Source: an uncultured bacterium (lineage in GTDB: Bacteria; Patescibacteriota; Patescibacteriia; UBA9570; XYC2-FULL-38-9). From it: DNA of 57,222 nucleotides. The position numbers were made by a program, and so were the translations under genes. Numbering within the stretch: the first letter of the stretch is position 1; each line of letters starts with the position of its first letter. This document shows, in pieces, positions 1-57,222 of this stretch. The stretch spans positions 1-57,222 of the forward strand of contig CALKUP010000014.1 in the NCBI GenBank assembly GCA_937996685.1, written 5' to 3'. A model generated the notes under the pieces. It searched no databases, was not told the origin of the DNA, and saw nothing but the letters and a program-made list of their open reading frames with translations.

Positions 1-30
1 CTCTTTCCCTACACGACGCTCTTCCGATCT
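1..30. other. Illumina TruSeq universal adapter / Read-1 primer remnant (technical artefact at contig end)
   Basis: The first 30 nt, CTCTTTCCCTACACGACGCTCTTCCGATCT, equal the 3' 30 nt of the TruSeq universal adapter. Confidence 0.95.
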
Positions 31-324
31 CGGCTGGTCAACTACGCTCGGGACCGGCCCTCCGTGAGAGATAATACCGTACCGATGAATCGTCTCAATT
101 GGAAAACGGATCATGGGATACCTCACGAATGCCTTTTTTCCCAGGCTCAGGATCTTGGTTTGTTGTTGCGCGGTTTTCAGAACACAATATCAAGGACCTA
201 AAAACACGTGATAAAAACAAAACTCAATACAGAACACGTAATTGTCAAAGAACCTTGAAGGCGCTCTCGCTGACGTGACCAACGCTGTTCATCGTTGTTG
301 GTCGATCACGTCAGAGGTCGCATG

Positions 325-756
325 TCACTCAGGCGGCGGCACAGGGTACTTGATGACGACCATCAGCCCCGGTTCTTCACCGGTCGGCCGCCAACCATGC
401 GGAACGTTGGCCGCAGTCACGAAGGTGTCACCCATCGTGACTGTAGTCGCCTGGATGCAATCTGCCTCACCCCACGTCCACACACCCGACGAAAGGAACA
501 TGAACTCCTCCTCGTTCAGGTGCTGATGGACGGGAAAACCGACGCCAGGCGGGAAACAAGCGACGATGACCTCGAGACCAGGGTAATCCGCCGGGTCGAC
601 GTAGGAGAATCGCCACTGACGAGTCCCGCTCGGGTGGTTGCGCGTCTCGCACTTCACGCCGTACTCAGGCCGCAAAGGCGTTTTTTTCAACGCCTCCTCA
701 ATCCGCCTTGCGTTCATAGCAACCCAGCCCACCAAACTATGGAGCGGCAAGCTCAT
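325..756 (-). CDS. Cupin-domain protein with atypical GC-rich composition
   Basis: 143-aa ORF with a cupin-like core (GFPVHQHLNEEEFMFLSSG ... GDTFVTAANVPHGW). GGAGG Shine-Dalgarno 7 nt upstream of the ATG. About 60% GC versus about 42-45% in the bulk of the window. The opposite-strand ORFs here look like GC-driven shadows. Confidence 0.7.
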   Translation of the reverse strand: MSLPLHSLVGWVAMNARRIEEALKKTPLRPEYGVKCETRNHPSGTRQWRFSYVDPADYPGLEVIVACFPPGVGFPVHQHLNEEEFMFLSSGVWTWGEADCIQATTVTMGDTFVTAANVPHGWRPTGEEPGLMVVIKYPVPPPE

Positions 757-848
757 GAAACCTCCAAATCAGCCTTGCATTCAGCATTATACTGCGCAAA
801 AACTGACTGCCTTTTATAACAGATTATGATAAAAAAGTCCAGTCTTTA

Positions 849-876
849 TTGACACTACCTACAACAGCGCTACAAT
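849..876 (+). promoter_or_regulatory. Sigma70-like promoter upstream of lemA
   Basis: TTGACA (849-854), 16-nt spacer, TACAAT (871-876). It lies 30 nt upstream of the lemA ATG in an AT-rich divergent intergenic region. Confidence 0.5.
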
Positions 877-905
877 AGAGCTGTTATTCATTAAATTATA
901 AAACT

Positions 906-1469
906 ATGATGTTTGGATGGATTATTCTCGGAATCGTTGTTGTCGTCGCTTTTTGGGCGATCGGAGTGTACAACGGCCTTATTCGCTCAAAAAACCAAGT
1001 TGATGAAGCCTGGTCTGATATTGACGTTCAATTAAAACGTCGTTTTGACCTCATCCCAAACTTGATCGAAACAGTCAAAGGCTACGCAACACATGAAAAA
1101 GAGCTGTTTGAAAACGTGACAAAAGCCCGCACAGCCGCAATGACCGCTGGACAAACTGGCAACGTTGGCGATATTGCAAAAGCTGACACAATGCTTTCTG
1201 GTACATTGAAATCATTGTTCGCTGTTGCAGAAAACTACCCAGACCTCAAAGCCAATGAAAATTTTGCAAAATTGCAAGACGAGCTTTCAGATACTGAAAA
1301 TAAAATCATGGCATCACGTCGTTTCTACAATGGCAACGTTCGCGACTTCAACACAAAATTGCAAGTCTTCCCAACTAACATGATTGCTGGCATGCTCAAT
1401 TTCACAACACGTGAATTCTTCGAAATTGAAAACGACCAAGAACGACAAAATGTGCAAGTGAAATTCTAA
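906..1469 (+). CDS. lemA: LemA family protein
   Basis: N-terminal TM segment followed by [32 protein letters not shown], typical of the LemA family. Its stop overlaps the next start (TAATG). Confidence 0.85.
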
Positions 1470-2401
1470 TGACCGTCTACCAACAAATTTCGAACAACAA
1501 ATGGAAAACAACAGCGCTGATGACAGTGTTCATCGCGCTGATTGTGGCATTGGGATATTTTGGAGGATACTTTATCGGCGGAGATAGTAGTTACGCAATT
1601 TCCGGCGTTTTTTATGCCACCATTGTTTCAATTGTGATGACGCTTGTCTCCTATTTTGCTGGCGACAGTTTATCGCTGGCCGCTTCTGGAGCGCGGCAAA
1701 TCAAAAAGGAAGACAGTCCATATATCTGGAACATGGTCGAAAATCTGACGATTGCAGTTGGACTGCCAATGCCTCGTATTTTTATTATTGATGATCCGGT
1801 GATGAATGCGTTTGCAACCGGACGTGACCCACAGCATGCGAGCATTGCGCTCACAACTGGACTCATTAACGGTCTTGAAAACGAAGAACTCGAAGCGGTC
1901 ATCGGCCACGAATTATCACACATTCAAAACTACGATATTCGCGTCATGACAATCGTTGTTGTGCTCGTTGGCGTGATTGCCCTCCTCTCTGACTGGATGC
2001 TCCGCATGACACTCTTTGGACGACGCAATTCTGACAGTGATAATAAAGATATTCGGTTACAACTTATCTTTATGGCCATTGGACTCGTCTTTATCATCCT
2101 ATCTCCAATTGCCGCGCAACTGATTCAGCTCGCAATTTCTCGTAAACGCGAATATCTCGCCGACGCCTCATCTGTTCTGATGACACGGTACGCTGACGGC
2201 CTCATTCGTGCATTGCAAAAAATCCAACAACAAGAATCCGCTGGAATGCAAATGCGTCAAGCCAACCACGCAACCGCGCATCTCTTTTTTGCCAATCCCT
2301 TTAAAAAAACCAAATTTGTCTCACGCCTTTTTTCAACCCACCCACCGATTGAAGACCGCATCAACGCCCTTCGCTCAGCAGGCGGCCAATCAGCCCAATA
2401 G
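1469..2401 (+). CDS. htpX: M48-family zinc metalloprotease, HtpX-like
   Basis: HELSH zinc motif (GHELSHIQNYD), four TM segments and a C-terminal STHPPIEDRI motif. The lemA-htpX pairing is common. Confidence 0.85.
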   Translation: MTVYQQISNNKWKTTALMTVFIALIVALGYFGGYFIGGDSSYAISGVFYATIVSIVMTLVSYFAGDSLSLAASGARQIKKEDSPYIWNMVENLTIAVGLPMPRIFIIDDPVMNAFATGRDPQHASIALTTGLINGLENEELEAVIGHELSHIQNYDIRVMTIVVVLVGVIALLSDWMLRMTLFGRRNSDSDNKDIRLQLIFMAIGLVFIILSPIAAQLIQLAISRKREYLADASSVLMTRYADGLIRALQKIQQQESAGMQMRQANHATAHLFFANPFKKTKFVSRLFSTHPPIEDRINALRSAGGQSAQ

Positions 2402-2443
2402 TATTTGGATCATTTTTGTAAATCGCGCTATACTACAAAAACT

Positions 2444-3262
2444 ATGAATGAAATACACACACCAATGATTACCGTAAAAGAAACCTTTAAACGCTCGTTC
2501 GGAATCTATTTGAATCACTTCGGCAAAATCGCCCTTGTCTCTGTCATTCCAAATAGTATCGCCTTTTTGTTGTGGCGCATCACGTTAGCGGTATTTACCA
2601 TTGGTGGCTTAAACGCAAAATCATTGAATAACTTTGCGAGTCTTTCAAATGTGACATTCATTCTCTGTCTTGTGCTCCTTGTCGCGGTTGTACTTGTCAG
2701 TATTTTTGGCATCGTTGCATTGATCTACATGGTTGTGCATCACGAAAAAGCCTCTCTCCTTGAAAGCTTTCAATACGCCATCCATTTCATGTGGCGATAT
2801 ACTATCCAAAATATCATCGTCGGATTATTCATGTCTCTTGGCATTTTGATCGGCGCGGTCATCATGATGATTATCGGCATCGTCCTCGGCTACCTCTCAC
2901 TCGATATCATGAACGCCGTCTTCATTTGGCTGACGCTGATTCCATTAACTATTGCGCTTATTTTTTCCTCAATGCTCTTGTTTGCGCAATATAGTATTAT
3001 TGAAAAAAATCAATCAGTAAAAGAAGCTCTTCGATATAGCTGGACACTTGCTCGACCAATCTGGCTTGGCCTCACTGCTCGCATTCTCTTTATTGCAACA
3101 ATTATTGCTGTTGTGAGTATTGCACTCAAAGCAATTGGCTTTTTAGGCTCACTGATCTCTGTCTTGACTCTGACCCCATTTGCGGTAGTGTATGGATACG
3201 TTTTATACGCTGACCGAGCACAAATTGCTATCTTAAAGGACACAAAAGAAGTCCAAGCGTAA
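2444..3262 (+). CDS. Polytopic membrane protein, function unknown
   Basis: ATG at 2444 (the ORF-track start at 2405 is TTG). At least 6 hydrophobic segments. No recognisable catalytic motif. Confidence 0.6.
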   Translation: MNEIHTPMITVKETFKRSFGIYLNHFGKIALVSVIPNSIAFLLWRITLAVFTIGGLNAKSLNNFASLSNVTFILCLVLLVAVVLVSIFGIVALIYMVVHHEKASLLESFQYAIHFMWRYTIQNIIVGLFMSLGILIGAVIMMIIGIVLGYLSLDIMNAVFIWLTLIPLTIALIFSSMLLFAQYSIIEKNQSVKEALRYSWTLARPIWLGLTARILFIATIIAVVSIALKAIGFLGSLISVLTLTPFAVVYGYVLYADRAQIAILKDTKEVQA

Positions 3263-3292
3263 TACCTCTTTATTGTTACCATTTTCTCTCGA

Positions 3293-5836
3293 ATGAGCTC
3301 AATGTTGCATTTATTTACTGACCACGTAAAAGGCGTTTTAAATCAAGCGATTGATTTAGCGTATACCCGAAACGAAACAGAAGTCACACCAATTGTCATT
3401 TTAGCGGCAATTACAATGGAAAAAGGCTCGCTTGCCCAAGAACTCCTTGGTCAATTTGAGATTACAACAGAAGTTGTCGCGCAGCACATGCCGGAACCAC
3501 ACACTGGTGAACCGGCTGCATTTTTGCCAGCATTTTCAACTGAAAGTAAGCAATGCATTGAACGCGCTGCAGTAATTGCACAAAAAGCAGAGCATCATCA
3601 CATCGGAACAGAACATCTACTCTTTGCCATCATTGAGCAACACGATGAACGCGTTGAAGAACTCTTGGTTGCACATGAAATTCCAGCCGAACACTTACTC
3701 GGGCCGCTCAATCACATCGTCGGCAGTAATACACGGCTCCTCAAAATTCAATCACTCTCTCTCCCGCACCGACACTCCTCATCAACCACAAAAAATCCTA
3801 TGAACACTGAAGCGACAAAAACAACCTCACACGCAACCGCTGTCACAGGAACTCCCGCATTGGATTATTTTAGTCGCGACTTAACCGCTGACTCAATCGT
3901 CGACACTCTTGATCCAGTCATTGGTCGTGAATCTGAAATCGAACGCGTGATTCATATTTTGTCACGTCGCAATAAAAACAATCCAGTACTGATCGGTGAG
4001 CCTGGAGTCGGAAAAACAGCGATTGCCGAAGGTCTTGCAAAACGCATCGTTCAAGGAACTGTGCCGGATGCCTTACTCCACAAACGCGTTGTCGCCCTCG
4101 ACCTTCCTGGACTGCTTGCTGGTTCGATGTATCGTGGTGAATTTGAAAGTCGAATGAAACAAATTTTGGACGAACTCCGAACAAATACTGACATCATTTT
4201 ATTTATCGACGAAATTCATATGATTGTTGGAGCCGGCGGTGTGCAAGGCGGAACAATGGATGCTGCAAACATGTTGAAACCAGCGCTTGCAAAAGGCAAC
4301 ATGCGAACCATCGGCGCCACAACACGGGACGAATATCGCAAACACATTGAAAACGATCCAGCACTCGAGCGACGCTTTCAACCAGTGATCGTTGAAGAAC
4401 CAAGTGAATCCGATGCGTTGGATATTCTCCGTGGCATCAAAAAATATTACGAACAACATCATCACGTACGTTACACAGATGAAGCCTTGGAAGCCGCTGT
4501 TCGCTGGTCTACTCGATACATTCCAGACAAAAATCTACCGGACAAAGCAATCGACTTAATCGATGAGGCCGGCGCACGAGCGCGTGTTATGGAAGCATTG
4601 CCAGAAGAATTACGCGAATACGAAAAACTCAATCGAAAGTTATTAAAAATTATTCGCAAAAAGGAAGCCGCAGTTGCTGCTGAACAATTTACTGACGCTG
4701 TTGAATTAAAAGAATTGGAAGCGGAAATTGACGCTCTCCTCGACACACTCGAAACAGAAGTGAAACTGATTAAAATTCCGCTCATCGAGATCACTGAAAC
4801 AGATATCGCACACGTGATTGAAAAAATGCGAGGCATTCCTGTTTCTGGTTTATTATCTTCCGGGAAAAATCATATTGACCACTTAGAAAAACAACTGAAC
4901 AAGGCAGTCATTGGACAAACTGAAGCCGTTCAAGACGTTGTCTCAGTCATTAAACGCTCCGCAGCAGGCCTGAATAGCCAAAAACGTCCATTAGGCAGCT
5001 TCTTGTTCTGCGGCGCTTCTGGTGTTGGAAAAACACTACTTGCGCAAAAAATTGCAGAGTATCACTTTGGCGATCCAAATGCACTCATTCGAATTGATAT
5101 GTCAGAATTCTCTGAGGGCTTCACTGTCAGTAAGCTCCTTGGCGCGCCAGCTGGCTATGTTGGTCACAACGATACACTTCCGTTTACTGAAGAAGTGCGT
5201 CGACGACCGTATTCTGTTGTCTTGTTTGATGAGATTGAAAAAGCACATCCAGACATGTTTAATGTCTTGTTACAAATTTTGGATGACGGAACAGTGACAG
5301 ACAACACCGGACGTGTCATTCATTTTCATAACACGATTATTATTCTCACAACAAATGTTGGCGTCACACTGTTGAACCAACAAGCGGGACTCGGTTTTGA
5401 CATTGCCGTGAAAGCTGATGCTGTAGAGCAGAAAAAAATTGATATAGAGAAAACGAACGAAGCAATGAAAGAGCTGCTCTTGGAAACATTCCCACAAGAA
5501 TTTTTAAACCGCATTGATCATCGTATTTTGTTTAACCCACTGACACCAAAAGCAATGTCGGCAATTGTTTCTTTGGAATTACAAGAATTAATTCAACGCT
5601 TGAAGACACAAAAAATAAAATGTTCTGTAAGCGCTGCAGTGAAAAAACAGATTGGGATTGTGAGCTTTGAAGCAGAATCTGGTGCACGTCGCGTTCGCCA
5701 ACAAATTGCCGCTCTCATTGAGACACCGCTGTCTGATGCGCTTCTTGCATATCGCGACGCACATCCAAACAGCCCAGCAAAAACTGTTACGATTGATTTG
5801 AACAAAAAGAAAGAAATAACAATTCACATTTCATAA
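3293..5836 (+). CDS. clpC: Clp/Hsp100 AAA+ chaperone, ClpC-type
   Basis: Clp N-domain repeats. Two AAA+ modules (GEPGVGKTA, and DEIH in NBD1; GASGVGKT and LFDEIEKAH in NBD2). Short UVR-like middle domain ([18 protein letters not shown]). LGF ClpP-docking tripeptide. Confidence 0.9.
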
Positions 5837-5842
5837 CACCTC

Positions 5843-6571
5843 ATGCCAGCAGCACCGCGCCTGCTTGCCACCCTCCTCGATACATTTTTTCCTCGACGCT
5901 GTGCTCTGTGCGGTGTTTTTGATACCTGGGCTTGTGATTCATGTTTACGGACCGCTTGCACTCCTCGCATCGAACCATGGAATCGTCCTTTCGGCGCAAG
6001 TCGCATATCGCAATCGAGCAAGCTGATTTCACTTGGTTTGTATCACGAACCACTGCTTGCACACCTGATGGATCTGTATAAATTTCATAATGCGCGTGAC
6101 ATCGGAGACACCCTCGGAACGCTCCTTGCTCTTGGAACGCGGCAGTTCATTCAACAACACTACAGCACCGCAAAACCGATTATTCTCATTCCGATTCCAC
6201 TACATCGCAAACGGATTCGAGAACGAGGCTTTAATCAAAACGCTCGCATTGCCCACGCTCTTTTTATGGCACTTGGTGTAGCACAGGCGCAGTACCGTCC
6301 AGATTTGTTACAGCGAACTCGCTATACGACGCATCAAACAACCGTCGCAACAAAAGACCGCGCTGCGAATATCGCCGGAGCATTTGCATTACACCCCGAC
6401 ACAGACCGTACATCTGTTATTACAGGTAGTCATATTCTCCTGATTGACGACATCGCAACAACTGGCGCAACGCTCAACGAAGCCACTCAAGTGATTATGC
6501 AACAACACCCAGCATCAATTGATTATATTACTGCGCTCAGAAGTTCTGCACAGACGGACTTGCAGGAGTAA
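5843..6571 (+). CDS. comFC: ComF family protein (ComFC-like, phosphoribosyltransferase fold)
   Basis: N-terminal Cys pairs (CALCG ... CDSC) and a C-terminal PRTase motif (ILLIDDIATTGATL). Confidence 0.8.
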   Translation: MPAAPRLLATLLDTFFPRRCALCGVFDTWACDSCLRTACTPRIEPWNRPFGASRISQSSKLISLGLYHEPLLAHLMDLYKFHNARDIGDTLGTLLALGTRQFIQQHYSTAKPIILIPIPLHRKRIRERGFNQNARIAHALFMALGVAQAQYRPDLLQRTRYTTHQTTVATKDRAANIAGAFALHPDTDRTSVITGSHILLIDDIATTGATLNEATQVIMQQHPASIDYITALRSSAQTDLQE

Positions 6572-6592
6572 GACAAAGGAGTATAGTAATTT

Positions 6593-8251
6593 ATGGCTTA
6601 TTATTTCTCTTTTTTTATGTTTTCACTCCTTAAACAGAACTGGCGCTCAGGCCTGACTGTTGCGCTCATCTCAATCCCCCTTTCAATTTCGCTCGCTGTT
6701 GCCTCTGGAGCGACTCCAGCCATGGGGATCATCACTGCCATTTGGGCAGGCTTACTCGCAGCCCTGTTTGGTGGCAGTAACTATAATATCGTCGGACCTG
6801 CCGGCGCTCTGTCCGCCGCACTCGCTGCATTTAGCATTACACACGGCATGGAACTTCTCCCAAGCCTTGCGATTGTCACTGGTCTATTTATCGGCCTTGC
6901 CTATCTTTTTCGGTTAGAGCGATACCTCGTGCTCGTTCCAAGTGCTGTCATGCACGGTTTCAGCTTAGGGGTTGGCATTATCATCGGTCTCGGGCAACTC
7001 AACTTTGCATTCGGACTACACGGCCTCACAAAGCACCCTGAATTCATCCAAAACACCGCTGAAACATTTCGACATATTTTTGAACTCCAAGCCGGCACGA
7101 CTCTTGTCTTCGTATTGTTTCTTCTTGGACTGTTTGCGTGTCTAAAGCTTGTGCCAAAAATTCCCGGCGCTATCCTCCTGACACCATTCGGCATTCTCTT
7201 GGGATTTTTATCCCAAACTGGTCGCATTCCTCTTGCCATTGAAACACTCGGCCAACGCTTTCCAAACAACACAATTGATATTTTTACACTACCAAGTTTT
7301 CATTTCTCAAGTGCTGTACTCAGCGCTGGTCTCGGCATTGCGTTTATCGCTATTTTGGAAACGCTCATTTCTGCAAAAATTGCCGACATCATGACGCACA
7401 CAACATTTGATCGACGTCGAGAAATGATCGGGCTCGCAATCGCAAATATTGGATCCGGGCTCTTTGGCGGACTGCCAGCAACTGGCGTGTTTGTACGCAC
7501 AGGCCTCAACGTTCGATCTGGAGCAACTCATAAAATTTCTTCTGGCATCAATGCTGTTTGTGTTGCACTGATCTCCCTCTTTTTATTCCGCTACTTCAAT
7601 TACATCCCAATGGCTGTCATCGCTTCTATTTTAGTATTTGCGTCAATTCGCATGGTTGAAACAAAACACTTGAAGGAGCTGTGGTTATTTAGCCGTCGTG
7701 ATTTTTGGCTCGCCATTGTCACTGCAACAACAATGATTTTGATTGATACTGTTGCCGGCATTATTGTTGGATCGCTCCTTGCTCTTTTATTCTTTGTGGA
7801 ACAATTGTCAAAGGGCCAATTTGAAATGACAATTAATAATGAGGAGCATGAAATTATTGAGCGTTATTACGAAGACCCAAAAGACGGCTTTGTACAAACC
7901 GGAGACGTTGCTGTCTATTCAATGAAAGGAGAACTTACATATATTGACGTTGAAGCGCACACCAACCGAATTACACACGGAGCAAATAGCTTTCAAACAA
8001 TCATCTTGCGAATGCGTGAGCTCAGCATTGTTGATTTAGAAGGCGTCCATGCATTTGATGCAATTGTTGAACAGCTTAGAGACGCACATAAAAATATCTA
8101 CATCTCCAGTGTTCATGAACATGTGGAAGCAATGCTTACAAAAGGTCACACATACACAGAACTACAACAAGAAGGTCACGTGTTTGAAAATACACGCTCC
8201 GCGCTACAACACCTCGGCTTCAACAAACGGAATTTAAAAATGGACGAGTAA
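6593..8251 (+). CDS. SulP family inorganic anion transporter with C-terminal STAS domain
   Basis: N-terminal signature GLTVALISIPLSISLAVASGATP, about 10-12 TM segments and a STAS-like C-terminus of about 130 aa. Confidence 0.85.
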   Translation: MAYYFSFFMFSLLKQNWRSGLTVALISIPLSISLAVASGATPAMGIITAIWAGLLAALFGGSNYNIVGPAGALSAALAAFSITHGMELLPSLAIVTGLFIGLAYLFRLERYLVLVPSAVMHGFSLGVGIIIGLGQLNFAFGLHGLTKHPEFIQNTAETFRHIFELQAGTTLVFVLFLLGLFACLKLVPKIPGAILLTPFGILLGFLSQTGRIPLAIETLGQRFPNNTIDIFTLPSFHFSSAVLSAGLGIAFIAILETLISAKIADIMTHTTFDRRREMIGLAIANIGSGLFGGLPATGVFVRTGLNVRSGATHKISSGINAVCVALISLFLFRYFNYIPMAVIASILVFASIRMVETKHLKELWLFSRRDFWLAIVTATTMILIDTVAGIIVGSLLALLFFVEQLSKGQFEMTINNEEHEIIERYYEDPKDGFVQTGDVAVYSMKGELTYIDVEAHTNRITHGANSFQTIILRMRELSIVDLEGVHAFDAIVEQLRDAHKNIYISSVHEHVEAMLTKGHTYTELQQEGHVFENTRSALQHLGFNKRNLKMDE

Positions 8252-8270
8252 GCCTCATCCATTTGATTGA

Positions 8271-9041
8271 TTATTTTTTTGGAAACCACGGGATAAAGAC
8301 GCTCGTGGTTTTTTTGTAGGCCTCAAAGTCTGGCCGTCCAGCATATTTCCGCTCAAGCATCGGAACGCCGGAGACAAATAAAATGAGCACTGTAATCGTC
8401 AACGGGCTCAATAACGTGATCAGCGAACCAGACACCGACAGCGCGATACACCAAATTCCCCACCACTGAGTCACTTCCCCAAAATAATTCGGATGACGAC
8501 TATATTTCCATAATCCACCGGTCATTAACACACCACGATTTTCTGGAAGCGCTAAATGGTCTGCAAGCTGCTTGTCTGCAGTGGCTTCAAACCAAAATCC
8601 GAAACACCACACAATAATTCCAATGCCCGCAAGCAGAGAAACCGTGTTATCTTCGGCATATTGCACAATGAATAGAGGCGATAACGCAATGAGATACAGT
8701 AACACACCTTGCAACACATAGATTTGTAAAAAGGATCGGATCACAAACCATTTTCCCCACTGTTCACGCCACAGCGCATAGCGATGATCTTCTGGTCTTC
8801 CTTTGTGACGTCCAGCAATATGCCATGCAAGACGTGTTCCCCAAATACCGATCATGACACCAACAAGCATTGGCAGTAAGAAAAAATGCCCTGTTTGCCC
8901 AACTGTAAACCAAGTGAGCAATACAAAACCTAATCCCCATGCAACATCAGCAACGTCATTTCGTTTTTTCACCAACGAAACAATAAACCATCCGCCCATG
9001 TATAACGCGAGTAGGATCGCTGCCTGCAAAAAAATGCTCAT
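8271..9041 (-). CDS. DUF1295 / steroid 5-alpha-reductase-like membrane protein
   Basis: [18 protein letters not shown] motif and a polytopic profile. The ATG at 9041 overlaps the upstream stop (ATGA), suggesting translational coupling. The longer ORF-track start is unlikely. Confidence 0.75.
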
Positions 9042-9436
9042 AGTCCAAATTGTTTTGCAATGAAGTACGAAATTGTTGAAACACTGGCAGCGAGTGTCGC
9101 ACCCCAACAGAGGTCAACAATCGTAATCAGCAGCGGCCAATCTTTTACTGTCGCAAGATTGGTTAAATCGTAGGTTGCATATGTAATCAGACCAAACAAC
9201 GCTCCCATGCCAAGTGCCACCATCCATGAACTTTTATCAACAGCCGGAGAAATAACAAAGACAACCAACCCAACGATAAAGAGTAAATAAAAGAGAATAG
9301 CCGCAATCCAATTCACACTTGGAGCCATTAAATACCCAAGTTGTTCTTTGTAGAGGTTTTTTGAAATGAGCCCAAGCCATACCATATCAATGGCAAAAAA
9401 TACCGGGAGAGCGATGAAATAGAGTTTAATAAACAT
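9038..9436 (-). CDS. DUF2177-like small membrane protein
   Basis: 132 aa with 4 TM segments. Pattern FAIDMVWLG ... [17 protein letters not shown] matches my recollection of DUF2177. Confidence 0.65.
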
Positions 9437-9455
9437 ATATAGTTTTATTCATTTT

Positions 9456-9875
9456 TTATAAAGATTCCGCGTGTCGTTTGAATGAATTCAAAATTGCTTG
9501 CCAGCCTTCTTGTTGTCGCTCTGCTGGATTTTCTGTTTCCATTTCAAAGGTTTCTGTGACAAGTGTTTTGCCGTCTTGCTCTTCAAATAGAATCTCAACT
9601 GTTCGACCATCTGCAATGGCATACGCGATTTTTTTCTGTGGTTCAACCGCAGTGTACACACCGTTAAAATCAAACCCTGTGCTTCCATCTTTTGCTTGCA
9701 TGTAGGTTGAAAACTTTCCACCTTCACGAAGATCATTTGTGACATCACCTACTCCCCAATCATCTGATGCAAAACACCATTGCTTGATGTCTTCAGGAGT
9801 TGTCCACGCTTTCCAGACAATCTCCGAAGATGCGGCAACGAGCGCTGACACTGTTATTTGTGTATTCATATACAT
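9456..9875 (-). CDS. SRPBCC-superfamily protein (AHSA1/Aha1-like)
   Basis: 139 aa. The pattern VWKAWTTPEDIKQW ... DLREGGKF ... GWQAILNSF is typical of the AHSA1 family. An alternative ATG lies at 9869. Confidence 0.75.
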   Translation of the reverse strand: MYMNTQITVSALVAASSEIVWKAWTTPEDIKQWCFASDDWGVGDVTNDLREGGKFSTYMQAKDGSTGFDFNGVYTAVEPQKKIAYAIADGRTVEILFEEQDGKTLVTETFEMETENPAERQQEGWQAILNSFKRHAESL

Positions 9876-9882
9876 TCAATTA

Positions 9883-10299
9883 TTACACGCCCCATTGCGC
9901 ATGCACGCGCGCAAGACCGTTTTTGATAAGCCGTTCTAACACCTTCGGGTTTACTGTCTCCATGTTTTTGATATGGATACAGGAACCACTGACATTACAC
10001 TTGCCTAATTCCTCAAGTGCCGGATCAGAAGGATCTGTTGGAAGTATACCATATAAGACCGGTCCTGTTTTTCGCATTGCAAAACCAACCGCCAATGAAT
10101 CTCCTTCACGACCAGACTCATACACATAATGATATTCCCCAAAACCGAAAATCTTTCCCCACATCACACATTTTTTCTTTGCCGCTTTTTCAAATATGTT
10201 TACGAGTTGCCCCGCTATCACTTGCTGCTCTTTCGGCAGATCTGCAATTGCATCTTTGACGGAAATGGTTGTTGCGACTGTTTTATTGTTTGCTTTCAT
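9883..10299 (-). CDS. DUF1801 (YdhG-like) domain protein
   Basis: MWGKIFGFGEYHYVYESGREGD ... core typical of DUF1801. Confidence 0.7.
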   Translation of the reverse strand: MKANNKTVATTISVKDAIADLPKEQQVIAGQLVNIFEKAAKKKCVMWGKIFGFGEYHYVYESGREGDSLAVGFAMRKTGPVLYGILPTDPSDPALEELGKCNVSGSCIHIKNMETVNPKVLERLIKNGLARVHAQWGV

Positions 10300-10326
10300 A
10301 CAAAACCTTTTATTGTTCTTCCCTAT

Positions 10327-10785
10327 TTACTTTTCTAAATCTTTGATAACAATTTTTTTCATTTGAAACATCTGATTCATTGCATATTGCCGTGTTTGCG
10401 TGTCTGTTGTTGTCGACAGCTCTCGTAATCGCTGCGGAACAACCTGCCAAGAAAGACCATACGCATCTTTACACCAACCACACATACTCTCCGCTCCTCC
10501 ATTCCTTGTTAGCGCATCCCAATAATAATCTACCTCCGCTTGATCTTCACAATAAATAGTCAAAGAAATAGCTTCTGTGAATGCAAACATTGGTCCGGCT
10601 GCGAGCAACTCATATTGCCGATCAAAGAGTTCAATTGTGGCAACTTGATATTCACCTCCAGGACCATTTTGGAGATCTCCCAAATACACAACTGTCATGT
10701 TGTCTTTAAAAATAGCTTGATAATACTCAATAACGTTCGGCAGGTCTTTTTCAAACCACAGGCATGGGACGATTTTGTTATTCAT
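10327..10785 (-). CDS. VOC-superfamily protein, PhnB-like (3-demethylubiquinone-9 3-methyltransferase-domain family)
   Basis: The pattern IVPCLWFEKD ... YYQAIF ... CGWCKDAYGLSWQVVP is a close match to the family consensus. Confidence 0.8.
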   Translation of the reverse strand: MNNKIVPCLWFEKDLPNVIEYYQAIFKDNMTVVYLGDLQNGPGGEYQVATIELFDRQYELLAAGPMFAFTEAISLTIYCEDQAEVDYYWDALTRNGGAESMCGWCKDAYGLSWQVVPQRLRELSTTTDTQTRQYAMNQMFQMKKIVIKDLEK

Positions 10786-10803
10786 ACTCTCATTATTATG
10801 TAT

Positions 10804-11169
10804 TTAATTATTTCGTAAAATCTTTTCCATTGCCTTCCCTTTTGCAAGCTCATCAACAACTTTGTCTAAATATCGTATTTTTCTGGTTAATGGATTATCA
10901 ATTTCTTCAATCCTATAACCACAAATCACTCCAGTTATTTTTTTCGCGTTACGATTGAGTTTCGCTTTTTGGAAAAATGTTTTAAATGTCACCTGTTCTT
11001 TCATCAGAGCCTTAATTGCCTGTTCATCAAAACCAGTCAGCCACTCAATCACTTGGTGCAGTTCTTTTTTTGTTCGACCCTTCTTTTCTATTTTTTGTAG
11101 ATACAACGGATACACTGCAGAAAACGTTAGCTGCGCCATCCGCTGATTATGCTCTTTGGTGATTTTCAT
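10804..11169 (-). CDS. DUF2200 domain protein
   Basis: FSAVYPLYLQKIEKKGRTKKELHQVIEWLTGF matches the DUF2200 consensus as I recall it. Confidence 0.65.
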   Translation of the reverse strand: MKITKEHNQRMAQLTFSAVYPLYLQKIEKKGRTKKELHQVIEWLTGFDEQAIKALMKEQVTFKTFFQKAKLNRNAKKITGVICGYRIEEIDNPLTRKIRYLDKVVDELAKGKAMEKILRNN

Positions 11170-11217
11170 ACATATACTCTACTACAATTGAGATCTTCTT
11201 GGTATTGTTTTACCTAT

Positions 11218-11448
11218 TTATTTCTTTTTCTTTAGAGGCGCATTCACCCAGCCTTTTTGCTTAAACACGAGCCATACTGCCATTGAATGACCATGTCCGA
11301 GATCAAACTTATCTTTGAGAAACTTCACCAGCACACCTGCTTTCATATCAGGATCAAGCAACCCTTGCTTTTTCATCAACTTCATAAAATCTTCCGGTGT
11401 TTTTCCGGTTTTGGCTTTGATGGTGTCGAGGTAGGCCTGGAATGACAT
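11218..11448 (-). CDS. DUF4287 domain protein
   Basis: MSFQAYLDTIKAKTGKTPEDF ... LGHGHSMAV is typical of DUF4287. I prefer the ATG at 11448; the ORF track extends to 11508. Confidence 0.65.
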   Translation of the reverse strand: MSFQAYLDTIKAKTGKTPEDFMKLMKKQGLLDPDMKAGVLVKFLKDKFDLGHGHSMAVWLVFKQKGWVNAPLKKKK

Positions 11449-11524
11449 AGGATGTATAATTAAGACTTTCTTCATTACAGTATAAAATAAAAAAGACTCA
11501 TTGAACATGAATCTTTTTTTGATG

Positions 11525-11615
11525 CGGAGAGAGAGGGATTCGAACCCTCGTTACCGGTTAAAACCAGTAAAACAGATTAGCAATCTATCGCTTTCAGCCA
11601 CTCAGCCACCTCTCC
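11525..11615 (-). tRNA. tRNA-Ser (anticodon GCU), long variable arm, CCA not encoded
   Basis: The reverse complement folds as GGAGAGG acceptor, GCTGAGTGG D-loop, anticodon loop TTGCTAA, long variable arm and GGTTCGAATCC T-arm. Confidence 0.9.
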
Positions 11616-11647
11616 ATTGTTCATTGATATTGAGACTCTATGCTCGG

Positions 11648-11734
11648 CGGAGAAGGAGGGATTCGAACCCTCGAGACCCGTGAAGGCCTAACGGTTTTCA
11701 AGACCGTCGCATTCGACCACTCTGCCACCTCTCC
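11648..11734 (-). tRNA. tRNA-Ser (anticodon UGA), long variable arm, CCA not encoded
   Basis: The reverse complement is GGAGAGGTGGCAGAGTGG ... with anticodon loop CTTGAAA, a variable arm and a GGTTCGAATCC T-arm. Confidence 0.9.
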
Positions 11735-11811
11735 ATTTATCAATAGCAATGAACGTTCGATTATTATAAAGATTTGGTTGAAAAAGTCAATTAGTGGTAT
11801 ACTGCTGTATA

Positions 11812-12320
11812 TGGCGGACGAAACAAAAAACCCTCAATCCATCGATGTCGGCAAAGAGCTGATTACCTGGTCATTCCCGGAATATCAACAATATGATCGT
11901 GGCCCACTGTGGTATCTTGTCACGTTGATTCTTGCCAGCGGGCTTATGGCCTTTGCGTACCAAGATCGCAATTTCTTATTTATTGTCATGATTTTATTGG
12001 TACTTTTTATTCTTTTTACCCACCACCGCAGAGATCCACTGCGCCTCACAATTGCCTTGCATGAGCGCGGTGTCCATATTGGCAGAGACTTTTTCCTCTA
12101 TCGCGACATTGCCTCTTTTGCTGTGTTATATGAACCACCGCATGTAAAAAAGCTCTATTTATTTCCAAAAAACTCTCTTTTACAGCGTGAATACAGTATT
12201 CCGCTGATGAACACCAATCCATTAGAAGTCCGCAAAATCCTCTTAGATTACGTTCGCGAAGATCTTGAAAAAGAAGAAGAATCAACTCATGAGTCATTGT
12301 CTCGCCTGTTGAAGTTTTAA
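11812..12320 (+). CDS. Hypothetical membrane protein (2 TM segments plus a soluble C-terminal domain)
   Basis: ATG at 11812. The upstream part of the ORF-track entry overlaps the tRNA genes. An extended -10 box, TGgTATACT (11796-11804), ends 7 nt before the ATG and there is no SD. Confidence 0.6.
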
Positions 12321-12359
12321 TTGACAATATCGTTCATATAGTATTTAATACGAGAACAT

Positions 12360-12433
12360 GTCCTCGTAGCTCAGATGGATAGAGCGTTGGTTTGCGGTAC
12401 CAGAGGTCGCACGTTCGACTCGTGCCGAGGACA
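12360..12433 (+). tRNA. tRNA-Arg (anticodon GCG)
   Basis: 74-nt cloverleaf: acceptor GTCCTCG/CGAGGAC, D-arm GCTC-AGATGGATA-GAGC, anticodon stem TTGGT/ACCAG with loop TTGCGGT, T-arm GCACG-TTCGACT-CGTGC. Confidence 0.85.
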
Positions 12434-12451
12434 CATATATAGAGAATCGAG

Positions 12452-13774
12452 ATGGAAACAAAATCTCAAAACACTCCCCCACACACCGTTGTTGTCGGCG
12501 CAGGACTTGCCGGACTTTCAGCTGCATACGAATTATTAAAAACTGGTGAACACCGCGTTACTGTTGTTGAAGCGCGTGACCGAGTTGGCGGTCGGGTTCA
12601 TTCAGTCACGGTTGATGGCTATGGCGCTGACCTTGGTGGTTTTATTATTTATCCATGGTACACAACGTATCACGCCCTACTTGATGAACTCGGGCTAGAA
12701 TCTCAATTACAACCAACACCAAACTACGACATTTTTTATGAGTTTGGCAGTAAACCAAAAGAATATATCGCAGACAAGGACATCGAACTCCCAGTTCGTG
12801 AAGCATTGTCTCTTGTTCAAAAAACACTGGTCCCAATATTACTTGATCGTGATGTTGCCAATCCACGGCTCCATGATTTTAACCACGAATCAATCAGCCA
12901 ATATATTGACGGGTATGCGAAAAAAAATAACAAAGACCTGTCTCGGTTAACAGCGTTTTTTGATCTTATTGCACAAGGCTATTGTTATGGTGACGCTGCT
13001 TCTTGGAAAGCGGCATTCATCGCACCAATTTTACGGCAAACGCAATTATATGGCGATGTCAAAAAGGCTTCTGTCTTTTTGCAAGGTAATAACACTGTTC
13101 CAAAATCACTCGCAAAAAAAATTCGTGACTTCGGTGGCGACATTATTCTCAACGAAACAGTACAAAGCATTGAACCAGGACGTGTCACAACCCAACATCA
13201 CACCATAGACTGTGACTTTATTATTTTGGCGCAAAATGCCACTCCGGAATTATACGCCCAAGCCTTTCCATCTGTTCCAAAAATGGAATGGCACTACACA
13301 ACTTTCATTACCGCGGTTATCGACATTGGGACCCCTGCCTTAATCAATGGCAGTGAAGAATGGATCGGTATGTTTTATGAACCACATCCAGAAAAACCGT
13401 ATCACATGACATCTGCAACCTACCTTGGCGGAGCCTATGGTTCATTGTTGTCTGGAAAAATGACCGTCAATATTCAAGTTAATGGCGACGCAATCAACGA
13501 ACAACCACTCTCTGACGACACGCTCTATACTATTGTAAAATCAGAAGTACAAGGTCGTTTTCCTGAATGCACCGATATTGAAATTATCACAGCAGAATAC
13601 TGGCCATGGACAATGCCAATTGCAGACGAATTATTTGTTGAAGCTGTCCGCAACGCACAAGGAGAAAACGGCATTTTTGTTGCAGGAGATTACCTTGGCA
13701 CTCCATCTATGGAAACTGCTGTCCGAACTGGCGTTCGAGCTGCAAGTGCTGTTCAAGAAAGACTACGAAAATAA
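12452..13774 (+). CDS. FAD-dependent oxidoreductase (amine-oxidase / protoporphyrinogen-oxidase-like fold)
   Basis: N-terminal dinucleotide-binding motif VVVGAGLAGLSAAYEL ... VVEARDRVGGR and a C-terminal FVAGDY motif. Confidence 0.75.
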   Translation: METKSQNTPPHTVVVGAGLAGLSAAYELLKTGEHRVTVVEARDRVGGRVHSVTVDGYGADLGGFIIYPWYTTYHALLDELGLESQLQPTPNYDIFYEFGSKPKEYIADKDIELPVREALSLVQKTLVPILLDRDVANPRLHDFNHESISQYIDGYAKKNNKDLSRLTAFFDLIAQGYCYGDAASWKAAFIAPILRQTQLYGDVKKASVFLQGNNTVPKSLAKKIRDFGGDIILNETVQSIEPGRVTTQHHTIDCDFIILAQNATPELYAQAFPSVPKMEWHYTTFITAVIDIGTPALINGSEEWIGMFYEPHPEKPYHMTSATYLGGAYGSLLSGKMTVNIQVNGDAINEQPLSDDTLYTIVKSEVQGRFPECTDIEIITAEYWPWTMPIADELFVEAVRNAQGENGIFVAGDYLGTPSMETAVRTGVRAASAVQERLRK

Positions 13775-15138
13775 TCTTCTTTTATTGTTTGCCAATACGG
13801 CTCCATGCGGCATAATTTTTGCGCATCTGCTGGATTTTTGAGCAACAACGCAATCGCCTCTTCTAAGAAAATGGTATTTTGCGATCCTTTCACAAGCACG
13901 ACCGCCTCTTCTGGAAGCGCTTTCGAGAGCCACTGACCAAGCACTCGACTACTCTCAAACCATTGCACGTCAGGAATACGCCCATCGCTCTGCAGAGCTG
14001 GAACTAACACATCACGTGTAATCTCACCAACACAATACACCGCGTCTGCATGTTGAATCAGGTCCGGAACGAGTGCGAGATGTTCAAACTCTGACTCAGC
14101 ACCCAGTTCACGCATATCACCAAGCAAGAGAATCCGTGGCCGCATTGACCCATCTTCACGCTGTGCAATCTGAGACAACAAGGATAAAAACGGCACAATT
14201 GCAGCGCGAGATGCGTTATATGAAGAATCAATCAGTGTTGATTGATGCACGCCCGGAAAGACTGAAGACCGACCAGCTGGAACGATGGTGTGCGCACTTA
14301 ATGACTCAGCCGCTTGTTCGAGTGATACACCACATGCCTGCGCCACTAACAACGCAACAACCATATTTTCACCATAGACTGCCGGCAATACCAGTCCTGG
14401 AAATGACAATGCAATTGTCTCGCTTCCAATCATCACCATAAATGTCGTCCCCTCAATCGAAACATGATGCACCAACACACGGCCGCCAGCAGGGTCCTTC
14501 ATTGAAAATGCGAGCACTCGCACATCATCTGATTGCGTCTTTGCCCAATCGGTAATCAATGCATGGATCATCGAGTCATCTTGATTGAAAATTGCAACAC
14601 GACAACCAGAGTCTCGAATGATCCGCGTATCATCTTCCGCAATCAGCTCAACGATTCTGTCTCGTTTTTCAGCTGGCGGCAATTGTTGCTCTTCTTGTGA
14701 TAGTGCCGCTTCATAATATCCTGTATGTGTCGCCGCAACATTTAATGACACCGCAATATCAGGGCGGACAAACGACAATAAGTATTCCATATTTTTTGGC
14801 GGGAACGGCCCATCAACACCCATTTCAACAACAACATGTGTTGTCCCACGAAGATACACGATGCCAAACGGAGCGCGCAGGAGCATTGTAATCCAATGAA
14901 GCGGTGAATACCCAGACGGTTTAATGCCAAGCAACCCGAGCGGCAAACCGGTTTCTGAATTTCCAGAGACCATTTTCACTTGAACACTGTCACGCAATGC
15001 AGCGTAGACACTATTACGCGTTGAAGACTTTCCGACCGAGCCGGCGATACCAATCACTGTCGGTCGATTGAGCCATAGCGAAAACCGAGCAATTGAACGC
15101 AAATACCAAAGGATGAATGATACGGCAATAGACTTCAT
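13753..15138 (-). CDS. murF: Mur ligase, UDP-MurNAc-tripeptide--D-Ala-D-Ala ligase (MurF-like)
   Basis: P-loop IGIAGSVGKSSTR, and C-terminal LLLGDMRELG typical of MurF. ATG at 15138 preferred over the ORF-track start at 15246. Confidence 0.75.
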   Translation of the reverse strand: MKSIAVSFILWYLRSIARFSLWLNRPTVIGIAGSVGKSSTRNSVYAALRDSVQVKMVSGNSETGLPLGLLGIKPSGYSPLHWITMLLRAPFGIVYLRGTTHVVVEMGVDGPFPPKNMEYLLSFVRPDIAVSLNVAATHTGYYEAALSQEEQQLPPAEKRDRIVELIAEDDTRIIRDSGCRVAIFNQDDSMIHALITDWAKTQSDDVRVLAFSMKDPAGGRVLVHHVSIEGTTFMVMIGSETIALSFPGLVLPAVYGENMVVALLVAQACGVSLEQAAESLSAHTIVPAGRSSVFPGVHQSTLIDSSYNASRAAIVPFLSLLSQIAQREDGSMRPRILLLGDMRELGAESEFEHLALVPDLIQHADAVYCVGEITRDVLVPALQSDGRIPDVQWFESSRVLGQWLSKALPEEAVVLVKGSQNTIFLEEAIALLLKNPADAQKLCRMEPYWQTIKEDYFRSLS

Positions 15139-15212
15139 AATACTCGCAAAAATTACGCAATTCTGATAGAATACAGCCAGTATACACCACTTATTTGCAT
15201 AATCATAGCCCC

Positions 15213-16055
15213 ATGAACAACCTTTTTCGACAACAAATTTTACCAAATGTCACCGCTATTGTTGTAACAGCCGCCCTGACTGGACTACTATTTCTTGAAG
15301 TGCTGATCTTGAATTTTTTCACTACAAACGACATTTCTCTTTCACTTCGTATCGGGGATGTGCTTATTGGTATTACCATTTATTTAAAAACCGCCATTGA
15401 TTTTGCGATCTACATTGCAAACCTCATGGAAAAAAATCGTGGCTGGAAACACCAATTTGCAATTGTGATTGGGACCGCAGCCGGCAACGGAATTGGAACA
15501 TTGATTGTCCTTGTTGTTTGGACACTGTTCAAAGAAGTTGATTGGCTCCTCGCGATTATGATTTTCATCGCATCTCTTGTCTTGGTCCGCCTGGCAGAAG
15601 AAGGCTTTGAACACGTTGAAGAAGCGGATGACAAATATCCACGCTGGTTCAAAAAAAGTGCGCATACATTGCATCGTGGCGTCGTTGCATTCAACAAAGG
15701 GGTTGCACCACTCTTGAAATATGTTGTACCAAATTTCAGCATGCGTGATTCTGTCGCAACCAGTTTTTGGAGCATGCTCAAAATTTCATTTACTGTTCCA
15801 TTTATTTTGGGACTTGATGATTTTGCTGGTTACGTTCCACTCTTTTCTGTCGTTAATGTCTTTGGTTTTGCGATTGGGGTATTTGTTGGTCACCTCGTGC
15901 TGTGCATGTTGCTGTTTATTTCCCCAAGCAAAACAATTGTTGTTATTAAAAACCCGATCATCTCATACATCGGCAGTCTCGTATTTATCGGCCTGGCAAT
16001 TTGGGGCATGACAGAAGTCTACCATTTACTCCACGGCGTTTTTTATCACTCATAA
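15213..16055 (+). CDS. Polytopic membrane protein, function unknown
   Basis: ATG at 15213 (15195 is TTG). About 7 hydrophobic segments. A TGaTAGAAT extended -10 lies upstream. Confidence 0.55.
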   Translation: MNNLFRQQILPNVTAIVVTAALTGLLFLEVLILNFFTTNDISLSLRIGDVLIGITIYLKTAIDFAIYIANLMEKNRGWKHQFAIVIGTAAGNGIGTLIVLVVWTLFKEVDWLLAIMIFIASLVLVRLAEEGFEHVEEADDKYPRWFKKSAHTLHRGVVAFNKGVAPLLKYVVPNFSMRDSVATSFWSMLKISFTVPFILGLDDFAGYVPLFSVVNVFGFAIGVFVGHLVLCMLLFISPSKTIVVIKNPIISYIGSLVFIGLAIWGMTEVYHLLHGVFYHS

Positions 16056-16089
16056 ATAGATCATTTCATCCGACTCTACTTTGATTTCT

Positions 16090-17760
16090 ATGCGCATGCA
16101 ATCTGTGTTGTCGTTTTGCAAAAAACAACCAATCACCCTTTGGATGCTCTGTGGTGTTGTCGGATTTTTTTTGATTGCCAATACTCTTTGGATTCAGCAA
16201 GATACCAGCCCGCCAATTTGGGATATGGCCGGACACTCACATCGCGCCGCTGTGACGGCAGACTTGATTGCGCATGGTGATGTTGTATCTATTTTGACAT
16301 ACGACACCATCTACCCACCATTTGCCTACATCGTCACAGCAATGCATTTTCTGATCTTTGGATTTCAGGTTGATATACCACAATATTCAAATGCCTTGTT
16401 TGTCATTCTGTACGCTGCCAGCATGTGGGTGCTTGGCAAACAGCTTTTTCAACGCACCGACATTACCGTTCTTGCGGTTGCAAGCTCGCTTCTCTATCCG
16501 CTACTTGCACACATGACACGGATCTATGAGCTCGACTTTCAACAACTCGCAATGGTGTGCGCAACACTTGCTGTCTGGTATAAAACGAAGCAATTGCAAC
16601 ACCGTGGCTGGAGTATTGCGTTTGGTGTCATTGTTGCTTGTACCTTGCTCACAAAATGGACAGCGATTCTCTTTCTGGTTGGTCCATTAGGTTTTTTGAT
16701 TATTGAATCACTCTACACCCATTGGACAAAAATAGAATTTCGTCGCCGATTTCTAACACATCTTGCAATCGCCGTTGGACTTGCGGTGCTCATTGCCGGG
16801 CCGTGGTTTTCAATGCACTTGGTGACCATTCTGATTTCAGCACATCGCACACGCAATAATGTTTTTTCTGTTCCATTTGAAAGTATCTGGAGTCTTGGGA
16901 ATATCTTTTTTTATCCGACACAAATAATTCGCACCGTCGGGTGGCCGGTATTATTCTTCTCACTTGCCGGCAGTGTCGTGCTGTTTCAAAAAAATAAACG
17001 AGCGTTTCTTTTGCTCGCAATTTGGATTGTGGTTCCATATCTCATTATGACCTTCTTGCTCTACTCAAAAGAAAGTCGGTATTTTTTATCAGCCTATCCA
17101 GTGATTGCATTTACAGCTGCGAGCATTCTTCTGATACAGAAAAAATACATCGCGATGACTGGCGCAACGCTATTATTGCTCTTCGGTCTTCTCTTTTGGA
17201 GCGAAACAACCTGGAATGTTCGCCTCTTTCCGGAAAACGTCTATCGTGCAATCCATTTCACAAACTATGTGTATGGGTATGATCAATTTGGCTTTGGATT
17301 TCCCTATCCAACACAGCATCACCCGGACATCGCTCGCATCGCTCAAGCAATTCAGAGCGACAATGCCGCACGACAATCAAGCATCGAAGAACAGCAACGC
17401 ATGCGCATTGCAGTTGTCCCGAACAGCATGTTTCTCACAGCGCAGCAAATTCAATATTACAACGTACTCGCGGGTGTTGATCGCGTGAGTGCAGTAAACA
17501 CATGGGACTATCAACTCAGCACTCTTGTGCGTGGCGATGATTGGCGCGCGCAACTGCAACAGGCAGACTATATTATTACAAAAACGGGTGACCAAGGCCC
17601 GGAAATTTGGGGTAAAAAACTGAGCGCTATTCAAAAAGAAGAGAAAGCCAAGAAATCACTCTTCTCTGATTTTGAGCTACTCACTGAATACCCGGTCACA
17701 ACACAAGAATACACACCACAAACAGTGCGCGTTTATTTCAACCCTCATCCAGCACGATAA
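16090..17760 (+). CDS. GT-C-type membrane glycosyltransferase (ArnT/PMT-like), tentative
   Basis: About 12 TM segments over roughly 400 aa, followed by a soluble C-terminal domain of about 150 aa. This architecture is typical of GT39/GT83-like enzymes. No motif-level proof. Confidence 0.5.
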   Translation: MRMQSVLSFCKKQPITLWMLCGVVGFFLIANTLWIQQDTSPPIWDMAGHSHRAAVTADLIAHGDVVSILTYDTIYPPFAYIVTAMHFLIFGFQVDIPQYSNALFVILYAASMWVLGKQLFQRTDITVLAVASSLLYPLLAHMTRIYELDFQQLAMVCATLAVWYKTKQLQHRGWSIAFGVIVACTLLTKWTAILFLVGPLGFLIIESLYTHWTKIEFRRRFLTHLAIAVGLAVLIAGPWFSMHLVTILISAHRTRNNVFSVPFESIWSLGNIFFYPTQIIRTVGWPVLFFSLAGSVVLFQKNKRAFLLLAIWIVVPYLIMTFLLYSKESRYFLSAYPVIAFTAASILLIQKKYIAMTGATLLLLFGLLFWSETTWNVRLFPENVYRAIHFTNYVYGYDQFGFGFPYPTQHHPDIARIAQAIQSDNAARQSSIEEQQRMRIAVVPNSMFLTAQQIQYYNVLAGVDRVSAVNTWDYQLSTLVRGDDWRAQLQQADYIITKTGDQGPEIWGKKLSAIQKEEKAKKSLFSDFELLTEYPVTTQEYTPQTVRVYFNPHPAR

Positions 17761-19805
17761 TGAAGACTGATACATTTTTTCTGCAATCTGTTGAGTCATT
17801 AAGTGGCGTTGGACCACGTGCAAAAACAGCCTTACATCGTCTTGGTATACAGACGATCCGAGATCTCTTCTGGCATCTACCGGTGCGATACGACCAAGCA
17901 ACACGACTGAATCATATTGCTGATGTGCCAGATGGCGTGATCGCAACCGTCAGCGGAGAACTCATTCAACTTGCTAGCCGACGGTCTTTTCAACGACGCG
18001 GACTTACGATGGTGCAAGGAGTCATTCGTGACGATTCTGGCGATCTACAAATTACATGGTTTCGACAACCATACGTCATCAAGCAACTTGCTGTTGGTGA
18101 TATGATTGAAATCACCGGAGTTGTGAAGCCCGGAAAATACGGTCGCGGCATGACAAATCCTGCCTATAAAAAAATGAAAGTAGACACCAGCGCAGTTTCT
18201 GCGGATGAAGCCCTACATGACGTCATTCCGTATTACCCTCTCACTGCCGGGATGACACAACCAGTCTTGCGAAAAATTATCCGCACCGCTCTGGCGAATT
18301 TACCAAAAAAAAGTGACTACCTACCGACAACCATACAAACAGAGTACAACCTACTCCCTCTCAGCGAAGCGCTCAAAGAAACCCATGGGCCGAGTAACCA
18401 TCTCCAGGCCATTGTCGGACAACGCCGATTACTCTTTGATCAATTTTTTATTGAGCAGCTGGCTGTGCAAAAACTCAAAGCAGCTAATCGTGCACACAAT
18501 GCTCCGGCGATTCCTTTTTTACAAGATGATGTCGTTGCCTTTGTGCAGACCCTTCCATTTGCATTAACGGATGATCAGCGCAAAACAACGTGGCGCATTA
18601 TTCAAGACTGCGAAACAACAAGACCGATGAATCGCCTCGTTATTGGTGATGTTGGCTCTGGTAAAACCGTTGTCGCTGCAATTGCTGCACTGAATGTTAT
18701 TCGCAATGGCTATCAAGTCGCCCTGATGGCCCCGACAACCATTCTTGCCGAACAGCACATGAAAACCTTGCAACGGTTTTTTCAGAACACAGAAATTACC
18801 ATGGAACTACTCACAGGTACGCCGTCTTCACGCACAAAAACAAAAAAAGCTCTCACCGCAGATATCATTATCGGCACCCACGCGCTGATTCAAAAAAACG
18901 TACGCTTCCGCAGACTTGGCCTTGCCATTGTCGATGAACAACACCGCTTTGGCGTTGGGCAACGCAAAAAACTCATGGAGCTCTCAATGCTGAAAAATAG
19001 CACGCCACATTTTTTATCACTCTCTGCAACTCCAATTCCGCGGACACTCGCCCTCACACTCTACGGCGACTTAGATCTGTCTCTTATCTCGCAAATGCCT
19101 GTTGGTCGAAAACCGATTACTACTCGCATTATTGGAAGTACGGCAACCGCTGTTGTTGAAAACCACATCATTGAACACGCAGCGCGCGGAGAAGCAACAT
19201 TTATTCTCTGTCCACTCATTGAAGATTCTGACATGCTAGATGCAACAAGCGTCACAACATATGCCGAACAACTACAAACATCAGCCTTAAAGGATTTGCG
19301 TATTGGAGTATTGCACGGAAGAATGAAACCAGCTGAAAAAGAAGCAGTACTACAAAATGTATTACAGAAAAAAATTGACATTCTCGTCACAACAACGGTT
19401 GTTGAAGTTGGCATTGATATTCCGCATGCAACGACAATCGTTATTGAAAATGCAGAACGCTTTGGACTTGCGCAGCTCCACCAACTCCGTGGACGCGTTG
19501 GACGATCCGATGTTCAATCATATTGCTTCTTAAAAACCGCGTCACGAGGCCCTACTGCAATAGAACGATTACAAGCACTTGAAACCGAGCAACGCGGCAT
19601 GAAGCTTGCAGAAATTGATCTGCAATTACGTGGTAGCGGTGATTTATACGGCACACGCCAATCTGGCAGTGGATACACTCTAGAAGATGCTATGCACTAT
19701 CCTGACCTTGTTGAAGCTGCAAACAGCGCCGCTGCGCACACAAGCATCCCGGAAGAACTCCAAGCATTTGTGGATCACGCATATCAAGCGCTCCACCGAG
19801 AATAA
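17760..19805 (+). CDS. recG: ATP-dependent DNA helicase RecG
   Basis: Wedge/OB N-terminal domain, helicase motifs GDVGSGKT and DEQHRFGV, and C-terminal LRGRVGR. The start overlaps the upstream stop (TAATG). Confidence 0.9.
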   Translation: MKTDTFFLQSVESLSGVGPRAKTALHRLGIQTIRDLFWHLPVRYDQATRLNHIADVPDGVIATVSGELIQLASRRSFQRRGLTMVQGVIRDDSGDLQITWFRQPYVIKQLAVGDMIEITGVVKPGKYGRGMTNPAYKKMKVDTSAVSADEALHDVIPYYPLTAGMTQPVLRKIIRTALANLPKKSDYLPTTIQTEYNLLPLSEALKETHGPSNHLQAIVGQRRLLFDQFFIEQLAVQKLKAANRAHNAPAIPFLQDDVVAFVQTLPFALTDDQRKTTWRIIQDCETTRPMNRLVIGDVGSGKTVVAAIAALNVIRNGYQVALMAPTTILAEQHMKTLQRFFQNTEITMELLTGTPSSRTKTKKALTADIIIGTHALIQKNVRFRRLGLAIVDEQHRFGVGQRKKLMELSMLKNSTPHFLSLSATPIPRTLALTLYGDLDLSLISQMPVGRKPITTRIIGSTATAVVENHIIEHAARGEATFILCPLIEDSDMLDATSVTTYAEQLQTSALKDLRIGVLHGRMKPAEKEAVLQNVLQKKIDILVTTTVVEVGIDIPHATTIVIENAERFGLAQLHQLRGRVGRSDVQSYCFLKTASRGPTAIERLQALETEQRGMKLAEIDLQLRGSGDLYGTRQSGSGYTLEDAMHYPDLVEAANSAAAHTSIPEELQAFVDHAYQALHRE

Positions 19806-19817
19806 ACAGCGATGAGC

Positions 19818-21149
19818 TTATAACACTTTTGCTTCAGTTAACAAGCCGCTGAGAGTTTTTACTTTTTTTTGATTCAATACTTGTTTCAAACCGAAACGCT
19901 TTGCTTCTTTCGCTCGTTCATCATCACGGGATACGGAACGCACTTCCCCGCCAAGACCAATTTCACCCCACGTGACAACTGTTTTATCAACGACAACATC
20001 ATGTAACGCAGAAACGATTGCGAGGCACACAGCGCTATCTAATGCTGGGTCAACGAACTTTAATCCACCGACAACATTCACATAGACATTATGTTGCTCC
20101 AGGGAAATCCCAGCACGACGTTGCAACACAGCAAGTAACATGTTTAAACGATTGAGATCAAACCCAGAAGATTTTCGCTCTGGATATCCAAACGACGTTT
20201 TTGTCACCAGCGCTTGCACCTCGATTAAAAATACACGATTTCCTTCAAGCGTTGAACTCATCACCGAGCCCGAACTACTTGATCGCTCATCGATAAATAA
20301 TGCTGACGCACTTGGCACTTCTTCTAAACCTTCGGATCGCATTTGAAACACACCAACTTCTGAGGTTGCGCCAAAACGATTTTTGACTGCGCGTAATAAA
20401 CGGAATTGATGCTGACGATCGCCTTCTAAATACAAGACCGCATCAACAATGTGTTCCAACATTTTTGGCCCACCTAATTCACCGCCCTTTGTGACATGGC
20501 CAATAATCAAAATTGGCACGCCAGATTTTTTTGCGCATTCTAATAATCGAACCGTACATGCTTTGAGTTGATTCACGCTCCCAGGCTCTCCGTCCGCTAA
20601 TGACGACGCAATGGTTTGAATAGAATCAATAATTAATAATTGCGGTTTCGTTTCAATTGCTGTTTTACAAATTGATTCAACGTGTTGCTCACCAGAATAC
20701 AACAAACGTGCTTGAGAAATACCAAGACGCTGCAAGCGCAATTGAATTTGCTGACCAGACTCTTCACCAGAGACATACAACACATCAGCCGACGATGCAA
20801 TATTTCCAGCAATTTGCGCAACGAGGGTTGATTTTCCAATTCCTGGATCTCCGCCAAGGAGTACCAACTCGCCAGCCACAAATCCGCCCCCAAGCACGCG
20901 GTCCACTTCTGAAATCCCTGTCGTGAGACGCGGAGCTGTTTCAATAGCGATATCAGTAAATGGCATCACGTTTGCGCTTTTTGCGTTATCGACAGCTGTC
21001 TGGCGATTACTTAATGCAACCGGCTCGCTATCCGGTGCCGCTTCTTCGGCAATAGTCCCCCATTTGCCACATTCGGTGCATTGCCCTGCCCATTTTGGAA
21101 ACTGAGCGCCACAATTGGAACACCCAAAAATTGTTGATACTTTTTTCAT
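19818..21149 (-). CDS. radA: DNA repair/recombination protein RadA (Sms)
   Basis: Zinc finger CSNCGAQFPKWAGQCTECGKWGT, Walker A GDPGIGKST, KNRFG motif and a Lon-like C-terminus. TGaTATACT (21156-21164) ends 6 nt upstream of the ATG. Confidence 0.92.
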   Translation of the reverse strand: MKKVSTIFGCSNCGAQFPKWAGQCTECGKWGTIAEEAAPDSEPVALSNRQTAVDNAKSANVMPFTDIAIETAPRLTTGISEVDRVLGGGFVAGELVLLGGDPGIGKSTLVAQIAGNIASSADVLYVSGEESGQQIQLRLQRLGISQARLLYSGEQHVESICKTAIETKPQLLIIDSIQTIASSLADGEPGSVNQLKACTVRLLECAKKSGVPILIIGHVTKGGELGGPKMLEHIVDAVLYLEGDRQHQFRLLRAVKNRFGATSEVGVFQMRSEGLEEVPSASALFIDERSSSSGSVMSSTLEGNRVFLIEVQALVTKTSFGYPERKSSGFDLNRLNMLLAVLQRRAGISLEQHNVYVNVVGGLKFVDPALDSAVCLAIVSALHDVVVDKTVVTWGEIGLGGEVRSVSRDDERAKEAKRFGLKQVLNQKKVKTLSGLLTEAKVL

Positions 21150-21187
21150 ATCAACAGTATATCAAAAAACCGAAAGAAAAGCGAATG

Positions 21188-22153
21188 CTAATTTGGATCT
21201 GCGTATCCGTCGCCGTCTTCATTTTCTAATTTAGAAAAATGTTGAGGATCTTTAAATTTACCTCCCCAACCCCAACCATTCTTTTTCCAAATTTCCAAAA
21301 AAGCAGGTGGCATGTCTGTTTTGATAGACGATCCTTCTGTATACGGATTTGTTGCTGGATTAATATCAATCGCCACTCCATACGAATGATTTGACGGTCT
21401 TCCTGTGTCATACCAATTACCATTTGCATCTTTCTTTTGTACATTTCGACAATTAAATCCCTCTAATTCACTCCCTCGACTATTATTTAATCCAGCATTA
21501 ATTGGATAAAATTTATCTCCACCCAATCGATTCCATTCCGCATCAACAGCTTTGAGGCTTTTTACAAGATCTTTATGAATCTTTGTTGTCATTCCAAAAA
21601 CACTCACAGTCACAATGTAATCAGGATCTGGCGCTCCAACCTGACACGGTGGAATTGCAATTTTTTCTCCTGAAATTGGCCGGACTAAATACTTAGTACC
21701 GGATTCACACACAGTATCGCCAGGCGCGCATGAGCCAGAATCATCATGATGCGCAGGCGCTGCTGCAATTGGAATCGCAGGATTTGTGGATTGAATTAAT
21801 GCCGGGTTAATAAAGTTCAAAATCATGTATGAACTAAATGCTAACACGATACCAATAATTGCATGCAAGATACCATCCTTGGCTTTTCCAATAATGTCTG
21901 AATTTCCCGCAGCGGCTGCCCATTGAAAACCATGAAACATAATCATCACTGCAGCGATGATGCCGATACTTGAAACAATAAAAATATACAGTCGTGCAAT
22001 ATAATCGGCGAGACCAAGGACAGCATTCGTTTCTCCAAATGGCACTTCAAGTCCAACGTTCACAAGCGGCGCATCTGCAGCAAATGCAATGTGTGGAGCA
22101 AAGAGCATCGCACATCCGATGAGAAACAATTGAATACTGATTATTCTTTTCAT
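21188..22153 (-). CDS. Fusion protein: signal peptide + VirB2/TrbC-type T4SS-pilin-like two-TM module + C-terminal M15 (VanY-like) zinc peptidase
   Basis: Signal peptide ending AFA|AD. Two hydrophobic helices flank a short polar loop (LYIFIVSSIGIIAAVMIMFHGFQW-AAAAGNSDIIGKAKDG-ILHAIIGIVLAFSSYMILNFI). C-terminal SxHxxGxAxD motif (SNHSYGVAID) and a later DPQHF. Confidence 0.7.
   Translation of the reverse strand: MKRIISIQLFLIGCAMLFAPHIAFAADAPLVNVGLEVPFGETNAVLGLADYIARLYIFIVSSIGIIAAVMIMFHGFQWAAAAGNSDIIGKAKDGILHAIIGIVLAFSSYMILNFINPALIQSTNPAIPIAAAPAHHDDSGSCAPGDTVCESGTKYLVRPISGEKIAIPPCQVGAPDPDYIVTVSVFGMTTKIHKDLVKSLKAVDAEWNRLGGDKFYPINAGLNNSRGSELEGFNCRNVQKKDANGNWYDTGRPSNHSYGVAIDINPATNPYTEGSSIKTDMPPAFLEIWKKNGWGWGGKFKDPQHFSKLENEDGDGYADPN
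21771..22073. repeat. 303-bp dispersed direct repeat copy A (pilin-module coding segment)
   Basis: Aligns without gaps to 23148-23450 with about 21 mismatches by manual alignment (about 93% identity). Confidence 0.85.
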
Positions 22154-22157
22154 AAGA

Positions 22158-22607
22158 TTACGGACAATAATGGAAACTCAATTCTTTCCCACTATACTCC
22201 TCATTCACGCTAAATGGAACCCCCATACTTACCTTTAACGCACAAGCATCAGTGGCTGTAATATTAAGAATCTTGAGAAAATCCTGCTCTGCAATTGTTC
22301 GAGCACTTTCAACATTGGGATCGAGCAAGGTAATGATAAAACCATCATCTTTTGGATAATAACTCATCTCATAAGAGCTTGTACGCGCAAATCCCACGCC
22401 ATTTTCTGGATATGTCACAAGAGCACGTCCGTAAATATTTGTCATGAGAATATTTTTTTTGTCTGCTGTAGTGACAGAGAGTTGATTTTTTACAATTGTT
22501 GGCTTGTATTCAATGGATTTCTGATAAAAAAAGAAATACCATACTATTGCAATAGAAAGAAGGATTGTGATAATACTACCTGCGATGATAACTGCTGTTT
22601 TATTCAT
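22158..22607 (-). CDS. Bitopic hypothetical protein (N-terminal TM segment, extracytoplasmic domain with 2 Cys)
   Basis: 149-aa ORF lying 4 nt upstream of the next gene in the operon. N-terminal hydrophobic segment VIIAGSIITILLSIAIVWYFFF. Confidence 0.55.
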   Translation of the reverse strand: MNKTAVIIAGSIITILLSIAIVWYFFFYQKSIEYKPTIVKNQLSVTTADKKNILMTNIYGRALVTYPENGVGFARTSSYEMSYYPKDDGFIITLLDPNVESARTIAEQDFLKILNITATDACALKVSMGVPFSVNEEYSGKELSFHYCP

Positions 22608-22630
22608 ATAAGTATATCAATCTCTTTTTA

Positions 22631-23533
22631 TTAAGGCGTATAATTACATTTTTTATTCGTACTCCATGGTTTCCAATGAGCACCATTACTTGAGATACGG
22701 CAAGCTAATTCAACATTCTTGGTTGCTTCAATAAATTGCGCCTTACATGATTCATAGAGTGGTACATTTTTCACACTACAATCATAATGCTTTTTTCCAT
22801 TTGGGTTTGCGGGATCAGCCACAAGTCCTGGATTTCCATGCCCGTAATTATAGACCTTGTCTTTTTCGCAGCCAGAAATCAAGTATCCATTCGCAATCAT
22901 GTTCACTTGAAAAAGCCCTACCGAAAAGGCTCGCCCATCCGTGCAGACATCCGTCTGACTTTCAATACTTTGTCCACGAGTTTCTGCATTACAGATACCA
23001 GAAGCTTCATTCACATGCGTACCAAAGCAGCCTTTTGAAACAGTTAATAATGTTGCTGGCTCACATGTACCACTGCTCGGAGCCTCACAAACCCCGCCAC
23101 TTGCAGCCGCAACTCCGTTCACTGTTGCGACAGGTGCTCCTGCCTTTGGAATCGCAGGATTTGTGGATTGGATTAAGTTTGGGTTGATAAAGTTTAAAAT
23201 CATGTATGAACTAAACGCTAACACGATACCAATAATTGCATGCAAGATACCATCCTTGGCTTTCCCGATAATATCTGAATTTCCCGCAGCAGCAGCCCAT
23301 TGAAAGCCATGGAACATAATCATCACTGCAGCGATGATGCCGATACTAGAAACAATAAAAATATACAGCCGTGCAATGTAATCAGCGAGACCGAGGACAG
23401 CATTCGTTTCTCCAAATGGCACTTCAAGCCCAACGTTCACAAGCGGCGCATTTTCTGCAAAGGCAATATCTGGCAAGAGCAATGCTATGCAAAACCCAAT
23501 AATAAGGAATGAAGTGGCTGAAAAAAATTTCAT
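22631..23533 (-). CDS. Fusion protein: signal peptide + the same T4SS-pilin-like module + C-terminal lysozyme-like/lytic transglycosylase (SLT/GH23-like) Cys-rich domain
   Basis: The N-terminal 101-aa module differs at 1 residue from the one in 21188-22153. The C-terminus has an ES ... SVGLFQVN arrangement typical of SLT-type muramidases, plus about 11 Cys. Confidence 0.65.
   Translation of the reverse strand: MKFFSATSFLIIGFCIALLLPDIAFAENAPLVNVGLEVPFGETNAVLGLADYIARLYIFIVSSIGIIAAVMIMFHGFQWAAAAGNSDIIGKAKDGILHAIIGIVLAFSSYMILNFINPNLIQSTNPAIPKAGAPVATVNGVAAASGGVCEAPSSGTCEPATLLTVSKGCFGTHVNEASGICNAETRGQSIESQTDVCTDGRAFSVGLFQVNMIANGYLISGCEKDKVYNYGHGNPGLVADPANPNGKKHYDCSVKNVPLYESCKAQFIEATKNVELACRISSNGAHWKPWSTNKKCNYTP
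23148..23450. repeat. 303-bp dispersed direct repeat copy B (pilin-module coding segment)
   Basis: Partner of 21771-22073. The mismatches are almost all synonymous. Confidence 0.85.
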
Positions 23534-23534
23534 G

Positions 23535-24320
23535 TTACTTCCCTAACTCTTCTTCAATCACAGCCTTTAGTGTTTCGTACGATTGCGCGCCACTGAGAAA
23601 GCGACCATTGACATAATAACTCGGCGCTTCTGTCAGCCCTAATGACTGACCAACAAAATAACTTTGCACAACTAATCGCTGAGTTTTTGCACCAGACACA
23701 CAACTACTAAACACATTTGGATCCAAACCAGCCTCTTCTGCGATAGTAGACCATGGTTGTGACGCGAATAATGATTGCTGGGTTAACAACGCATCATGAT
23801 ATTCCCAGAATTTGCCTTGATCTTGTGCGCAACGTGCTGCAATGGCTGCTGTTTGCGCATATTGATGCACTTGTGGCAACGGAAAGTCTTTCCACACATG
23901 TTGTACTGTTCCACTGTATTCATCAACAATTTTTTGCATCGTATCTTTCATTGCAGCACAATTTTCGCATTGAAAATCACCAAACTCGATGATTGTCACT
24001 TTTGGATTTGTCGCTCCCCGTTTTGGATCAGACACCAACGCAACTGGAGCCCCTTTCGAAACCTCAGCCTCGCTCACCTTTGGCACAACTGAAACAAGTG
24101 GGTCAGAACTCGGGGAAACGGTCGCTGTCGGAGTCACAACCAATGATGAATTCACTGGATTATTCGCAAAAAATAATGAAGCAATCGCAAGCACAACAAG
24201 CAATACAATTGCCCCAAGTGTCAATCCAATAAAATACAATCGGGCAGTGTGCTTTGATGGTGTCATTACGATTTTTTCAGAAGATGCTGGCTGGACTGTA
24301 AGCGGTTGATTGGATTCCAT
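23535..24320 (-). CDS. Membrane-anchored DsbA-like thioredoxin-fold thiol:disulfide oxidoreductase
   Basis: N-terminal TM segment, and a CxxC active site in FGDFQCENCA followed by a DsbA-like helical insert. Lies 1 nt from the next gene. Confidence 0.8.
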   Translation of the reverse strand: MESNQPLTVQPASSEKIVMTPSKHTARLYFIGLTLGAIVLLVVLAIASLFFANNPVNSSLVVTPTATVSPSSDPLVSVVPKVSEAEVSKGAPVALVSDPKRGATNPKVTIIEFGDFQCENCAAMKDTMQKIVDEYSGTVQHVWKDFPLPQVHQYAQTAAIAARCAQDQGKFWEYHDALLTQQSLFASQPWSTIAEEAGLDPNVFSSCVSGAKTQRLVVQSYFVGQSLGLTEAPSYYVNGRFLSGAQSYETLKAVIEEELGK

Positions 24321-24325
24321 AAAAA

Positions 24326-25651
24326 TTATTGTAATTTGATTTTGACTAACTGACCACTTGTCGTATCTTGAAAAATCAATTGATTATCTTTTGATACCGT
24401 CATTGAATTTGCATTAACCGCATACACCGCCTCACCCTTAGCATTTACTGGTGTTGCAATTTTTGACTTAATGCCTGTTTTGACATCAATTTTATAAATA
24501 TCATCTGCCACGCCATTTAAAATTCCAGGCTCTAAACCGTATCCATATTTTTGATTGCTCGGCACACCACAATACACCGTTGAGGAATCTTTTGTGAATG
24601 CACATTTATTCGCGAATGTATTCACACCAAGCTCTCGTCGGTTATTTCCAATATTTTCACCATCACTATCAACAATAGTCAGGCTTGGTTTATATTCTGT
24701 CGCAGTTGAATAGACGCTATACAACATTCGCGCGCCATCTTTAGAATACTGACTTTGAAAACCACGACCATCAACAACAGTCCCTTTAAAGTTTTCACGA
24801 TTCAATCCAATAAAACCAATTTCTTGTCGATTCACATCGATGAAGGTTGAAAACGTCGCTGCTACTTTCCCCGTTGGAGACCAGCCCACTTGCACACGAT
24901 CCTGGTTTTCTCCCAACGCCTCTAACGTCTTTGCTTTCGAACCATCCGGGCTACTCATTGCAAGCACACGACGCTCTGGATCTGAATGCATATATTTAAA
25001 TGCGATCTCAGCTCCATCGTTTGAAAAATCAAACTGCTCAAATTCTTTTGGCAATGTGACCTGCTTATTATTACTCAAATTGTAATAGACATTTGCTCCA
25101 TCGGGAAATTCTAAGATCACTTCATTATTCGTTTTTGACCATGTCACCTTTTCAACATTTGCAAACTCACCCGTTCCAATTTGCTGAATCACACCTGCGG
25201 CATCAACGCTGAAAAACTTCCCTGTTTTTGGATCATAATATCTCGATCCATCAACTTGTGAACTTGTACTCGGAGCTGGATCTTGAATTTTTGTATCTGG
25301 AGTGAGAGGTGTTGCTATTGTTTGACCACCACGCGCAACTGCATCAACTCCTGGAAGATTTCCAGTGTTTGTATTTCCATTCCCATTTGTATTCCCGTTA
25401 GAAATATTTGTATTTTTTAAAATATCATTAATATTCGGCAAACCAACCGTGCTATTTGTATTTTGGCTTGCCTGATTACTCGATGACGGCGATCGAAAAA
25501 ATACCCAATAAATCAAAAATAACAACACAATTAAGCCTGCAACAAAACCCCCTATCAGTAGGGCTTGTTTCATGCGGGGTGAAAGTGTGAAATTCATATC
25601 ATGATTAGTGTACCATTTTTTTTGGAAAAATAGAATCTTTAATAGGTACAT
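24326..25651 (-). CDS. Bitopic protein with a TolB-like (PD40/WD40-like) beta-propeller
   Basis: TM segment near the N-terminus, an N/G/T-rich linker, and repeated SPDG/SKDG/SNDG blade motifs. Starts possible at 25651 (13-nt overlap with the upstream gene) or 25597. Confidence 0.65.
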   Translation of the reverse strand: MYLLKILFFQKKWYTNHDMNFTLSPRMKQALLIGGFVAGLIVLLFLIYWVFFRSPSSSNQASQNTNSTVGLPNINDILKNTNISNGNTNGNGNTNTGNLPGVDAVARGGQTIATPLTPDTKIQDPAPSTSSQVDGSRYYDPKTGKFFSVDAAGVIQQIGTGEFANVEKVTWSKTNNEVILEFPDGANVYYNLSNNKQVTLPKEFEQFDFSNDGAEIAFKYMHSDPERRVLAMSSPDGSKAKTLEALGENQDRVQVGWSPTGKVAATFSTFIDVNRQEIGFIGLNRENFKGTVVDGRGFQSQYSKDGARMLYSVYSTATEYKPSLTIVDSDGENIGNNRRELGVNTFANKCAFTKDSSTVYCGVPSNQKYGYGLEPGILNGVADDIYKIDVKTGIKSKIATPVNAKGEAVYAVNANSMTVSKDNQLIFQDTTSGQLVKIKLQ

Positions 25652-26970
25652 CCAGACGCCGAGTACAAGGCATATGCACCACCGACCGCACCAAGTATCG
25701 GGTTAATTATAGCAGCTAATGTAGACACCAGACCAATAGCAGCACTACCTCCTAAACACCCTAGACTCATTAACAAAAACAGAATTCCAAGCGTAAAAAC
25801 AAATACCACTAAAAGCATAAAAATGATAATCATTATTATCCATTTAATGATGGGTGTTTTTGACAAAAGATAGCCTAAAATATACCCAGCAACTGTACCC
25901 CCTGGACCAACAGCTGAACCTGCTGCTGCGAGACCCTCCTCAGCGGCTATTGTTTCTGCTCCTTCTAATGCCGCTGTCTCTCCTGCGCTTACCGCAGCAC
26001 TGCCGGAAACTTCAGCAAGCGCCTTTCCTCCTTTATTCGTGACTAACTTGGCTGCTGCCTTTTCTTTTTGCAAATCACCCGCAACCGCGGATTCATCTTC
26101 TGGTGCAACTGATTGACTCGAACCCGCAGCATCTTCTGACTGCTCTGCATTTTCATTTGAGTCAGATCCCGCATCATCACTTCCGTCTTCAGTGCCCTGT
26201 TCGTTCTCTTTTTCTTCTTGATCTTCATCACCATCTTCAGATTCGTCATCTGCTTCTTCATCATCGTTTTCCTCATCGTTCTTTTTTTCGTCACCGCTCT
26301 CATCTTCAGCTTTTTTTTCTTCATCAACAGCATCACCTGCAGATTCACTTGGCGCTTCTTGCGACAATGGCGCAGGCGCATTTGATTGCGGTGCGGATGT
26401 TGCAGCCGGCGCTTGTGAGCCGGATTCAGGTTGTGTTGTCTTACCCTCAGGCGCATTTCCCGCCTCTTGTTGCGGAGCCGCATCTGAAGCATTATCAGCA
26501 GAAGACTTCGGTGAACTCGCTGGTTGACTTTCAGTTGGCATCGGCGCTGTGCTTGGTGCTTCTTGCGCGCTCGGCTGAGCACTCCCCGGACTTTCAGCAC
26601 GAGGCTCAGACCCTGGCGTCGTCGAAGATGGCTCTGGTTGAGAAATGGGACGCGGCGCGGCTGATCGAGTAGGAGCTCCTGCTTCACCTGCCTGACTCAA
26701 GAGCGCTGCCGCCTGACGCGCTTTTGCAATCTGTCGAGCCTTTTGCAACGCTGCCGCCATTGCGGCTTCCGTCGCAGCTCCTGCAACTTGAGCAGCAGCC
26801 GTTTGACTTGCTCGAGCAATTTCCCCTCCAACATCTTGGAGTCCTTCCTGAATATTCTCCTCAATCGCTTTTGGTACAGCAACATTTAAGACCTCTTGTT
26901 CCAAAGGTTTTTGAATATCTGTATTATCACCTGCCTGTGATAATTCTGCTTCTACATCCGAATCTGCCAT
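25639..26970 (-). CDS. Highly acidic, low-complexity (A/E/D/S/P/Q-rich) protein with C-terminal multi-TM anchor
   Basis: 443-aa ORF in the operon. About 330 aa are predicted disordered, with runs such as DEENDDEEADDESEDGDEDQEEKENEQ, followed by about 3 hydrophobic segments at the C-terminus. Confidence 0.55.
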   Translation of the reverse strand: MADSDVEAELSQAGDNTDIQKPLEQEVLNVAVPKAIEENIQEGLQDVGGEIARASQTAAAQVAGAATEAAMAAALQKARQIAKARQAAALLSQAGEAGAPTRSAAPRPISQPEPSSTTPGSEPRAESPGSAQPSAQEAPSTAPMPTESQPASSPKSSADNASDAAPQQEAGNAPEGKTTQPESGSQAPAATSAPQSNAPAPLSQEAPSESAGDAVDEEKKAEDESGDEKKNDEENDDEEADDESEDGDEDQEEKENEQGTEDGSDDAGSDSNENAEQSEDAAGSSQSVAPEDESAVAGDLQKEKAAAKLVTNKGGKALAEVSGSAAVSAGETAALEGAETIAAEEGLAAAGSAVGPGGTVAGYILGYLLSKTPIIKWIIMIIIFMLLVVFVFTLGILFLLMSLGCLGGSAAIGLVSTLAAIINPILGAVGGAYALYSASGCTY

Positions 26971-26993
26971 GAAATAGTACTAACGAATAAATG

Positions 26994-27611
26994 TTATTGC
27001 CACGCAATTTGATCAACTTTCCATGAACCATCACTATAGACCATATTCACTAATACATCTTGGGTGAATGTTTTTTGTTCGGTGTCACCTTTTGTTTCTG
27101 AACGTTGCGTGGAAACACGCACTTGCGCTGCTTTTTGTTCAGTGTATTTATCCGCCTTTAAAGACAATACCGTTGTTGTGATGCCATAAAATGGATCTGT
27201 CTCTTTTTTATTAGCTGTTGCATTTTTTGCAATATACGCATCACTTTCACGTTGAAAACCACTTGTCATAAATGGCTGTACGTTTGTAATATTTTCAAAA
27301 TTATTACGATTACTATAGGTTCCGTATCGCTCAATAAACACGCGCGCTACCCGCAACGCTGCGGCCGCATCATTTGTTGATAGCTTTGTTGTATTTGTAT
27401 TTGCAACAGGCGCAGCAGTATTTGTATTAGTTGTTGGCGCTGCTGTAGTGACTGGCACACCTTGATTCACCACAATCGCTGTATTCGTATTTGTTGTTAC
27501 AGTCGGTGCTGGTGCTGTATTACGAAAAAAGAAATACCACACGAGTCCACCAATCACAGTAACTGCGAGGACTCCTCCAACGATAGATAGAATAATAGTT
27601 CGTCGTGTCAT
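26994..27611 (-). CDS. Bitopic protein, VirB8/TcpC-like (NTF2-like) candidate
   Basis: ATG at 27611. N-terminal TM segment, a T/N-rich linker, and a domain of about 125 aa ending DGSWKVDQIAWQ, which resembles an NTF2-like fold. Lies immediately downstream of VirB4. Confidence 0.45.
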   Translation of the reverse strand: MTRRTIILSIVGGVLAVTVIGGLVWYFFFRNTAPAPTVTTNTNTAIVVNQGVPVTTAAPTTNTNTAAPVANTNTTKLSTNDAAAALRVARVFIERYGTYSNRNNFENITNVQPFMTSGFQRESDAYIAKNATANKKETDPFYGITTTVLSLKADKYTEQKAAQVRVSTQRSETKGDTEQKTFTQDVLVNMVYSDGSWKVDQIAWQ

Positions 27612-27632
27612 AAGAATCAATCACTAATAATA

Positions 27633-29675
27633 TTAAAGGATAGGGTTATTTTGCTGATTTTGCAATTGCGCTATTTGCTCATCTGAAGCCGCAGCGCTTT
27701 GTTCTGCACTTTCCATTGCGAGCAACTGACGTGGATCTGAAGTAATAATCTTATCTTCAATCGGAGACGCGACCACTTGCATCGCAACGTGTTTTTGCCC
27801 TGCAAAGAAAATGCCTTGCCCGACACTTCCTTCAAGGAGTAAATATTTTTCACTATCTGTGAGTAAAAATATTTTTTGGATGTTATCAATAGCAGCCGGA
27901 GACTGTTTCAGCAACATTTGCATTGCTGAGTTGGTCACAATCGCCGCGCCATATGGTGAGCGCAAAAAGTCATTCACATCTTGCGTAATCGTTGTGACAC
28001 CAAGATAGTATTTACGGCATCGTTTGACTAATGCATAAATAAATTTCGCTGAATCTTCGTTTTGCATTAACCACCAGGCTTCATCAATCACCAAAATACG
28101 TTTCTTTAATTCAGATCGCACTGTGTTCCAGATATAGTTCACAATCATGTAAATCGCAATCGGTCGCAACTCATCTTCTAAATCACGGACAGAAAAAACC
28201 GTTAATTGATTTTTTGTATCAATATTTGTTGGTGAATTCAGCAAACCAGCAAAGGTTCCTTCTGTGTATTTTTTCAAACGGATCACCATGTTCGTTGTTC
28301 CGTCAAAACCTTCCAAAATATCAATAAAGTCTTGCATAATCGGCGCCTCAACTTTTGATAAATCAGCGTCAGGTGTAATATCTTTTTTCGCGTAGGTTTC
28401 AATTAATGCACGATCCAAAATCGAATCTTCTGCCGCAGAGACTTCTCCAAGCATGACACGAAGCAAGCCTTTGATTGTAATCACCGCAGACCGAATAATG
28501 TCAGCCGGGCGATCGGCTCCACCAACAGGTCGCGGTAAATCAAACGGATTAATTTTCACATCAGAATTCAACGAGATATTCACAAATGAACCACCAACTG
28601 AATCAGACAAATGCTTGTACTCATTTTCTGGGTCGATCACCATCACATCCGTGCCCATCATGAGCGAACGCAAGATTTCGAGTTTGACCGTATAACTTTT
28701 TCCAGCACCAGACGTCGCAAACACGACGGCATTTGCATTTTGCAATGAAAAGCGATCAAAAATAATCAAGCTGCCATTATGCCGATTCACGGCATACATA
28801 ATTCCGCTGTCAGAAGTCAGGTCAGATGAAATAAACGGAAATGACGACGCAACTGGCGAGCTATTCATATTGAAGTAAATCGACAACTCATCAAGCCCAA
28901 GCGGCATTGTTGAATGAAAGCCTTGTTCTGCTTGGTAAAAACCACGTTTTGCGAGCACGAGTCGACTGCCGAATAATGTATCCAATTCATCAATTCGGTC
29001 ATTCAGTTCTTTTTCCGAATCAGCATAGACTGACACATATAATGCATATTGAAAAAACTTTTCTGTTCCTTGGGTGAGTGAGTCACGCAACTCTTCGATA
29101 TCTCGCAAGGCTGTTTCACGAATTGGGTCACGCGGCGCTCCTTTGTCTCGATCAGACACGATCGTTGCTTCCAACTCACCAACCTTTTTCTTTAATTGGC
29201 GCAAAATAATATCCGATTTTACTGGATAAAAGAACATACTGATATCAAGCTCCTTGTTCATCATGATGATTTGCGAAAACCATCCAACACTGACATAGCG
29301 CGGATATGACACCACAAACATTGTACTGACCAATTTTCCTCCAAGATCAACAAATCGCGCCTCGACATTCATCGCAGCTGGAGCGATTAAATCAAGAACG
29401 GTTGTAATTCCTTTACGATACACTTGTGCTGCCTCAATAATTTCAGCAGTTTCATTTTGTTTCTTTTTTCTCGCGGGCGGAAGATCACTAACCACATCAT
29501 CAGACACTGTCACCTTTTCAGATAAGCCTTGCAAGAAACCACTGTCATTTTGCAACATTGCTGTATCGCCTGTTTCTGGTTTTGGCACTTCTAACTCCTC
29601 AGCGTCAACGACAATATTCTTCGTCGTGTCTGCGAATTGCTCCGGTTGTGGTTTTTTCTTTAAAAAATCAAACAT
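27633..29675 (-). CDS. VirB4/TraC/PrgJ-type T4SS ATPase
   Basis: Walker A in VVFATSGAGKSYT and Walker B in RILVIDEAWWLM. The N-terminal domain pattern (VVSYPRYVSVGWFSQII) is typical of Gram-positive VirB4 homologues. Confidence 0.85.
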   Translation of the reverse strand: MFDFLKKKPQPEQFADTTKNIVVDAEELEVPKPETGDTAMLQNDSGFLQGLSEKVTVSDDVVSDLPPARKKKQNETAEIIEAAQVYRKGITTVLDLIAPAAMNVEARFVDLGGKLVSTMFVVSYPRYVSVGWFSQIIMMNKELDISMFFYPVKSDIILRQLKKKVGELEATIVSDRDKGAPRDPIRETALRDIEELRDSLTQGTEKFFQYALYVSVYADSEKELNDRIDELDTLFGSRLVLAKRGFYQAEQGFHSTMPLGLDELSIYFNMNSSPVASSFPFISSDLTSDSGIMYAVNRHNGSLIIFDRFSLQNANAVVFATSGAGKSYTVKLEILRSLMMGTDVMVIDPENEYKHLSDSVGGSFVNISLNSDVKINPFDLPRPVGGADRPADIIRSAVITIKGLLRVMLGEVSAAEDSILDRALIETYAKKDITPDADLSKVEAPIMQDFIDILEGFDGTTNMVIRLKKYTEGTFAGLLNSPTNIDTKNQLTVFSVRDLEDELRPIAIYMIVNYIWNTVRSELKKRILVIDEAWWLMQNEDSAKFIYALVKRCRKYYLGVTTITQDVNDFLRSPYGAAIVTNSAMQMLLKQSPAAIDNIQKIFLLTDSEKYLLLEGSVGQGIFFAGQKHVAMQVVASPIEDKIITSDPRQLLAMESAEQSAAASDEQIAQLQNQQNNPIL

Positions 29676-29690
29676 ATATATTCACTTCCG

Positions 29691-30401
29691 TTACTTAGCG
29701 TCCCAATCAATGTTCATTTGATCAGTGTCTGGCAATCCACCACTTGTCACTGAATGTGGGTTATACGTATTATAGTACAACTCAATTAATGACTGTGTAT
29801 CTAATACAGTACTTTGCAGACCAATACTTGATAAACCGCCTACAACCTGGGAAACACGACGATCGAGCTCAAGTGAATATTTTTCAAATGATTTTTGTGA
29901 CAGTGTAATACTTGAAGACGGATTAAACACCTCGCCAAAACGATTCCAAAATGATTTCTTTCCCTTTTGGCTTGGAGAATATGGCACGACGACATAAAAC
30001 TTTTTTTCCATAATCTTCGCATCATTGACGAGCGCTTGAATAAAAAGCTGATAACTTTCTGTTTGTTCGCGCAGTAATTCGTTTGTTTGATCGTTTTTTA
30101 ATTGCTCAATTTTTTTCAAATATTGTTCAATATTTAACGGGCGAGATTGGATCACAATTTGTAATTCAAAGTCTAATGTATTTAAAAACGACACATATCC
30201 TTGAATAATCCCTTGTTGCTCGTCTTGTGATTTCAACGCAAAATTCAAACTTCCAACCAATAATACACGACGCAATGTTCCATCTTTCATCATCACAATG
30301 CCATCACGAATTTCACGAAACGGAATATATCGCTGAGTCGGCGGGGTTTTTGGATTCGTGCGTTTGACTGCACGTTTTTTTGGTTCGGTATTTTTCGCCA
30401 T
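29691..30401 (-). CDS. Hypothetical protein resembling a stand-alone VirB4/TraC N-terminal domain
   Basis: The stretch YIPFREIRDGIVMMKDGTLRRVLLVGSLNFALKSQDEQQGIIQGYVSFLNTL resembles the N-terminal substrate/membrane-proximal domain of conjugative VirB4 ATPases. No P-loop. Confidence 0.45.
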   Translation of the reverse strand: MAKNTEPKKRAVKRTNPKTPPTQRYIPFREIRDGIVMMKDGTLRRVLLVGSLNFALKSQDEQQGIIQGYVSFLNTLDFELQIVIQSRPLNIEQYLKKIEQLKNDQTNELLREQTESYQLFIQALVNDAKIMEKKFYVVVPYSPSQKGKKSFWNRFGEVFNPSSSITLSQKSFEKYSLELDRRVSQVVGGLSSIGLQSTVLDTQSLIELYYNTYNPHSVTSGGLPDTDQMNIDWDAK

Positions 30402-30406
30402 ACAAT

Positions 30407-30856
30407 TTAATTTTTTGTTTCAGTCGTCTCAACAGTTTCACCACGATACACTCCTCCAGTATCAACGAGAAGTGACATTTCTGCAAGCCGTGATGCAGTT
30501 GCTGGTGCTTTTGGGGCTGGCGCTTTTGATTGCATCTCATCGATTTTCACTTCTTTTTCTCGAGATATTTCACGCTTCCACACGCGCATTCCCGGCTTTC
30601 GAAATGTTTGAAACAAATTCAACAACACATAATGCATTGATTGTCCGTTGATTTTAATAAACGCTAATGCACCACCAAGTCCAAATGTAATCGCAATAAG
30701 TGGCAAAAAAAGATATGGTGATTGGAAGATTGTAAAAAAGACATAGCACAAACCAAATGTCACCAGCATAATCACAAATTGCCGTCCTGAAATTGGACCA
30801 ATGATTTTGGTCTCAACCTCAATAAATTGTGGGACAACAAATTGATTATTACGCAT
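30407..30856 (-). CDS. PrgI family (VirB3-like) small membrane protein
   Basis: N-terminus VPQFIEVETKIIGPISGRQFVIML followed by two TM segments, as in PrgI/VirB3-like proteins. Position is two genes upstream of VirB4, with the 29691-30401 gene in between. Confidence 0.7.
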   Translation of the reverse strand: MRNNQFVVPQFIEVETKIIGPISGRQFVIMLVTFGLCYVFFTIFQSPYLFLPLIAITFGLGGALAFIKINGQSMHYVLLNLFQTFRKPGMRVWKREISREKEVKIDEMQSKAPAPKAPATASRLAEMSLLVDTGGVYRGETVETTETKN

Positions 30857-30858
30857 AC

Positions 30859-33141
30859 TTAAAATCGAAGGGATCTATTTAATGCTGCGACTGCTTCAAA
30901 TTCTGCGAGCGATAACACCTCTTCACGGCGTTGTTGTGCTTGCTCAATATATTGATTGACTGGCATGCCCTGCGAGAGACTACTGTTACCAATTGACACA
31001 TACAGCTGATGCACCGGACTTGTTTGCCATGCACGAATCGCTTCGGCTTTTTTTGCAATGGACTCTTGGGCTTGTAAATCAATTTTTTGACGAATGAAGG
31101 TGGTGGCTTTTTCTGGATTCACACCAAATGAACGCAGCTCTGTAAGACTAAATTGCTGCAACTCTTCCACCGGCCCGATAGTACGTTGTCGCGCGCTGGC
31201 AATACCAGATTGCTGCACTGGACGCATGCTGTCCATTCGACGAATTGGAGAATCCGTTAATGGATCGACAGATTTTTGTCGCATTTGCGCTACATCAAGA
31301 TTTGCAAAAATATCTTCAACTGGCACACTTGTCGATTGTTGCGGGACCGCAGGCACAGCCGCCGGGACTGGAACTTCTGTTGTAAACATATTCTCTCCTG
31401 CATCCTGCTCTTGTTGTACCGTTGATGCTACTTGGCGTTTTTTTGTCTCTTCAAATAAATCTTGACGTTGCATTAATTCTTGGACTTGTGCAAATGTCGG
31501 CGTCGGCTTTTGAACCGATTGCGTTTTTCCAGTCGCTCGCAACACAGGCACATCTTCTGCGTGCACAAAACGCTCCGCTGTATTCAAACAACTACTTGCA
31601 ATGTCAGCTGTCATATTCACACCACCGGACTCAATTGGAGTAACCAGTGTTTGCATCACTTCTTCACGTGTTCGATCCCCTTTTGCAAAGGACGCGATTA
31701 AACTCAAGAATCGATTTTCAGCGTCAACACTTTCAAGCAACAACGCGTGTTCAGCCAGTACTTCTTGTGCCAGCGTTTCATAATCAATGCCTTCTTTTGG
31801 CTGCGGTTGCATTTTTGGAGCTACAACAGGCACCGGTGACTCAATTACAGAAGTCACTGGCTTTGGAGACGTAATTGGTTGTTGTGGCACCACAGGTATT
31901 GGAGCAGGCGCTGCCGTTGGGATTGGCGGCAGATCTGGCATTACTGTTGATTCAGCTGGTTGCATTGGCACAACCGGTTGAGCCGGCTTAGTAACTGACA
32001 ATGGAGCGGCGGCAAGAGACGGTGATACAGTAACAGGAGTTTGCGGTTTCACAACAGGCTTTATCGGACTCGGCTTTGACACTTCTTGTTTCACAGGCAA
32101 TTCTACAACCGACTCATCAAACATATCAGGCACAACTTTTTGCGGCGCTTTCGGCGCTGGAGTTGCAACCGGCATTTCAACACGCGGCGTGGATGCCGCA
32201 ACTGGAGTCGCATCAACGGCAACACTCTCTACAGCAGGAGTTGTGTTACGCGCAATTTCTCGACGCAATTCCTCACTACGAGACAACTGTTCTTCGAGAA
32301 TCGGTGTCATTGAAATTTCCGCTTCTGCAAGTTGTTTATCAAATTCCTGCACACGCTTTTGAATATCTCGCAACGCTTCTTCTTTTTCTTCTGGGGTCAT
32401 TTTTGCAACAATATCTGATTCAATTCCGGTGTCGATTTCTTTTCCGTGATCAATATATTTAATATGACCACTTTCAATATCATGATAAATAACCGTATCT
32501 TCATTCCCTGCCGGAGTAAGTGACGACAAGCCCATTGCATTGTAAAATCGAAATAACCCTTCTAATTTTTCACGCTCATCACTAGAAAGATTTGCAACAT
32601 TTGGAGAGGTGTTGAGATATTGCGTGAACACCAATTGATCATTCGGATTTTTCCCATCTGCAAATAATTCAAAATCATGGATCCAGTTTTGGACGGTTCC
32701 GAATGAACGAACACCATTAATTGTAATTTGTTTTTTTGAAAGCCTATACACAGATGTGCTAATTGCATCGCGAATATCTTTTTTTAACGCATCTCTATCT
32801 GCAAGATCAATAAAAGAAGCTAGCATTTGATTGATATTTTTCAGCAACGTATCTGCTGGGTACTCAAAAAAGTATTCGAAGTATTCACGAAAGAGCTTCC
32901 GAACAATCATTGGCACCTGCCATTGCAATAAAAACCATTCTAACCGAGCAAGAGCGGTATTATATTTTTTCGTCGCTGATGTGCCATAATATTGAATATA
33001 TTCACTATTATTTTTTATATATTCTGAAAGCTCGTAACGAAATTCATTCGCAAGTTCACTATGATTATTTCCAGCATCAATAAAACCAGCGATTCTTGCT
33101 TCGACTTCTTCAATTGATTCTAGCACCTTCTTCTCTATCAT
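30859..33141 (-). CDS. 760-aa hypothetical protein with a central Pro/Val/Ala/Gln-rich linker, no signal peptide or TM segment
   Basis: Long ORF in the operon, 2 nt from the next gene. A proline-rich segment of about 150 aa (PVATPAPKAPQKVVP ... PIPVVPQQPITSPKP) separates two globular regions. Confidence 0.55.
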   Translation of the reverse strand: MIEKKVLESIEEVEARIAGFIDAGNNHSELANEFRYELSEYIKNNSEYIQYYGTSATKKYNTALARLEWFLLQWQVPMIVRKLFREYFEYFFEYPADTLLKNINQMLASFIDLADRDALKKDIRDAISTSVYRLSKKQITINGVRSFGTVQNWIHDFELFADGKNPNDQLVFTQYLNTSPNVANLSSDEREKLEGLFRFYNAMGLSSLTPAGNEDTVIYHDIESGHIKYIDHGKEIDTGIESDIVAKMTPEEKEEALRDIQKRVQEFDKQLAEAEISMTPILEEQLSRSEELRREIARNTTPAVESVAVDATPVAASTPRVEMPVATPAPKAPQKVVPDMFDESVVELPVKQEVSKPSPIKPVVKPQTPVTVSPSLAAAPLSVTKPAQPVVPMQPAESTVMPDLPPIPTAAPAPIPVVPQQPITSPKPVTSVIESPVPVVAPKMQPQPKEGIDYETLAQEVLAEHALLLESVDAENRFLSLIASFAKGDRTREEVMQTLVTPIESGGVNMTADIASSCLNTAERFVHAEDVPVLRATGKTQSVQKPTPTFAQVQELMQRQDLFEETKKRQVASTVQQEQDAGENMFTTEVPVPAAVPAVPQQSTSVPVEDIFANLDVAQMRQKSVDPLTDSPIRRMDSMRPVQQSGIASARQRTIGPVEELQQFSLTELRSFGVNPEKATTFIRQKIDLQAQESIAKKAEAIRAWQTSPVHQLYVSIGNSSLSQGMPVNQYIEQAQQRREEVLSLAEFEAVAALNRSLRF

Positions 33142-33165
33142 AATCCCTTTGTTGAATAGCTGATT

Positions 33166-36100
33166 TTATACATAACCTTGCTCGTCTTTTTCACCCAGCT
33201 CTACACTATCATCTCCTGCTACAGCCTCAGCTGTTTTTTTAGCTGTTGCAGCCGCAGTACGAGTAATCAGTTTTTTGTTGTATGGAGCAAATTTTTCCAA
33301 AAAGTCTTGCGTGAAACCCGTTCCATCTGGAGCTTTGTGGTTCAAAAACAATGTTGTTGGAGTAACAGGAACGCTTGGAAGACCTGCCGCACTCGTTATT
33401 GCATCAGCTGCTTTTTGCCGCTCTTTATCCCTTTCTTGCCTTATTTGATCAATAGCAATTTCACGCGCAAAAACCTCTCGAGTTGCCGGGTCCATTTTTT
33501 TAAGGTCTAAATCATTTTGACTACGAATGTAATTATCAAGAACACCTTTATTGACGTCTGTAACATTACCGTCCATATCTCTTGAAAACGGCATGTTCCA
33601 ATCTTTTCCTGCTAACGCAAGCGCATTCTTAGGACTAGACAGCATTCCCTGCAGTATTCTAATCATCTCAGGACTATTCATTCGATATCCATTTTGGTTA
33701 AAATCAAATACCCCCATTGCGCCACCACGATCATTGCCTTTTTCAAGATTTGCCAACACTGACATTTGACGATACGCTTCTTGTTGAGAGAAACCACCAT
33801 TAGAAGAAAACCAAGAAGCAAGCAAGCGCCAAAGGTCACTACTAGTATCATAGACCATTCCGACCTTATTCGCTGCAATCGCTGCCTTTAAAGCAGCTGG
33901 ATCATTTTTTAATTCGTCTGAAATTTGTGTGTATTCTTTTTTGCCGTCTACAGTAGTTGTAAATTTTGGCGCGCCCGTTGTTTCATCAAGTTCATACATT
34001 TTTGTTCCTAAATCAGCTCCAAGCAACGCTGTTTGCTTACGAAAATCTGGATTCGACTCTGCGGCTTGTTGTAAAAACTTTGGAATCGCCCACCCACCAG
34101 CTCCCAAGGATACCAATTTTCTTAAAATAGCTGATGTAACAAAACCATTACCGGAGATTAATGCATTAGTAAATGACTCTTGCAATTGCGGAACCTCTAA
34201 ACCATCTAAACCTTTCGAAGCCTCTGAAATTCGTTGATCACTCAGCGCCGCAGCTCCAATAGCTCTATAACCTCGAGTTCGCAACACTTCCCGCTCATAT
34301 GCATCTTTTGTCTGAGTAGCGGTTTTCTTGCGGCCTTCCGCATCAGCAACAGCTTTTGTCCTCTCAGCTCTCTGACTTAAGAGGTCAGTGAAAGTCTCTA
34401 AAGAGTCAACTCCAGCGGCCTTTGCTGCATTTTTTTTCTGCTCTTCTAATTGAGCTTTTTTCGCCAATCTAGCCGCCTTGTCTACCTGTCCTGGCTTTGC
34501 AAATCCAACACCTAAAGCTCCTAATAGAGCATCGCTTACATCACCAGTCGCGATAGTTTTGGCTCCTGCATTTATTAAATCTAAAAGTTTTTTTGACTCC
34601 GCAGGATCAGTTGCTGGATCTGACGCCCGATCTTCTACTATTTCTCGAATAGCCTTATCTTGAATATCTATTGAACCACTAGCCTTCAGTCTCGCAATTA
34701 TTTGATCTGCCGTTTCTGGCTCTGAAGGGTCAATATTTCCAATTGCTTCATCTGCATCTGCTATTATTTTTTGTGCATTTTCCAATAAGGCTAATTTTTC
34801 AGGGCTAATTCCTTGGTCTGCATCAAATTGTTCTACTAATCTTTTCTGATGTGCAAGTTCATCATTCGCCCTTTCAATCGCTTTCTTGTTCTCTTCCATT
34901 TGTTTATTTTCCCTGGATTCTTGACCAATAAAAGGAAGAGCCTTAAACATTTTAAGGCCTAATACTTCATTCAAGAGAATATTTTTCAACGTCACCCCTT
35001 CCACATATTGAGTTCCCCCTTCTGTTGTCGCTCCAAACATTGCACCTATAGCACGAGTTGCTGCATTACGACGACCTGTTGTCATCACACCCGCTAATTC
35101 TTGCGCTCCTTGCGCAGAGGCGTTTGCGCGTGTTTTTGCATTTGCATCTAAAGCATTTTTTACATTTGTTGCTGAACCTTTAACGTCCATTAAATTACCC
35201 ACCATATCAAGGCCGGTACCAAAAAAACGCAGAGCTCCAGTACCAAGTGAATTATTTACATACTTTCCTTCCTCATCTGTTTCAGAAGCACCAAAAGAAC
35301 CTCGTATGCCAGAACCAAGACTTGAAACCATTTGTGAACCACGAATGACCCCTGAATTGACCAAAGAACCGGCCGCAGCGGATGCTTTTCCGGTATATTC
35401 TCCAATTTCACCAGACATTCCTGATGTAAATTTCAATGCAGCTGACAACATGATAAAGCCAATAAGGTAATTTGCCAAAATACTTGGATTTGTCGATCCG
35501 TACTGGGAACTTGACTGAGAATTCAACTGAGTCAATGCTGTTGTTGTTGCGTTACTTGCTTTAGTTAATGATTGAACATTTGTTAATCCTTGAGTCAAAG
35601 GATTCGCAATTGCACCACCAAGACCACCTGCGCTAGTCCCGACAGCAGCTCCATTCATCATTGTTAGTGTCAGCCATAAAAAAAATGTCATGAATGGACC
35701 CAGGATAATGTATCGTCCCCACATTTCCCACCACTGAGTGGAATATCGTTTTGTAACATCTAAAATACGTGTGATATACGCAAGCGGAGACAGGACAATT
35801 AATACCCATAATAATACAATCCGAGCAATCAACATCACAACAAAAACCGTTAAAATCACAAATGCTGAAAACTGCAAAAATGCCGCGATGATAACAGCTC
35901 CAGTCGCCTCATAAGAAAGGGAAGCAGCAGTACCGGTAACACCAGCAGAGTCTGTAAAACCACCACTACTAAAAAAATTTCCTAGCGCGGGTGCGCCTAA
36001 ACCTGCAAGAACGCCTCCTCCCCATGAACCGCCAATGCTCCCACCAAATGTCGCCATTGCCACATTTGCCGCATCAGTAAAAAAACCACAAATGGTTTTA

Positions 36101-36672
36101 CTAAAATTAATGAGTACTGCGTATAAAATAAATTTCCGCAATAAATCCTGCCATTTGTAACTCTCCAGATTCAGGACCGCTGCAAGAGCAATAATTAAAA
36201 GAATAATCGCAAAAAACAAATTACAAATATCACGCACAATACGCCAACCTGTGACAACTGAGGTAACATTAATATATCCCCCGGGAGCCGATCCGGCAGT
36301 TACCCAAAAATCACCCCATGGATATTCAATGACAACATCAAGAATAGCTGCCACAATAGATGATAAAGCTCCACATAATATATACAACAAACTTGCAACT
36401 AACGAGATAATAAATGTTATAGGAGACGAGAGTCCTTCGGCAAGAGTGATAGCATTTGCCTGCTCTGCAAATGAACCAAGGTTAAACGCATACATAATCC
36501 CGCCAATAGCAGCGAGACTCACAACGCTAATCCCAGCTCCGTACAAAAAACGTTTACCGAAACGACGAATTTTTTGTTTGGCAAATTGAAAAATGTGATC
36601 AATATCACCAATCGTTTCAGTCAGACGTTCATAGGTGAACATCAAGCGTAATCGCACTATAAAATCTTGCAT
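33166..36672 (-). CDS. VirB6/TrbL-like polytopic membrane protein with a C-terminal extension of about 700 aa
   Basis: At least 7 hydrophobic segments in the first 430 aa or so, with G-rich loops, then a long hydrophilic, partly coiled-coil-like region. It is the first gene of the T4SS-like operon. Confidence 0.55.
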   Translation of the reverse strand: MQDFIVRLRLMFTYERLTETIGDIDHIFQFAKQKIRRFGKRFLYGAGISVVSLAAIGGIMYAFNLGSFAEQANAITLAEGLSSPITFIISLVASLLYILCGALSSIVAAILDVVIEYPWGDFWVTAGSAPGGYINVTSVVTGWRIVRDICNLFFAIILLIIALAAVLNLESYKWQDLLRKFILYAVLINFSKTICGFFTDAANVAMATFGGSIGGSWGGGVLAGLGAPALGNFFSSGGFTDSAGVTGTAASLSYEATGAVIIAAFLQFSAFVILTVFVVMLIARIVLLWVLIVLSPLAYITRILDVTKRYSTQWWEMWGRYIILGPFMTFFLWLTLTMMNGAAVGTSAGGLGGAIANPLTQGLTNVQSLTKASNATTTALTQLNSQSSSQYGSTNPSILANYLIGFIMLSAALKFTSGMSGEIGEYTGKASAAAGSLVNSGVIRGSQMVSSLGSGIRGSFGASETDEEGKYVNNSLGTGALRFFGTGLDMVGNLMDVKGSATNVKNALDANAKTRANASAQGAQELAGVMTTGRRNAATRAIGAMFGATTEGGTQYVEGVTLKNILLNEVLGLKMFKALPFIGQESRENKQMEENKKAIERANDELAHQKRLVEQFDADQGISPEKLALLENAQKIIADADEAIGNIDPSEPETADQIIARLKASGSIDIQDKAIREIVEDRASDPATDPAESKKLLDLINAGAKTIATGDVSDALLGALGVGFAKPGQVDKAARLAKKAQLEEQKKNAAKAAGVDSLETFTDLLSQRAERTKAVADAEGRKKTATQTKDAYEREVLRTRGYRAIGAAALSDQRISEASKGLDGLEVPQLQESFTNALISGNGFVTSAILRKLVSLGAGGWAIPKFLQQAAESNPDFRKQTALLGADLGTKMYELDETTGAPKFTTTVDGKKEYTQISDELKNDPAALKAAIAANKVGMVYDTSSDLWRLLASWFSSNGGFSQQEAYRQMSVLANLEKGNDRGGAMGVFDFNQNGYRMNSPEMIRILQGMLSSPKNALALAGKDWNMPFSRDMDGNVTDVNKGVLDNYIRSQNDLDLKKMDPATREVFAREIAIDQIRQERDKERQKAADAITSAAGLPSVPVTPTTLFLNHKAPDGTGFTQDFLEKFAPYNKKLITRTAAATAKKTAEAVAGDDSVELGEKDEQGYV

Positions 36673-36695
36673 GTGTGTATCACAATGATGGTGTG

Positions 36696-36724
36696 ATTAT
36701 ACAATATTTTTTGTTTTCCGCCAA
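36696..36724 (-). promoter_or_regulatory. Sigma70-like promoter of the T4SS-like operon
   Basis: On the minus strand: TTGGCG, 17 nt, TATAAT. The -10 box lies 23 nt upstream of the ATG. It shares an 18-nt block with the promoter at 49980-50009. Confidence 0.5.
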
Positions 36725-36738
36725 ACAGAAAATGCGCA

Positions 36739-38358
36739 TTATGTGTATCGTTGCATTTCTGTATCAAAAATATCTTGCACAATCCCAAGGCTAATTGCAT
36801 AGGTGGCGTTCAACCCTTCCCACGTGAGGCGTTTTGCGCCCAATGTGCTCTCAGAGCGCTGTGGCGTATCAGATACGTAATACGCGAGACCTAAACGAAA
36901 ATCGGTATTAATCGATACTTGTTCGTTTTCCGGGTATCGATTTGGCTGGGTCATTTCATAGACCGCATTGAGGTATGGACCGCCTTCCATTTCAACAATG
37001 CTATAGCCATTCGCAAAATCACGGCCGAGACTATCTGGGCTTTGCAAATAGGTTCCTCGCACCGTTACAGCTTGTTGACCATCGAGAATCGAATTTTTCT
37101 GTAAATATGGCTCAAATGTTCCGCGATGGAAATCATTATAGACAAACAAACGGTTATTTGTGTGATAATCGAGTACTTCGTGTGGGATTGTCACGTCGCC
37201 AAGCTCACCGTTGAGCGAGGCTGCCTTCCCCATGATATAAACGCCGCGCAATGACGGGACATTCGTACTCACCTCACTTAAAATACGGTACGCCGCGAGA
37301 CCGAGTGGATACGCAATGTTTAAAATCAGCGCGTTGCTCTTTTGCAACCGTTCACGCATCTCAGGCGAGATATTCAAACGACTATCGATATTCGGGTTAT
37401 TGATACAATCAGCAATTGAAAAAATCTGCGCCTCAATATCAATATGATGATACGGAGACATGCGATGCAAGCCAAATGATTGTTCGTGCGCATGTTTTGA
37501 TTCCAAAAATTCCGGGTGTCGCTTCTCAGAAAAACGAGACAAATAATACAGCATGTTTTGCTCAGACACCCCTTCTTGTTCGAACGCCGCTCGCTCTGTT
37601 TCTAGGCGCTCCGCGTTGTCCATCTGCAAAAAATTACGGTTATCCCATTGAAAACCAGATAACACATTCATTAATGAATGCGAGTTGGATGACACAAAAT
37701 AAATTGGTTGCTTATAGAGATCAAAAGGTTCTTCTTTGCGGATGCTCGCAATATTCACCCACCAATCTTGGACCACTTTTGCATAATCTACTTTTGAACC
37801 AGCGAGTAATTTTAATGGCCAGTCTACAGGGTCTTTTGCCAATGCAACCCACTGATCAACAGATTCTCCCAGCACTTCTGTGAAGGTCTGATAATTTTCT
37901 GGCGTTGCAAAACAGTCTTCAACTGCGGCGCCGGCAGTGAGGAGTTGATTCATTTTCAACATCTCGATCATAATCGCTGTGACATTTGTCACAATATCTT
38001 CAACGTCGCTAATCGATGCGATAAATAGAGCCAGCTGCTTGGTTTCTGGATGAAATGCGCAGACACGAGCGCGCGCAACCGCCTGTGTTTTTTGCCAGCT
38101 ACTATCCATGATCACCCCGGCATGTTCAAAGACTTGATCGGATTGACCCATGAGGATTTCAGTTGCTTCGAGAAGCTCTGGCGGCAAACGCAATAATGAA
38201 TACGTCAGAGCGCCGACATCAACATGCGTGTCATGCAGATGTGCATGCAACGCGGGTGCGAGCGCGGTGTGCTCGGCGATAAACGACGATGCTTTGACAA
38301 CTCCCCCGCCCGTTAACGCGGATTGAATTTTTTGGACATAGATTTTAATCGGATTCAT
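36739..38358 (-). CDS. 539-aa protein with a C-terminal nucleoside-phosphorylase/AMP-nucleosidase-like (PNP_UDP_1 fold) region and an unknown N-terminal domain
   Basis: The C-terminal pattern ILNIAYPLG ... IMGKAASLNGELGDVTIPHEVLD ... VTVRGTYLQSPD ... IVEMEGGPY parallels conserved blocks of phosphorylase family 1. TGaTATACT extended -10 about 45 nt upstream. Confidence 0.4.
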   Translation of the reverse strand: MNPIKIYVQKIQSALTGGGVVKASSFIAEHTALAPALHAHLHDTHVDVGALTYSLLRLPPELLEATEILMGQSDQVFEHAGVIMDSSWQKTQAVARARVCAFHPETKQLALFIASISDVEDIVTNVTAIMIEMLKMNQLLTAGAAVEDCFATPENYQTFTEVLGESVDQWVALAKDPVDWPLKLLAGSKVDYAKVVQDWWVNIASIRKEEPFDLYKQPIYFVSSNSHSLMNVLSGFQWDNRNFLQMDNAERLETERAAFEQEGVSEQNMLYYLSRFSEKRHPEFLESKHAHEQSFGLHRMSPYHHIDIEAQIFSIADCINNPNIDSRLNISPEMRERLQKSNALILNIAYPLGLAAYRILSEVSTNVPSLRGVYIMGKAASLNGELGDVTIPHEVLDYHTNNRLFVYNDFHRGTFEPYLQKNSILDGQQAVTVRGTYLQSPDSLGRDFANGYSIVEMEGGPYLNAVYEMTQPNRYPENEQVSINTDFRLGLAYYVSDTPQRSESTLGAKRLTWEGLNATYAISLGIVQDIFDTEMQRYT

Positions 38359-38432
38359 ATCTTCTGTGTTTATTTTCTTTCTCTGTTTTTATGAAACGTA
38401 GATAGTATATCACACCTCAAAAAGAGATGCAC

Positions 38433-38454
38433 AAAAAAAATGCCGCTATGGCAT
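38433..38454 (-). terminator. Weak rho-independent terminator candidate (minus strand)
   Basis: The minus strand reads ATGCC-ATAGC-GGCAT followed by T8, that is a 5-bp stem, 5-nt loop and U-tract. Confidence 0.35.
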
Positions 38455-38570
38455 TTCTCTCTGTATCTCGATACACATTTCTTCTGTAGTCATGTCATCG
38501 TGATTGTCACAGACATGTTCACAGAAGAAAGCCGGACCATTTGCTGTTGTTCGAGCAGTTGGTTCGGCGG

Positions 38571-38609
38571 AGGGCGCCGGAAGCAGCGAGTTGCTGCGCT
38601 TGGCGCCCT
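38571..38609. repeat. GC-rich inverted repeat / stem-loop just 3' of the GC-rich lipoprotein gene
   Basis: AGGGCGCC ... GCAGC-GAGTT-GCTGC ... GGCGCCCT gives an 8-bp outer and a 5-bp inner perfect stem. No U-tract. Confidence 0.6.
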
Positions 38610-38622
38610 GGGGCTGAAAAAT

Positions 38623-38904
38623 TCACGCAGGCCCCTCGCCCCAGAGGCCACCAGTGCAGTCGAAGGGAGCAGGAGCTCCCGGGTAGACGTCGGGGTTGTC
38701 ATCGAGGCAGTCGTCCGAAGGCGACTGCGGCGCGATGGGCCAACCATCCTCGTCGGTGGGGACGGTCGCGCCGTCCCCGTCAGCGTCGTACGGAGCAAAG
38801 GGCCCCTCGGCGGGCCCAGTGATCTCAGCAGACCCGTCAGCAGACGGATCCTCCGGGGCGCAGGCCGACGCGGCCAACGCCCAGACAACCACGAAGATGC
38901 GCAT
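38623..38904 (-). CDS. Small GC-rich secreted/lipoprotein-like protein with DxDxDG and a Cys-Asp-Pro-Gly motif (foreign composition)
   Basis: 93 aa. Signal peptide MRIFVVVWALAASAC. DADGDG, and DDCLDDNPDVYPGAPAPFDC resembling the DCDDxxxxxxPGA metal-binding motif of high-GC bacteria. AAGGAG SD 6 nt upstream. Roughly two-thirds G+C. Confidence 0.6.
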   Translation of the reverse strand: MRIFVVVWALAASACAPEDPSADGSAEITGPAEGPFAPYDADGDGATVPTDEDGWPIAPQSPSDDCLDDNPDVYPGAPAPFDCTGGLWGEGPA

Positions 38905-39124
38905 GGCGCTTCTCCTTGCTTGAGGTGGATTTTATCGAGAATCATTCTCAACAAAACCCACCCCACCAAAACTCTTGTACAATGAGAACAAGAAGCGGCC
39001 AATGTGCGAAATTCAAAAAATTTCAGAGTGCAATTTCTAGAGTCTCAATACCATGTATTGAGAAAAAAGTCAAGAGGGAGGAATGGCGCCCTGTGAATAA
39101 TTCCACAGAGCACTTTCACCTCCT

Positions 39125-42100
39125 TTATAACTCCACTTCAATACGTTTGCTATATTCAGCGTATGATTGACACGCTCGCGCATTGGCAGTGGTTCGCTCG
39201 ACAGCAGAGTCAAGATTACACATTCCCCAATAATCCTTTACTTGAATCCGCACTTCATATTCACACCCACCTCGATCTCCAATTGCTGATGAATATGTCG
39301 CACTTTGTGAATTACATGTGTAAATATGCTCAAGTGTATGATTTGCCAGCGGCACACCTTCCCATAAAATTGCAGGTAGATCTGGCTCAAATGTTGTATT
39401 TGCAGGATTAGCTTGATATTGAACTGCAATTTGATTTAATGGCTGTTGGTCTTTGTCCACTTTCGCTCCAAATTGAATGGTCACTCTTTGTCCAGCTTGG
39501 ACAGTAATCGGATCATTTCCAGGTAAACCATCAGGAACTCCCTGCACAACAATATTTTCCACTTCTGGAGTCACCGCACAATAGACAGAAGTATCAAATG
39601 GACGTTCATTATTAGGACACAACGGAATCGTCGAGAACGAAGATAGTGTTATCGCAAGATTACGAAAGCCCTGTTGAGCATTGTTTGGAATTGGAGTATT
39701 GTCTCCAGGCTTTATGTAATTACTCAAAGCATCGATTGACAATGGGCGTAACTCCCCATAATGCTCTTGATTTCGAATATGCCCTAAAGCCTCATCCCCT
39801 TGCTCTTCCGCAATATAGACTGTTGGTTCAGCAATATCCGCAAAGAGTGTACGATATCGTCCCCATGCGCTCGCTGCAGCAGTTGCAAGTTTTTGATTCA
39901 AAGTTGCTTCATTACCGCCTTTTTTCTCATGTTCGGACAACGGTTTACAATATGTTCCCGCTCCGGCGTCTCGACATTGCTGGGAAACAGTCCCAACGTT
40001 ACCCGCTGGATCACACGGCACTGACGATTGCTCTTTGATTATTGTTGTTTGCGTTCGAGCATCTTGCACACACACACCTTCTAAAGAAATCCATTGATTT
40101 GCATTTCCGTCTGTTTGACATGCTGAACCATTGTTTGGATCAAATGTATTGGCTTCATATGGACTATCTTGCTGACAAACCATTTCTGTACAACTCCCAA
40201 TACAAGCAAATGGCAACCCCGAACCCTCTCCATTTGTCGCATAGACCAGTGGCAATGTTCCGGCTTTTCCGGTGATATTTGATTTTTGACCATCAAGATA
40301 GTCAGGACTATGCTCTAACTGATCTGGCGCTTTTCCATTCAAGGCAAGCATTCCAAACAAAATATTTGAGAAATTGACCCCGCCATTTCCAAGTTGGTAT
40401 GTATATCCAAGTCCTGGAACGATAAACGGTGTCGCTCGATTAACGCGGGTTCGCCATGGCATTACCTTCACTGTACTACTCGCCGCATCAACAGAAGCGC
40501 TATTCACTGCCAAGAGACACACCTCTTTCAAATCAAACTCCCAAGAAATATTTGTGAATTGCTTTGGATCTGCTCGACGGAAACCATTAAAAATGACAAT
40601 GTAGACATTTTTTAAATACCCGCCTTCAAAATCAAACTTCACTGCATAGATATTATTCCCACAAGCCGGATTACCAATAATACCACCAAAACAATTTGGC
40701 ATTCCTTGCGGAATAATATCATTAGCACCAATGGAATTTGCATTACGTGATACAAAATACTTAAAGAAGGCATCTGGTTGCTGGATCCGATAATCAGCAA
40801 TTAGTGCTTCATCTGGATCAATTTTACCGTTTTTATTCCAAATTTCACTACCTGGACCAAGGTCTGCGGAAAACCGCTCAAACGGATTCAATGCTTGGTG
40901 ATTGTTTGCAACTCGACCAGCACTAAAGAGCAAGTTCGCACCGCTACTTTGATTATCTGAAAAACTCCCGACGCCTTTAACATAGACAAAGTCAGCATTC
41001 CCTAAGACATCTTTGTAATTACGGTCATTAACAAGCGCAGAGCATGGACTGGAACCACACCACAGGCCTGTTTGAACAGCATAGACACCAGCTTTATCTT
41101 CATTACTTCCATCATCAAAATGAAAGGCTTGCGCTGGATCGACTTTATTGTCCCAATTACGTTCAAAAATATCCCAGATGAGGCCGGCTGCTGAAAAATC
41201 ATATTTTTGTTCATTGTTTCCAGTTGTACTTGGATCTGTTGTTCCTGCATCTTGCTCGATAAATGAGAGAGCTGAAGCAAGATTTTGATCTTCGCCATAT
41301 AATGGCTTCCCAATTTTCCAGGTATTTTTTGCTGACTCAACAGCATTTGCACTGGTCGTTCCATCAAATTGCGGCTCACCATCATATAATCGAATGTCAG
41401 AAATCTCAGAGAGATGAACCAATTCTTCGAGTTTTAATTGATCTGGACCAAGCTTCAAGAATGTTGCATATTCTTGATTTGAAACTGATTCAGCGGTGTG
41501 TGATGTATCTTGATCAACGTAGATGCTGTTTAATGTGTGTGTCAAACTATAATCCTTGCTACTGTAGGAATGTTTAATGTCATATGGATTAACATTATTT
41601 TGAGTATTCGTTGAAGACACCATTCGAGAATTGACATAATTTGGATCATTCGCTGTGTTACACTCTAAAGTTTCTCCTGGATATTGCGCTGCATATGGAC
41701 GACAATCAACATCCGCATTACACGCCACTTGATTACCCTGGTCTTCAATTGGAACAGGTACTTCAAATGTGACTTCAGTATTTCCAAAGTCTTGCCCAAT
41801 ATCATTGTATTGACAAATACCCGTCGGTTGATTTGCAATACAAATTTCACCAGCATCTGTATCACACTCTGCTGATGTATTACACAGCTCTCCAGAATTT
41901 TCACAGAAGCCTAAATCTTCATTTCCTTTTGCAACCAAACAATGATACACCGGCGCTTGATCAGTCCAGCGCATTTTCAAACCTGCTCGTGATAAATCTG
42001 ATTCACCAGTAATCGTTGAAACAGGCCACCACGCAATACAACCGTTTGCATGCAATGGATCTTTTTCAAGACAATATCCTTTCCATCCAGAATAAATCAC

Positions 42101-45100
42101 ACCACTTGAATCAGTGTAATTACACGACGCTGACGTTTCTGTTGGATATGCTCGACATGATCGAGAGACAAGATTTGGAGTGAGGCCTCCGCGAACCTCA
42201 GATTTTGAACCCGCAACACCTCCATCCGCTGAGACTTCCAAAGCTGGTTTCAATGAAACATTATCAATCAAGAAGGCGTTATCAAGTGCACCGTCAACTT
42301 GACCAATAAAGATAGTCGCGCCGTCTGAAGCCTGAAAATTCCCCACAGTCACAGGGCCCAATGTATACCGTGTCCACGCAGTAGAAAGTCGAAATGGATT
42401 TGCATCAGGCGCATCTGTGAAATAATATGGCGTATCACCAATTCGAATCCCGGCGGTCATTGCATTAATATGATCCGTTGTATCCGCTTGTGGATCTTGA
42501 ATATATTTCGCATCAAACGACAATACATATTGACCATTCGATGATAAATCACGACTAGAAATATTAACCTCAAGTCCAGACTCTTGATTATTCACCGGCT
42601 GCACATACATCACATTGTTCAAATCGAGCGATTTCGCTGCAACAGGGAATGGGTTTGAAATTCCAGGAAGTTTTGAATAGAGAGAACTGCCATCAGCTCC
42701 GTTGTCAGGCAATGTTTCGTATTGACGCGCTTCATCATAATCAATAATAGTCATTTCGGCATTACCAAAATTATGCCAGTCTTTCCATGAGCGCTGTGCT
42801 CCTGTACGAGAAACATTCTTACACCAACCAGATGAATAATCGATAGTCGATAAACGCATTGTTTGACCCGCTGCACGCAAAGCCGTTTGGGCAGCGGTTT
42901 CTGTATCCTGCACACGACAATGTGCATCAATGGTACACGCTTGATTAAAGTCACGAGAAGAACTCACAGCAGAATCAACAGTTGTATTCGCCGTTGAATC
43001 ACCATCACATTGAACAGATTCAAAATCGTTATTTGGAATTAAGTCAACGGTGCCTTTTACGCCTGCAACTCCTTGCTCAGGCATCCAATCAACTGGGTAG
43101 TACCCTTTTGACTGCGCAACTTCATTTCCTTCTGCACTTAACCAGCGCATGCCGGCTTTTGTCAGACCTGAGTAATCCTTGATACTCGCGACAGCAAATC
43201 CAGCCCCTGGTTGAGACACAGCACTCACAACACTATCCTGACTCAACGCGTTGCTGTTTGGTACTTGAACAAATTGTGTACATTCACCAGTATCTTCATT
43301 TCGTTTTGTACAGGTCGTGAACTTTGTACATGTATTCACGATTTGACCATTGATGTTGACGGGATTGCTATCACCACAAGTCAACCACTCACTACATTGG
43401 CGGTCTCGTTTGACCTGCAAGACAACATTACTGTTTGCAGCATTTGCAGTGCCATCACACACCACAGCACCGTCAGAGGCTCGTGTTTGACACGCCACAA
43501 CAGCTGTCGTGTTGCCATTGACCTGATTTAAGACTTCTACATCTGACAATGTATTATTTGTACTCGCGGTCATTTCTTGAAATGCAACACAACCTTGACC
43601 TTCATCAACAACGCCATTACATGTATTCACATCTCCTTCAGGCGCTCCATCAACCGATGAATTAATGTATGAGTACACATCAGCTTCAGAAAGCTCAACA
43701 TCATCAAAGAACACTCGTCCATTATATGACTCGACAAATACTCGAACATTCACAGTTCCTTCTGGGAATTGGTGAAGTTGATTTGGACCAATTAACGCGT
43801 GGTAAGACACCCAACCATCTACAATATCACCTCGATCTCCACCATCATATGCAGTAATCGCATAACTTTCAGGAGTATTTTCAGGTGTTTGCAACAAATT
43901 ACCATCAGGACCTTCAAACAACAGACCAACAGCGAATTTTGCCGCGCTACCCGCTTTCACTTTCGCACTTAATGTATAGATTTTATTCGAATCAACACTG
44001 ATTTGTGAGTCATATGCTGCCATACAATCAGCATTCGACGGAGCAGTAATCTTTAAGGAGAATTGACCACTAAATTGATCAGCTCCTTTATCTGATTGTC
44101 GTGTTTCTGTACAGTTTTTAATTTGTGCATTAATTGCTGTTTGATACGGATTACTCCCAAGATATGCAGACCAATAATCCGGTCGATTGTCTGGTGTTTG
44201 GTTATTGATGTTGTCATTACTGAATACATCTGTTTCAAAACTGGTGTTTTGCAAACTATCGACTGACGCTGAATTTGGATCAAGGTAATTTGTACAACCA
44301 GCATACACCGCATTACAAATACCAACATATCCAGATTGATTGTCTAAATTCGATACACAACGTGATGGTTTTCCGTCGTCAGCTGTTGGACACTCTGAAT
44401 CAGTACTACACAATTCACCGGCTCGTGGACCACGGTTACACACTGGCCCTTTTGGTTGTGATGGTGCATCTGATGGATTTTGCAATGGGCATGGATCACC
44501 GTTTTTTGTTTTCCAACTACCAGAACCTTCATCGTATTCACAGGTTTTATTTCCTGGATCTTTGAAGTATTGCACACTGCCGTCTGCCGCTGCGTATTCT
44601 TTACAACTCAATTGCTCGTTTGCACACAAACTATTGCTGTAAAAATCAACATTATTTAAGAGGTATTGCGTTTCAAATCCAGCAACTTTATTACTTGCAT
44701 CAATTGATGGCAAGCCAAATGCCTGACATGATGCACTTGCCGCATCACAGAATGACGCTGGAGTAACAATCCGTGTTTCTGGCTGATCAGCAGACACAAC
44801 AACATCATCAGAAGCTGATTCATTATCTGTCTTGAAACGCTCAGTAAATGGTGATGTTGAATTTTTTGTGTTGAAGAGCGCAGTACAGCCAGCATCTTTT
44901 TCATCACACAATTTTTCAAATGATTTGAGGTATGAGGTGTTTCCTGCTGGATCTTTGTATTCTTGACATCCTTCATATCCATTACATGATGTCGCTGAGC
45001 CCTTGATCATGTAAATACTATTGTTTTCAAAAACACGAACATTATCAATGTAGGCATTTGCACCTTGATATGAGAAACCAAATTCTGCACCAGCTCCAAG

Positions 45101-48100
45101 CGCTTCGCTTGAAATAAACGGACCAATATTATATTGCTTCCATTCAGTTGATAGCGTAATTGTTGCAAATGTTTGTCGAGTGCCTGTTGTTGGATTATTT
45201 ACAAATGCGGTCAATTGTGAATTTGCGTCACCTTTTGCCCAGAGAGTCGCAACATAACTCTTGTCTTGAGACAAGCTCGCGCCAAAGAGCGTCGCTGCTT
45301 CTCGACTCGCAGCGTTAGAGCCAATTTGCATTGATTGACCACTATTTGCAGACACAACTGTAGACGAACTTGTTCCGCCGCCCCACATTGCTGTATCAAA
45401 ATCAGCATCAATGATAAACGATTGATTACCCGCTGCCGCACCTTTGTATTCACGACATGACACAGCAGTTGCTGAACAAGAGACACTTTCACTTGGGATT
45501 GTGTAATAAATGCGGTTGTCTGCAGAATTACGCAAAGCTGTACAACTATCGGATACCGAAATTGTCGCTGATTTTAATCGATAATATCGATTACCTGCAG
45601 CATCAAAGTATTCTGTACAATTTGGATTCACGCCAAGTTCGTCAACAGAACATGCTGCTTGGGTTTCTGTTGTATCAACACATGCTGCATCAGCAGATTG
45701 TGCTGTTCCGCCAGTCAAATCAAGGTTTGTACATGGGCCTGCGTCAATGTTACTCTTTTTTAAATACCATGAACGAATTTGATATCCTGTTTGATCAGAA
45801 CCTTCAAATGAATAATAGGTATCAACTAATCCTTGTGCGACTTGTGTTTCCGTTGGTTTTACACATTGTCGAATGTAATTGTAATACTCAAGACCTTCAC
45901 CGCCAGCACCTTGTGAATCAATGTTAACGTATTGTTCACAACCAACATCTTGCGCTGAACAACTATCACCAGTTGATGGCACAACAGACACACTCGGCAC
46001 ACACGCGACACCAGAACCACATTCAGCCGCTGCACGAGATGGGTTACATGAGGTTGTTGTTCCAGAACAATAATATCCTGTACGGGCCGCAACGGCTGGC
46101 GCTACTTCTTCTGGAAGTCCAGCAACAAATGTTTTCAATGGAGCTTGATATGGAGTATCTGATTCAACAAATGCCTGACACCCAACAAATCCTTGGAAAC
46201 ATTGTGAACATGATGGATTTGTGAAATCAGTCCCATTTCCACAGGCTTCAGACAATGGGTTTGTCACACGTCCTGGAACTGGCAAACGAGTACCACCAGT
46301 TTGCGGTGTATATAACTGACAACCAACTTCACTTGGGTTACATTGTGCTGCAACATCTGTTTTCAAATGCAATGCGTTACCGCCGTAGTCTTGGTACGCA
46401 GTAGAGACTGATGCATTTGTGATTTCGATCAACGAAACATTATCAACGATTAAATGACAGTCACGCGGCGCTCCGATTTCAACATTCAAATCCGTCGCTG
46501 TCACGCCTGCACCAAATGTATATGGTTGCAATGCAATTGTTTGATAGCCAGTGCCTGCTGCATACGACACAGCATCTTTACGACCAGCTGAACCCGCACT
46601 GATTTCTGCAGTTGCTGTTCCCTGGTCGTCGCAGGTTGACCCGCTAGCATTTAAATAACTATACGACAAAACGAACGAACGATTCGCCAACGGCACGCCT
46701 GTTTCAACACGCGTTGTTAATGGCTGCCCGTCACCAATTTGTGATTCAACGCCCACTTTTCCACTCGCGGCATCTGTCACAACACGCCAGCCATTACCAC
46801 CAGACGCGCCGTCAGCTTGCAACCAACCACGACATGCTCCGCCGGTTTCATCAACACACGCGCTGCCATCTACTTCTGCGAACGCAAGCGCCGCTCCTCC
46901 AAACTCATCTGTTGATGTTGCAGCAGAAGCTGGATCTTTTCCAAAATTATTAAATGACTCAAAGCTTGGGTTTGAGATGAGATTGCTGCCAATTTGTGGG
47001 ATAAAGGTTGTACAACTTTGATTTGCCTCATCACACGGCTGCACATCATTATCAAAATTGATTGAGTACTGCGTATTTGTATCAGAACCAGAGAGATACC
47101 ACGTTTTATCATCTGCGCTACAACGGAATCCGCCATTCGCAATACTACAACCTGGAGTTCCAGTTGAACCATCAGCTTGCACTAAATTATCACGACAGCC
47201 ATTCGCGTTTGTACAGGTTTTATAAATTGTATCCTCACCTTTACATTGGAATTCTTTATCAACAGTATTGTAGACCGTGCAACGCCACGCACAACCATCT
47301 GAATCCGAAGTACAACCGTTATAGTTCAGCGTATCTTTTAAATACCCGTTTTGCGTTCCAGTACTATCTGTAAACACCTCACAAGAGACTTGTTCTGCTG
47401 GACAACTTTCGCCTTCAAACCGATAAATATCCTCTTGTTTTGTACAATATCCATAGGCTTCACACGCACCAGTATCGTCTTGAGACAAACAGGTTTGTGC
47501 GTCAACACAACTTTTTAAACGATTGACTTGCAACTGCTCTGGCGTATACGGATTACCATCTGCATCAATAAAGCTGGTAGCTCCAATATTTTCTGCGTAC
47601 CCCTCAACTTTACAAAACACCTCAGGTGACTTTAACACCCAATTCGGATCAACAAGACCACAATATGGAGAATAATTATCCGTTCCACAATCATCATATT
47701 TATCCATGACATCACGCAATGTCAGTGATGATGCTTGATCATAATTTTTATGGTATTGCGCAGCAAGCTCCCAGCCAACAGGGAGAACGCTGTACTGACG
47801 TAAAATCGTGATGTTCCGCAATGAAAATCCTTCTTCTGGACTTGTTATATCCTTCTGATCAACGTTAAGACCGAATGGTAAATTACCAAGATTTGTGTCG
47901 TCTACTAATTGCTTCACTGTTTTTTGCTCATCGATCGCTGAACGGAATTCATCAGTGATGACACAATTCACAACATCAGCCCCTTCTGATGGACACGTTG
48001 CGAATTGCGACAAGATATCTACTGTTCCAGTGCTCGAGATTGGCGGGGTTTTGTAACTCGCGAATTGTTCACGGGCAGCGCGAATACCACCGCTCCGGGT

Positions 48101-49069
48101 TGTGGAACTACTCCCACGTAATGATTCATTAATGTCTGACTGTGTAAAAAATGACAATAAGCCACTCTTGGCTTTATCCATCAATTTTGACAACAATGTA
48201 TTTGTGAAAATATTTAAAGAGTCAGCAACAACATTCCCTGTTAATGTTGTTTCTCCATCTGCTGCTTTTTCAGCTGCTAATTGATTTTGCAGTTTTATAG
48301 ATTCAGCCGATGTTTCAACATTTCCAGAGACTTTTGATTTTTGATCTTTAAAGTCATTTTTTAATCGCTCAATTTGCGCCTCTTCTTGCGCCTTCGCTTT
48401 CGCAGTCGTTGCCTTATCTAAGCCTTGTACATACGTCAACAACGGATTTTCCGCGATACTCATGTAATTCGCGAATGTGATAATTGACACTGGGTTAGAA
48501 GCAAATTCAATTTTCGCTTCTGTAAATGTTTTATCTAAAGAGTCAAATGAATTTTGTGCGCTCGCTGCAATTTGTGACGCGGAACAATTTGCGGTTTTTA
48601 CTTGAGCCGCTTCCGGTTGATCGAATAATCGGTTCACCAAAATTTGCACACGCAAACCTTGGGCCTGCGGCAATGAACACAAATCTAATCCACCAGTTTT
48701 TGCGATTGTATTTAAAAATTCACCGACAGCCGCGTCTCCTTGGCCTTGAATATACGTCCCAACATCTTTTGTGAAAAGTAACGGTTTTTGATTACTATCA
48801 CCAGACGCAATCCAGACGGCAGTGTCATAGGCAATTTTATCAAGGAAGACACGAATCGAATTTTTCAGCGCTACCTGCGCTGATGTCTCAAGTCCTTTTA
48901 AAATAGTATCTAAAATACCTGTTGACCCTTGCACTACACGTTGCACATCACCCAACACAGTCACCTGCGCGAAAGCCACTCGCGGGGAGAACACTAAACT
49001 CACTAAAAAAAGACTCAGTGTTGTTACTTTAAGGAATTGACGAAGTGAGTGGTTGGTAAAAAATTTCAT
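39125..49069 (-). CDS. Giant (3314-aa) secreted cysteine-rich protein with four lectin/CBM-like jelly-roll modules
   Basis: ATG at 49069. Signal peptide ending VAFA|QV. Four modules each open with N-x-[SD]-FE and end with [ILF]-[DI]-[DN]-V-x-[LV]-x-[EP] (IVDNVSLIE, YIDNVRVFE, FFDDVELSE, LIDNVSLKP). There are many [GS]-C-x-x-[YF] connector motifs and about 110 Cys by manual count. No TM segment or LPXTG at the C-terminus. Confidence 0.8.
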   Translation of the reverse strand: MKFFTNHSLRQFLKVTTLSLFLVSLVFSPRVAFAQVTVLGDVQRVVQGSTGILDTILKGLETSAQVALKNSIRVFLDKIAYDTAVWIASGDSNQKPLLFTKDVGTYIQGQGDAAVGEFLNTIAKTGGLDLCSLPQAQGLRVQILVNRLFDQPEAAQVKTANCSASQIAASAQNSFDSLDKTFTEAKIEFASNPVSIITFANYMSIAENPLLTYVQGLDKATTAKAKAQEEAQIERLKNDFKDQKSKVSGNVETSAESIKLQNQLAAEKAADGETTLTGNVVADSLNIFTNTLLSKLMDKAKSGLLSFFTQSDINESLRGSSSTTRSGGIRAAREQFASYKTPPISSTGTVDILSQFATCPSEGADVVNCVITDEFRSAIDEQKTVKQLVDDTNLGNLPFGLNVDQKDITSPEEGFSLRNITILRQYSVLPVGWELAAQYHKNYDQASSLTLRDVMDKYDDCGTDNYSPYCGLVDPNWVLKSPEVFCKVEGYAENIGATSFIDADGNPYTPEQLQVNRLKSCVDAQTCLSQDDTGACEAYGYCTKQEDIYRFEGESCPAEQVSCEVFTDSTGTQNGYLKDTLNYNGCTSDSDGCAWRCTVYNTVDKEFQCKGEDTIYKTCTNANGCRDNLVQADGSTGTPGCSIANGGFRCSADDKTWYLSGSDTNTQYSINFDNDVQPCDEANQSCTTFIPQIGSNLISNPSFESFNNFGKDPASAATSTDEFGGAALAFAEVDGSACVDETGGACRGWLQADGASGGNGWRVVTDAASGKVGVESQIGDGQPLTTRVETGVPLANRSFVLSYSYLNASGSTCDDQGTATAEISAGSAGRKDAVSYAAGTGYQTIALQPYTFGAGVTATDLNVEIGAPRDCHLIVDNVSLIEITNASVSTAYQDYGGNALHLKTDVAAQCNPSEVGCQLYTPQTGGTRLPVPGRVTNPLSEACGNGTDFTNPSCSQCFQGFVGCQAFVESDTPYQAPLKTFVAGLPEEVAPAVAARTGYYCSGTTTSCNPSRAAAECGSGVACVPSVSVVPSTGDSCSAQDVGCEQYVNIDSQGAGGEGLEYYNYIRQCVKPTETQVAQGLVDTYYSFEGSDQTGYQIRSWYLKKSNIDAGPCTNLDLTGGTAQSADAACVDTTETQAACSVDELGVNPNCTEYFDAAGNRYYRLKSATISVSDSCTALRNSADNRIYYTIPSESVSCSATAVSCREYKGAAAGNQSFIIDADFDTAMWGGGTSSSTVVSANSGQSMQIGSNAASREAATLFGASLSQDKSYVATLWAKGDANSQLTAFVNNPTTGTRQTFATITLSTEWKQYNIGPFISSEALGAGAEFGFSYQGANAYIDNVRVFENNSIYMIKGSATSCNGYEGCQEYKDPAGNTSYLKSFEKLCDEKDAGCTALFNTKNSTSPFTERFKTDNESASDDVVVSADQPETRIVTPASFCDAASASCQAFGLPSIDASNKVAGFETQYLLNNVDFYSNSLCANEQLSCKEYAAADGSVQYFKDPGNKTCEYDEGSGSWKTKNGDPCPLQNPSDAPSQPKGPVCNRGPRAGELCSTDSECPTADDGKPSRCVSNLDNQSGYVGICNAVYAGCTNYLDPNSASVDSLQNTSFETDVFSNDNINNQTPDNRPDYWSAYLGSNPYQTAINAQIKNCTETRQSDKGADQFSGQFSLKITAPSNADCMAAYDSQISVDSNKIYTLSAKVKAGSAAKFAVGLLFEGPDGNLLQTPENTPESYAITAYDGGDRGDIVDGWVSYHALIGPNQLHQFPEGTVNVRVFVESYNGRVFFDDVELSEADVYSYINSSVDGAPEGDVNTCNGVVDEGQGCVAFQEMTASTNNTLSDVEVLNQVNGNTTAVVACQTRASDGAVVCDGTANAANSNVVLQVKRDRQCSEWLTCGDSNPVNINGQIVNTCTKFTTCTKRNEDTGECTQFVQVPNSNALSQDSVVSAVSQPGAGFAVASIKDYSGLTKAGMRWLSAEGNEVAQSKGYYPVDWMPEQGVAGVKGTVDLIPNNDFESVQCDGDSTANTTVDSAVSSSRDFNQACTIDAHCRVQDTETAAQTALRAAGQTMRLSTIDYSSGWCKNVSRTGAQRSWKDWHNFGNAEMTIIDYDEARQYETLPDNGADGSSLYSKLPGISNPFPVAAKSLDLNNVMYVQPVNNQESGLEVNISSRDLSSNGQYVLSFDAKYIQDPQADTTDHINAMTAGIRIGDTPYYFTDAPDANPFRLSTAWTRYTLGPVTVGNFQASDGATIFIGQVDGALDNAFLIDNVSLKPALEVSADGGVAGSKSEVRGGLTPNLVSRSCRAYPTETSASCNYTDSSGVIYSGWKGYCLEKDPLHANGCIAWWPVSTITGESDLSRAGLKMRWTDQAPVYHCLVAKGNEDLGFCENSGELCNTSAECDTDAGEICIANQPTGICQYNDIGQDFGNTEVTFEVPVPIEDQGNQVACNADVDCRPYAAQYPGETLECNTANDPNYVNSRMVSSTNTQNNVNPYDIKHSYSSKDYSLTHTLNSIYVDQDTSHTAESVSNQEYATFLKLGPDQLKLEELVHLSEISDIRLYDGEPQFDGTTSANAVESAKNTWKIGKPLYGEDQNLASALSFIEQDAGTTDPSTTGNNEQKYDFSAAGLIWDIFERNWDNKVDPAQAFHFDDGSNEDKAGVYAVQTGLWCGSSPCSALVNDRNYKDVLGNADFVYVKGVGSFSDNQSSGANLLFSAGRVANNHQALNPFERFSADLGPGSEIWNKNGKIDPDEALIADYRIQQPDAFFKYFVSRNANSIGANDIIPQGMPNCFGGIIGNPACGNNIYAVKFDFEGGYLKNVYIVIFNGFRRADPKQFTNISWEFDLKEVCLLAVNSASVDAASSTVKVMPWRTRVNRATPFIVPGLGYTYQLGNGGVNFSNILFGMLALNGKAPDQLEHSPDYLDGQKSNITGKAGTLPLVYATNGEGSGLPFACIGSCTEMVCQQDSPYEANTFDPNNGSACQTDGNANQWISLEGVCVQDARTQTTIIKEQSSVPCDPAGNVGTVSQQCRDAGAGTYCKPLSEHEKKGGNEATLNQKLATAAASAWGRYRTLFADIAEPTVYIAEEQGDEALGHIRNQEHYGELRPLSIDALSNYIKPGDNTPIPNNAQQGFRNLAITLSSFSTIPLCPNNERPFDTSVYCAVTPEVENIVVQGVPDGLPGNDPITVQAGQRVTIQFGAKVDKDQQPLNQIAVQYQANPANTTFEPDLPAILWEGVPLANHTLEHIYTCNSQSATYSSAIGDRGGCEYEVRIQVKDYWGMCNLDSAVERTTANARACQSYAEYSKRIEVEL

Positions 49070-49079
49070 AAAATGCAAA

Positions 49080-49955
49080 TCAGTTGGATGATTGATTGGT
49101 GGCTTGTGGGTCCGCAGTGCCGAGCGATGTCAGTGCTTGGTCAACTGCAGTGTTAATTAATTGATTGATTTGATCGTCGCTGTATTTCTTGAGCTCTGCA
49201 TCTGTCACACCAGATTCTTTCAGGATCTTTTTCTTTTCATCAATACTGGCTGTTTTAATTGCAGACGCTTGCGCATTCGCCGCAGCCTGCGGATTCGTCG
49301 CGGTGTTTTGCGTCGCGGATACATTCATCGCATCTTTCGCAAGATTTAATAATGTCGCATCATCCGTTTTATTCAGCACATCGTCTGTCACACCTTTTGA
49401 TTTTAAAAAGGTTCGTAATTTTGCCGGATCTTCAGACAGTGTCGCAAGCTCACTTGCAGTATTTGTGTCAGCTGCAGCCGTGTTCGCATTTTGTAAATTT
49501 GAAAATGCATCAAGCGCCGCAGAACTAATTTGCGCGTTTGCATTCGCGGTTGCCTTTGATGCCTGCTGACACTCTGTCCCTTCTGGACAATTTGGATTTG
49601 TCCCAGCAGTCACTTCCTCATTATCTTTTTTTCCATCAGAATCGGAATCAGCAAGATACGGACTCGTGCCATAGACATAGCCTTCATCAAAATCATTCAA
49701 TGTGTCGTTGTCAGAGTCTTTGGCTTTTAATTCTGCCACATTCGCCGCTTCTGATGTGTTTGTAATTGTATTTGCCTGCGTTTGCGCATCAGCAATTTGT
49801 TTTTGCACTTGCGCCTGCGCTGGCTGCAAAACATTCCGACTGTAGGATGTCATATAGCCGTTGATTTGCATGAATCCGCCAACAACAATCACAACGCCAA
49901 CCACGCCTAAAATATACAACGACAACCGATCCATTTGTTTTGCGGAAAGTTCCAT
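49080..49955 (-). CDS. Bitopic protein with thrombospondin-type-3-like Ca-binding repeats and two internal GVTD repeats
   Basis: N-terminal TM segment. DSDNDTLNDFDEGYVYGTSPYLADSDSDGKKDNEEVTAGTNPNCPEGTEC. Repeats LKSKGVTDDVLNKTDDATLLNL and LKESGVTDAELKKYSDDQINQL. The next ATG is 10 nt downstream of its stop. Confidence 0.6.
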   Translation of the reverse strand: MELSAKQMDRLSLYILGVVGVVIVVGGFMQINGYMTSYSRNVLQPAQAQVQKQIADAQTQANTITNTSEAANVAELKAKDSDNDTLNDFDEGYVYGTSPYLADSDSDGKKDNEEVTAGTNPNCPEGTECQQASKATANANAQISSAALDAFSNLQNANTAAADTNTASELATLSEDPAKLRTFLKSKGVTDDVLNKTDDATLLNLAKDAMNVSATQNTATNPQAAANAQASAIKTASIDEKKKILKESGVTDAELKKYSDDQINQLINTAVDQALTSLGTADPQATNQSSN

Positions 49956-49979
49956 GTTTTATTTGAAAATGATGGCGTG

Positions 49980-50009
49980 ATTATAACAGAAATTTCAATA
50001 CACCGTCAA
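49980..50009 (-). promoter_or_regulatory. Sigma70-like promoter of the giant-protein operon
   Basis: On the minus strand: TTGACG, 18 nt, TATAAT. The -10 box lies 24 nt upstream of the ATG at 49955. It shares an 18-nt block with 36684-36701. Confidence 0.55.
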
Positions 50010-50017
50010 CTTCAATT

Positions 50018-50833
50018 TTAGAGTACGGAGCGCAATTCTTCCCACTGCTCAATAGACAACTCTTGTGGTCGCGCACTTGGTGACAACTTGGCTTTTTCTA
50101 ACGCTTCTTTGGCGGCAGCACTCTCGATATGTAAACCGCTACTAATATTGTTATGCAATTGTTTGCGACGACTCGCAAAACCGATATTCACCAATCGCAT
50201 CAAGGCCTCTGGGTCTTTTGATAAAGCTGTTTCGCGCATTTCTAAATGAATAATCGCGCTATCAACTTTCGGTGCTGGATAAAAACTCTCCGGCGGAACC
50301 AAGCGAACAATCGTTGGAATTGCATAGAGCTGGGTTGCAACCGCAAGAACACTCATGCTCCCTGGTTTTGCTGCCATACGCTCTGCAACTTCTTTTTGCA
50401 CCAACACAGTCATTGATTTTGGGCGTGGGGTTTTTTCCAAAAAGTGCCGCATAATCCACGATGTAATACTGTATGGCAAATTTGCAACCAACTTGTATTG
50501 CAAATCATGCAAGCCATGTTCTTCTAAATGCACAACCCGAACATCACTATTCACAACTGTCAGATTTGGGTAGAGCGCTTGTTGTTTTGCAAGACCCGCC
50601 GCAAGCACGCGATCTTGTTCAACCGCGACAACCGAACCAGCCGCCGCGCACAGCTTTGTTGTCAGCGCGCCAAAGCCCGGACCAATTTCAAGCACAGTGT
50701 CATCTTTTGTCACTCCAGCCGCATCAATGCTCGCATCAACAACGCTATCGTCTAATAAAAAATTTTGCCCTTGTTCGCGGCGCGGCACGATGTCGTAATA
50801 GCGTAATAATTCTTTCAGTTCATCAATTGTCAT
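50018..50833 (-). CDS. rsmA: 16S rRNA (adenine1518/1519-N6)-dimethyltransferase RsmA/KsgA
   Basis: GQNFLLD and the SAM motif VLEIGPGFGALT, with the typical length of about 270 aa. Confidence 0.9.
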   Translation of the reverse strand: MTIDELKELLRYYDIVPRREQGQNFLLDDSVVDASIDAAGVTKDDTVLEIGPGFGALTTKLCAAAGSVVAVEQDRVLAAGLAKQQALYPNLTVVNSDVRVVHLEEHGLHDLQYKLVANLPYSITSWIMRHFLEKTPRPKSMTVLVQKEVAERMAAKPGSMSVLAVATQLYAIPTIVRLVPPESFYPAPKVDSAIIHLEMRETALSKDPEALMRLVNIGFASRRKQLHNNISSGLHIESAAAKEALEKAKLSPSARPQELSIEQWEELRSVL

Positions 50834-50868
50834 ATGTTTTTTATTGTACTGTAAATAATGAGTGCGGA

Positions 50869-50948
50869 GTAGGCGTATCTACTCAAAACCGATTAGCAGC
50901 TCTGCTGCCAGAGAGCGCAGCGAACGGGGTTTTGAGAGATATGCCTAC
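50869..50948. repeat. Long imperfect inverted repeat / candidate structured RNA between leuS and rsmA
   Basis: GTAGGCGTATCTACTCAAAACC (50869-50890) pairs with GGTTTTGAGAGATATGCCTAC (50928-50948), with one bulge and one G:U pair. An inner hairpin GCAGC-TCT-GCTGC is present. Confidence 0.5.
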
Positions 50949-50969
50949 GCAAGCACTGATCACAAGTGT

Positions 50970-53354
50970 TTATATAATGATGTTCAAGATTTTTCCTGGG
51001 ACGTAAATGATTTTTTTCGGTGTTGCGTCGCCAAGATGTTTTTGCAAGCTCGCTGATTCTTGCACTTCGTTGAGCGCAACGTCTTGTGTTGCTGTTGGTG
51101 CAACTTCAATTGTCCCGCGCATCTTTCCATTGACTTGCACGCCAATAGTCACGACATCTTCAACTAAGTCCGCTTGATTCACGCTTGGCCAATGAATCGC
51201 GCTGACAAACGATTCATTACCAAGTGTGCGCCATAATTCTTCAGTAATATGCGGCGCGAATGGCGATAAGAGTGTGAGTAAATATTCATATTGTGCACGA
51301 CTGATTGCATCTGCTTTTTCCATTGCTCCCACGACAATCATTAAGGCGCTGATCGCTGTATTGAATTTCATCGCTTCAATATCTGCAGCGATTTTCACAT
51401 TCGCACGCGACAGTGCTTTATCGATTGCCGCATCACCAGCCTCACTTACTCGAGACTGTAATTTCCAGACACGCTCTAAGAATCGACGAATCCCATTCAT
51501 CGCACCAGTGTCCCATGGATAGGTTCCAGGTTCATTGTATGGTCCGATAAACGCCAAATACATTTTCACTGTATCAGCGCCATATTTTTCTACTTCAACA
51601 TCCGGGTCAATGACATTACCTTTTGATTTACTCATTTTGTGACCATCGGGCCCCAAGATCAACCCGCGATTCATCCGATTGACGTATGGCTCTGCAACTT
51701 CTGAAAGACCCAGATCATGCAACGCTAAATTGAAAAATCGAGAATAGAGCAAATGCATCGTTGTGTGCTCCGCGCCACCAGAATACCGATCAACCGGCAT
51801 CCAAGCTTTTTGTGCTTCAACACTTGCAAACTCTTCTGTATTTTGCGGATCAAGATACCGCAAGTAATACCACGATGAATCAATAAACGTATCCATGGTA
51901 TCAATTTCTGGAGTCCAGCCTTTGCCGAAAATTCGTTCTGTGCGTTCAAACAATTCTTTTGAGGTCGCGAGCGGCGCAACACCAGTTGGTGTGAAATCCA
52001 CGTCCGTCGGTAACTCCCACGGCAAATGCTCTTTTGGAATTGCGTGCGGTTTTCCTTCTGGATCGTAAACAATCGGCATCGGTGTTCCCCAATACCGCTG
52101 ACGAGAAATCAGCCAATCACGGAGTTTATACGTCGTTTTTGTACGACCAAATTGTTCTGCGATTTTCCATTTCGCTTCTTCATTGTTCATGCCATCGAAT
52201 GCGCCGGAATTCATCAACACTCCACTATCTGTATATGCAGCGGTTTCAATAGCCGCGTCATCAGACTGCACAACCTGAACAATCGGCAATGCAAACTTTT
52301 TCGCAAATTCGAAATCCCGTTCATCATGCGCCGGAACGGCCATAACCGCGCCTGTGCCATAGGTCGCGAGAGCATAATCCGCAATCCACACTGGAACCTG
52401 CTCACCTGTCGCTGGGTTCACAGCAAACGCGCCAGTAAAGACACCGGTTTTTTCTTTATCCGCGCCGGTGCGTTCAATCTCATTTTTCTTCGATGCAGCT
52501 TCTTTATATATACGGACAGTTTCTTGCTGCTCTTTTGTTGTTAGTACATCAACCAATGGATGCTCTGGAGCGAGTACAACATACGTCACACCAAACACCG
52601 TATCCGGACGCGTCGTAAAGACCGTAATCACCTCATCTGAATCAACCACCGCAAAATCCAATTCCGCACCTTCTGATTTTCCGATCCAATTGCGTTGTGA
52701 TTGCTTAATTTCTTCCGGCCATGGCAACCCATCCAAACCAGTCAGCAACTGCTCCGCATAATCCGTAATTTTCAAAAACCATTGTTCGAGCGCGCGTTTT
52801 TCAATAACAGCACTACATCGCTCACACGTTCCGTCAGACAACACCTGTTCGTTGGCAAGTACTGTCTGATCTTGCGGACACCAGTTCACTTCCGCCTTTT
52901 TCCGATACGCCATCCCCTTTTCAAATAGCTGCAAAAACAACCATTGCGTCCATTTATAGGTCGCTGGATCTGACGAAATCACCCGCCGTGACCAATCAAA
53001 CGAATTACCCATGCTCTTGAGCTGCTGCGTCATGTATTCAATATTGGAATAGGTCCACTCTTTTGGGTCGAGTCCACGTTTAATCGCCGCATTTTCCGCT
53101 GGCAGTCCAAATGAGTCAAAACCCATTGGAAATAGGACATTATAGCCTTGCATTCGCTTAAAACGCGCTAAAATATCCGGAACTGCGAACGCATACCAGT
53201 GTCCAATATGCAGATTTCCAGACGGATATGGGTATTCCACTAATAAATAGTAGTTTTCTTTGCCTGATTCCTGGTTTTTCACCGCAAAAAGACCACTCTC
53301 TTCCCACTCCTGCTGCCATTTCGGCTCAATGACCTGTGGATGATATTCGTTCAT
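50970..53354 (-). CDS. leuS: Leucine--tRNA ligase
   Basis: HIGH region (GNLHIGH), KMSKS (HKMSKSKGN), a CP1 editing domain and typical length. ATG at 53354 (the ORF-track start at 53363 is TTG). Confidence 0.95.
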   Translation of the reverse strand: MNEYHPQVIEPKWQQEWEESGLFAVKNQESGKENYYLLVEYPYPSGNLHIGHWYAFAVPDILARFKRMQGYNVLFPMGFDSFGLPAENAAIKRGLDPKEWTYSNIEYMTQQLKSMGNSFDWSRRVISSDPATYKWTQWLFLQLFEKGMAYRKKAEVNWCPQDQTVLANEQVLSDGTCERCSAVIEKRALEQWFLKITDYAEQLLTGLDGLPWPEEIKQSQRNWIGKSEGAELDFAVVDSDEVITVFTTRPDTVFGVTYVVLAPEHPLVDVLTTKEQQETVRIYKEAASKKNEIERTGADKEKTGVFTGAFAVNPATGEQVPVWIADYALATYGTGAVMAVPAHDERDFEFAKKFALPIVQVVQSDDAAIETAAYTDSGVLMNSGAFDGMNNEEAKWKIAEQFGRTKTTYKLRDWLISRQRYWGTPMPIVYDPEGKPHAIPKEHLPWELPTDVDFTPTGVAPLATSKELFERTERIFGKGWTPEIDTMDTFIDSSWYYLRYLDPQNTEEFASVEAQKAWMPVDRYSGGAEHTTMHLLYSRFFNLALHDLGLSEVAEPYVNRMNRGLILGPDGHKMSKSKGNVIDPDVEVEKYGADTVKMYLAFIGPYNEPGTYPWDTGAMNGIRRFLERVWKLQSRVSEAGDAAIDKALSRANVKIAADIEAMKFNTAISALMIVVGAMEKADAISRAQYEYLLTLLSPFAPHITEELWRTLGNESFVSAIHWPSVNQADLVEDVVTIGVQVNGKMRGTIEVAPTATQDVALNEVQESASLQKHLGDATPKKIIYVPGKILNIII

Positions 53355-53456
53355 ACAATCCAATATTTATAGGGTTATCAATCAATTGACTGTCATGCTA
53401 ACACGGCTTTTCAATTGACTCAAGCGGTTTTGTGTGGCATTCTGACTATTCAAACT

Positions 53457-54854
53457 ATGAAAGCGAAAATCGTTTCATTCCTACTCACCCGCCTGCGAAA
53501 AACGCTTGAATTACTGCACCGAACAAGTCCTATTCTTGTCAAAATCGGCGCGGCACTTCTTTTACCATTTCTTCTTCTGTGGAAAGCTTTTAATCCACTT
53601 CTTGTTCAATTCTATAAGTTTTTCATTATTATTCGCAAAAATGCTGGGCAATTTTTCCACGCGCAGCATAAAATCCTCGCACTCGTCACCGCGAGCAACA
53701 GTGTTCATCTCTTTATTGGAGCGTTAGTTGTTTCAATTGTTTGGATTAACGTCAATGCCGCTCAAGAAGTGCGTGCAGAAGAGTTTTTGCATGGATCAGT
53801 GATTGATAGCATTTTAAATCCGGATACAGAGACCGTATTGACCGCAAATCCAGTCAAAGCAAACCAAAAAAGCTACATCAACTCTGGCGCTGCAGTGCGA
53901 ACAACCACAAAACTCGACAACAGCACAGAAACGATTAATATCGCAGAAAAAGTCGCAAATGCGAATGGCGGAAACACTACAGCGATCGCAGGAGCGGTTC
54001 AAGGCTCAACTGGTATCGACGACGCTGTTTCTGGAACGAATAAAAAAATTACGAAATATGAAGTGAAGGGCGGCGACACCATTGGCAGTATTGCGAAAGA
54101 TTTTGGTATTTCACAAACCACTATTTTGTCCGCAAACGGCTTAGATGATGCGAGCGCGCGAAAAGTAAAACCTGGCGACTCACTCTATATTTTACCAACT
54201 GATGGGGTTGCACATACTGTTCAAGCTGGTGATACTGCGGATAGCTTGGCGCAAAAATACAGCGCAAATAAAGACGAAATTCTTGCGTACAACAAAATTA
54301 TTGGCTCAACGTTAGAGGCAAATGTTGAAATTATTATTCCAAACGGCAAAAAACCAGAGGAAGCAAAACCAGCAGCGCCAGCCGCACAACCAACAACAAC
54401 TTCAACGAATCGATTTGCACGCTCTGGCAGCACCGGAATTGTGAGCAGCACTGTGAGCAGCGCCCCTGCCCCATCAGCCGCTCCAGCAGCCGGCGGCGGT
54501 TTTGTCTGGCCAACAACAACGCGTCGATTGTCTCGTGGATTTGGATATGGTCACACCGGTCTTGATATTGACGGAAACTACGGCGATCCAATTTATGCCT
54601 CAAAAGGCGGACGCGTGGTTATTGCCGGTGGTGGCGGTAGCGGATACGGCATTCAAGTACTCATTGATCATGGTGGCGGTGTTCAAACACGCTATGGTCA
54701 TTTGCAAAAATTATATGTCAGTGCGGGACAAAATGTCAGTGCGGGACAAACCATCGGTCAAGAAGGATCTACCGGCAACTCAACTGGGTCTCATCTTCAT
54801 TTTGAAACCATCATTAACGGACGAACCGTCAATCCATTTAACTACGTTCGATAA
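53457..54854 (+). CDS. Membrane-anchored LysM-repeat M23 (LytM-type) metalloendopeptidase
   Basis: Two LysM repeats (YEVKGGDTIGSIAKDFGIS and HTVQAGDTADSLAQKYSAN). M23 motifs HTGLDID and GSTGNSTGSHLHFE. ATG at 53457. Confidence 0.88.
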   Translation: MKAKIVSFLLTRLRKTLELLHRTSPILVKIGAALLLPFLLLWKAFNPLLVQFYKFFIIIRKNAGQFFHAQHKILALVTASNSVHLFIGALVVSIVWINVNAAQEVRAEEFLHGSVIDSILNPDTETVLTANPVKANQKSYINSGAAVRTTTKLDNSTETINIAEKVANANGGNTTAIAGAVQGSTGIDDAVSGTNKKITKYEVKGGDTIGSIAKDFGISQTTILSANGLDDASARKVKPGDSLYILPTDGVAHTVQAGDTADSLAQKYSANKDEILAYNKIIGSTLEANVEIIIPNGKKPEEAKPAAPAAQPTTTSTNRFARSGSTGIVSSTVSSAPAPSAAPAAGGGFVWPTTTRRLSRGFGYGHTGLDIDGNYGDPIYASKGGRVVIAGGGGSGYGIQVLIDHGGGVQTRYGHLQKLYVSAGQNVSAGQTIGQEGSTGNSTGSHLHFETIINGRTVNPFNYVR

Positions 54855-54870
54855 GAGCGTGGATGCAAAT

Positions 54871-54897
54871 AAAAAAACCGCTATATGCGGCTTTTTT
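54871..54897. terminator. Bidirectional rho-independent terminator between convergent genes
   Basis: A7-CCGC-TATAT-GCGG-C-T6: a short GC stem extendable by A:U pairs, with U-tracts on both strands. Confidence 0.55.
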
Positions 54898-54916
54898 ATT
54901 TATTTTTAGGCAAATA

Positions 54917-55294
54917 CTACGCTAATACTGATTTAATTTTTTCAACAATTTCACCAGTTGTAAAGTTTGCTTTCACAAGGAAATCTTTTGCACCAAGCTC
55001 TAAGCCTTTTTGAATCTTACTTTCTTGACCAAAGTTGCTCATGATAATCACAGGAATTTTTGTAAACGGCTCGCCAAGCTTTTGAATACCTTCAAGTACT
55101 TCAAAACCAGTAATTCCAGGCAACATGATATCAAGCAAGATCACTTGAGGACTCACTTCTGACACTTTTTGCAATCCAGCTTCACCGTCAGTTGCAAGTG
55201 TCACTGTAAAGCCTTCTTTTGAAAGCTTTGTAGACATCAGTTCTGACAAGAATTTGTCATCTTCGATAATAAGGACAGATGTTGATTCGGGCAT
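54917..55294 (-). CDS. Single-domain response regulator (CheY-like receiver)
   Basis: Acidic pocket IIEDD, a phospho-acceptor context ILLDIMLPG, a conserved T/S (IIMSN) and K (AKDFLVK). ATG at 55294. Confidence 0.85.
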   Translation of the reverse strand: MPESTSVLIIEDDKFLSELMSTKLSKEGFTVTLATDGEAGLQKVSEVSPQVILLDIMLPGITGFEVLEGIQKLGEPFTKIPVIIMSNFGQESKIQKGLELGAKDFLVKANFTTGEIVEKIKSVLA

Positions 55295-55343
55295 AACATT
55301 CAAACATTGGTATTTAGATTATTTTTAGTATAGCATAGAGTAT

Positions 55344-56018
55344 ATGAATACTGAAGCCACCTTATTTGTCGTTGCCACCCCAATTGGCAATTACGCCGAC
55401 ATCACACTCCGCGCTCTTGAGACACTGAAGCATGTTTCAATTATTGCCTGCGAGGACACACGCGAAACAGGCCTTTTGCTCAAAGAACATGCCATTGTTG
55501 ATAAAAAGCTGCTCTCATATCACGCGCAATCCGGGCAAGGGCGTGAAGACGAAATTATTCGATTATTACAAGAAGGAACGAACATTGCTGTTGTTTCAGA
55601 CCGTGGCACGCCCGGCATTTCAGACCCTGGACAACGCCTCATTCAACGCGCAATAGAGCACGGTATTACTATTGCGCCAATTCCTGGAGCCGCTGCCTTT
55701 GTCACTGCCCTGCAAGCCTCTGGCGCAGACACAAGTCATTTTGAATACCTTGGCTTTATTCCACATAAAAAAGGGCGCCAAACCTTATTTACCCGCATCG
55801 TGGAAAGTGAGCACACAATGATTTGCTACGAATCACCGCATCGACTCTTAAAAACACTCGAAGCGTTAAAAGACTGCCCAAAACGATTGATTGTTTGTCG
55901 AGAAATCACTAAAACACATGAAGAATTTGTCCGCGGGACTTGCGCTGAGGTGTACCAAGAATTTTTGAATCGAGACAAAATACTCGGTGAGTTTGTTCTC
56001 ATCATCGACAAAAAGTAA
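55344..56018 (+). CDS. rsmI: 16S rRNA (cytidine1402-2'-O)-methyltransferase RsmI
   Basis: The N-terminus LFVVATPIGNYADITLRALETLKHVSIIACEDTR and SDRGTPGISDPG are typical of RsmI (tetrapyrrole-methylase fold). Confidence 0.9.
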   Translation: MNTEATLFVVATPIGNYADITLRALETLKHVSIIACEDTRETGLLLKEHAIVDKKLLSYHAQSGQGREDEIIRLLQEGTNIAVVSDRGTPGISDPGQRLIQRAIEHGITIAPIPGAAAFVTALQASGADTSHFEYLGFIPHKKGRQTLFTRIVESEHTMICYESPHRLLKTLEALKDCPKRLIVCREITKTHEEFVRGTCAEVYQEFLNRDKILGEFVLIIDKK

Positions 56019-56021
56019 TTG

Positions 56022-57222
56022 CTATTCCGCACGAGCTGTTAAGCGGAATGCCTCAGCAACATGGGCTGTTGTGATTGCGCTTGATTCTGCAATATCGGCA
56101 ATCGTTCGCGCGAGACGCAAGGCTTTTGTGTATCCACGCATTGACAGTAATCCATTGTGCAGCGCTGTATCAAGCAGCTGCGTCGCTGCAACATCATGAA
56201 CATACTGCTCGAGTTCTTGAATTGTCGCTTGCGCATTCAATACTCCTCGCTGTTGTTGCACCATTCGGACGCGCAACACAATATCTTTCATCTGCGCCGT
56301 ATTCATCTCCCCCATTGCAACTGAGCGATTTTTTTGTTTCAAGTCCGCTGGGTCAATTGATTGCACAAACAACTTAATATCAAATCGATCCATCATCGGA
56401 CCGGATAATTTTCGTTGATATCGATCAATAGATTGTGGACTGCACACGCACACCCCTTGCTTGGCGCCACACGGACACGGATTATGTGCAGCGATCACCA
56501 TCGAACGCGCTGGATATTCCACCGAGCCCGCAGCCCGAGTAATGTGAATAATCCCAGACTCTAACGGCTCGCGCAGTGCTTCAATAATGTCCCGACGAAA
56601 TTCAGGGAACTCATCAAGAAATAACACGCCATTATGCGCAAGTGAAATTTCACCTGGCCGCAGTTGCGCGCCGCCGCCAAGAATTGCTGGACTTGAGGCC
56701 AAATGATGCGGGCTGCGAAACGGCCTTTGTGTCACGCTCGATACACCCGGATTTACAATCGAGTGAATTTTTGTTGTTTCAACAATTTCTGTATCTGTCA
56801 TTGGCGGCAAAATTGACGGCAGCGCTTTTGCAAGCAATGTCTTCCCGGCTCCTGGCGGTCCGGAAATAATCACATTGTGCCCACCGGCTGCAGCAATCAG
56901 CAGCGCACGCTTTGGAAGCGCGTGTCCAATAATCTCGTCATAGGAAAATCCCACATCACTTGCCTCATCATCTACAACATCTTTAATCATTGCATGCGGC
57001 AAAGCTCGGACAGTATTCATGTACTCGACAACTTCACCGAGGGTTTCCGCAAATAACACTTTGTCTGAATTCAGAATTGCACACTCTGCCTTATTCTCAC
57101 TCGGTAAAATAATTGTCTTGCCCAAACGAATTGCTTCATGCGCATAAATCAGCGCGCCCGACACCGGACGCGTACGACCATCAAGCGCGAGCTCTGCCAC
57201 CGCGACAATATCTGAACGAGAT
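56022..57222 (-). CDS. comM: YifB/ComM-family Mg-chelatase-like AAA+ ATPase (5' end outside the window)
   Basis: Walker A GPPGAGKT and Walker B LFLDEFPEF. The reading frame stays open past the ORF-track GTG to the window edge, and the Lon-like N-domain is truncated. Confidence 0.85.
   Translation of the reverse strand, partial: SRSDIVAVAELALDGRTRPVSGALIYAHEAIRLGKTIILPSENKAECAILNSDKVLFAETLGEVVEYMNTVRALPHAMIKDVVDDEASDVGFSYDEIIGHALPKRALLIAAAGGHNVIISGPPGAGKTLLAKALPSILPPMTDTEIVETTKIHSIVNPGVSSVTQRPFRSPHHLASSPAILGGGAQLRPGEISLAHNGVLFLDEFPEFRRDIIEALREPLESGIIHITRAAGSVEYPARSMVIAAHNPCPCGAKQGVCVCSPQSIDRYQRKLSGPMMDRFDIKLFVQSIDPADLKQKNRSVAMGEMNTAQMKDIVLRVRMVQQQRGVLNAQATIQELEQYVHDVAATQLLDTALHNGLLSMRGYTKALRLARTIADIAESSAITTAHVAEAFRLTARAE

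Follow-up and report, generated by a model that had tools for sequence, protein, structure and literature searches.

A run of twelve closely packed minus-strand genes (positions 21188-36672) encodes a chromosomal, non-conjugative type IV secretion system (T4SS), and we tentatively propose, with somewhat less than even confidence, that it takes up DNA or other macromolecules of the host, either at the surface of the cell or where it meets a host. The operon is not a conjugative element, and its machinery derives from the MPF_FATA conjugation apparatus of Gram-positive bacteria. Work from 2023-2025 described the chromosomal secretion system of ultrasmall Patescibacteria, and the operon is a new example of that known machine. 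The system type, the absence of a relaxase, the pilins, the chromosomal position, the linkage to comF, recG and radA that is specific to ABY1, and the hypothesis of DNA or macromolecule import have already been published (Wang 2023; Quinonero-Coronel 2025); the recG linkage, the association of T4SS and DNA genes and the import hypothesis are stated in PMC12102498. Features that we did not find stated in Wang 2023 or Quinonero-Coronel 2025 are the cysteine-rich tail on every pilin module, the two pilin modules kept near-identical in protein despite synonymous changes, and the position of ComFC directly after the VirB8-like gene in many relatives.

Operon layout and relatives

The window, meaning the whole stretch of DNA analysed, is a single entire contig of 57 kb. 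ORF calling recovered the twelve-gene run described in an earlier sequence-only reading of this DNA, with products, from 36672 downwards, of 1168, 760, 149, 236, 680, 208 (205 from ATG), 443, 441, 261, 300, 149 and 321 aa, in which adjacent genes overlap by up to 13 nt (25639-25651) or lie up to 24 nt apart (33142-33165). That reading had also placed a promoter-like site only at the top of the operon. The site itself is real (TTGGCG-17-TATAAT, 36696..36724, minus strand, within the 66 nt that precede the first gene) but not unique, as minus-strand sites at 36767, 35478, 32987 and 25262 score equally. Promoter-like sites total 53 compared to 40.7 +/- 6.3 in shuffles, roughly two standard deviations above, and this excess is too weak for any one site to be singled out. 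The co-directional run continues past 21188, where radA/sms (19818..21149, minus strand; Pfam KaiC, AAA_25, zinc ribbon and Lon_C) begins 38 nt downstream as a conserved neighbour on the same strand. A sequence scan found no terminator-like site in the gap between the operon and radA, which is possibly the thirteenth gene of the transcription unit.

We confirmed 344 relatives and kept 80 loci, representing species-level genomes. Their titles name Kerfeld-, Falkow-, Uhr-, Magasanik- or Buchananbacteria (Patescibacteria), or other taxa that are probably mislabels. The relatives are Kerfeldbacteria-like ABY1 Patescibacteria instead of the Saccharibacteria invoked earlier as context. VirB4 identity across the 80 genomes is 64-87%, and the core gene order is conserved.

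Components of the membrane core

The 680-aa protein (27633..29675, minus strand) is a Gram-positive-type (MPF_FATA) VirB4 ATPase that contains both expected motifs, Walker A SGAGKS and Walker B DEAWW. It matches Pfam P-loop_TraG (E 2.5e-29) and AAA_10 (also above the curated cut-off), scores 336 bits against the NCBIfam VirB4 CD1110 family (cut-off 325; model positions 177-734), and has as its nearest solved relative the VirB4 of the Firmicute Thermoanaerobacter (PDB 4AG5, E 5.5e-44). Positions 1-119 of the CD1110 model match the 236-aa protein (29691..30401, minus strand; E 4.4e-9), which had been recognised as a stand-alone VirB4 N-terminal domain and is TrsD-like by NCBIfam matches to VirB4_plasma (positions 97-265, E 1.3e-11) and TrsD (E 6.4e-6). 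Homologs of this domain are found in all 80 loci, and the 236-aa and 680-aa genes together constitute a split VirB4. The PrgI/VirB3-like assignment of the 149-aa protein with two membrane segments (30407..30856, minus strand) was borne out by a PrgI match (PF12666) of 32.8 bits, above the curated cut-off of 27, and the protein is present in 77 of 80 loci.

A bitopic protein proposed to be an NTF2-like VirB8/TcpC candidate (26994..27620, minus strand; 205 aa from the ATG at 27611) was modeled using AlphaFold2 and compared to known structures using Foldseek. The model (pLDDT 79 overall, >90 in the folded domain) consists of an N-terminal membrane helix, a disordered linker and an NTF2-like domain. 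The best matches were to CagV (6iqt, E 5e-6) and PrgL (7aed, E 7e-5), with further matches to R388 TrwG/VirB8, DotI and TraH of pIP501, confirming the VirB8 fold at the level of a predicted structure. The gene is found in 70 of 80 loci.

The first gene of the operon encodes a 1168-aa protein (33166..36672, minus strand) that had been read as a polytopic VirB6/TrbL-like protein. The membrane-segment scan agrees, predicting about 6-7 segments in the first 420 aa followed by a ~750-aa hydrophilic domain, but the family match is weak: of 30 members of its family, 4 match the TrbL/VirB6 Pfam models (best E 4e-4), and the Mbov_0396 ICE membrane family (TM) hits the protein at E 0.0019. Its identity as an extended VirB6-like protein is weakly supported. 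Homologs are present in 43 of the 80 loci (many loci are cut off on the upstream side) and where present always lie upstream of the 760-aa gene.

The 760-aa product (30859..33141, minus strand) is a conserved cytoplasmic protein whose proline-rich composition, located in linkers, was confirmed, and the membrane-segment scan found no membrane segment in it. Homologs occur directly before prgI in 69 of 80 loci; a motif in the middle of the protein and a C-terminal domain of ~120 aa are conserved. Searches of Pfam, NCBIfam and PDB gave no sequence match. The C-terminal 130 aa were modeled by AlphaFold2 as an all-helical fold (pLDDT 88) with no structural match in PDB and viral structures (best E about 1-2), and neither the model nor the structure search revealed a nucleic-acid-binding fold.

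Pilin-hydrolase fusions and a cysteine-rich module

The sequence-only reading had predicted that two VirB2-like pilin modules are each joined to a cell-wall hydrolase, and both fusions matched the T4SS pilin family PF18895 (curated cut-off 26.6 bits) as well as a hydrolase family above its cut-off. The 300-aa protein (22631..23533, minus strand) scored 30.0 bits against PF18895 and 32.5 bits against the lysozyme-like SLT_3 (PF18896); its pilin module comprises a signal peptide and two membrane helices, and its tail has 10 cysteines. The 321-aa protein (21188..22153, minus strand) scored 30.7 bits against PF18895 and 57.7 bits against Peptidase_M15_4, with the metal-ligand motifs SNHSYGVAID and QHF of an M15 (VanY-like) zinc peptidase present. 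The two pilin modules are duplicates, forming a 300-nt repeat of 92% nucleotide identity; the identity sets in right behind the AFA motif at which signal-peptide cleavage is predicted. Across 100 codons the two copies differ by 18 synonymous changes and 1 non-synonymous change, which shows the pilin modules to be under selection. PF18895 matched all 25 pilin-module proteins, each of which ends in a 155-348-aa tail that contains 3-22 cysteines and is often a hydrolase.

These cysteine-rich tails fit the co-encoded DsbA-type thiol oxidase (23535..24320, minus strand; 261 aa, membrane-anchored), which has a CxxC active site (CENC) and, as anticipated, matches Thioredoxin_4 (E 2.2e-25) and DSBA (E 9e-17) above the curated cut-offs. 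Its gene is found in 29 loci and co-occurs with pilin-module proteins. The neighboring membrane-anchored 441-aa protein (24326..25651, minus strand), previously called a PD40 beta-propeller, keeps that name at family level only: the window protein has no Pfam match of its own, but 11 of 21 relatives match PD40 (best E 1e-6) and 12 of 21 match a beta-propeller family. Its residues C349 and C360 are invariant, and the gene lies beside the DsbA and pilin genes in 23 loci. Composition and the membrane-segment scan corroborated an acidic disordered membrane protein of 443 aa (25639..26970, minus strand; D+E 16.9%, K+R 5.4%), which is predicted to be disordered and to have 2-3 membrane segments near its C-terminus. 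Among the 80 loci it has a sequence homolog only in L001, and about 12 other loci encode a protein with a C-terminal membrane hairpin in the same position. A lineage-specific 149-aa bitopic protein (22158..22607, minus strand) with one N-terminal membrane segment and two cysteines had no Pfam or NCBIfam match and no homolog in the 80 loci.

Pilin modules with ~180-200-aa tails may be mere membrane anchors for enzymes, and their polymerisation is putative. If they were anchors only, the hydrolases, DsbA and propeller could serve ordinary wall remodelling and the twelve genes would not form one system. The pilin, propeller and DsbA module is indeed missing or relocated in many related loci, sometimes inverted relative to virB4, and promoter-like sites such as that at 25262 lie inside the operon. 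We nevertheless consider this unlikely, as every pilin-module protein matches a family of T4SS pilins, the module is found no more than 10 kb from virB4 even where it is rearranged, its junctions in the window are 1-23 nt or overlapping, and in Southlakia epibionticum the counterparts of these hydrolases and pilins are essential genes of the T4SS locus.

Chromosomal setting and gene neighborhood

Consistent with the sequence-only reading, family searches of all ORFs of at least 100 aa in the 57 kb gave no match to coupling protein (VirD4-type ATPase), VirB11, relaxase, integrase or replication families. No att-like or flanking repeats surround the operon on the contig. GC content is even across the region, the contig carries the housekeeping genes for RadA, RecG, LeuRS and KsgA as flanks, and an adjacent coupling protein occurs in only 1 of 80 related loci. 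Together with the gene order kept beside housekeeping genes in 80 genomes, these results sustain the view of a chromosomal, non-conjugative scaffold.

The operon could still supply the mating pore for a conjugative or mobilising system that exports DNA to other cells, with the other half (relaxase, coupling protein and oriT) elsewhere in the genome, of which one 57-kb contig is a small part. According to the literature, 2,918 Patescibacteria genomes have coupling-protein homologs, which mostly lie far away from virB4, and VirD4-like genes have been reported elsewhere in most Patescibacteria genomes. In the related locus L077, the gene immediately upstream of the VirB6-like one is coupling-protein-like. 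However, published work found relaxases in just 103 of the 3,035 Patescibacteria genomes, the contig has no integrase or att repeats, and the conserved housekeeping gene order in 80 species and the highly conserved VirB4 indicate vertical inheritance. In S. epibionticum, moreover, the T4SS is essential but the coupling-protein homolog is not. A mating pore is therefore very improbable.

The neighborhood contains genes for DNA processing. RadA lies downstream of the T4SS, in several different arrangements, in 26 of the 45 loci with at least 8 kb of flank. recG (17760..19805, plus strand; Pfam RecG_wedge/DEAD), convergent with radA in the window and a conserved neighbour in ABY1, is present in 33 of 80 loci. 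A comFC-like gene (5843..6571, plus strand; Pfam Pribosyltran) encoding a CxxC..CxxC zinc finger and a phosphoribosyltransferase motif is 15 kb from the operon in the window, and in 31 of 80 loci ComFC comes immediately after the VirB8-like gene, often overlapping it. ComEC, ComEA and DprA were not found on the contig. The comFC, radA and recG neighborhood could reflect inherited gene order alone. On the other side of the operon is a gene for a giant secreted protein of 3317 aa (39125..49078, minus strand) with 110 cysteines, a CBM_4_9 domain and an N-terminal hydrophobic segment; in 13 loci a homolog is a neighbour of the VirB6-like gene on its upstream side, and the protein is a candidate adhesin.

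Proposed function

The same machine might handle other cargo or move it the opposite way, as a host-directed contact apparatus that either exports proteins or gains nutrients through a conduit into the host cell. Its hydrolases would then drill through the host wall, and DNA would not be the substrate. We rate this as a serious possibility, if a doubtful one. In S. epibionticum the homologous system is essential for epibiotic growth and a comEC deletion is viable, so its essential role there is not ComEC-dependent DNA uptake; the authors of that work suggest that it exports proteins or has some alternative role. Essential parts of that locus include an M15-like DD-peptidase and a lysozyme-like domain, and both enzyme types are found here. 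Wall hydrolases on pilin modules would suit the breaching of a host envelope whatever its purpose and are not specific to DNA uptake, and the recurring giant cysteine-rich surface protein could act in adhesion. On the other hand, a coupling protein for cytoplasmic substrates is missing from the window and from 79 of 80 related loci, Sec-exported proteins would need no T4SS in a single-membrane cell, no effector candidates were identified, and the linkage to comFC, radA and recG is left unexplained.

The cytoplasmic-membrane core is formed by the split VirB4 (236 + 680 aa), PrgI/VirB3, the VirB8-fold protein and the extended VirB6-like protein, accompanied by the 760-aa cytoplasmic protein. An outward-facing module contains the two pilin modules bearing the M15 peptidase or lysozyme-like domain, the PD40 propeller and DsbA, which would oxidise the many cysteines of the outward-facing proteins. 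For uptake, our leading guess, we infer the following scheme. VirB4, the only ATPase needed by F-type pili, would draw pilin modules out of the membrane to build a short pilus or a conduit that spans the wall, where the fused hydrolases could cut the peptidoglycan of the cell itself or of its host. Incoming single strands would then be passed to ComFC, RadA and RecG. By analogy, the operon may resemble Helicobacter ComB, a relaxase-less system for DNA uptake; ComB lacks VirD4 and VirB11 as well, and works with ComEC and ComFC. The lack of a coupling protein and relaxase, with the class-wide genetic tie to comFC, radA and recG, thus suggests uptake as the likeliest job of this machine.

A split VirB4 and its membrane partners

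All twelve minus-strand open reading frames that had been read from 36672 to 21188 were recovered (1168, 760, 149, 236, 680, 208, 443, 441, 261, 300, 149 and 321 aa, in that order), and the junctions between them agree with the earlier description, the extremes being an overlap of 13 nt and a gap of 24 nt. The 680-aa protein, first taken for the VirB4 ATPase of a type IV secretion system (T4SS), matches P-loop_TraG (E 2.5e-29) and AAA_10 and reaches 336 bits against the CD1110 family, above the cut-off of 325; its Walker motifs are intact, and its nearest solved relative is a Firmicute VirB4 (PDB 4AG5, E 5.5e-44). The adjoining 236-aa protein had been described as a stand-alone VirB4 N-terminal domain, and its matches to VirB4_plasma (E 1.3e-11) and TrsD (E 6.4e-6) agree with that description; no sequence relative was found in the PDB. 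It aligns to positions 1-119 of the CD1110 model (E 4.4e-9) and the 680-aa protein to positions 177-734, and from these alignments the pair is predicted to be one split VirB4. PF12666 (32.8 bits, cut-off 27) confirmed the PrgI/VirB3 assignment of the 149-aa protein encoded before the TrsD-like gene.

The sequence-only reading had also proposed a bitopic, NTF2-like VirB8 candidate, the 205/208-aa protein. A structure model built from an alignment of 26 sequences (mean pLDDT 79, above 90 in the folded domain) places a membrane helix at residues 3-30, followed by a disordered linker and then by helices with a sheet of four strands. Foldseek searches upheld the proposal, returning CagV first (E 5e-6, TM 0.66), with further matches to PrgL of pCF10, R388 TrwG, DotI and TraH of pIP501. 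As modeled, the protein would be bitopic with an extracytoplasmic NTF2-like fold like that of solved VirB8 proteins, a likeness of fold, with no match at the sequence level.

The 1168-aa protein has approximately 6-7 membrane segments within its first 420 residues, followed by a hydrophilic tail of ~750 aa. The window protein itself matched no Pfam family. Of 30 relatives, 4 matched TrbL with a best E of 4e-4, and E 0.0019 was reached against the Mbov_0396 ICE membrane family (TM); these matches faintly suggest a VirB6-like protein. The 760-aa protein, encoded before prgI, lacks a membrane segment and is predicted to be a conserved cytoplasmic component. Its conserved C-terminal domain of ~120 aa was modeled as a confident helical bundle (pLDDT 88) for which Foldseek found no relative among PDB and viral structures; a single-sequence query with this part gave one match, and an alignment query was needed to find homologs. 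The 443-aa protein is acidic (D+E 16.9%), with membrane segments at its C-terminus. Profile searches of PDB sequences with the 1168-, 760-, 441- and 208-aa families gave only low-complexity or chance matches.

Pilin modules fused to wall hydrolases

Both VirB2-like pilin modules that had been read as fused to cell-wall hydrolases were recognized by PF18895 (30.7 and 30.0 bits, cut-off 26.6), one joined to Peptidase_M15_4 with its metal-ligand motifs intact and the other to SLT_3, each above its curated cut-off. In related loci, PF18895 matched 25 of 25 family members, and every one of these proteins ends in a tail that is 155-348 aa long and contains 3-22 cysteines; about ten of the tails can be recognized as hydrolases (SLT, SLT_3, M15 or VanY).

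The two modules in the window (21754-22053 and 23131-23430) form a 300-nt direct repeat whose copies agree at 92% of nucleotides. Of the differences, counted over 100 codons, 18 are synonymous and 1 is non-synonymous. The identity sets in immediately past the predicted cleavage site (AFA) of the signal peptides, which themselves differ. This pattern argues that the mature modules are kept identical by selection, with different enzymes attached, and identical modules agree with co-assembly in one structure or docking at one site. Pilins within one published array are at most 54% identical (Quinonero-Coronel et al. 2025, PMC12102498), so a pair of nearly identical modules that bear different enzymes as tails is unusual.

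The 261-aa protein that had been called DsbA-like matches DsbA/Thioredoxin_4 above the cut-off, has a CxxC motif and is membrane-anchored. The PD40 propeller reading of the 441-aa protein stood for its family but not for the window protein, which has no Pfam match; PD40 was matched in 11 of 21 relatives and a beta-propeller family in 12 of 21, and an invariant cysteine pair is present. The cysteine-rich tails and the propeller cysteines would suit a membrane-anchored DsbA as substrates. In F-type T4SSs, the thioredoxin-fold disulfide-handling proteins TrbB and TraF are likewise encoded in the T4SS/pilus operon. The DsbA here parallels them as an extracytoplasmic disulfide-handling protein in the operon, whereas TrbB and TraF represent another thioredoxin subfamily, another T4SS class and a Gram-negative envelope.

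Transcription signals and flanking genes

The promoter-like site placed at the top of the operon (36724-36696) is present, but it is not the sole one as had been claimed, since four other minus-strand sites score equally. Scanning the window gave 53 promoter-like sites against 40.7 +/- 6.3 in shuffles, only ~2 standard deviations above the mean, so no one site can be singled out. Terminator-like sites were at expectation (20 against 18.8 +/- 4.8 in shuffles), and with promoter counts modestly above shuffles these scans cannot define the transcription unit. The radA gene (19818-21149) starts 38 nt beyond the last operon gene on the same strand, and the terminator scan found no site in the gap; thus, the unit may comprise thirteen genes, radA included.

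According to the record of the VirB8-like protein, the window is the entire contig. An exact-sequence query with VirB4 for wider genomic surroundings matched no record. The flanks are housekeeping genes (RadA, RecG, LeuRS and KsgA), with recG (17760-19805) adjacent and comFC at 5843-6571. Together with a ComM-like magnesium-chelatase-family ATPase (56022-57200), comFC, recG and radA bring to four the genes on the contig for transforming-DNA processing or recombination; no linkage of the ComM-like gene to the T4SS was detected in related loci. Rfam found nothing in the window beyond three tRNAs, which lie 9 kb from the operon. Two of them are a tRNA-Ser pair (anticodons GCT and TGA, 11498-11742) that is a diverged tandem duplication, with tRNA-Arg 0.6 kb off, and a 226-aa ORF (11640-12320) that overlaps one tRNA-Ser gene is probably spurious.

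Upstream of the operon lies a DUF6909 protein (36739-38358, minus strand; E 1.5e-137) without a solved relative. It was rejected as a system component because none of the 80 related loci has a homolog, and its gene resembles an insertion particular to this lineage and without relation to the T4SS. On its other side, a giant secreted protein (39125-49078, minus strand) has 3317 aa, 110 cysteines and a CBM_4_9 domain; in 13 related loci a homolog precedes the VirB6-like gene, and the protein may be the adhesin missed by the published survey. Between these two genes, the ORF at 38440-38985 is the sole sizeable plus-strand ORF within the long minus-strand run. It is basic (K+R 16%), has no family match and overlaps a 170-aa minus-strand ORF (38490-39002), and either of the two could be the real gene.

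A chromosomal system conserved among relatives

The sequence-only reading had found no conjugation genes and had set an ordinary integrative conjugative element (ICE) as the alternative. A scan of every ORF of at least 100 aa in the 57 kb bore out the absence of a coupling protein, VirB11, relaxase, integrase and replication protein from the contig, and no flanking direct repeats or att-like repeats were found around the operon. The ICE reading was rejected, as integrase and att repeats are lacking and gene order is conserved. GC content is level throughout the operon region, and even GC, the lack of att-like repeats and conserved gene order together show that the T4SS is a vertically inherited chromosomal system and not an integrated element.

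Relatives were collected with VirB4 as the query and one genome per species; 344 were confirmed and 80 loci were kept, with VirB4 proteins 64-87% identical to that of the window. The kept loci are titled Kerfeld-, Falkow-, Uhr-, Magasanik- or Buchananbacteria, generic Patescibacteria, or other taxon names that are probably mislabels. We take the five named groups to be class ABY1 under the GTDB classification, not Saccharibacteria, and an origin in Saccharibacteria was rejected, the relatives being Kerfeldbacteria-like/ABY1. For L001, L003, L005 and many other loci, the bins bear the titles Bdellovibrionales, 'uncultured Gammaproteobacteria', Nanoarchaeota, Binatia or Methylomirabilis; taxonomic mislabelling of the public records, or contaminant contigs within them, is the probable reason.

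By tblastn, the core order VirB6-like, 760-like, PrgI, TrsD-like, VirB4 and VirB8-like is present in nearly all loci, followed by a more variable module with pilin fusions, propeller and DsbA. That this variable module is an unrelated wall-remodelling set that just lies next to the secretion genes seems improbable. In 31 of 80 loci the VirB8-like gene is immediately followed, often with an overlap, by a ComFC-type gene; RecG is found in 33 of 80, and RadA comes after the T4SS in 26 of the 45 loci with enough flank, in several arrangements that include inverted blocks. In a four-locus group (L071:10334-11197, L073:12510-13382, plus strand), the VirB8-like gene is followed by a membrane-anchored metallo-beta-lactamase-fold gene (Lactamase_B, E 1e-20). 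By analogy, this protein recalls the nuclease-like C-terminal domain of ComEC and could be a further DNA link.

Conjugation would call for partner genes elsewhere in the genome, and we regard conjugation with such distant partner genes as very improbable. Locus L077 (2607-4220, plus strand) is the sole one of the 80 with a coupling-protein-like gene beside the T4SS. This gene (TrwB_AAD_bind, T4SS-DNA_transf, TraG-D_C) seemingly lacks an N-terminal membrane anchor, and the next gene downstream of it encodes a shortened VirB6-like protein (487 aa). With the coupling-protein-like sequence as a tblastn query, neither the window nor any other locus gave a match.

Comparison with known systems

The conjugative MPF_FATA systems (pCF10 Prg/Pcf, pGO1 Trs, C. 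difficile CTn2 CD1110 and pIP501 Tra) share with this locus a VirB4 that reaches the CD1110 cut-off, PrgI, a TrsD-like protein, a VirB8 fold as in PrgL and TraH, and wall hydrolases of lytic-transglycosylase and peptidase types. They reside on plasmids or ICEs with a relaxase, a coupling protein (PcfC/TcpA type) and oriT, whereas none of these DNA-processing parts was found on this contig, and they have no VirB2-type pilins, whereas pilin modules are present here.

ComB of Helicobacter pylori is a chromosomal T4SS with equivalents of VirB2, B3, B4, B6 and B8 and no VirD4, VirB11 or relaxase, and it acts before ComEC and ComFC in transformation, with a proven direction of transport. The contig has the same VirB2/B3/B4/B6/B8 set, the VirB6 assignment being weak, and likewise no VirD4, VirB11 or relaxase. 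ComB is the system of a two-membrane cell, with a VirB7/9/10 outer-membrane core, an MPF_T-type VirB4 and no hydrolase-fused pilins. No family match to VirB7/B9/B10 was found here, as expected for a single-membrane cell. The present system is genetically linked to comFC, radA and recG; comEC is not on the contig. Unlike for ComB, its direction of transport is inferred.

A survey of 3,035 genomes placed the Patescibacteria VirB4 in a monophyletic clade nested in MPF_FATA and found TrsD, PrgI, VirB6 and PF18895 pilins widespread, with VirB8 homologs almost confined to ABY1; no more than 103 genomes had a relaxase, and most coupling-protein homologs were distant from virB4 (PMC12102498). It reported comF, recG and radA to be common in ABY1 loci and proposed a role for the system in importing DNA or further macromolecules. 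The present locus does not differ in any essential way from the ABY1 systems of that survey: it is chromosomal, with VirB4 and a separate TrsD-like protein, PrgI/VirB3, a putative VirB6-like protein, PF18895 pilins and a VirB8 homolog, comF, recG and radA are near, and no relaxase or coupling protein is near virB4. Beyond the survey's main text are the cysteine-rich tail, often a hydrolase, on every pilin module, the recurrent DsbA and PD40 propeller of the module, and the conserved 760-aa cytoplasmic protein ahead of prgI.

The T4SS of Southlakia epibionticum ML1 (SEML1_0006-0019) is essential by Tn-seq and Gram-positive-like, with pilins but without a recognizable coupling protein or relaxase, and its locus includes an M15-like DD-peptidase, lysozyme-like proteins and an NTF2-like protein (Wang et al. 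2023, PMC10633639). Shared with the window are the order VirB6-like ... PrgI, small protein, VirB4 and wall hydrolases, as well as Gram-positive-like subunits with pilins, an NTF2-like protein and no recognizable coupling protein or relaxase in the locus. The ML1 system belongs to Saccharimonadia and lies beside dnaA; its six pilin genes are short, separate and located on the opposite strand, its large hydrolases are without a reported pilin domain and its NTF2-like gene is non-essential, whereas in the window pilins are fused to hydrolases and DsbA, the PD40 propeller and radA are in line. The initial observation of a relaxase-less T4SS-like operon and its interpretation as a chromosomal, non-conjugative system are correct, yet already published, as are the proposals of DNA uptake or host interaction. 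The class of system is real, well formed and of biological importance, but it is not new.

Possible function

A membrane complex would be formed by PrgI, VirB8, VirB6 and VirB4, the last with its N-terminal domain as a separate protein. This complex would pull pilin modules from the membrane into a filament or wall-spanning conduit, which would bear peptidoglycan hydrolases oxidized by DsbA. Among the functions of such a system, we tentatively put the uptake of DNA or other macromolecules at the top, since there is no coupling protein or relaxase and since ABY1 loci have operon-level ties to ComFC, RadA and RecG. These ties could instead reflect inherited gene order and not function. The main evidence against import of DNA comes from the Saccharibacteria, in which comEC is dispensable although the T4SS is essential; a 2025 review restates the points of the survey and notes comEC deletion as viable and the T4SS as essential. 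A host-directed export or contact conduit ranks second and is a reasonable possibility.

Uptake could be taken further to a DNA-import organelle of ABY1 in a single-membrane cell, a VirB4-built filament of identical VirB2-like modules with varied, disulfide-stabilized wall hydrolases, which as a whole we consider unlikely. The hydrolases would cut the host or prey envelope, and DNA would be handed to the operon-linked ComFC, RadA and RecG. If true, both a hydrolase-decorated conjugative-type pilus and T4SS DNA import in a monoderm bacterium would be unprecedented.

A large part of uncultured bacterial diversity belongs to the Patescibacteria, which seemingly live off other cells; their T4SS is nearly universal, and it is essential in the single species tested. 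As a clean, complete ABY1 example, this contig sharpens an existing question and opens none. The locus displays wall-hydrolase function fused onto pilin modules, an accessory set of DsbA and propeller, and close linkage to single-strand DNA processing genes, features that lead to concrete, testable predictions for the published hypothesis of DNA or macromolecule import.

Follow-up and report, generated by a model that had tools for sequence, protein, structure and literature searches.

Two neighbouring genes of the window (the whole stretch of 57,222 nucleotides analysed here, from an uncultured bacterium of the ultra-small Patescibacteria) encode proteins that share an almost identical pilin-like membrane module and carry, behind it, two different putative wall hydrolase domains (hereafter, heads). 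The questions that this locus raises are how the two modules have come to be so alike, and what such proteins would do for the type IV secretion system (T4SS) encoded beside them. In the single species of Patescibacteria tested, growth as an epibiont was found to require the T4SS, and the role of this system has been called completely unknown (PMC11665869); its VirB2-like pilins have been described as the feature that was least expected (PMC12857230).

A pilin-like module with two different heads

Gene A (21188..22153, minus strand) is an ORF of 321 aa that consists, from the N- to the C-terminus, of a signal peptide (aa 1-25, with the cleavage site IAFA/A), a VirB2-like T4SS_pilin module, a Pro/Ala linker and an M15 head (Peptidase_M15_4) with 4 Cys. 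Gene B (22631..23533, minus strand, 300 aa) has a signal peptide (aa 1-26), the same module, a linker and an SLT_3 head with 10 Cys. The T4SS_pilin domain (PF18895) was detected by Pfam with 30.7 bits in A and 30.0 bits in B, the gathering threshold being 26.6, and this family has been treated as VirB2-like pilins in Patescibacteria (PMC12102498, PMC12857230). The signal peptide ends in AFA and is followed by hydrophobic segments at around 48-77 and 93-117 with a short polar loop between them, in such a way that the cleavable signal and the two helices of TrbC/VirB2 pilins are found, and both termini of the module are predicted to lie outside. The AF2 model of B agrees with this, showing a helical hairpin (49-81 and 86-116), a linker modelled as disordered (residues 121-140, pLDDT 31-42) and a well-modelled head (150-300, pLDDT 85-93). 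An earlier reading of the locus, made from the sequence only, had proposed a signal peptide, a two-helix pilin-type module and then a hydrolase head, with both heads outside the membrane; Pfam, hydropathy and the AF2 model of B support this architecture and this predicted topology.

Any relationship of the module to classical pilins would be distant. Neither A nor B matched the TrbC/VirB2 family (PF04956) in Pfam at E<=0.1, and 10 of 122 relatives did so at E<1e-3. When the module family was aligned by hhalign with six annotated plasmid VirB2/TrbC proteins, the similarity was weak (probability 8.6%, E 0.004), and this weak alignment covered 57 columns, in register across the helix-loop-helix. 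A profile search of the family against PDB sequences found no pilin, and Foldseek comparison of the B model with the PDB gave only generic helical hairpins (E>3), short hairpins being hard for this method.

The peptidase core of A (21233..21406, minus strand; aa 250-307) was delimited by the Pfam coordinates and by alignment with Ply500, and contains the metal-ligand motifs SxHxxGxAxD and DxxH. The head scored 57.7 bits as Peptidase_M15_4 (threshold 25), and its PDB profile matches included Ply500 (2VO9, E 4e-10) and LysB4 (6AKV, E 6e-9). Residues S254, H256, D263 and R236 are invariant across 7 relatives, DPQH305F is conserved, and the His/Asp/His zinc ligands H256, D263 and H305 align with the corresponding motifs of Ply500. 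These phage M15C L-Ala-D-Glu endopeptidases are the nearest solved structures by sequence profile and share with the A head the motifs SNH-x-YG-x-A-x-D and D-x-x-HF. The phage enzymes are soluble and bind the wall through a C-terminal domain, whereas the anchor of A is the pilin module, and its catalytic core is preceded by an additional Cys-containing segment of ~100 aa. For A, a structure predicted from 7 sequences was of poor quality (pLDDT 52) and was left out of the fold search. From these motifs, we infer that the A head would cut the peptide stem.

The head of B (22658..23041, minus strand; aa 165-292, from Pfam coordinates and conservation) was assigned by Pfam to SLT_3 (PF18896, "lysozyme like domain") with 32.5 bits over a threshold of 27. 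It contains the motifs C-x-A-E184-T-x-G and S-x-G-L-F-Q-x-N, and in 14 relatives the context of the glutamate is C-x-A-E-[ST]-x-G, followed by G-L-F-Q-x-N, in such a way that E184, G206, Q209 and 7 of the Cys of B are invariant. Similarity to a lysozyme-like fold or to canonical SLT domains was not found by Foldseek or hhalign, which lowers confidence in that fold without excluding it: the search of the B model against PDB and BFVD gave no match to the head below E=0.7, although a whole-chain search may miss a small divergent domain, a PDB sequence profile search was empty, and SLT_3 heads compared with pilin-linked SLT (PF01464) heads showed no relationship (probability 0.7%). Since neither Foldseek nor the SLT profile gave a match, the evidence for the putative glycosidase activity consists of the name of the Pfam family and a single conserved Glu motif, and the B head would probably cut the glycan strand. 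The M15/VanY-type zinc peptidase and the Cys-rich lysozyme/SLT-like domain of the sequence-only reading were in this way both recovered, with Pfam scores above threshold and with their expected residues conserved.

Origin of the near-identity of the modules

The block shared by A (residues 28-128) and B (29-129) is identical at 100 of 101 aa, as previously claimed, the sole difference being A118 in A versus N119 in B (NPALI versus NPNLI). In the corresponding DNA (21770-22072 and 23147-23449, one base away from the positions first proposed) we counted exactly 21 mismatches in 303 nt, nearly all synonymous as had been stated: 18 codons have synonymous third-position changes and one codon is GCA in A and AAC in B. 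By the Nei-Gojobori method dS is ~0.32-0.34 (0.316 over the 303 nt), dN 0.011 and dN/dS ~0.03. Random single-base changes in the module DNA would be synonymous in 24% of cases, and therefore at least 18 synonymous among 19 changed codons has P ~9e-11. These data support the proposed signature of purifying selection, acting since the copies were last identical, and a dN/dS of 0.03 is ordinary for the cluster, with values of 0.04-0.08 in neighbouring genes.

The similarity of the DNA extends beyond the protein block. An independent repeat search found a direct repeat (21754-22053 and 23131-23430, 92% identical, spacing 1377), and base-by-base alignment, together with this search and the dN/dS analysis, delimited a homogenised tract of ~342 nt, at 21755..22096 in A and 23132..23473 in B, both on the minus strand. 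Starting at the signal-peptide C-region, it spans both helices and ends where the linker begins. Sliding identity was 0.8-1.0 inside the tract and 0.17-0.37, i.e., the random level, outside it, the first 18 codons of the signal peptide included.

The two copies could have been an artefact of assembly or a very recent duplication. Both were ruled out by the 7% of bases at which the repeats differ, by the different heads, and by the recurrence of the arrangement in independent assemblies. The independently assembled contig of the nearest relative (locus L001, GCA_964492735.1) has DsbA, pilin-SLT_3, the 149-aa gene and pilin-M15 in the same order as the window, so the A/B pair is not an assembly artefact.

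Comparison with L001 dates the two genes and the tract differently. Orthologous modules of the window and L001 are separated by dS 1.5-2 and dN ~0.2, and the window A and B modules are far closer to each other, forming one clade with 100% bootstrap. Fifteen residues are common to both window modules and present in none of the relatives, and no residue specific to the B lineage was found. The B heads of the window and L001 are 85% identical; a recent horizontal transfer between the two lineages was rejected as the cause of this identity, dS being saturated (1.8). Within L001, A and B share a perfectly identical tract of 112 nt, a stretch where the sister lineage has 16 differences (P ~2e-19 given the flanking identity). 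In five genomes the paralogous modules are 99, 81, 82, 70 and 72% identical, and the between-genome mean is 49%.

Paralogues closer than orthologues, sharp edges and an identical tract in a relative, which together characterise concerted evolution, are thus all present. On these alignments A and B are old paralogues that predate the window/L001 split, and the near-identity of their modules is due to gene conversion, as argued by the sharp edges, by paralogues being closer than orthologues and by the 112-nt tract of L001. The comparisons demonstrate that non-allelic gene conversion overwrote the ~342-nt tract in the window lineage, at a depth of dS ~0.3, and that purifying selection has since let through 18 synonymous codon changes and a single amino-acid replacement. 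The sequence-only reading had instead attributed the identity to selection on the protein, and had excluded recent duplication and gene conversion. Selection since the last identity stands; the exclusion of conversion does not, given the 342-nt edges, the 15 shared residues and the tract in L001. That one old duplication followed by selection alone would explain the locus is extremely improbable: the nearly exclusive synonymous differences would agree with it, and selection for similarity exists, as shown by paralogous modules that are still 70-82% identical in L019-L021 despite dS 1-2, but it does not account for signal-peptide codons and a linker at random identity right beside the module, for paralogues far closer than orthologues when both genes predate the split, or for 112 nt of perfect identity in L001.

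The T4SS cluster and the module subfamily

A monoderm-like T4SS cluster of the Patescibacteria type ends with A and B, which come right behind a DsbA-like gene. The remaining T4SS-type cluster (24326..36672), co-oriented with A and B on the minus strand, includes genes for a VirB4-like ATPase (27633-29675; Pfam P-loop_TraG/AAA_10), a TraC-like protein (29691-30401), a PrgI/VirB3-like protein (30407-30856; Pfam PrgI), large membrane or unknown proteins (30859-33141 and 33166-36672) and conserved unknowns (24326-25651, 25639-26970 and 26994-27620). This gene order recurs in three related loci (L001, L002 and L007). As expected for TrbC/VirB2 pilins, the modules are therefore encoded with VirB4 and VirB3-type genes on one strand; no coupling protein or relaxase was found by Pfam among the scanned ORFs of the window. 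An HMM scan of all ORFs in the 57 kb found no module besides those of A and B, and no stand-alone pilin gene was detected in the window, five small ORFs at 9456-11508 included.

The DsbA-like gene (23535..24320, minus strand) lies 1 nt upstream of B and encodes a membrane-anchored thioredoxin (Pfam Thioredoxin_4 2e-25, DSBA 9e-17). Such a gene is immediately upstream of the head-bearing pilin in seven loci (L001-L005, L019 and L021) and within two genes of it in L007, and its product is a probable oxidative-folding partner of the Cys-rich heads. In L001-L005 and L007 the head-bearing pilin occupies one slot, near DsbA and at the end of the cluster where RadA lies, and the head in this conserved slot varies by locus, being M15_4, SLT_3, SLT (PF01464) or unknown. 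Between B and A, a gene of 149 aa (22158..22607, minus strand) encodes an N-terminal TM anchor and a domain of ~115 aa, predicted outside, with two invariant Cys. Its homologue is directly downstream of the pilin-SLT_3 gene in all 8 loci examined, in differing contexts. The protein had no Pfam or PDB sequence match, and NCBIfam gave no useful match for it, for A or for B. Pilin-SLT_3 genes need not be linked to a T4SS, because in L010 and L011 they and the 149-aa gene stand apart from any visible T4SS gene.

In order to place the two proteins in a wider context, the module was searched in databases. A word-indexed homologue search with the module alone returned a single fragment, the lineage being thinly sampled, and genome and metagenome contig scans with B gave L001 plus two distant loci and no additional close A/B pairs. 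The exhaustive HMMER search, by contrast, found 17,717 cluster representatives matching the module at E<=1e-3. Among 122 close single-module relatives scanned with Pfam, T4SS_pilin was present in 118, and ~30% had recognisable wall hydrolase heads (SLT 12, SLT_3 7, VanY 8, Peptidase_M15 8, M15_4 6, SLT_2 1 and NlpC/P60 1). A C-terminal extension of at least 100 aa was found in 125 of 130 single-module relatives (median 12 Cys, the number being even in 90%), and proteins with 2-9 modules also occur. The fusion is thus no peculiarity of this genome but the norm in its module subfamily. No paper describing pilin-hydrolase fusions was found in the literature searched, which agrees with the earlier claim that the fusion is an undescribed T4SS feature; that claim was too wide for the pairing of a glycan and a peptide cleaver, a known theme (PrgK, TraG and, at a Saccharibacteria T4SS locus, SEML1_0006/0007), and only the fusion to a pilin-like module is new. 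These data indicate that a large subfamily of such "pilins" are carriers of predicted extracellular, disulfide-rich heads, a sizeable fraction of them recognisable wall hydrolases in a fixed cluster slot beside a DsbA-like gene, and that short pilins and enzyme fusions are lumped together when "pilin genes" are counted by PF18895.

Function and comparison with known systems

We regard it as reasonably likely that A and B are wall hydrolases dedicated to the Patescibacteria-type T4SS, with modules evolving in concert. The module would insert in the membrane with both ends outside and target its head to the site of T4SS assembly, or into the pilin pool or filament, and the co-operonic DsbA-like oxidoreductase would fold the Cys-rich heads. 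With head A cutting the peptide stem and head B probably the glycan strand, the two would together loosen the peptidoglycan of the cell itself, and possibly of the host, at the place where the secretion apparatus needs an opening, as VirB1, PrgK or TraG do in other T4SSs. The membrane protein of 149 aa would most likely be a dedicated regulator or inhibitor of B. In every genome examined, paralogous modules resemble each other more than they resemble modules of other genomes, which suggests that proteins with different heads have to fit a common partner, or one another.

A different role would follow if the modules, alone or with short pilins from genes located elsewhere, polymerised into a T4SS pilus displaying the two hydrolases on its surface or at its tip, in such a way that these drill the host wall and the 149-aa protein confers immunity to the lysozyme-like head. 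The membership in a family treated as VirB2-like pilins, the predicted C-terminus outside the membrane and the likeness of the M15 head to phage lysins attacking from outside would all fit such a pilus; near-identical modules would permit co-polymerisation, one locus (L012) has an SLT_3-like-headed pilin among four short T4SS_pilin genes that form an array, and the constant pairing of the SLT_3 head with the 149-aa protein resembles effector-immunity pairs. We nevertheless consider it unlikely, because no Patescibacteria T4SS is known to form a pilus, just A and B bear modules in the window, a 20-kDa head on every subunit is sterically demanding, solved pilins gave no structural match, and A has no partner gene of immunity type. 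A broader version would make the VirB2-like modules a modular display system of Patescibacteria in general, with a filament or stalk composed of, or decorated by, subunits whose exchangeable disulfide-rich heads, a stem-peptide cutter and a glycan cutter among them, attack the host wall, and with the 149-aa protein as antidote to the lysozyme-like head. This seems to us quite unlikely; if true, it would give the essential T4SS of these bacteria a mechanism, i.e., an armed pilus that enzymatically breaches the host envelope.

Cleavage after export at the Pro/Ala linker would yield a short pilin and a free or wall-bound hydrolase, the fusion ensuring equal co-delivery. C-terminal trimming is established for P-type pilin precursors such as RP4 TrbC, and the linker is both modelled as disordered and the exact point where homology stops; but no TraF-type processing protease was seen in the cluster, the relatives have no conserved cleavage motif beyond INP-x-L, and the proteins with 2-9 modules suggest that modules work covalently linked, so that such a pro-pilin is very unlikely. 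It is scarcely probable that the proteins are housekeeping autolysins of growth or division, with the module as a mere anchor and the T4SS adjacent by chance. The DsbA-RadA slot ending the VirB4/PrgI cluster is kept in at least 6 independent loci despite the exchange of heads, and the anchor belongs to the T4SS_pilin family and is not a generic helix. These points outweigh, in our opinion, the position of the pair at the cluster edge adjoining radA, the pairs of L010 and L011 and the further wall enzymes of the genome (a Mur ligase and an M23+LysM protein), which would fit a housekeeping role.

Southlakia epibionticum has an essential six-gene array of VirB2-like pilins, SEML1_0014-0019 (Wang et al. 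2023, PMC10633639), and T4SS_pilin genes of Patescibacteria have been surveyed by Quinonero-Coronel et al. 2025 (PMC12102498), who do not mention hydrolase fusions. Anaplasma also has multiple VirB2 paralogues (PMC3556328). The window resembles the Patescibacteria loci in the T4SS_pilin family, in the monoderm-like cluster with VirB4 and PrgI and in that no relaxase or coupling protein was seen, and its two pilin genes, split by one non-pilin gene, fit the published definition of an array (PMC12102498). The described pilins, however, are short (about 100-185 aa) and stand-alone, whereas the A and B modules carry heads of 170-190 aa; and the described arrays are reported to be highly divergent (mean identity 25%, maximum 54%), whereas the A and B modules are 99% identical.

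In classical virB operons a lytic transglycosylase gene directly adjoins virB2, and lineages such as that of the window may carry a VirB1-type function joined directly to the pilin-family module. CwlT of ICEBs1 is a wall hydrolase of a Gram-positive conjugative T4SS. PrgK of pCF10 and TraG of pIP501, as cited in PMC12102498, are Gram-positive T4SS wall hydrolases that cleave glycan and peptide. All of these and VirB1 are like A and B in being encoded in a T4SS cluster, tethered to the membrane at the N-terminus and opening the wall by glycan and peptide cleavage, which for A and B is predicted. PrgK, TraG and CwlT, however, combine SLT or muramidase with CHAP or NlpC-P60 in a single chain anchored by a plain TM helix, whereas A and B are two proteins, an M15 metallopeptidase and an SLT_3 candidate glycosidase, anchored by a pilin-family hairpin; being separate, and M15 instead of CHAP, they fall outside this bifunctional class and may act alike.

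Closer to the window, SEML1_0006 (two lysozyme-like domains and a cysteine peptidase) and SEML1_0007 (a C-terminal Hedgehog/DD-peptidase fold) adjoin virB4 in S. epibionticum and were scored essential by Tn-seq (PMC10633639). By description, this Patescibacteria T4SS locus resembles that of A and B in encoding both a lysozyme-like enzyme and one with an M15 fold beside virB4, but with 643 and 1113 aa the two proteins are far larger, and no T4SS_pilin domain is recorded in them. Gene conversion between pilin paralogues is known from pilE/pilS of Neisseria, and the likeness lies in non-allelic recombination among pilin-family paralogues of one genome. Whereas the conversion of pilE/pilS leads to diversity and antigenic variation, that between A and B homogenised the shared module, with the heads remaining distinct.

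Two enzyme-like heads on a near-identical pilin module

Gene A (21188-22153, minus strand) and gene B (22631-23533, minus strand) are open reading frames of 321 and 300 aa, each combining a VirB2-like two-helix module with a different C-terminal enzyme-like domain (the head), and they are the only module-bearing ORFs in the 57-kb window. In an ungapped comparison, A28-P128 of A and A29-P129 of B formed a 101-aa block with Ala118 versus Asn119 as its sole difference, just as a sequence-only reading of this DNA had described. The corresponding DNA lies at 21770-22072 (A) and 23147-23449 (B) on the minus strand, where that reading had located it except for a shift of one base, and its estimate of about 21 nearly all synonymous mismatches was accurate: exactly 21 were counted, with a synonymous change at the third position only in 18 codons and one further codon being GCA versus AAC. 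The codon-aligned calculation proposed there gave a dS of 0.316 and a dN of 0.011 for the block (Nei-Gojobori); random base changes here would leave the amino acid unaltered in only 24% of cases, and the observed excess has a P of about 9e-11. The repeat was also recovered independently by a repeat search of the window, and the presence of two enzyme-like heads on a near-identical module is confirmed as real.

Both proteins match T4SS_pilin (PF18895) over the curated Pfam threshold, as do A with Peptidase_M15_4 and B with SLT_3. The M15-type zinc peptidase recognized earlier in A is further backed by a profile search of PDB sequences, in which its head resembled two phage L-alanyl-D-glutamate peptidases, Ply500 (2VO9, E 4e-10) and LysB4 (6AKV); the residues S-x-H256-x-x-G-x-A-x-D263 and D-x-x-H305 align with those of the phage enzymes and are kept in relatives. 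For B, described from the sequence as Cys-rich and lysozyme/SLT-like, the cysteines and the SLT_3 family held. Among 14 relatives, Glu184 is invariant within C-x-A-E-[ST]-x-G, as are seven cysteines, and a further motif is G-L-F-Q-x-N. An AF2 model of B places two hairpin-forming helices at 49-81 and 86-116, followed by a disordered linker and a head modelled with confidence (pLDDT 85-93). This head gave no significant Foldseek match in PDB or BFVD, and no similarity emerged when SLT_3 heads were compared by profile with canonical SLT heads, so that the putative glycosidase assignment is based on membership of Pfam SLT_3 together with the Glu motif. Mature A carries 4 cysteines in its head and mature B 10.

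Origin of the module near-identity

The near-identity had been attributed to selection on the protein and not to gene conversion. Purifying selection does operate, and the dN/dS of 0.03 between the A and B modules is real yet unremarkable beside that of neighbouring genes (0.04-0.08 between the related loci L001 and L003). Sharp tract edges, paralogues closer than orthologues and a second tract in L001 argue, by contrast, against the exclusion of conversion. The homogenised tract covers around 342 nt on the minus strand (21755-22096 in A, 23132-23473 in B) with an A/B identity of 0.8-1.0, and on both sides, including the first 18 signal-peptide codons and the linkers, identity drops to the random level of 0.17-0.37. 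Judged from sequence divergence, A and B are older than the divergence of the window lineage from that of L001, so in the absence of recombination their modules are expected to be at least as unlike as orthologues. Between these two loci the B heads agree at 85% of residues, with dS saturated at 1.8; for neighbours including DsbA, PrgI and the gene between B and A (149 aa), identity is 62-80% and dS exceeds 1.2. The orthologous modules (A with A, B with B) show a dS of 1.5-2 and a dN of about 0.2, versus 0.34 and 0.011 for the two window modules. The latter form a clade with 100% bootstrap and have in common 15 residues that four related modules all lack, whereas the B modules do not group on their own and no residue is common to them alone.

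In L001, the paralogues match without a single mismatch over 112 nt (9669-9780 versus 8312-8423) amid 65% identity (P about 2e-19), and over this stretch 16 positions differ in the sister lineage L003. The only pilin-M15 gene of L003 (2755-3678), compared with L001 8111-8989 and 9468-10394, has the DsbA junction and first ~27 nt of L001 B and the body of L001 A, which hints at a recombination between module repeats that removed both the B head and the 149-aa gene. For the five genomes that have a pair of head-bearing pilins, module identity within the genome was 99, 81, 82, 70 and 72%, versus a mean of 49% between genomes, and this excess persists even where paralogue dS reaches 1-2. The A and B modules display concerted evolution, and we conclude that they were homogenised by gene conversion and afterwards kept by purifying selection, with selection for mutual compatibility probably also maintaining them.

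A conserved slot with an exchangeable head

A and B close a co-oriented gene cluster, followed by radA and recG, that includes on the same strand genes for a VirB4-like ATPase (27633-29675) and a PrgI/VirB3-like protein (30407-30856), along with several for conserved but uncharacterised membrane or exported proteins. A gene for a membrane-anchored DsbA-like thioredoxin stops one base before the B start, and neither a relaxase nor a coupling protein was seen in the window cluster. This is a monoderm-like T4SS of the kind described in Patescibacteria (PMC12102498), essential in Southlakia epibionticum (PMC10633639). Just upstream, also on the minus strand, proteins of 3317 aa (39125-49078, one CBM_4_9 carbohydrate-binding match) and 1168 aa (33166-36672, no Pfam match) and a DUF6909 protein (36739-38358, E 1.5e-137) may be surface or adhesin parts of the system. 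A separate LysM plus Peptidase_M23 wall hydrolase is encoded elsewhere (53415-54854, plus strand), and therefore the genome has wall enzymes not fused to pilin modules.

An exhaustive HMMER search with the module (E<=1e-3) matched 17,717 cluster representatives. T4SS_pilin was found in 118 of the 122 best single-module matches; TrbC/VirB2 was also matched by 10 of them, and direct homology of the A/B module to that family is weakly supported. The survey of related genomes suggested earlier yielded other heads on the module, those recognized in these 122 being SLT (12), SLT_3 (7), SLT_2 (1), VanY (8), Peptidase_M15 (8), M15_4 (6) and NlpC/P60 (1). C-terminal extensions of at least 100 aa occur in 125 of 130 single-module proteins, whose extensions have medians of 211 aa and 12 Cys, with an even Cys count in 90%. 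Tandem arrays of 2-9 pilin modules were found in 29 of the 159 best relatives (P0106, P0016, P0031, P0130 and P0018 among them), up to 9 modules within 1147 aa, and no mention of such "poly-pilins" was found in the literature searched. Seven pilin-SLT_3 relatives (P0033, P0059, P0073, P0095, P0108, P0115, P0134) have an additional Cys-rich stretch (60-130 aa) separating signal peptide from module, and therefore their modules would have outside domains at both ends.

Within a thinly sampled lineage, the slot is kept and the head is interchangeable across related loci. L001 repeats the window's order (DsbA, pilin-SLT_3, 149-aa gene, pilin-M15), L002, L003 and L004 have DsbA and pilin-M15 only, L005 has a canonical SLT head (PF01464) in the same slot, L007 an unrecognised head, and L019, L020 and L021 pilin-SLT_3 plus a second head-bearing pilin. 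MAGs with a Patescibacteria label are the source of related loci, and one homologue, 40% identical, bears the name Candidatus Kerfeldbacteria. The record holding L001 and L006 (CAZBLE010000023.1, GCA_964492735.1) is titled "uncultured Gammaproteobacteria bacterium"; its T4SS cluster is of Patescibacteria type and syntenic with the window, and it is probably mis-binned or mislabelled. The pilin-M15 orthologue of L004 (P0006, 3957-4784) lacks ~28 residues running from late helix 1 through the loop into early helix 2 (MIM|GVVLAF), either as a decaying copy or through an assembly or frame problem. An array in L012 (8498-11662) has four short T4SS_pilin genes (164, 127, 136 and 125 aa) and one 277-aa pilin whose head is SLT_3-like, with its 149-family partner, and thus short and head-bearing pilins can share one array.

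The 149-aa gene (22158-22607, minus strand) encodes a TM anchor and an outside domain of ~115 aa with two invariant Cys, without Pfam or PDB match. Homologues of ~150 aa lie directly downstream of the pilin-SLT_3 gene in 8/8 loci examined, these being the window, L001 (9013-9462), L019 (4966-5433), L020 (2689-3153), L021 (5245-5658), L010 (1735-2184) and L011 (9835-10284), both with no T4SS genes in view, and L012 (9776-10351), inside the short-pilin array; none was found beside M15- or SLT-headed pilins. The protein most plausibly serves as the SLT_3 head's own partner, whether to inhibit it, give immunity against it, regulate it or act as its chaperone.

Possible function and known systems

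Beyond the observed domain composition, conserved catalytic-type residues, cluster context and DsbA linkage, we propose that the module would insert in a VirB2-like manner with both termini outside and carry the heads, oxidised by DsbA, to the T4SS. There A would cleave peptide stems and B glycan strands, jointly opening peptidoglycan for the apparatus, by analogy with VirB1, PrgK and TraG elsewhere. The wall attacked may be the cell's own or that of a host, and the modules may polymerise into a head-decorated filament, or the head may be cleaved off at the linker. The earlier interpretation of A and B is partly supported, and these fusions are relevant to an essential secretion system whose role is still unexplained.

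That reading had considered pilin-hydrolase fusions with glycan and peptide cutters undescribed. No covalent fusion of a hydrolase head to a pilin-family module was found in the searchable literature, nor the generality of head-bearing modules, the SLT_3/149-aa pairing or concerted evolution of such modules; the domain combinations are already implicit in Pfam annotations of database proteins. The pairing of glycosidase and peptidase, on the other hand, is standard in Gram-positive T4SS hydrolases (PMC12102498), and in S. epibionticum virB4 is flanked by lysozyme-like and DD-peptidase-fold proteins (PMC10633639). In classical virB operons a lytic transglycosylase gene directly adjoins virB2. 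VirB2-like pilins have been published in Patescibacteria T4SS loci, in arrays of 2-11 genes with identity of at most 54% (PMC12102498; PMC10633639; PMC12857230). Compared with T4SS wall hydrolases and with these pilins, A and B each have features of both kinds.

What the first reader, a model, noticed from the sequence alone, without database searches (positions are those of the whole stretch)
39125..49069. 3314-aa secreted, cysteine-rich multi-lectin giant protein encoded next to the T4SS-like operon
A single uninterrupted ORF of about 9.9 kb makes up 17% of the window. It has a Sec signal peptide (VAFA|QV) and no C-terminal TM segment or sortase motif.

I can see four similarly framed modules. 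Each starts near NPSFE / NTSFE / NNDFE or DADFD and ends IVDNVSLIE / YIDNVRVFE / FFDDVELSE / LIDNVSLKP. This is the framing of CBM4/9/22-type galactose-binding-like jelly rolls.

Between the modules lie many short connector units with a recurring [GS]-C-x-x-[YF] signature, for example GCQEYKDPAGNTSYLK, SCKEYAAADGSVQYFK, NCTEYFDAAGNRYYRLK, GCQLYTPQTGG and SCREYKG. I count about 110 Cys by hand.

A DsbA-like gene sits in the neighbouring operon, and the two operons share promoter sequence. A plausible role is a disulfide-stabilised glycan-binding adhesin or host-recognition fibre working with the secretion apparatus. The connector repeat family looks undescribed to me.
Basis: partly seen in the sequence, partly recalled or inferred. 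Interest (0 to 1): 0.75.

Follow-up and report, generated by a model that had tools for sequence, protein, structure and literature searches.

The report
Giant lectin-studded protein heading Patescibacteria T4SS
This intact 3,314-residue gene encodes a secreted, probably disulfide-stapled protein with four sugar-binding-type modules; it belongs to a large unnamed family that sits directly in front of the type IV secretion genes of ultrasmall Patescibacteria, making it a candidate for the host-contact adhesin that a survey of these systems did not find.

Summary
Window 39125-49069 (-) is one intact 3,314-aa ORF. It has a Sec-type signal peptide, exactly 110 Cys, no other hydrophobic segment and no LPXTG motif. 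The four framed modules are real, mutually homologous CBM4/9/16/22-type jelly rolls.

The "connectors" are not loose linkers. Together with an orphan ~445-aa N-terminal domain they form the conserved, collinear scaffold of a large Patescibacteria family: 1,231 clusters at 50% identity and at least 213 species genomes. Its hallmark is an invariant C-x6-C-x2-[YF] motif on both sides of each module. Cys columns are 95% conserved. The lectin modules and the C-terminal 850 aa diverge fastest.

Across species, a small membrane-anchored partner gene lies directly upstream in 71/72 loci. An extended-VirB6 gene lies downstream on the same strand in 38/49 loci, followed by PrgI, TrsD and VirB4.

My best reading is a disulfide-stabilised, base-anchored stalk that presents variable lectin modules to host surfaces for the T4SS. 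This would make it an analogue, not a homologue, of PrgB. Glycan binding and cooperation with the T4SS are inferred, not shown. No Pfam, NCBIfam or PDB match exists outside the CBM modules, and I found no description of the family in the literature searched.

The parts
49980..50009 (-). sigma-70-type promoter-like site (TTGACG, 18 nt, TATAAT, with TG) in the 62-nt gap between ksgA and the 291-aa gene
   Evidence: 11 of 12 matches; sequence
49080..49955 (-). p291: 291-aa partner protein with a single N-terminal TM segment (aa 7-33), an Asp-rich TSP3-like calcium motif and a low-complexity ectodomain; its stop lies 10 nt before the giant's ATG
   Evidence: Pfam TSP3_bac 20.3 bits, below cut-off; TM segment; a homologue lies directly upstream of the giant in 71/72 species loci
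48965..49069 (-). giant aa 1-35: Sec-type signal peptide (basic n-region, h-region, VAFA|QV)
   Evidence: the family consensus keeps P-x-P-A-x-A-Q
47975..48964 (-). giant aa 36-365: N-terminal domain part a, predicted long helices; carries the family motif IAYDTAVWIASG..GQKPL
   Evidence: model (helices, low pLDDT); alignment; matched in 120/120 homologues; no Pfam, NCBIfam or PDB match
47630..47974 (-). giant aa 366-480: N-terminal domain part b, a compact alpha/beta subdomain with the near-invariant motif [VLI]P[VA]GWE[LA]AA
   Evidence: pLDDT about 85-90; invariant columns; this motif alone recovered 213 species genomes
46982..47629 (-). giant aa 481-696: Cys-rich scaffold region CR1 (17 Cys; C-x6-C-x2-F motifs at aa 556 and 679)
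   Evidence: 108/120 homologues; invariant Cys pairs 556/563 and 679/686; 83% identity to P0002
46415..46981 (-). giant aa 697-885: module M1, a CBM-type jelly roll (NPSFE...IVDNVSLIE)
   Evidence: Foldseek hit to CBM16 2zey, TMt 0.77, E 2.8e-7, plus CBM61/22/4; hhalign M1-M2 92.7%
45419..46414 (-). giant aa 886-1217: Cys-rich scaffold region CR2 (20 Cys; motifs at aa 910, 957, 1037, 1198); aa 1045-1205 is predicted as a confident beta-rich domain
   Evidence: 116/120 homologues; pLDDT 80-95; invariant Cys; no PDB sequence match
45014..45418 (-). giant aa 1218-1352: module M2, CBM_4_9-like (DADFD...YIDNVRVFE), the most widely kept module
   Evidence: Pfam CBM_4_9 21.0 bits; 75/120 homologues; hhalign links to M1, M3 and M4
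44258..45013 (-). giant aa 1353-1604: Cys-rich scaffold region CR3 (16 Cys; motifs at aa 1362, 1441, 1482, 1585; family motif YFKDPG..TCEY)
   Evidence: 116/120 homologues; alignment
43670..44257 (-). giant aa 1605-1800: module M3, CBM_4_9-like (NTSFE...FFDDVELSE)
   Evidence: Pfam CBM_4_9 best stretch aa 1663-1717; only 20/120 homologues are detectably similar
43043..43669 (-). giant aa 1801-2009: Cys-rich scaffold region CR4 (9 Cys)
   Evidence: 51/120 homologues
42236..43042 (-). giant aa 2010-2278: module M4, an enlarged CBM-like jelly roll (NNDFE...LIDNVSLKP)
   Evidence: hhalign M2-M4 97.3%; 23/120 homologues
41660..42235 (-). giant aa 2279-2470: Cys-rich scaffold region CR5 (13 Cys)
   Evidence: 78/120 homologues
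39578..41659 (-). giant aa 2471-3164: lineage-variable C-terminal region, mixed alpha/beta, no assignable fold
   Evidence: only about 16/120 homologues; 33% identity to the nearest homologue; model pLDDT 60, pTM 0.63; no significant PDB or viral fold match
39128..39577 (-). giant aa 3165-3314: C-terminal beta-sandwich cap; the family version carries a PKD-like 'VDWGDG...H.Y...DNWGWC' motif, degenerate in this protein
   Evidence: pLDDT 70-86, strands; motif in homologues; no Pfam PKD hit
33166..36672 (-). p1168: extended VirB6-like protein (8 TM-like segments plus a large hydrophilic C-terminal part)
   Evidence: weak NCBIfam ICE_Mbov_0396_TM hit; homologues in other loci carry TrbL/TrbL_3; downstream of the giant in 38/49 species loci
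27633..30856 (-). PrgI/VirB3 (30407-30856), TrsD-like p236 (29691-30401) and VirB4 (27633-29675): core T4SS genes downstream
   Evidence: Pfam PrgI, P-loop_TraG, AAA_10; NCBIfam TrsD and VirB4 N-terminus; same order in L003, L004 and L006
23535..24320 (-). membrane-anchored DsbA-like thiol-disulfide oxidoreductase inside the T4SS operon
   Evidence: Thioredoxin_4 90 bits, DSBA 62 bits; TM segment aa 24-42

Best explanation
The ORF is a real, intact gene of a Patescibacteria genome. The named relatives that align most closely are Kerfeldbacteria, at 40-44% N-domain identity.

Shown:
- The protein has a Sec-type signal peptide and no other membrane or sortase anchor.
- It belongs to a very large, unnamed family with one collinear plan. 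The plan is: an orphan ~445-aa N-terminal domain; a cysteine-rich scaffold whose invariant hallmark is the C-x6-C-x2-[YF] motif; CBM4/9/16/22-type jelly-roll modules, each flanked on both sides by such Cys-pair motifs; and a fast-diverging C-terminal third ending in a beta-sandwich.
- Conservation falls from the N-terminal base to the distal end.
- The gene follows a small membrane-anchored protein (p291) by 10 nt.
- Across species it sits directly 5' of the extended-VirB6, PrgI, TrsD and VirB4 genes.

Inferred mechanism:
1. After Sec export, the DsbA-like oxidoreductase of the T4SS operon forms up to about 55 disulfides, which lock the scaffold into a rigid extracellular stalk.
2. The conserved N-terminal domain is held at the cell surface by p291 and/or by the extracellular part of the T4SS (extended VirB6, VirB2-like pilins).
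3. The variable lectin modules and the C-terminal tip bind envelope glycans of the host cell.
4. This selects the host and holds the T4SS against it.

On this reading the protein is a functional analogue, not a homologue, of the PrgB-type surface adhesins of Gram-positive conjugative T4SSs.
For: Intact gene: collinear full-length homologue P0002.

Export: signal peptide, no second hydrophobic segment.

Disulfides: Cys columns are 95% identical among the 24 closest homologues, against 17-55% for most other residues and 74% for Trp. 99 of 110 Cys are at least 90% conserved. Cys make up most of the invariant columns in the 34-64-sequence alignments. A TM-anchored DsbA lies in the neighbouring operon.

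Lectin modules: Pfam CBM_4_9 35.7 bits against a cut-off of 25.9, with M2 at 21 bits and M3 at 23.5 bits. The M1 model matches CBM16/61/22/4 at TMt up to 0.77. hhalign gives M1-M2 92.7%, M2-M3 93.2% and M2-M4 97.3%.

Scaffold motif: 9 observed against 0.31 expected; homologues carry 6-12.

Base-to-tip gradient: identity to P0002 is 70-83% for N1, CR1, CR2 and CR3, 37-63% for the modules and 33% for the last 850 aa. Across 119 homologues the N-domain and CR regions are found in 78-120, but M1, M3, M4 and the C-terminus in only 13-23.

Family size: 1,231 clusters with E <= 1e-3; 213 species genomes.

Linkage: the order p291, giant, VirB6-like (then PrgI, TrsD, VirB4) is seen in Nomura-, Buchanan- and Parcubacteria-type loci. 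p291 is upstream in 71/72 loci and VirB6-like is downstream on the same strand in 38/49, often only 2-16 nt after the giant's stop.

Literature:
- The homologous T4SS cluster is essential for epibiotic growth of Southlakia (PMC10633639).
- The phylum-wide T4SS survey reports that no adhesin was detected (PMC12102498).
Against: - No experiment or expression data bear on this protein.
- Synteny alone is weak evidence. Housekeeping genes (ksgA, leuS, comM) are equally conserved neighbours on the other side, so part of the linkage may reflect a frozen chromosomal neighbourhood.
- In this window the giant is separated from the VirB6-like gene by a 766-nt gap, a terminator-like hairpin seen only by eye, a DUF6909 gene and an apparent separate promoter.
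- The Southlakia T4SS cluster lists no gene above about 1,100 aa, so a Patescibacteria T4SS can work without this protein.
- How the protein stays on the cell is unknown, because it has no anchor of its own.
- The N-terminal helical part and the C-terminal third are modelled at low confidence.
- A CBM fold does not prove carbohydrate binding.
Confidence: 0.55

Rival explanations
1. It is a general cell-surface attachment fibre or envelope protein that works independently of the T4SS. On this view its position next to the T4SS genes only reflects a conserved chromosomal neighbourhood near comM, leuS and ksgA.
For: - Housekeeping genes are conserved on the upstream side in the same loci.
- In the window the giant unit appears to be separated from the DUF6909/T4SS unit by a hairpin and by an apparent promoter seen by eye in the upstream sequence.
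- Large adhesin-like proteins are common in CPR genomes without any stated T4SS link (PMC4508563; PMC8080830; PMC4736985).
- The Southlakia T4SS has no such gene.
Against: - In several lineages the next gene starts 2-16 nt after the giant's stop. In L003 that gene is the VirB6-like one; in L001 it is another large surface protein, with the TrbL-like gene further downstream.
- Adjacency on the same strand holds in 38/49 species loci spanning different classes.
- Where the VirB6-like hit is missing, the giant ORF is mostly short or split, or an extra gene intervenes. No locus shows the giant clearly moved away on its own.
Confidence: 0.25
2. It is an integral structural part of the T4SS conduit: a wall-spanning or extracellular stalk or tip that replaces the missing VirB8, VirB9, VirB10 or VirB5 functions. 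Transfer would then depend on it mechanically, not only for adhesion.
For: - Patescibacteria T4SSs mostly lack recognisable VirB8 and outer-complex parts, yet they have VirB2-like pilins. In other systems such pilins carry a VirB5 tip protein (PMC12102498; PMC12857230).
- The N-terminal domain is helical and is the most widespread part of the family.
- The gene directly abuts virB6-like genes in many species.
Against: - No similarity to VirB5, VirB8 or VirB9 in Pfam or PDB sequence searches.
- The essential Southlakia system lacks it.
- A single-copy 3,314-aa monomer studded with lectin modules looks more like an adhesin than a channel subunit.
Confidence: 0.1
3. It is a glycan-processing scaffold, like a cellulosomal scaffoldin or a multi-CBM glycosidase. 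The CBMs would target an unrecognised catalytic domain in the C-terminal 850 aa to host or environmental polysaccharide.
For: - CBM4/9/16/22 modules usually accompany glycoside hydrolases (PDB hits).
- Some family members carry dockerin or VWA domains.
- The C-terminal third has a folded core with pTM 0.63 and no assigned function.
Against: - No catalytic family is found in Pfam or NCBIfam anywhere in the protein.
- The C-terminal model has no significant PDB or viral structural match. The weak hits are only Ig-like sandwiches, with TMq <= 0.10.
- The C-terminal third is the least conserved part, which is unusual for a catalytic domain.
Confidence: 0.07
4. It is an artefact: a mis-assembled or frameshift-fused ORF rather than one gene.
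For: Nothing positive. It is only the generic risk for very long ORFs in metagenome assemblies.
Against: - An end-to-end collinear homologue of near-equal length comes from an independent assembly (P0002).
- Dozens of homologues of 2,400-3,800 aa share the same segment order.
- Base composition shows no step inside the gene.
Confidence: 0.02

Closest known systems
PrgB (aggregation substance) and the PrgA/PrgC surface proteins of the Enterococcus pCF10 MPF_FATA-type T4SS
   Same: Both are Sec-exported surface proteins encoded immediately 5' of the VirB6 (PrgH), VirB3 (PrgI) and VirB4 (PrgJ) genes of a monoderm-type T4SS. PrgB carries a lectin-like adhesin domain and mediates contact with the target cell. 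The gene order and PrgB biology are from my own knowledge; the adhesin role is cited in PMC12102498.
   Different: There is no sequence or domain homology and no LPXTG/sortase anchor. The giant is about 2.5 times larger, has 110 conserved Cys, and uses CBM4/9-type modules in place of the PrgB adhesin domain. It is chromosomal and syntenic across many species. It accompanies a T4SS whose clusters mostly lack a nearby relaxase or coupling-protein gene.
CBM4/9/16/22 carbohydrate-binding modules of bacterial glycoside hydrolases (Pfam PF02018, galactose-binding-like fold)
   Same: The fold matches (TMt up to 0.77), and so does the Pfam signature, including the N..FE start and the [IF]D[DN]V.L end.
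   Different: No catalytic domain is attached. The four modules are embedded between Cys-pair motifs of a scaffold instead of being joined by flexible linkers. Ligands are unknown.
Large cysteine-rich extracellular proteins noted in CPR genomes (Peribacteria PMC4736985; OD1 adhesin-like proteins PMC4508563; Vampirococcus giant proteins PMC8080830)
   Same: These are also giant, exported, often Cys-rich proteins, predicted to mediate attachment to host cells.
   Different: Those reports describe heterogeneous sets, such as 7.2% Cys proteins with FG-GAP, PKD, WD40 or integrin domains, without a defined family. They give no fixed domain order and no fixed position at the head of the T4SS cluster.
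VirB5-type pilus-tip adhesins of VirB2-pilus-forming T4SSs
   Same: This T4SS has VirB2-like pilins but no recognised VirB5. The giant starts with a Sec signal followed by a helical domain, as VirB5 does (VirB5 architecture is from my own knowledge).
   Different: No homology is detectable. The giant is about 15 times larger. The resemblance is only a lead.
Omnitrophota giant proteins encoded beside secretion-system genes (bioRxiv 10.1101/2023.11.21.568195)
   Same: [quoted passage not shown] They are proposed to act on prey cell surfaces.
   Different: They come from a different phylum, have different domains and much larger sizes, and the neighbouring system includes gspD/E/F homologues, which this cluster lacks.

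Membership tests
CBM_4_9 / galactose-binding-like jelly-roll modules (PF02018) | Match to the Pfam HMM at or above the gathering score | tested here: met
   The whole protein scores 35.7 bits against a cut-off of 25.9. Taken singly, M2 (21.0) and M3 (23.5) fall just below it, and M1 and M4 give no direct hit.
CBM_4_9 / galactose-binding-like jelly-roll modules (PF02018) | Beta-sandwich jelly-roll fold superposable on solved CBMs | tested here: met
   The M1 model matches CBM16 2zey (TMt 0.77, E 2.8e-7), CBM61, CBM22 and CBM4. M2-M4 were not modelled but are linked to M1/M2 by hhalign at 92.7-97.3%.
CBM_4_9 / galactose-binding-like jelly-roll modules (PF02018) | Binds carbohydrate | not testable with these tools
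   Needs glycan arrays or pull-downs with oxidatively folded modules.
PrgB-type T4SS surface adhesins (MPF_FATA) | Encoded in the T4SS cluster, 5' of the VirB6, VirB3 and VirB4 genes | tested here: met
   Window gene order; 38/49 species loci have VirB6-like downstream; the full order is seen in L003, L004 and L006.
PrgB-type T4SS surface adhesins (MPF_FATA) | C-terminal LPXTG sortase signal with a TM segment | tested here: not met
   No LPXTG-type motif near the C-terminus and no hydrophobic segment after aa 40.
PrgB-type T4SS surface adhesins (MPF_FATA) | Sequence homology to PrgB adhesin or stalk domains | tested here: not met
   Pfam at E <= 1 returns only CBM_4_9. NCBIfam returns nothing. 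The published survey also found no PrgB homologue in the phylum.
VirB5 pilus-tip proteins | Homology to the VirB5/TraC family | tested here: not met
   No Pfam hit for aa 1-701 at E <= 10. The N-domain profile finds no PDB chain with E < 0.1. A fold-level test of the N-domain alone was not possible.
Myxococcus-type cysteine-rich repeat proteins (TIGR02232) | Match to the repeat model | tested here: not met
   NCBIfam (which includes the TIGRFAMs) gave no family at E <= 0.1.
Cellulosomal scaffoldins / dockerin proteins | Dockerin or cohesin domains | tested here: not met
   None in this protein. Dockerin_1 occurs in some distant family members only.
The unnamed Patescibacteria giant family defined here | N-terminal domain with [VLI]P[VA]GWE[LA]AA, collinear CR1-CR2-CR3 scaffold with invariant C-x6-C pairs, and p291-like gene upstream | tested here: met

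The most novel reading that the evidence does not exclude
p291, the giant protein and the extended VirB6 together form a previously unrecognised extracellular arm of the T4SS in the lineages sampled here (Kerfeld-, Falkow-, Uhr-, Kuenen-, Veblen-, Buchanan-, Nomura- and Parcubacteria-type genomes). The arm would be a disulfide-stapled stalk with fixed slots into which lectin modules are swapped during evolution. It would couple recognition of host-surface glycans directly to the positioning or gating of a relaxase-less T4SS used for feeding on the host. That would make it a host-range determinant comparable to a phage tail fibre, but built onto a secretion machine.
Probability: 0.15. Interest if true: 0.85.

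Novelty: new variant of a known kind. Interest (0 to 1): 0.6.

Why it matters
Patescibacteria make up a large share of uncultured bacterial diversity. Cultivated members live attached to host cells.

Their T4SS is essential for epibiotic growth in the one genetically tractable species tested (PMC10633639). What it transports, and how it finds the host, are unknown. The phylum-wide survey explicitly found no adhesin (PMC12102498).

The family described here is a concrete candidate for the missing host-contact element:
- It spans at least 1,200 protein clusters at 50% identity and at least 213 species genomes.
- It holds a fixed place in front of virB6.
- It has a conserved base and fast-evolving lectin modules.

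It also offers:
- a marker to look for in cryo-ET images of contact sites;
- modules that can be expressed and tested on glycan arrays to predict hosts of uncultured lineages;
- two orphan domains (the N-domain and the Cys-pair scaffold) that deserve family definitions.

Tried and rejected
- **Pfam, ten separate segments at E <= 10:** nothing beyond CBM_4_9 for the N-domain, the CR regions or the C-terminus.
- **NCBIfam, giant and eight neighbours:** nothing for the giant.
- **Profile searches against PDB sequences:** the N-domain (A5) gave only E 0.17 noise; CR2 (A7) gave nothing. Whole-family alignments A2 and A4 were too large for that tool.
- **Structure prediction:** Smaller alignments A2 and A4 ran, but gave only mean pLDDT 60.1 and 58.5.
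- **Foldseek of the C-terminal model:** PDB gave only generic Ig-like sandwiches with TMq <= 0.10. The viral library gave no hit at E <= 1e-3. I therefore assign no fold, and I reject a phage receptor-binding-protein relationship for lack of evidence.
- **PKD reading of the C-terminal cap:** the family motif VDWGDG...H.Y looks PKD-like, but Pfam found no PKD domain in six C-termini. It stays a resemblance only.
- **Genome scan with the CR3 alignment, meant to reach further downstream:** failed because no stretch was conserved enough. I used the N-domain alignment instead.
- **Shared promoter:** the repeat search and reading both upstream regions found none.
- **Rfam on the gap after the gene:** only sub-threshold noise.
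- **Expression evidence:** I checked whether the highly expressed 'galactose-binding fold' gene PMX.50_00003 of PMC10936435 is a family member. The supplements held no usable entry.
- **Southlakia cluster:** I looked for a giant gene in its T4SS cluster. None was listed; the largest genes are about 1,000-1,100 aa.


Full report
**1. The observation**

The window carries one uninterrupted ORF at 39125..49078 on the minus strand. From the ATG at 49069 it encodes 3,314 aa.

The only hydrophobic stretch is aa 15-40, an n/h/c-type Sec signal ending VAFA|QV. There is no LPXTG-type signal and no later TM segment.

The ORF is not an assembly artefact. An independent assembly holds a 3,286-aa homologue that aligns at 56% identity over 100% of the query. 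Dozens of proteins of 2,400-3,800 aa share the same order of segments.

**2. What the parts are**

*Modules.* Pfam finds only CBM_4_9 (35.7 bits against a cut-off of 25.9). Scanned as separate segments, module M2 scores 21.0 bits and M3 23.5 bits. Profiles of the four modules built from homologues match one another: M1-M2 92.7%, M2-M3 93.2% and M2-M4 97.3%.

An AlphaFold2 model of aa 36-1215 has mean pLDDT 58.5, with local confidence of about 60-86 in M1. It matches CBM16 (2zey, TMt 0.77, E 2.8e-7), CBM61, CBM22 and CBM4.

*The "connectors".* These are not a loose repeat. I split the protein into twelve segments and searched 119 homologues. The number of sequences matched (the protein itself included) was:

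| Segment | Sequences with a match |
|---|---|
| N-terminal domain, aa 1-470 | 120 |
| CR1 | 108 |
| CR2 | 116 |
| CR3 | 116 |
| CR5 | 78 |
| M2 | 75 |
| M1 | 13 |
| M3 | 20 |
| M4 | 23 |
| C-terminal 850 aa | about 16 |

The Cys-rich regions keep the same order in all members and are only weakly similar to one another (CR2-CR3 86%, CR1-CR3 67%).

Their hallmark is C-x6-C-x2-[YFW]. It occurs 9 times, against 0.31 expected in shuffles (maximum 3 of 2,000), and 6-12 times in homologues. These Cys pairs (556/563, 679/686, 910/917, 957/964, 1037/1044, 1198/1205) are among the few invariant columns in alignments of 34-64 family members.

Read directly from the sequence, each jelly roll is flanked on both sides by a close Cys pair. 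One lies at aa 679 before M1 and one at 910 after it. The pairs at 1198 and 1362 flank M2. The pairs at 1585 and 1817/1827 flank M3, and 2305/2316 follows M4. I infer that the modules are looped out of a continuous scaffold.

*Cysteine conservation.* Cys columns are 95% identical among the 24 closest homologues, which are 29-56% identical overall. Trp columns are 74% identical and all other residues 17-55%. 99 of 110 Cys are at least 90% conserved. For an exported protein this argues for structural disulfides.

*Orphan regions.*
- The N-terminal domain is predicted as long helices (aa 36-365, low confidence), followed by a compact alpha/beta subdomain (aa 366-480, pLDDT about 88) that carries the near-invariant PVGWELAA motif.
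- The N-domain matches nothing in Pfam, NCBIfam or PDB sequences.
- CR2 contains a confidently predicted beta-rich domain (aa 1045-1205, pLDDT 80-95), also without a PDB sequence match.
- The C-terminal model (aa 2295-3314) has pLDDT 60 and pTM 0.63. It has no significant structural neighbour in the PDB or the viral library; the weak hits are Ig-like sandwiches.
- The last ~130 aa form a beta-sandwich. In other family members this region carries a PKD-like VDWGDG...H.Y motif, but Pfam does not call a PKD domain.

*Gradient.* Identity to the nearest homologue falls from base to tip:

| Region | Identity to P0002 |
|---|---|
| N-domain, CR1, CR2, CR3 | 70-83% |
| CR4, CR5 | 54-56% |
| Modules M1-M4 | 37-63% |
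| Last 850 aa | 33% |

**3. Genomic context**

Downstream on the same strand lie, in order:
- DUF6909
- an 8-TM extended VirB6-like protein (p1168)
- p760
- PrgI/VirB3
- a TrsD-like protein (p236)
- VirB4
- three unassigned genes
- a TM-anchored DsbA-like protein
- two VirB2-like pilin domains fused to peptidoglycan hydrolases

Upstream lie leuS, ksgA and a 291-aa gene (p291). The stop codon of p291 is 10 nt from the giant's ATG. p291 is preceded by the best promoter-like site of the region: TTGACG, 18 nt, TATAAT, with TG. p291 has one N-terminal TM segment and an Asp-rich TSP3-like calcium motif.

I found no sequence shared between this promoter region and the one upstream of DUF6909.

**4. 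Comparative genomics**

The family is Patescibacteria-wide within the lineages sampled.
- The N-domain (aa 36-700) finds 1,231 clusters at 50% identity with E <= 1e-3, and 885 with E <= 1e-30. Most listed hits are 2,000-5,000 aa long, with the match near the N-terminus.
- One peptide pattern recovered 213 species-representative genomes: Kerfeld-, Falkow-, Uhr-, Kuenen-, Veblen- and Buchananbacteria and Parcubacteria-type records. A Nomurabacteria genome carries the locus too (L001).

Five fully annotated loci from distant members repeat the window's order: ksgA, a ~225-290-aa protein, the giant, then one or two further large proteins including a VirB6-like one. PrgI, TrsD and VirB4 follow within reach in three of them.

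Across 80 species loci:
- A p291 homologue lies directly upstream in 71 of 72 loci with room for it.
- A VirB6-like gene lies downstream on the same strand in 38 of 49 loci with a complete giant ORF and at least 1.5 kb of downstream sequence.
- The 11 exceptions are mostly loci with a short or split giant ORF or an intervening gene. None shows the giant clearly relocated.

There is one caveat. In Southlakia epibionticum the T4SS cluster SEML1_0006-0019 has the matching core order (VirB6-like, a ~1,000-aa protein, PrgI, TrsD-like, VirB4, hydrolases, pilin array). It lists no gene above about 1,100 aa. The giant plus p291 is thus a lineage-specific addition, not a core T4SS part.

**5. Mechanism**

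*Shown:* an export signal; conserved Cys; CBM folds; a conserved base and a variable tip; and tight linkage to p291 and to the T4SS genes.

*Inferred:*
1. After Sec export, the DsbA-like enzyme forms up to about 55 disulfides.
2. The conserved N-domain is retained at the surface by p291 and/or by extracellular T4SS parts.
3. The rigid stalk presents variable lectin modules and the tip to host envelope glycans.
4. This selects the host and holds the T4SS against it.

I put this at 0.55.

*Rivals:*

| Rival explanation | Confidence |
|---|---|
| T4SS-independent surface fibre; synteny merely inherited | 0.25 |
| Integral conduit or tip subunit of the T4SS | 0.10 |
| Glycan-processing scaffold with a hidden catalytic domain | 0.07 |
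| Assembly artefact | 0.02 |

**6. Comparison with what is known**

In function and position the closest analogue is PrgB, with PrgA and PrgC, of pCF10-type Gram-positive T4SSs. Membership fails on anchor and homology: there is no LPXTG and no shared domain.

The modules are members of the CBM4/9 fold class. CPR papers have noted large, sometimes Cys-rich, putative adhesins in general terms (PMC4508563, PMC4736985, PMC8080830).

The dedicated survey of Patescibacteria T4SSs states that no adhesins were detected (PMC12102498). The 2025 T4SS review passages I read do not mention such a protein either (PMC12857230). In the literature I could search, I found no description of this family, its N-domain, its Cys-pair scaffold or its fixed place in front of virB6.

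**7. Verdict**

The feature is real.

I rate it a new variant of a known kind: a T4SS-linked giant lectin adhesin with two orphan domains. Interest is 0.6. It gives a testable handle on host recognition by uncultured Patescibacteria, but every functional step is still inference.

Noticed in passing
window 38500-38950 (ORF 38623-38904, minus strand); L008 20021-20353: A ~400-nt island of up to 70% GC (window background 40-48%) lies in the gap between the giant's stop and DUF6909. It holds a 93-aa lipoprotein-like ORF (MRIFVVVWALAASAC...) with an Asp-rich '...DDNPDVYPGAP...C' motif. The closest relative, L008, has a 71% GC island in the same gap. That island encodes a 110-aa lipoprotein-like ORF with 'IYPGAPELCDGEDNDCDG'. 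Yet blastn and tblastx find no similarity between the two islands. Pfam and Rfam give nothing.
   Followed up: partly
window 21754-22053 and 23131-23430: A 300-nt direct repeat at 92% identity. It lies within two paralogous genes that both have a VirB2-like T4SS_pilin domain. One is fused to a lysozyme-like SLT_3 domain (22631-23533) and the other to Peptidase_M15_4 (21188-22153). These are pilin-hydrolase fusions inside the T4SS operon.
   Followed up: partly
window 36739-38358 (minus strand): A DUF6909 gene (459 bits, no TM segment) sits between the giant and the VirB6-like gene. Among the 85 other loci examined it appears in that slot only in the closest relative, L008. Elsewhere the VirB6-like gene or another large surface protein follows the giant directly.
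   Followed up: partly
loci L007-L086 (record titles): Many species-representative MAGs that carry this Patescibacteria-type locus (ksgA, p291, giant, virB6-like) are titled 'uncultured Gammaproteobacteria bacterium'. Others are titled Bdellovibrionales, Pirellulales or Candidatus Methylomirabilis. These look like mislabelled or contaminated bins.
   Followed up: no
L001 2859-6443; L006 3284-6325; L005 1-1771: In several relatives the leucyl-tRNA synthetase upstream of the locus is enlarged to 1,013-1,194 aa and carries alpha/beta-hydrolase (Ser_hydrolase, Abhydrolase) hits. In L006 the hit is listed between LeuRS domains. The window's LeuRS (50970-53363) is 797 aa and has no such hits.
   Followed up: no
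window 54715-54750: A perfect tandem duplication of an 18-nt unit (ATGTCAGTGCGGGACAAA) near the 3' end of the 53415-54854 (+) ORF.
   Followed up: no
window 33166-36672 (minus strand): The VirB6-like protein is of the 'extended' type. It has about 8 TM-like segments in the first 415 aa, followed by a ~750-aa hydrophilic part without any family match. That part could be a docking partner for the giant's N-domain.
   Followed up: no
window 38433-38456 (minus strand): By eye there is a hairpin, AAATGCC-ATAGC-GGCATTT, followed by a T-run. It sits just upstream of an extended -10-like TGTGATATACT in front of DUF6909. It looks like a terminator for the p291-giant unit, but the consensus scan did not list it.
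   Followed up: no
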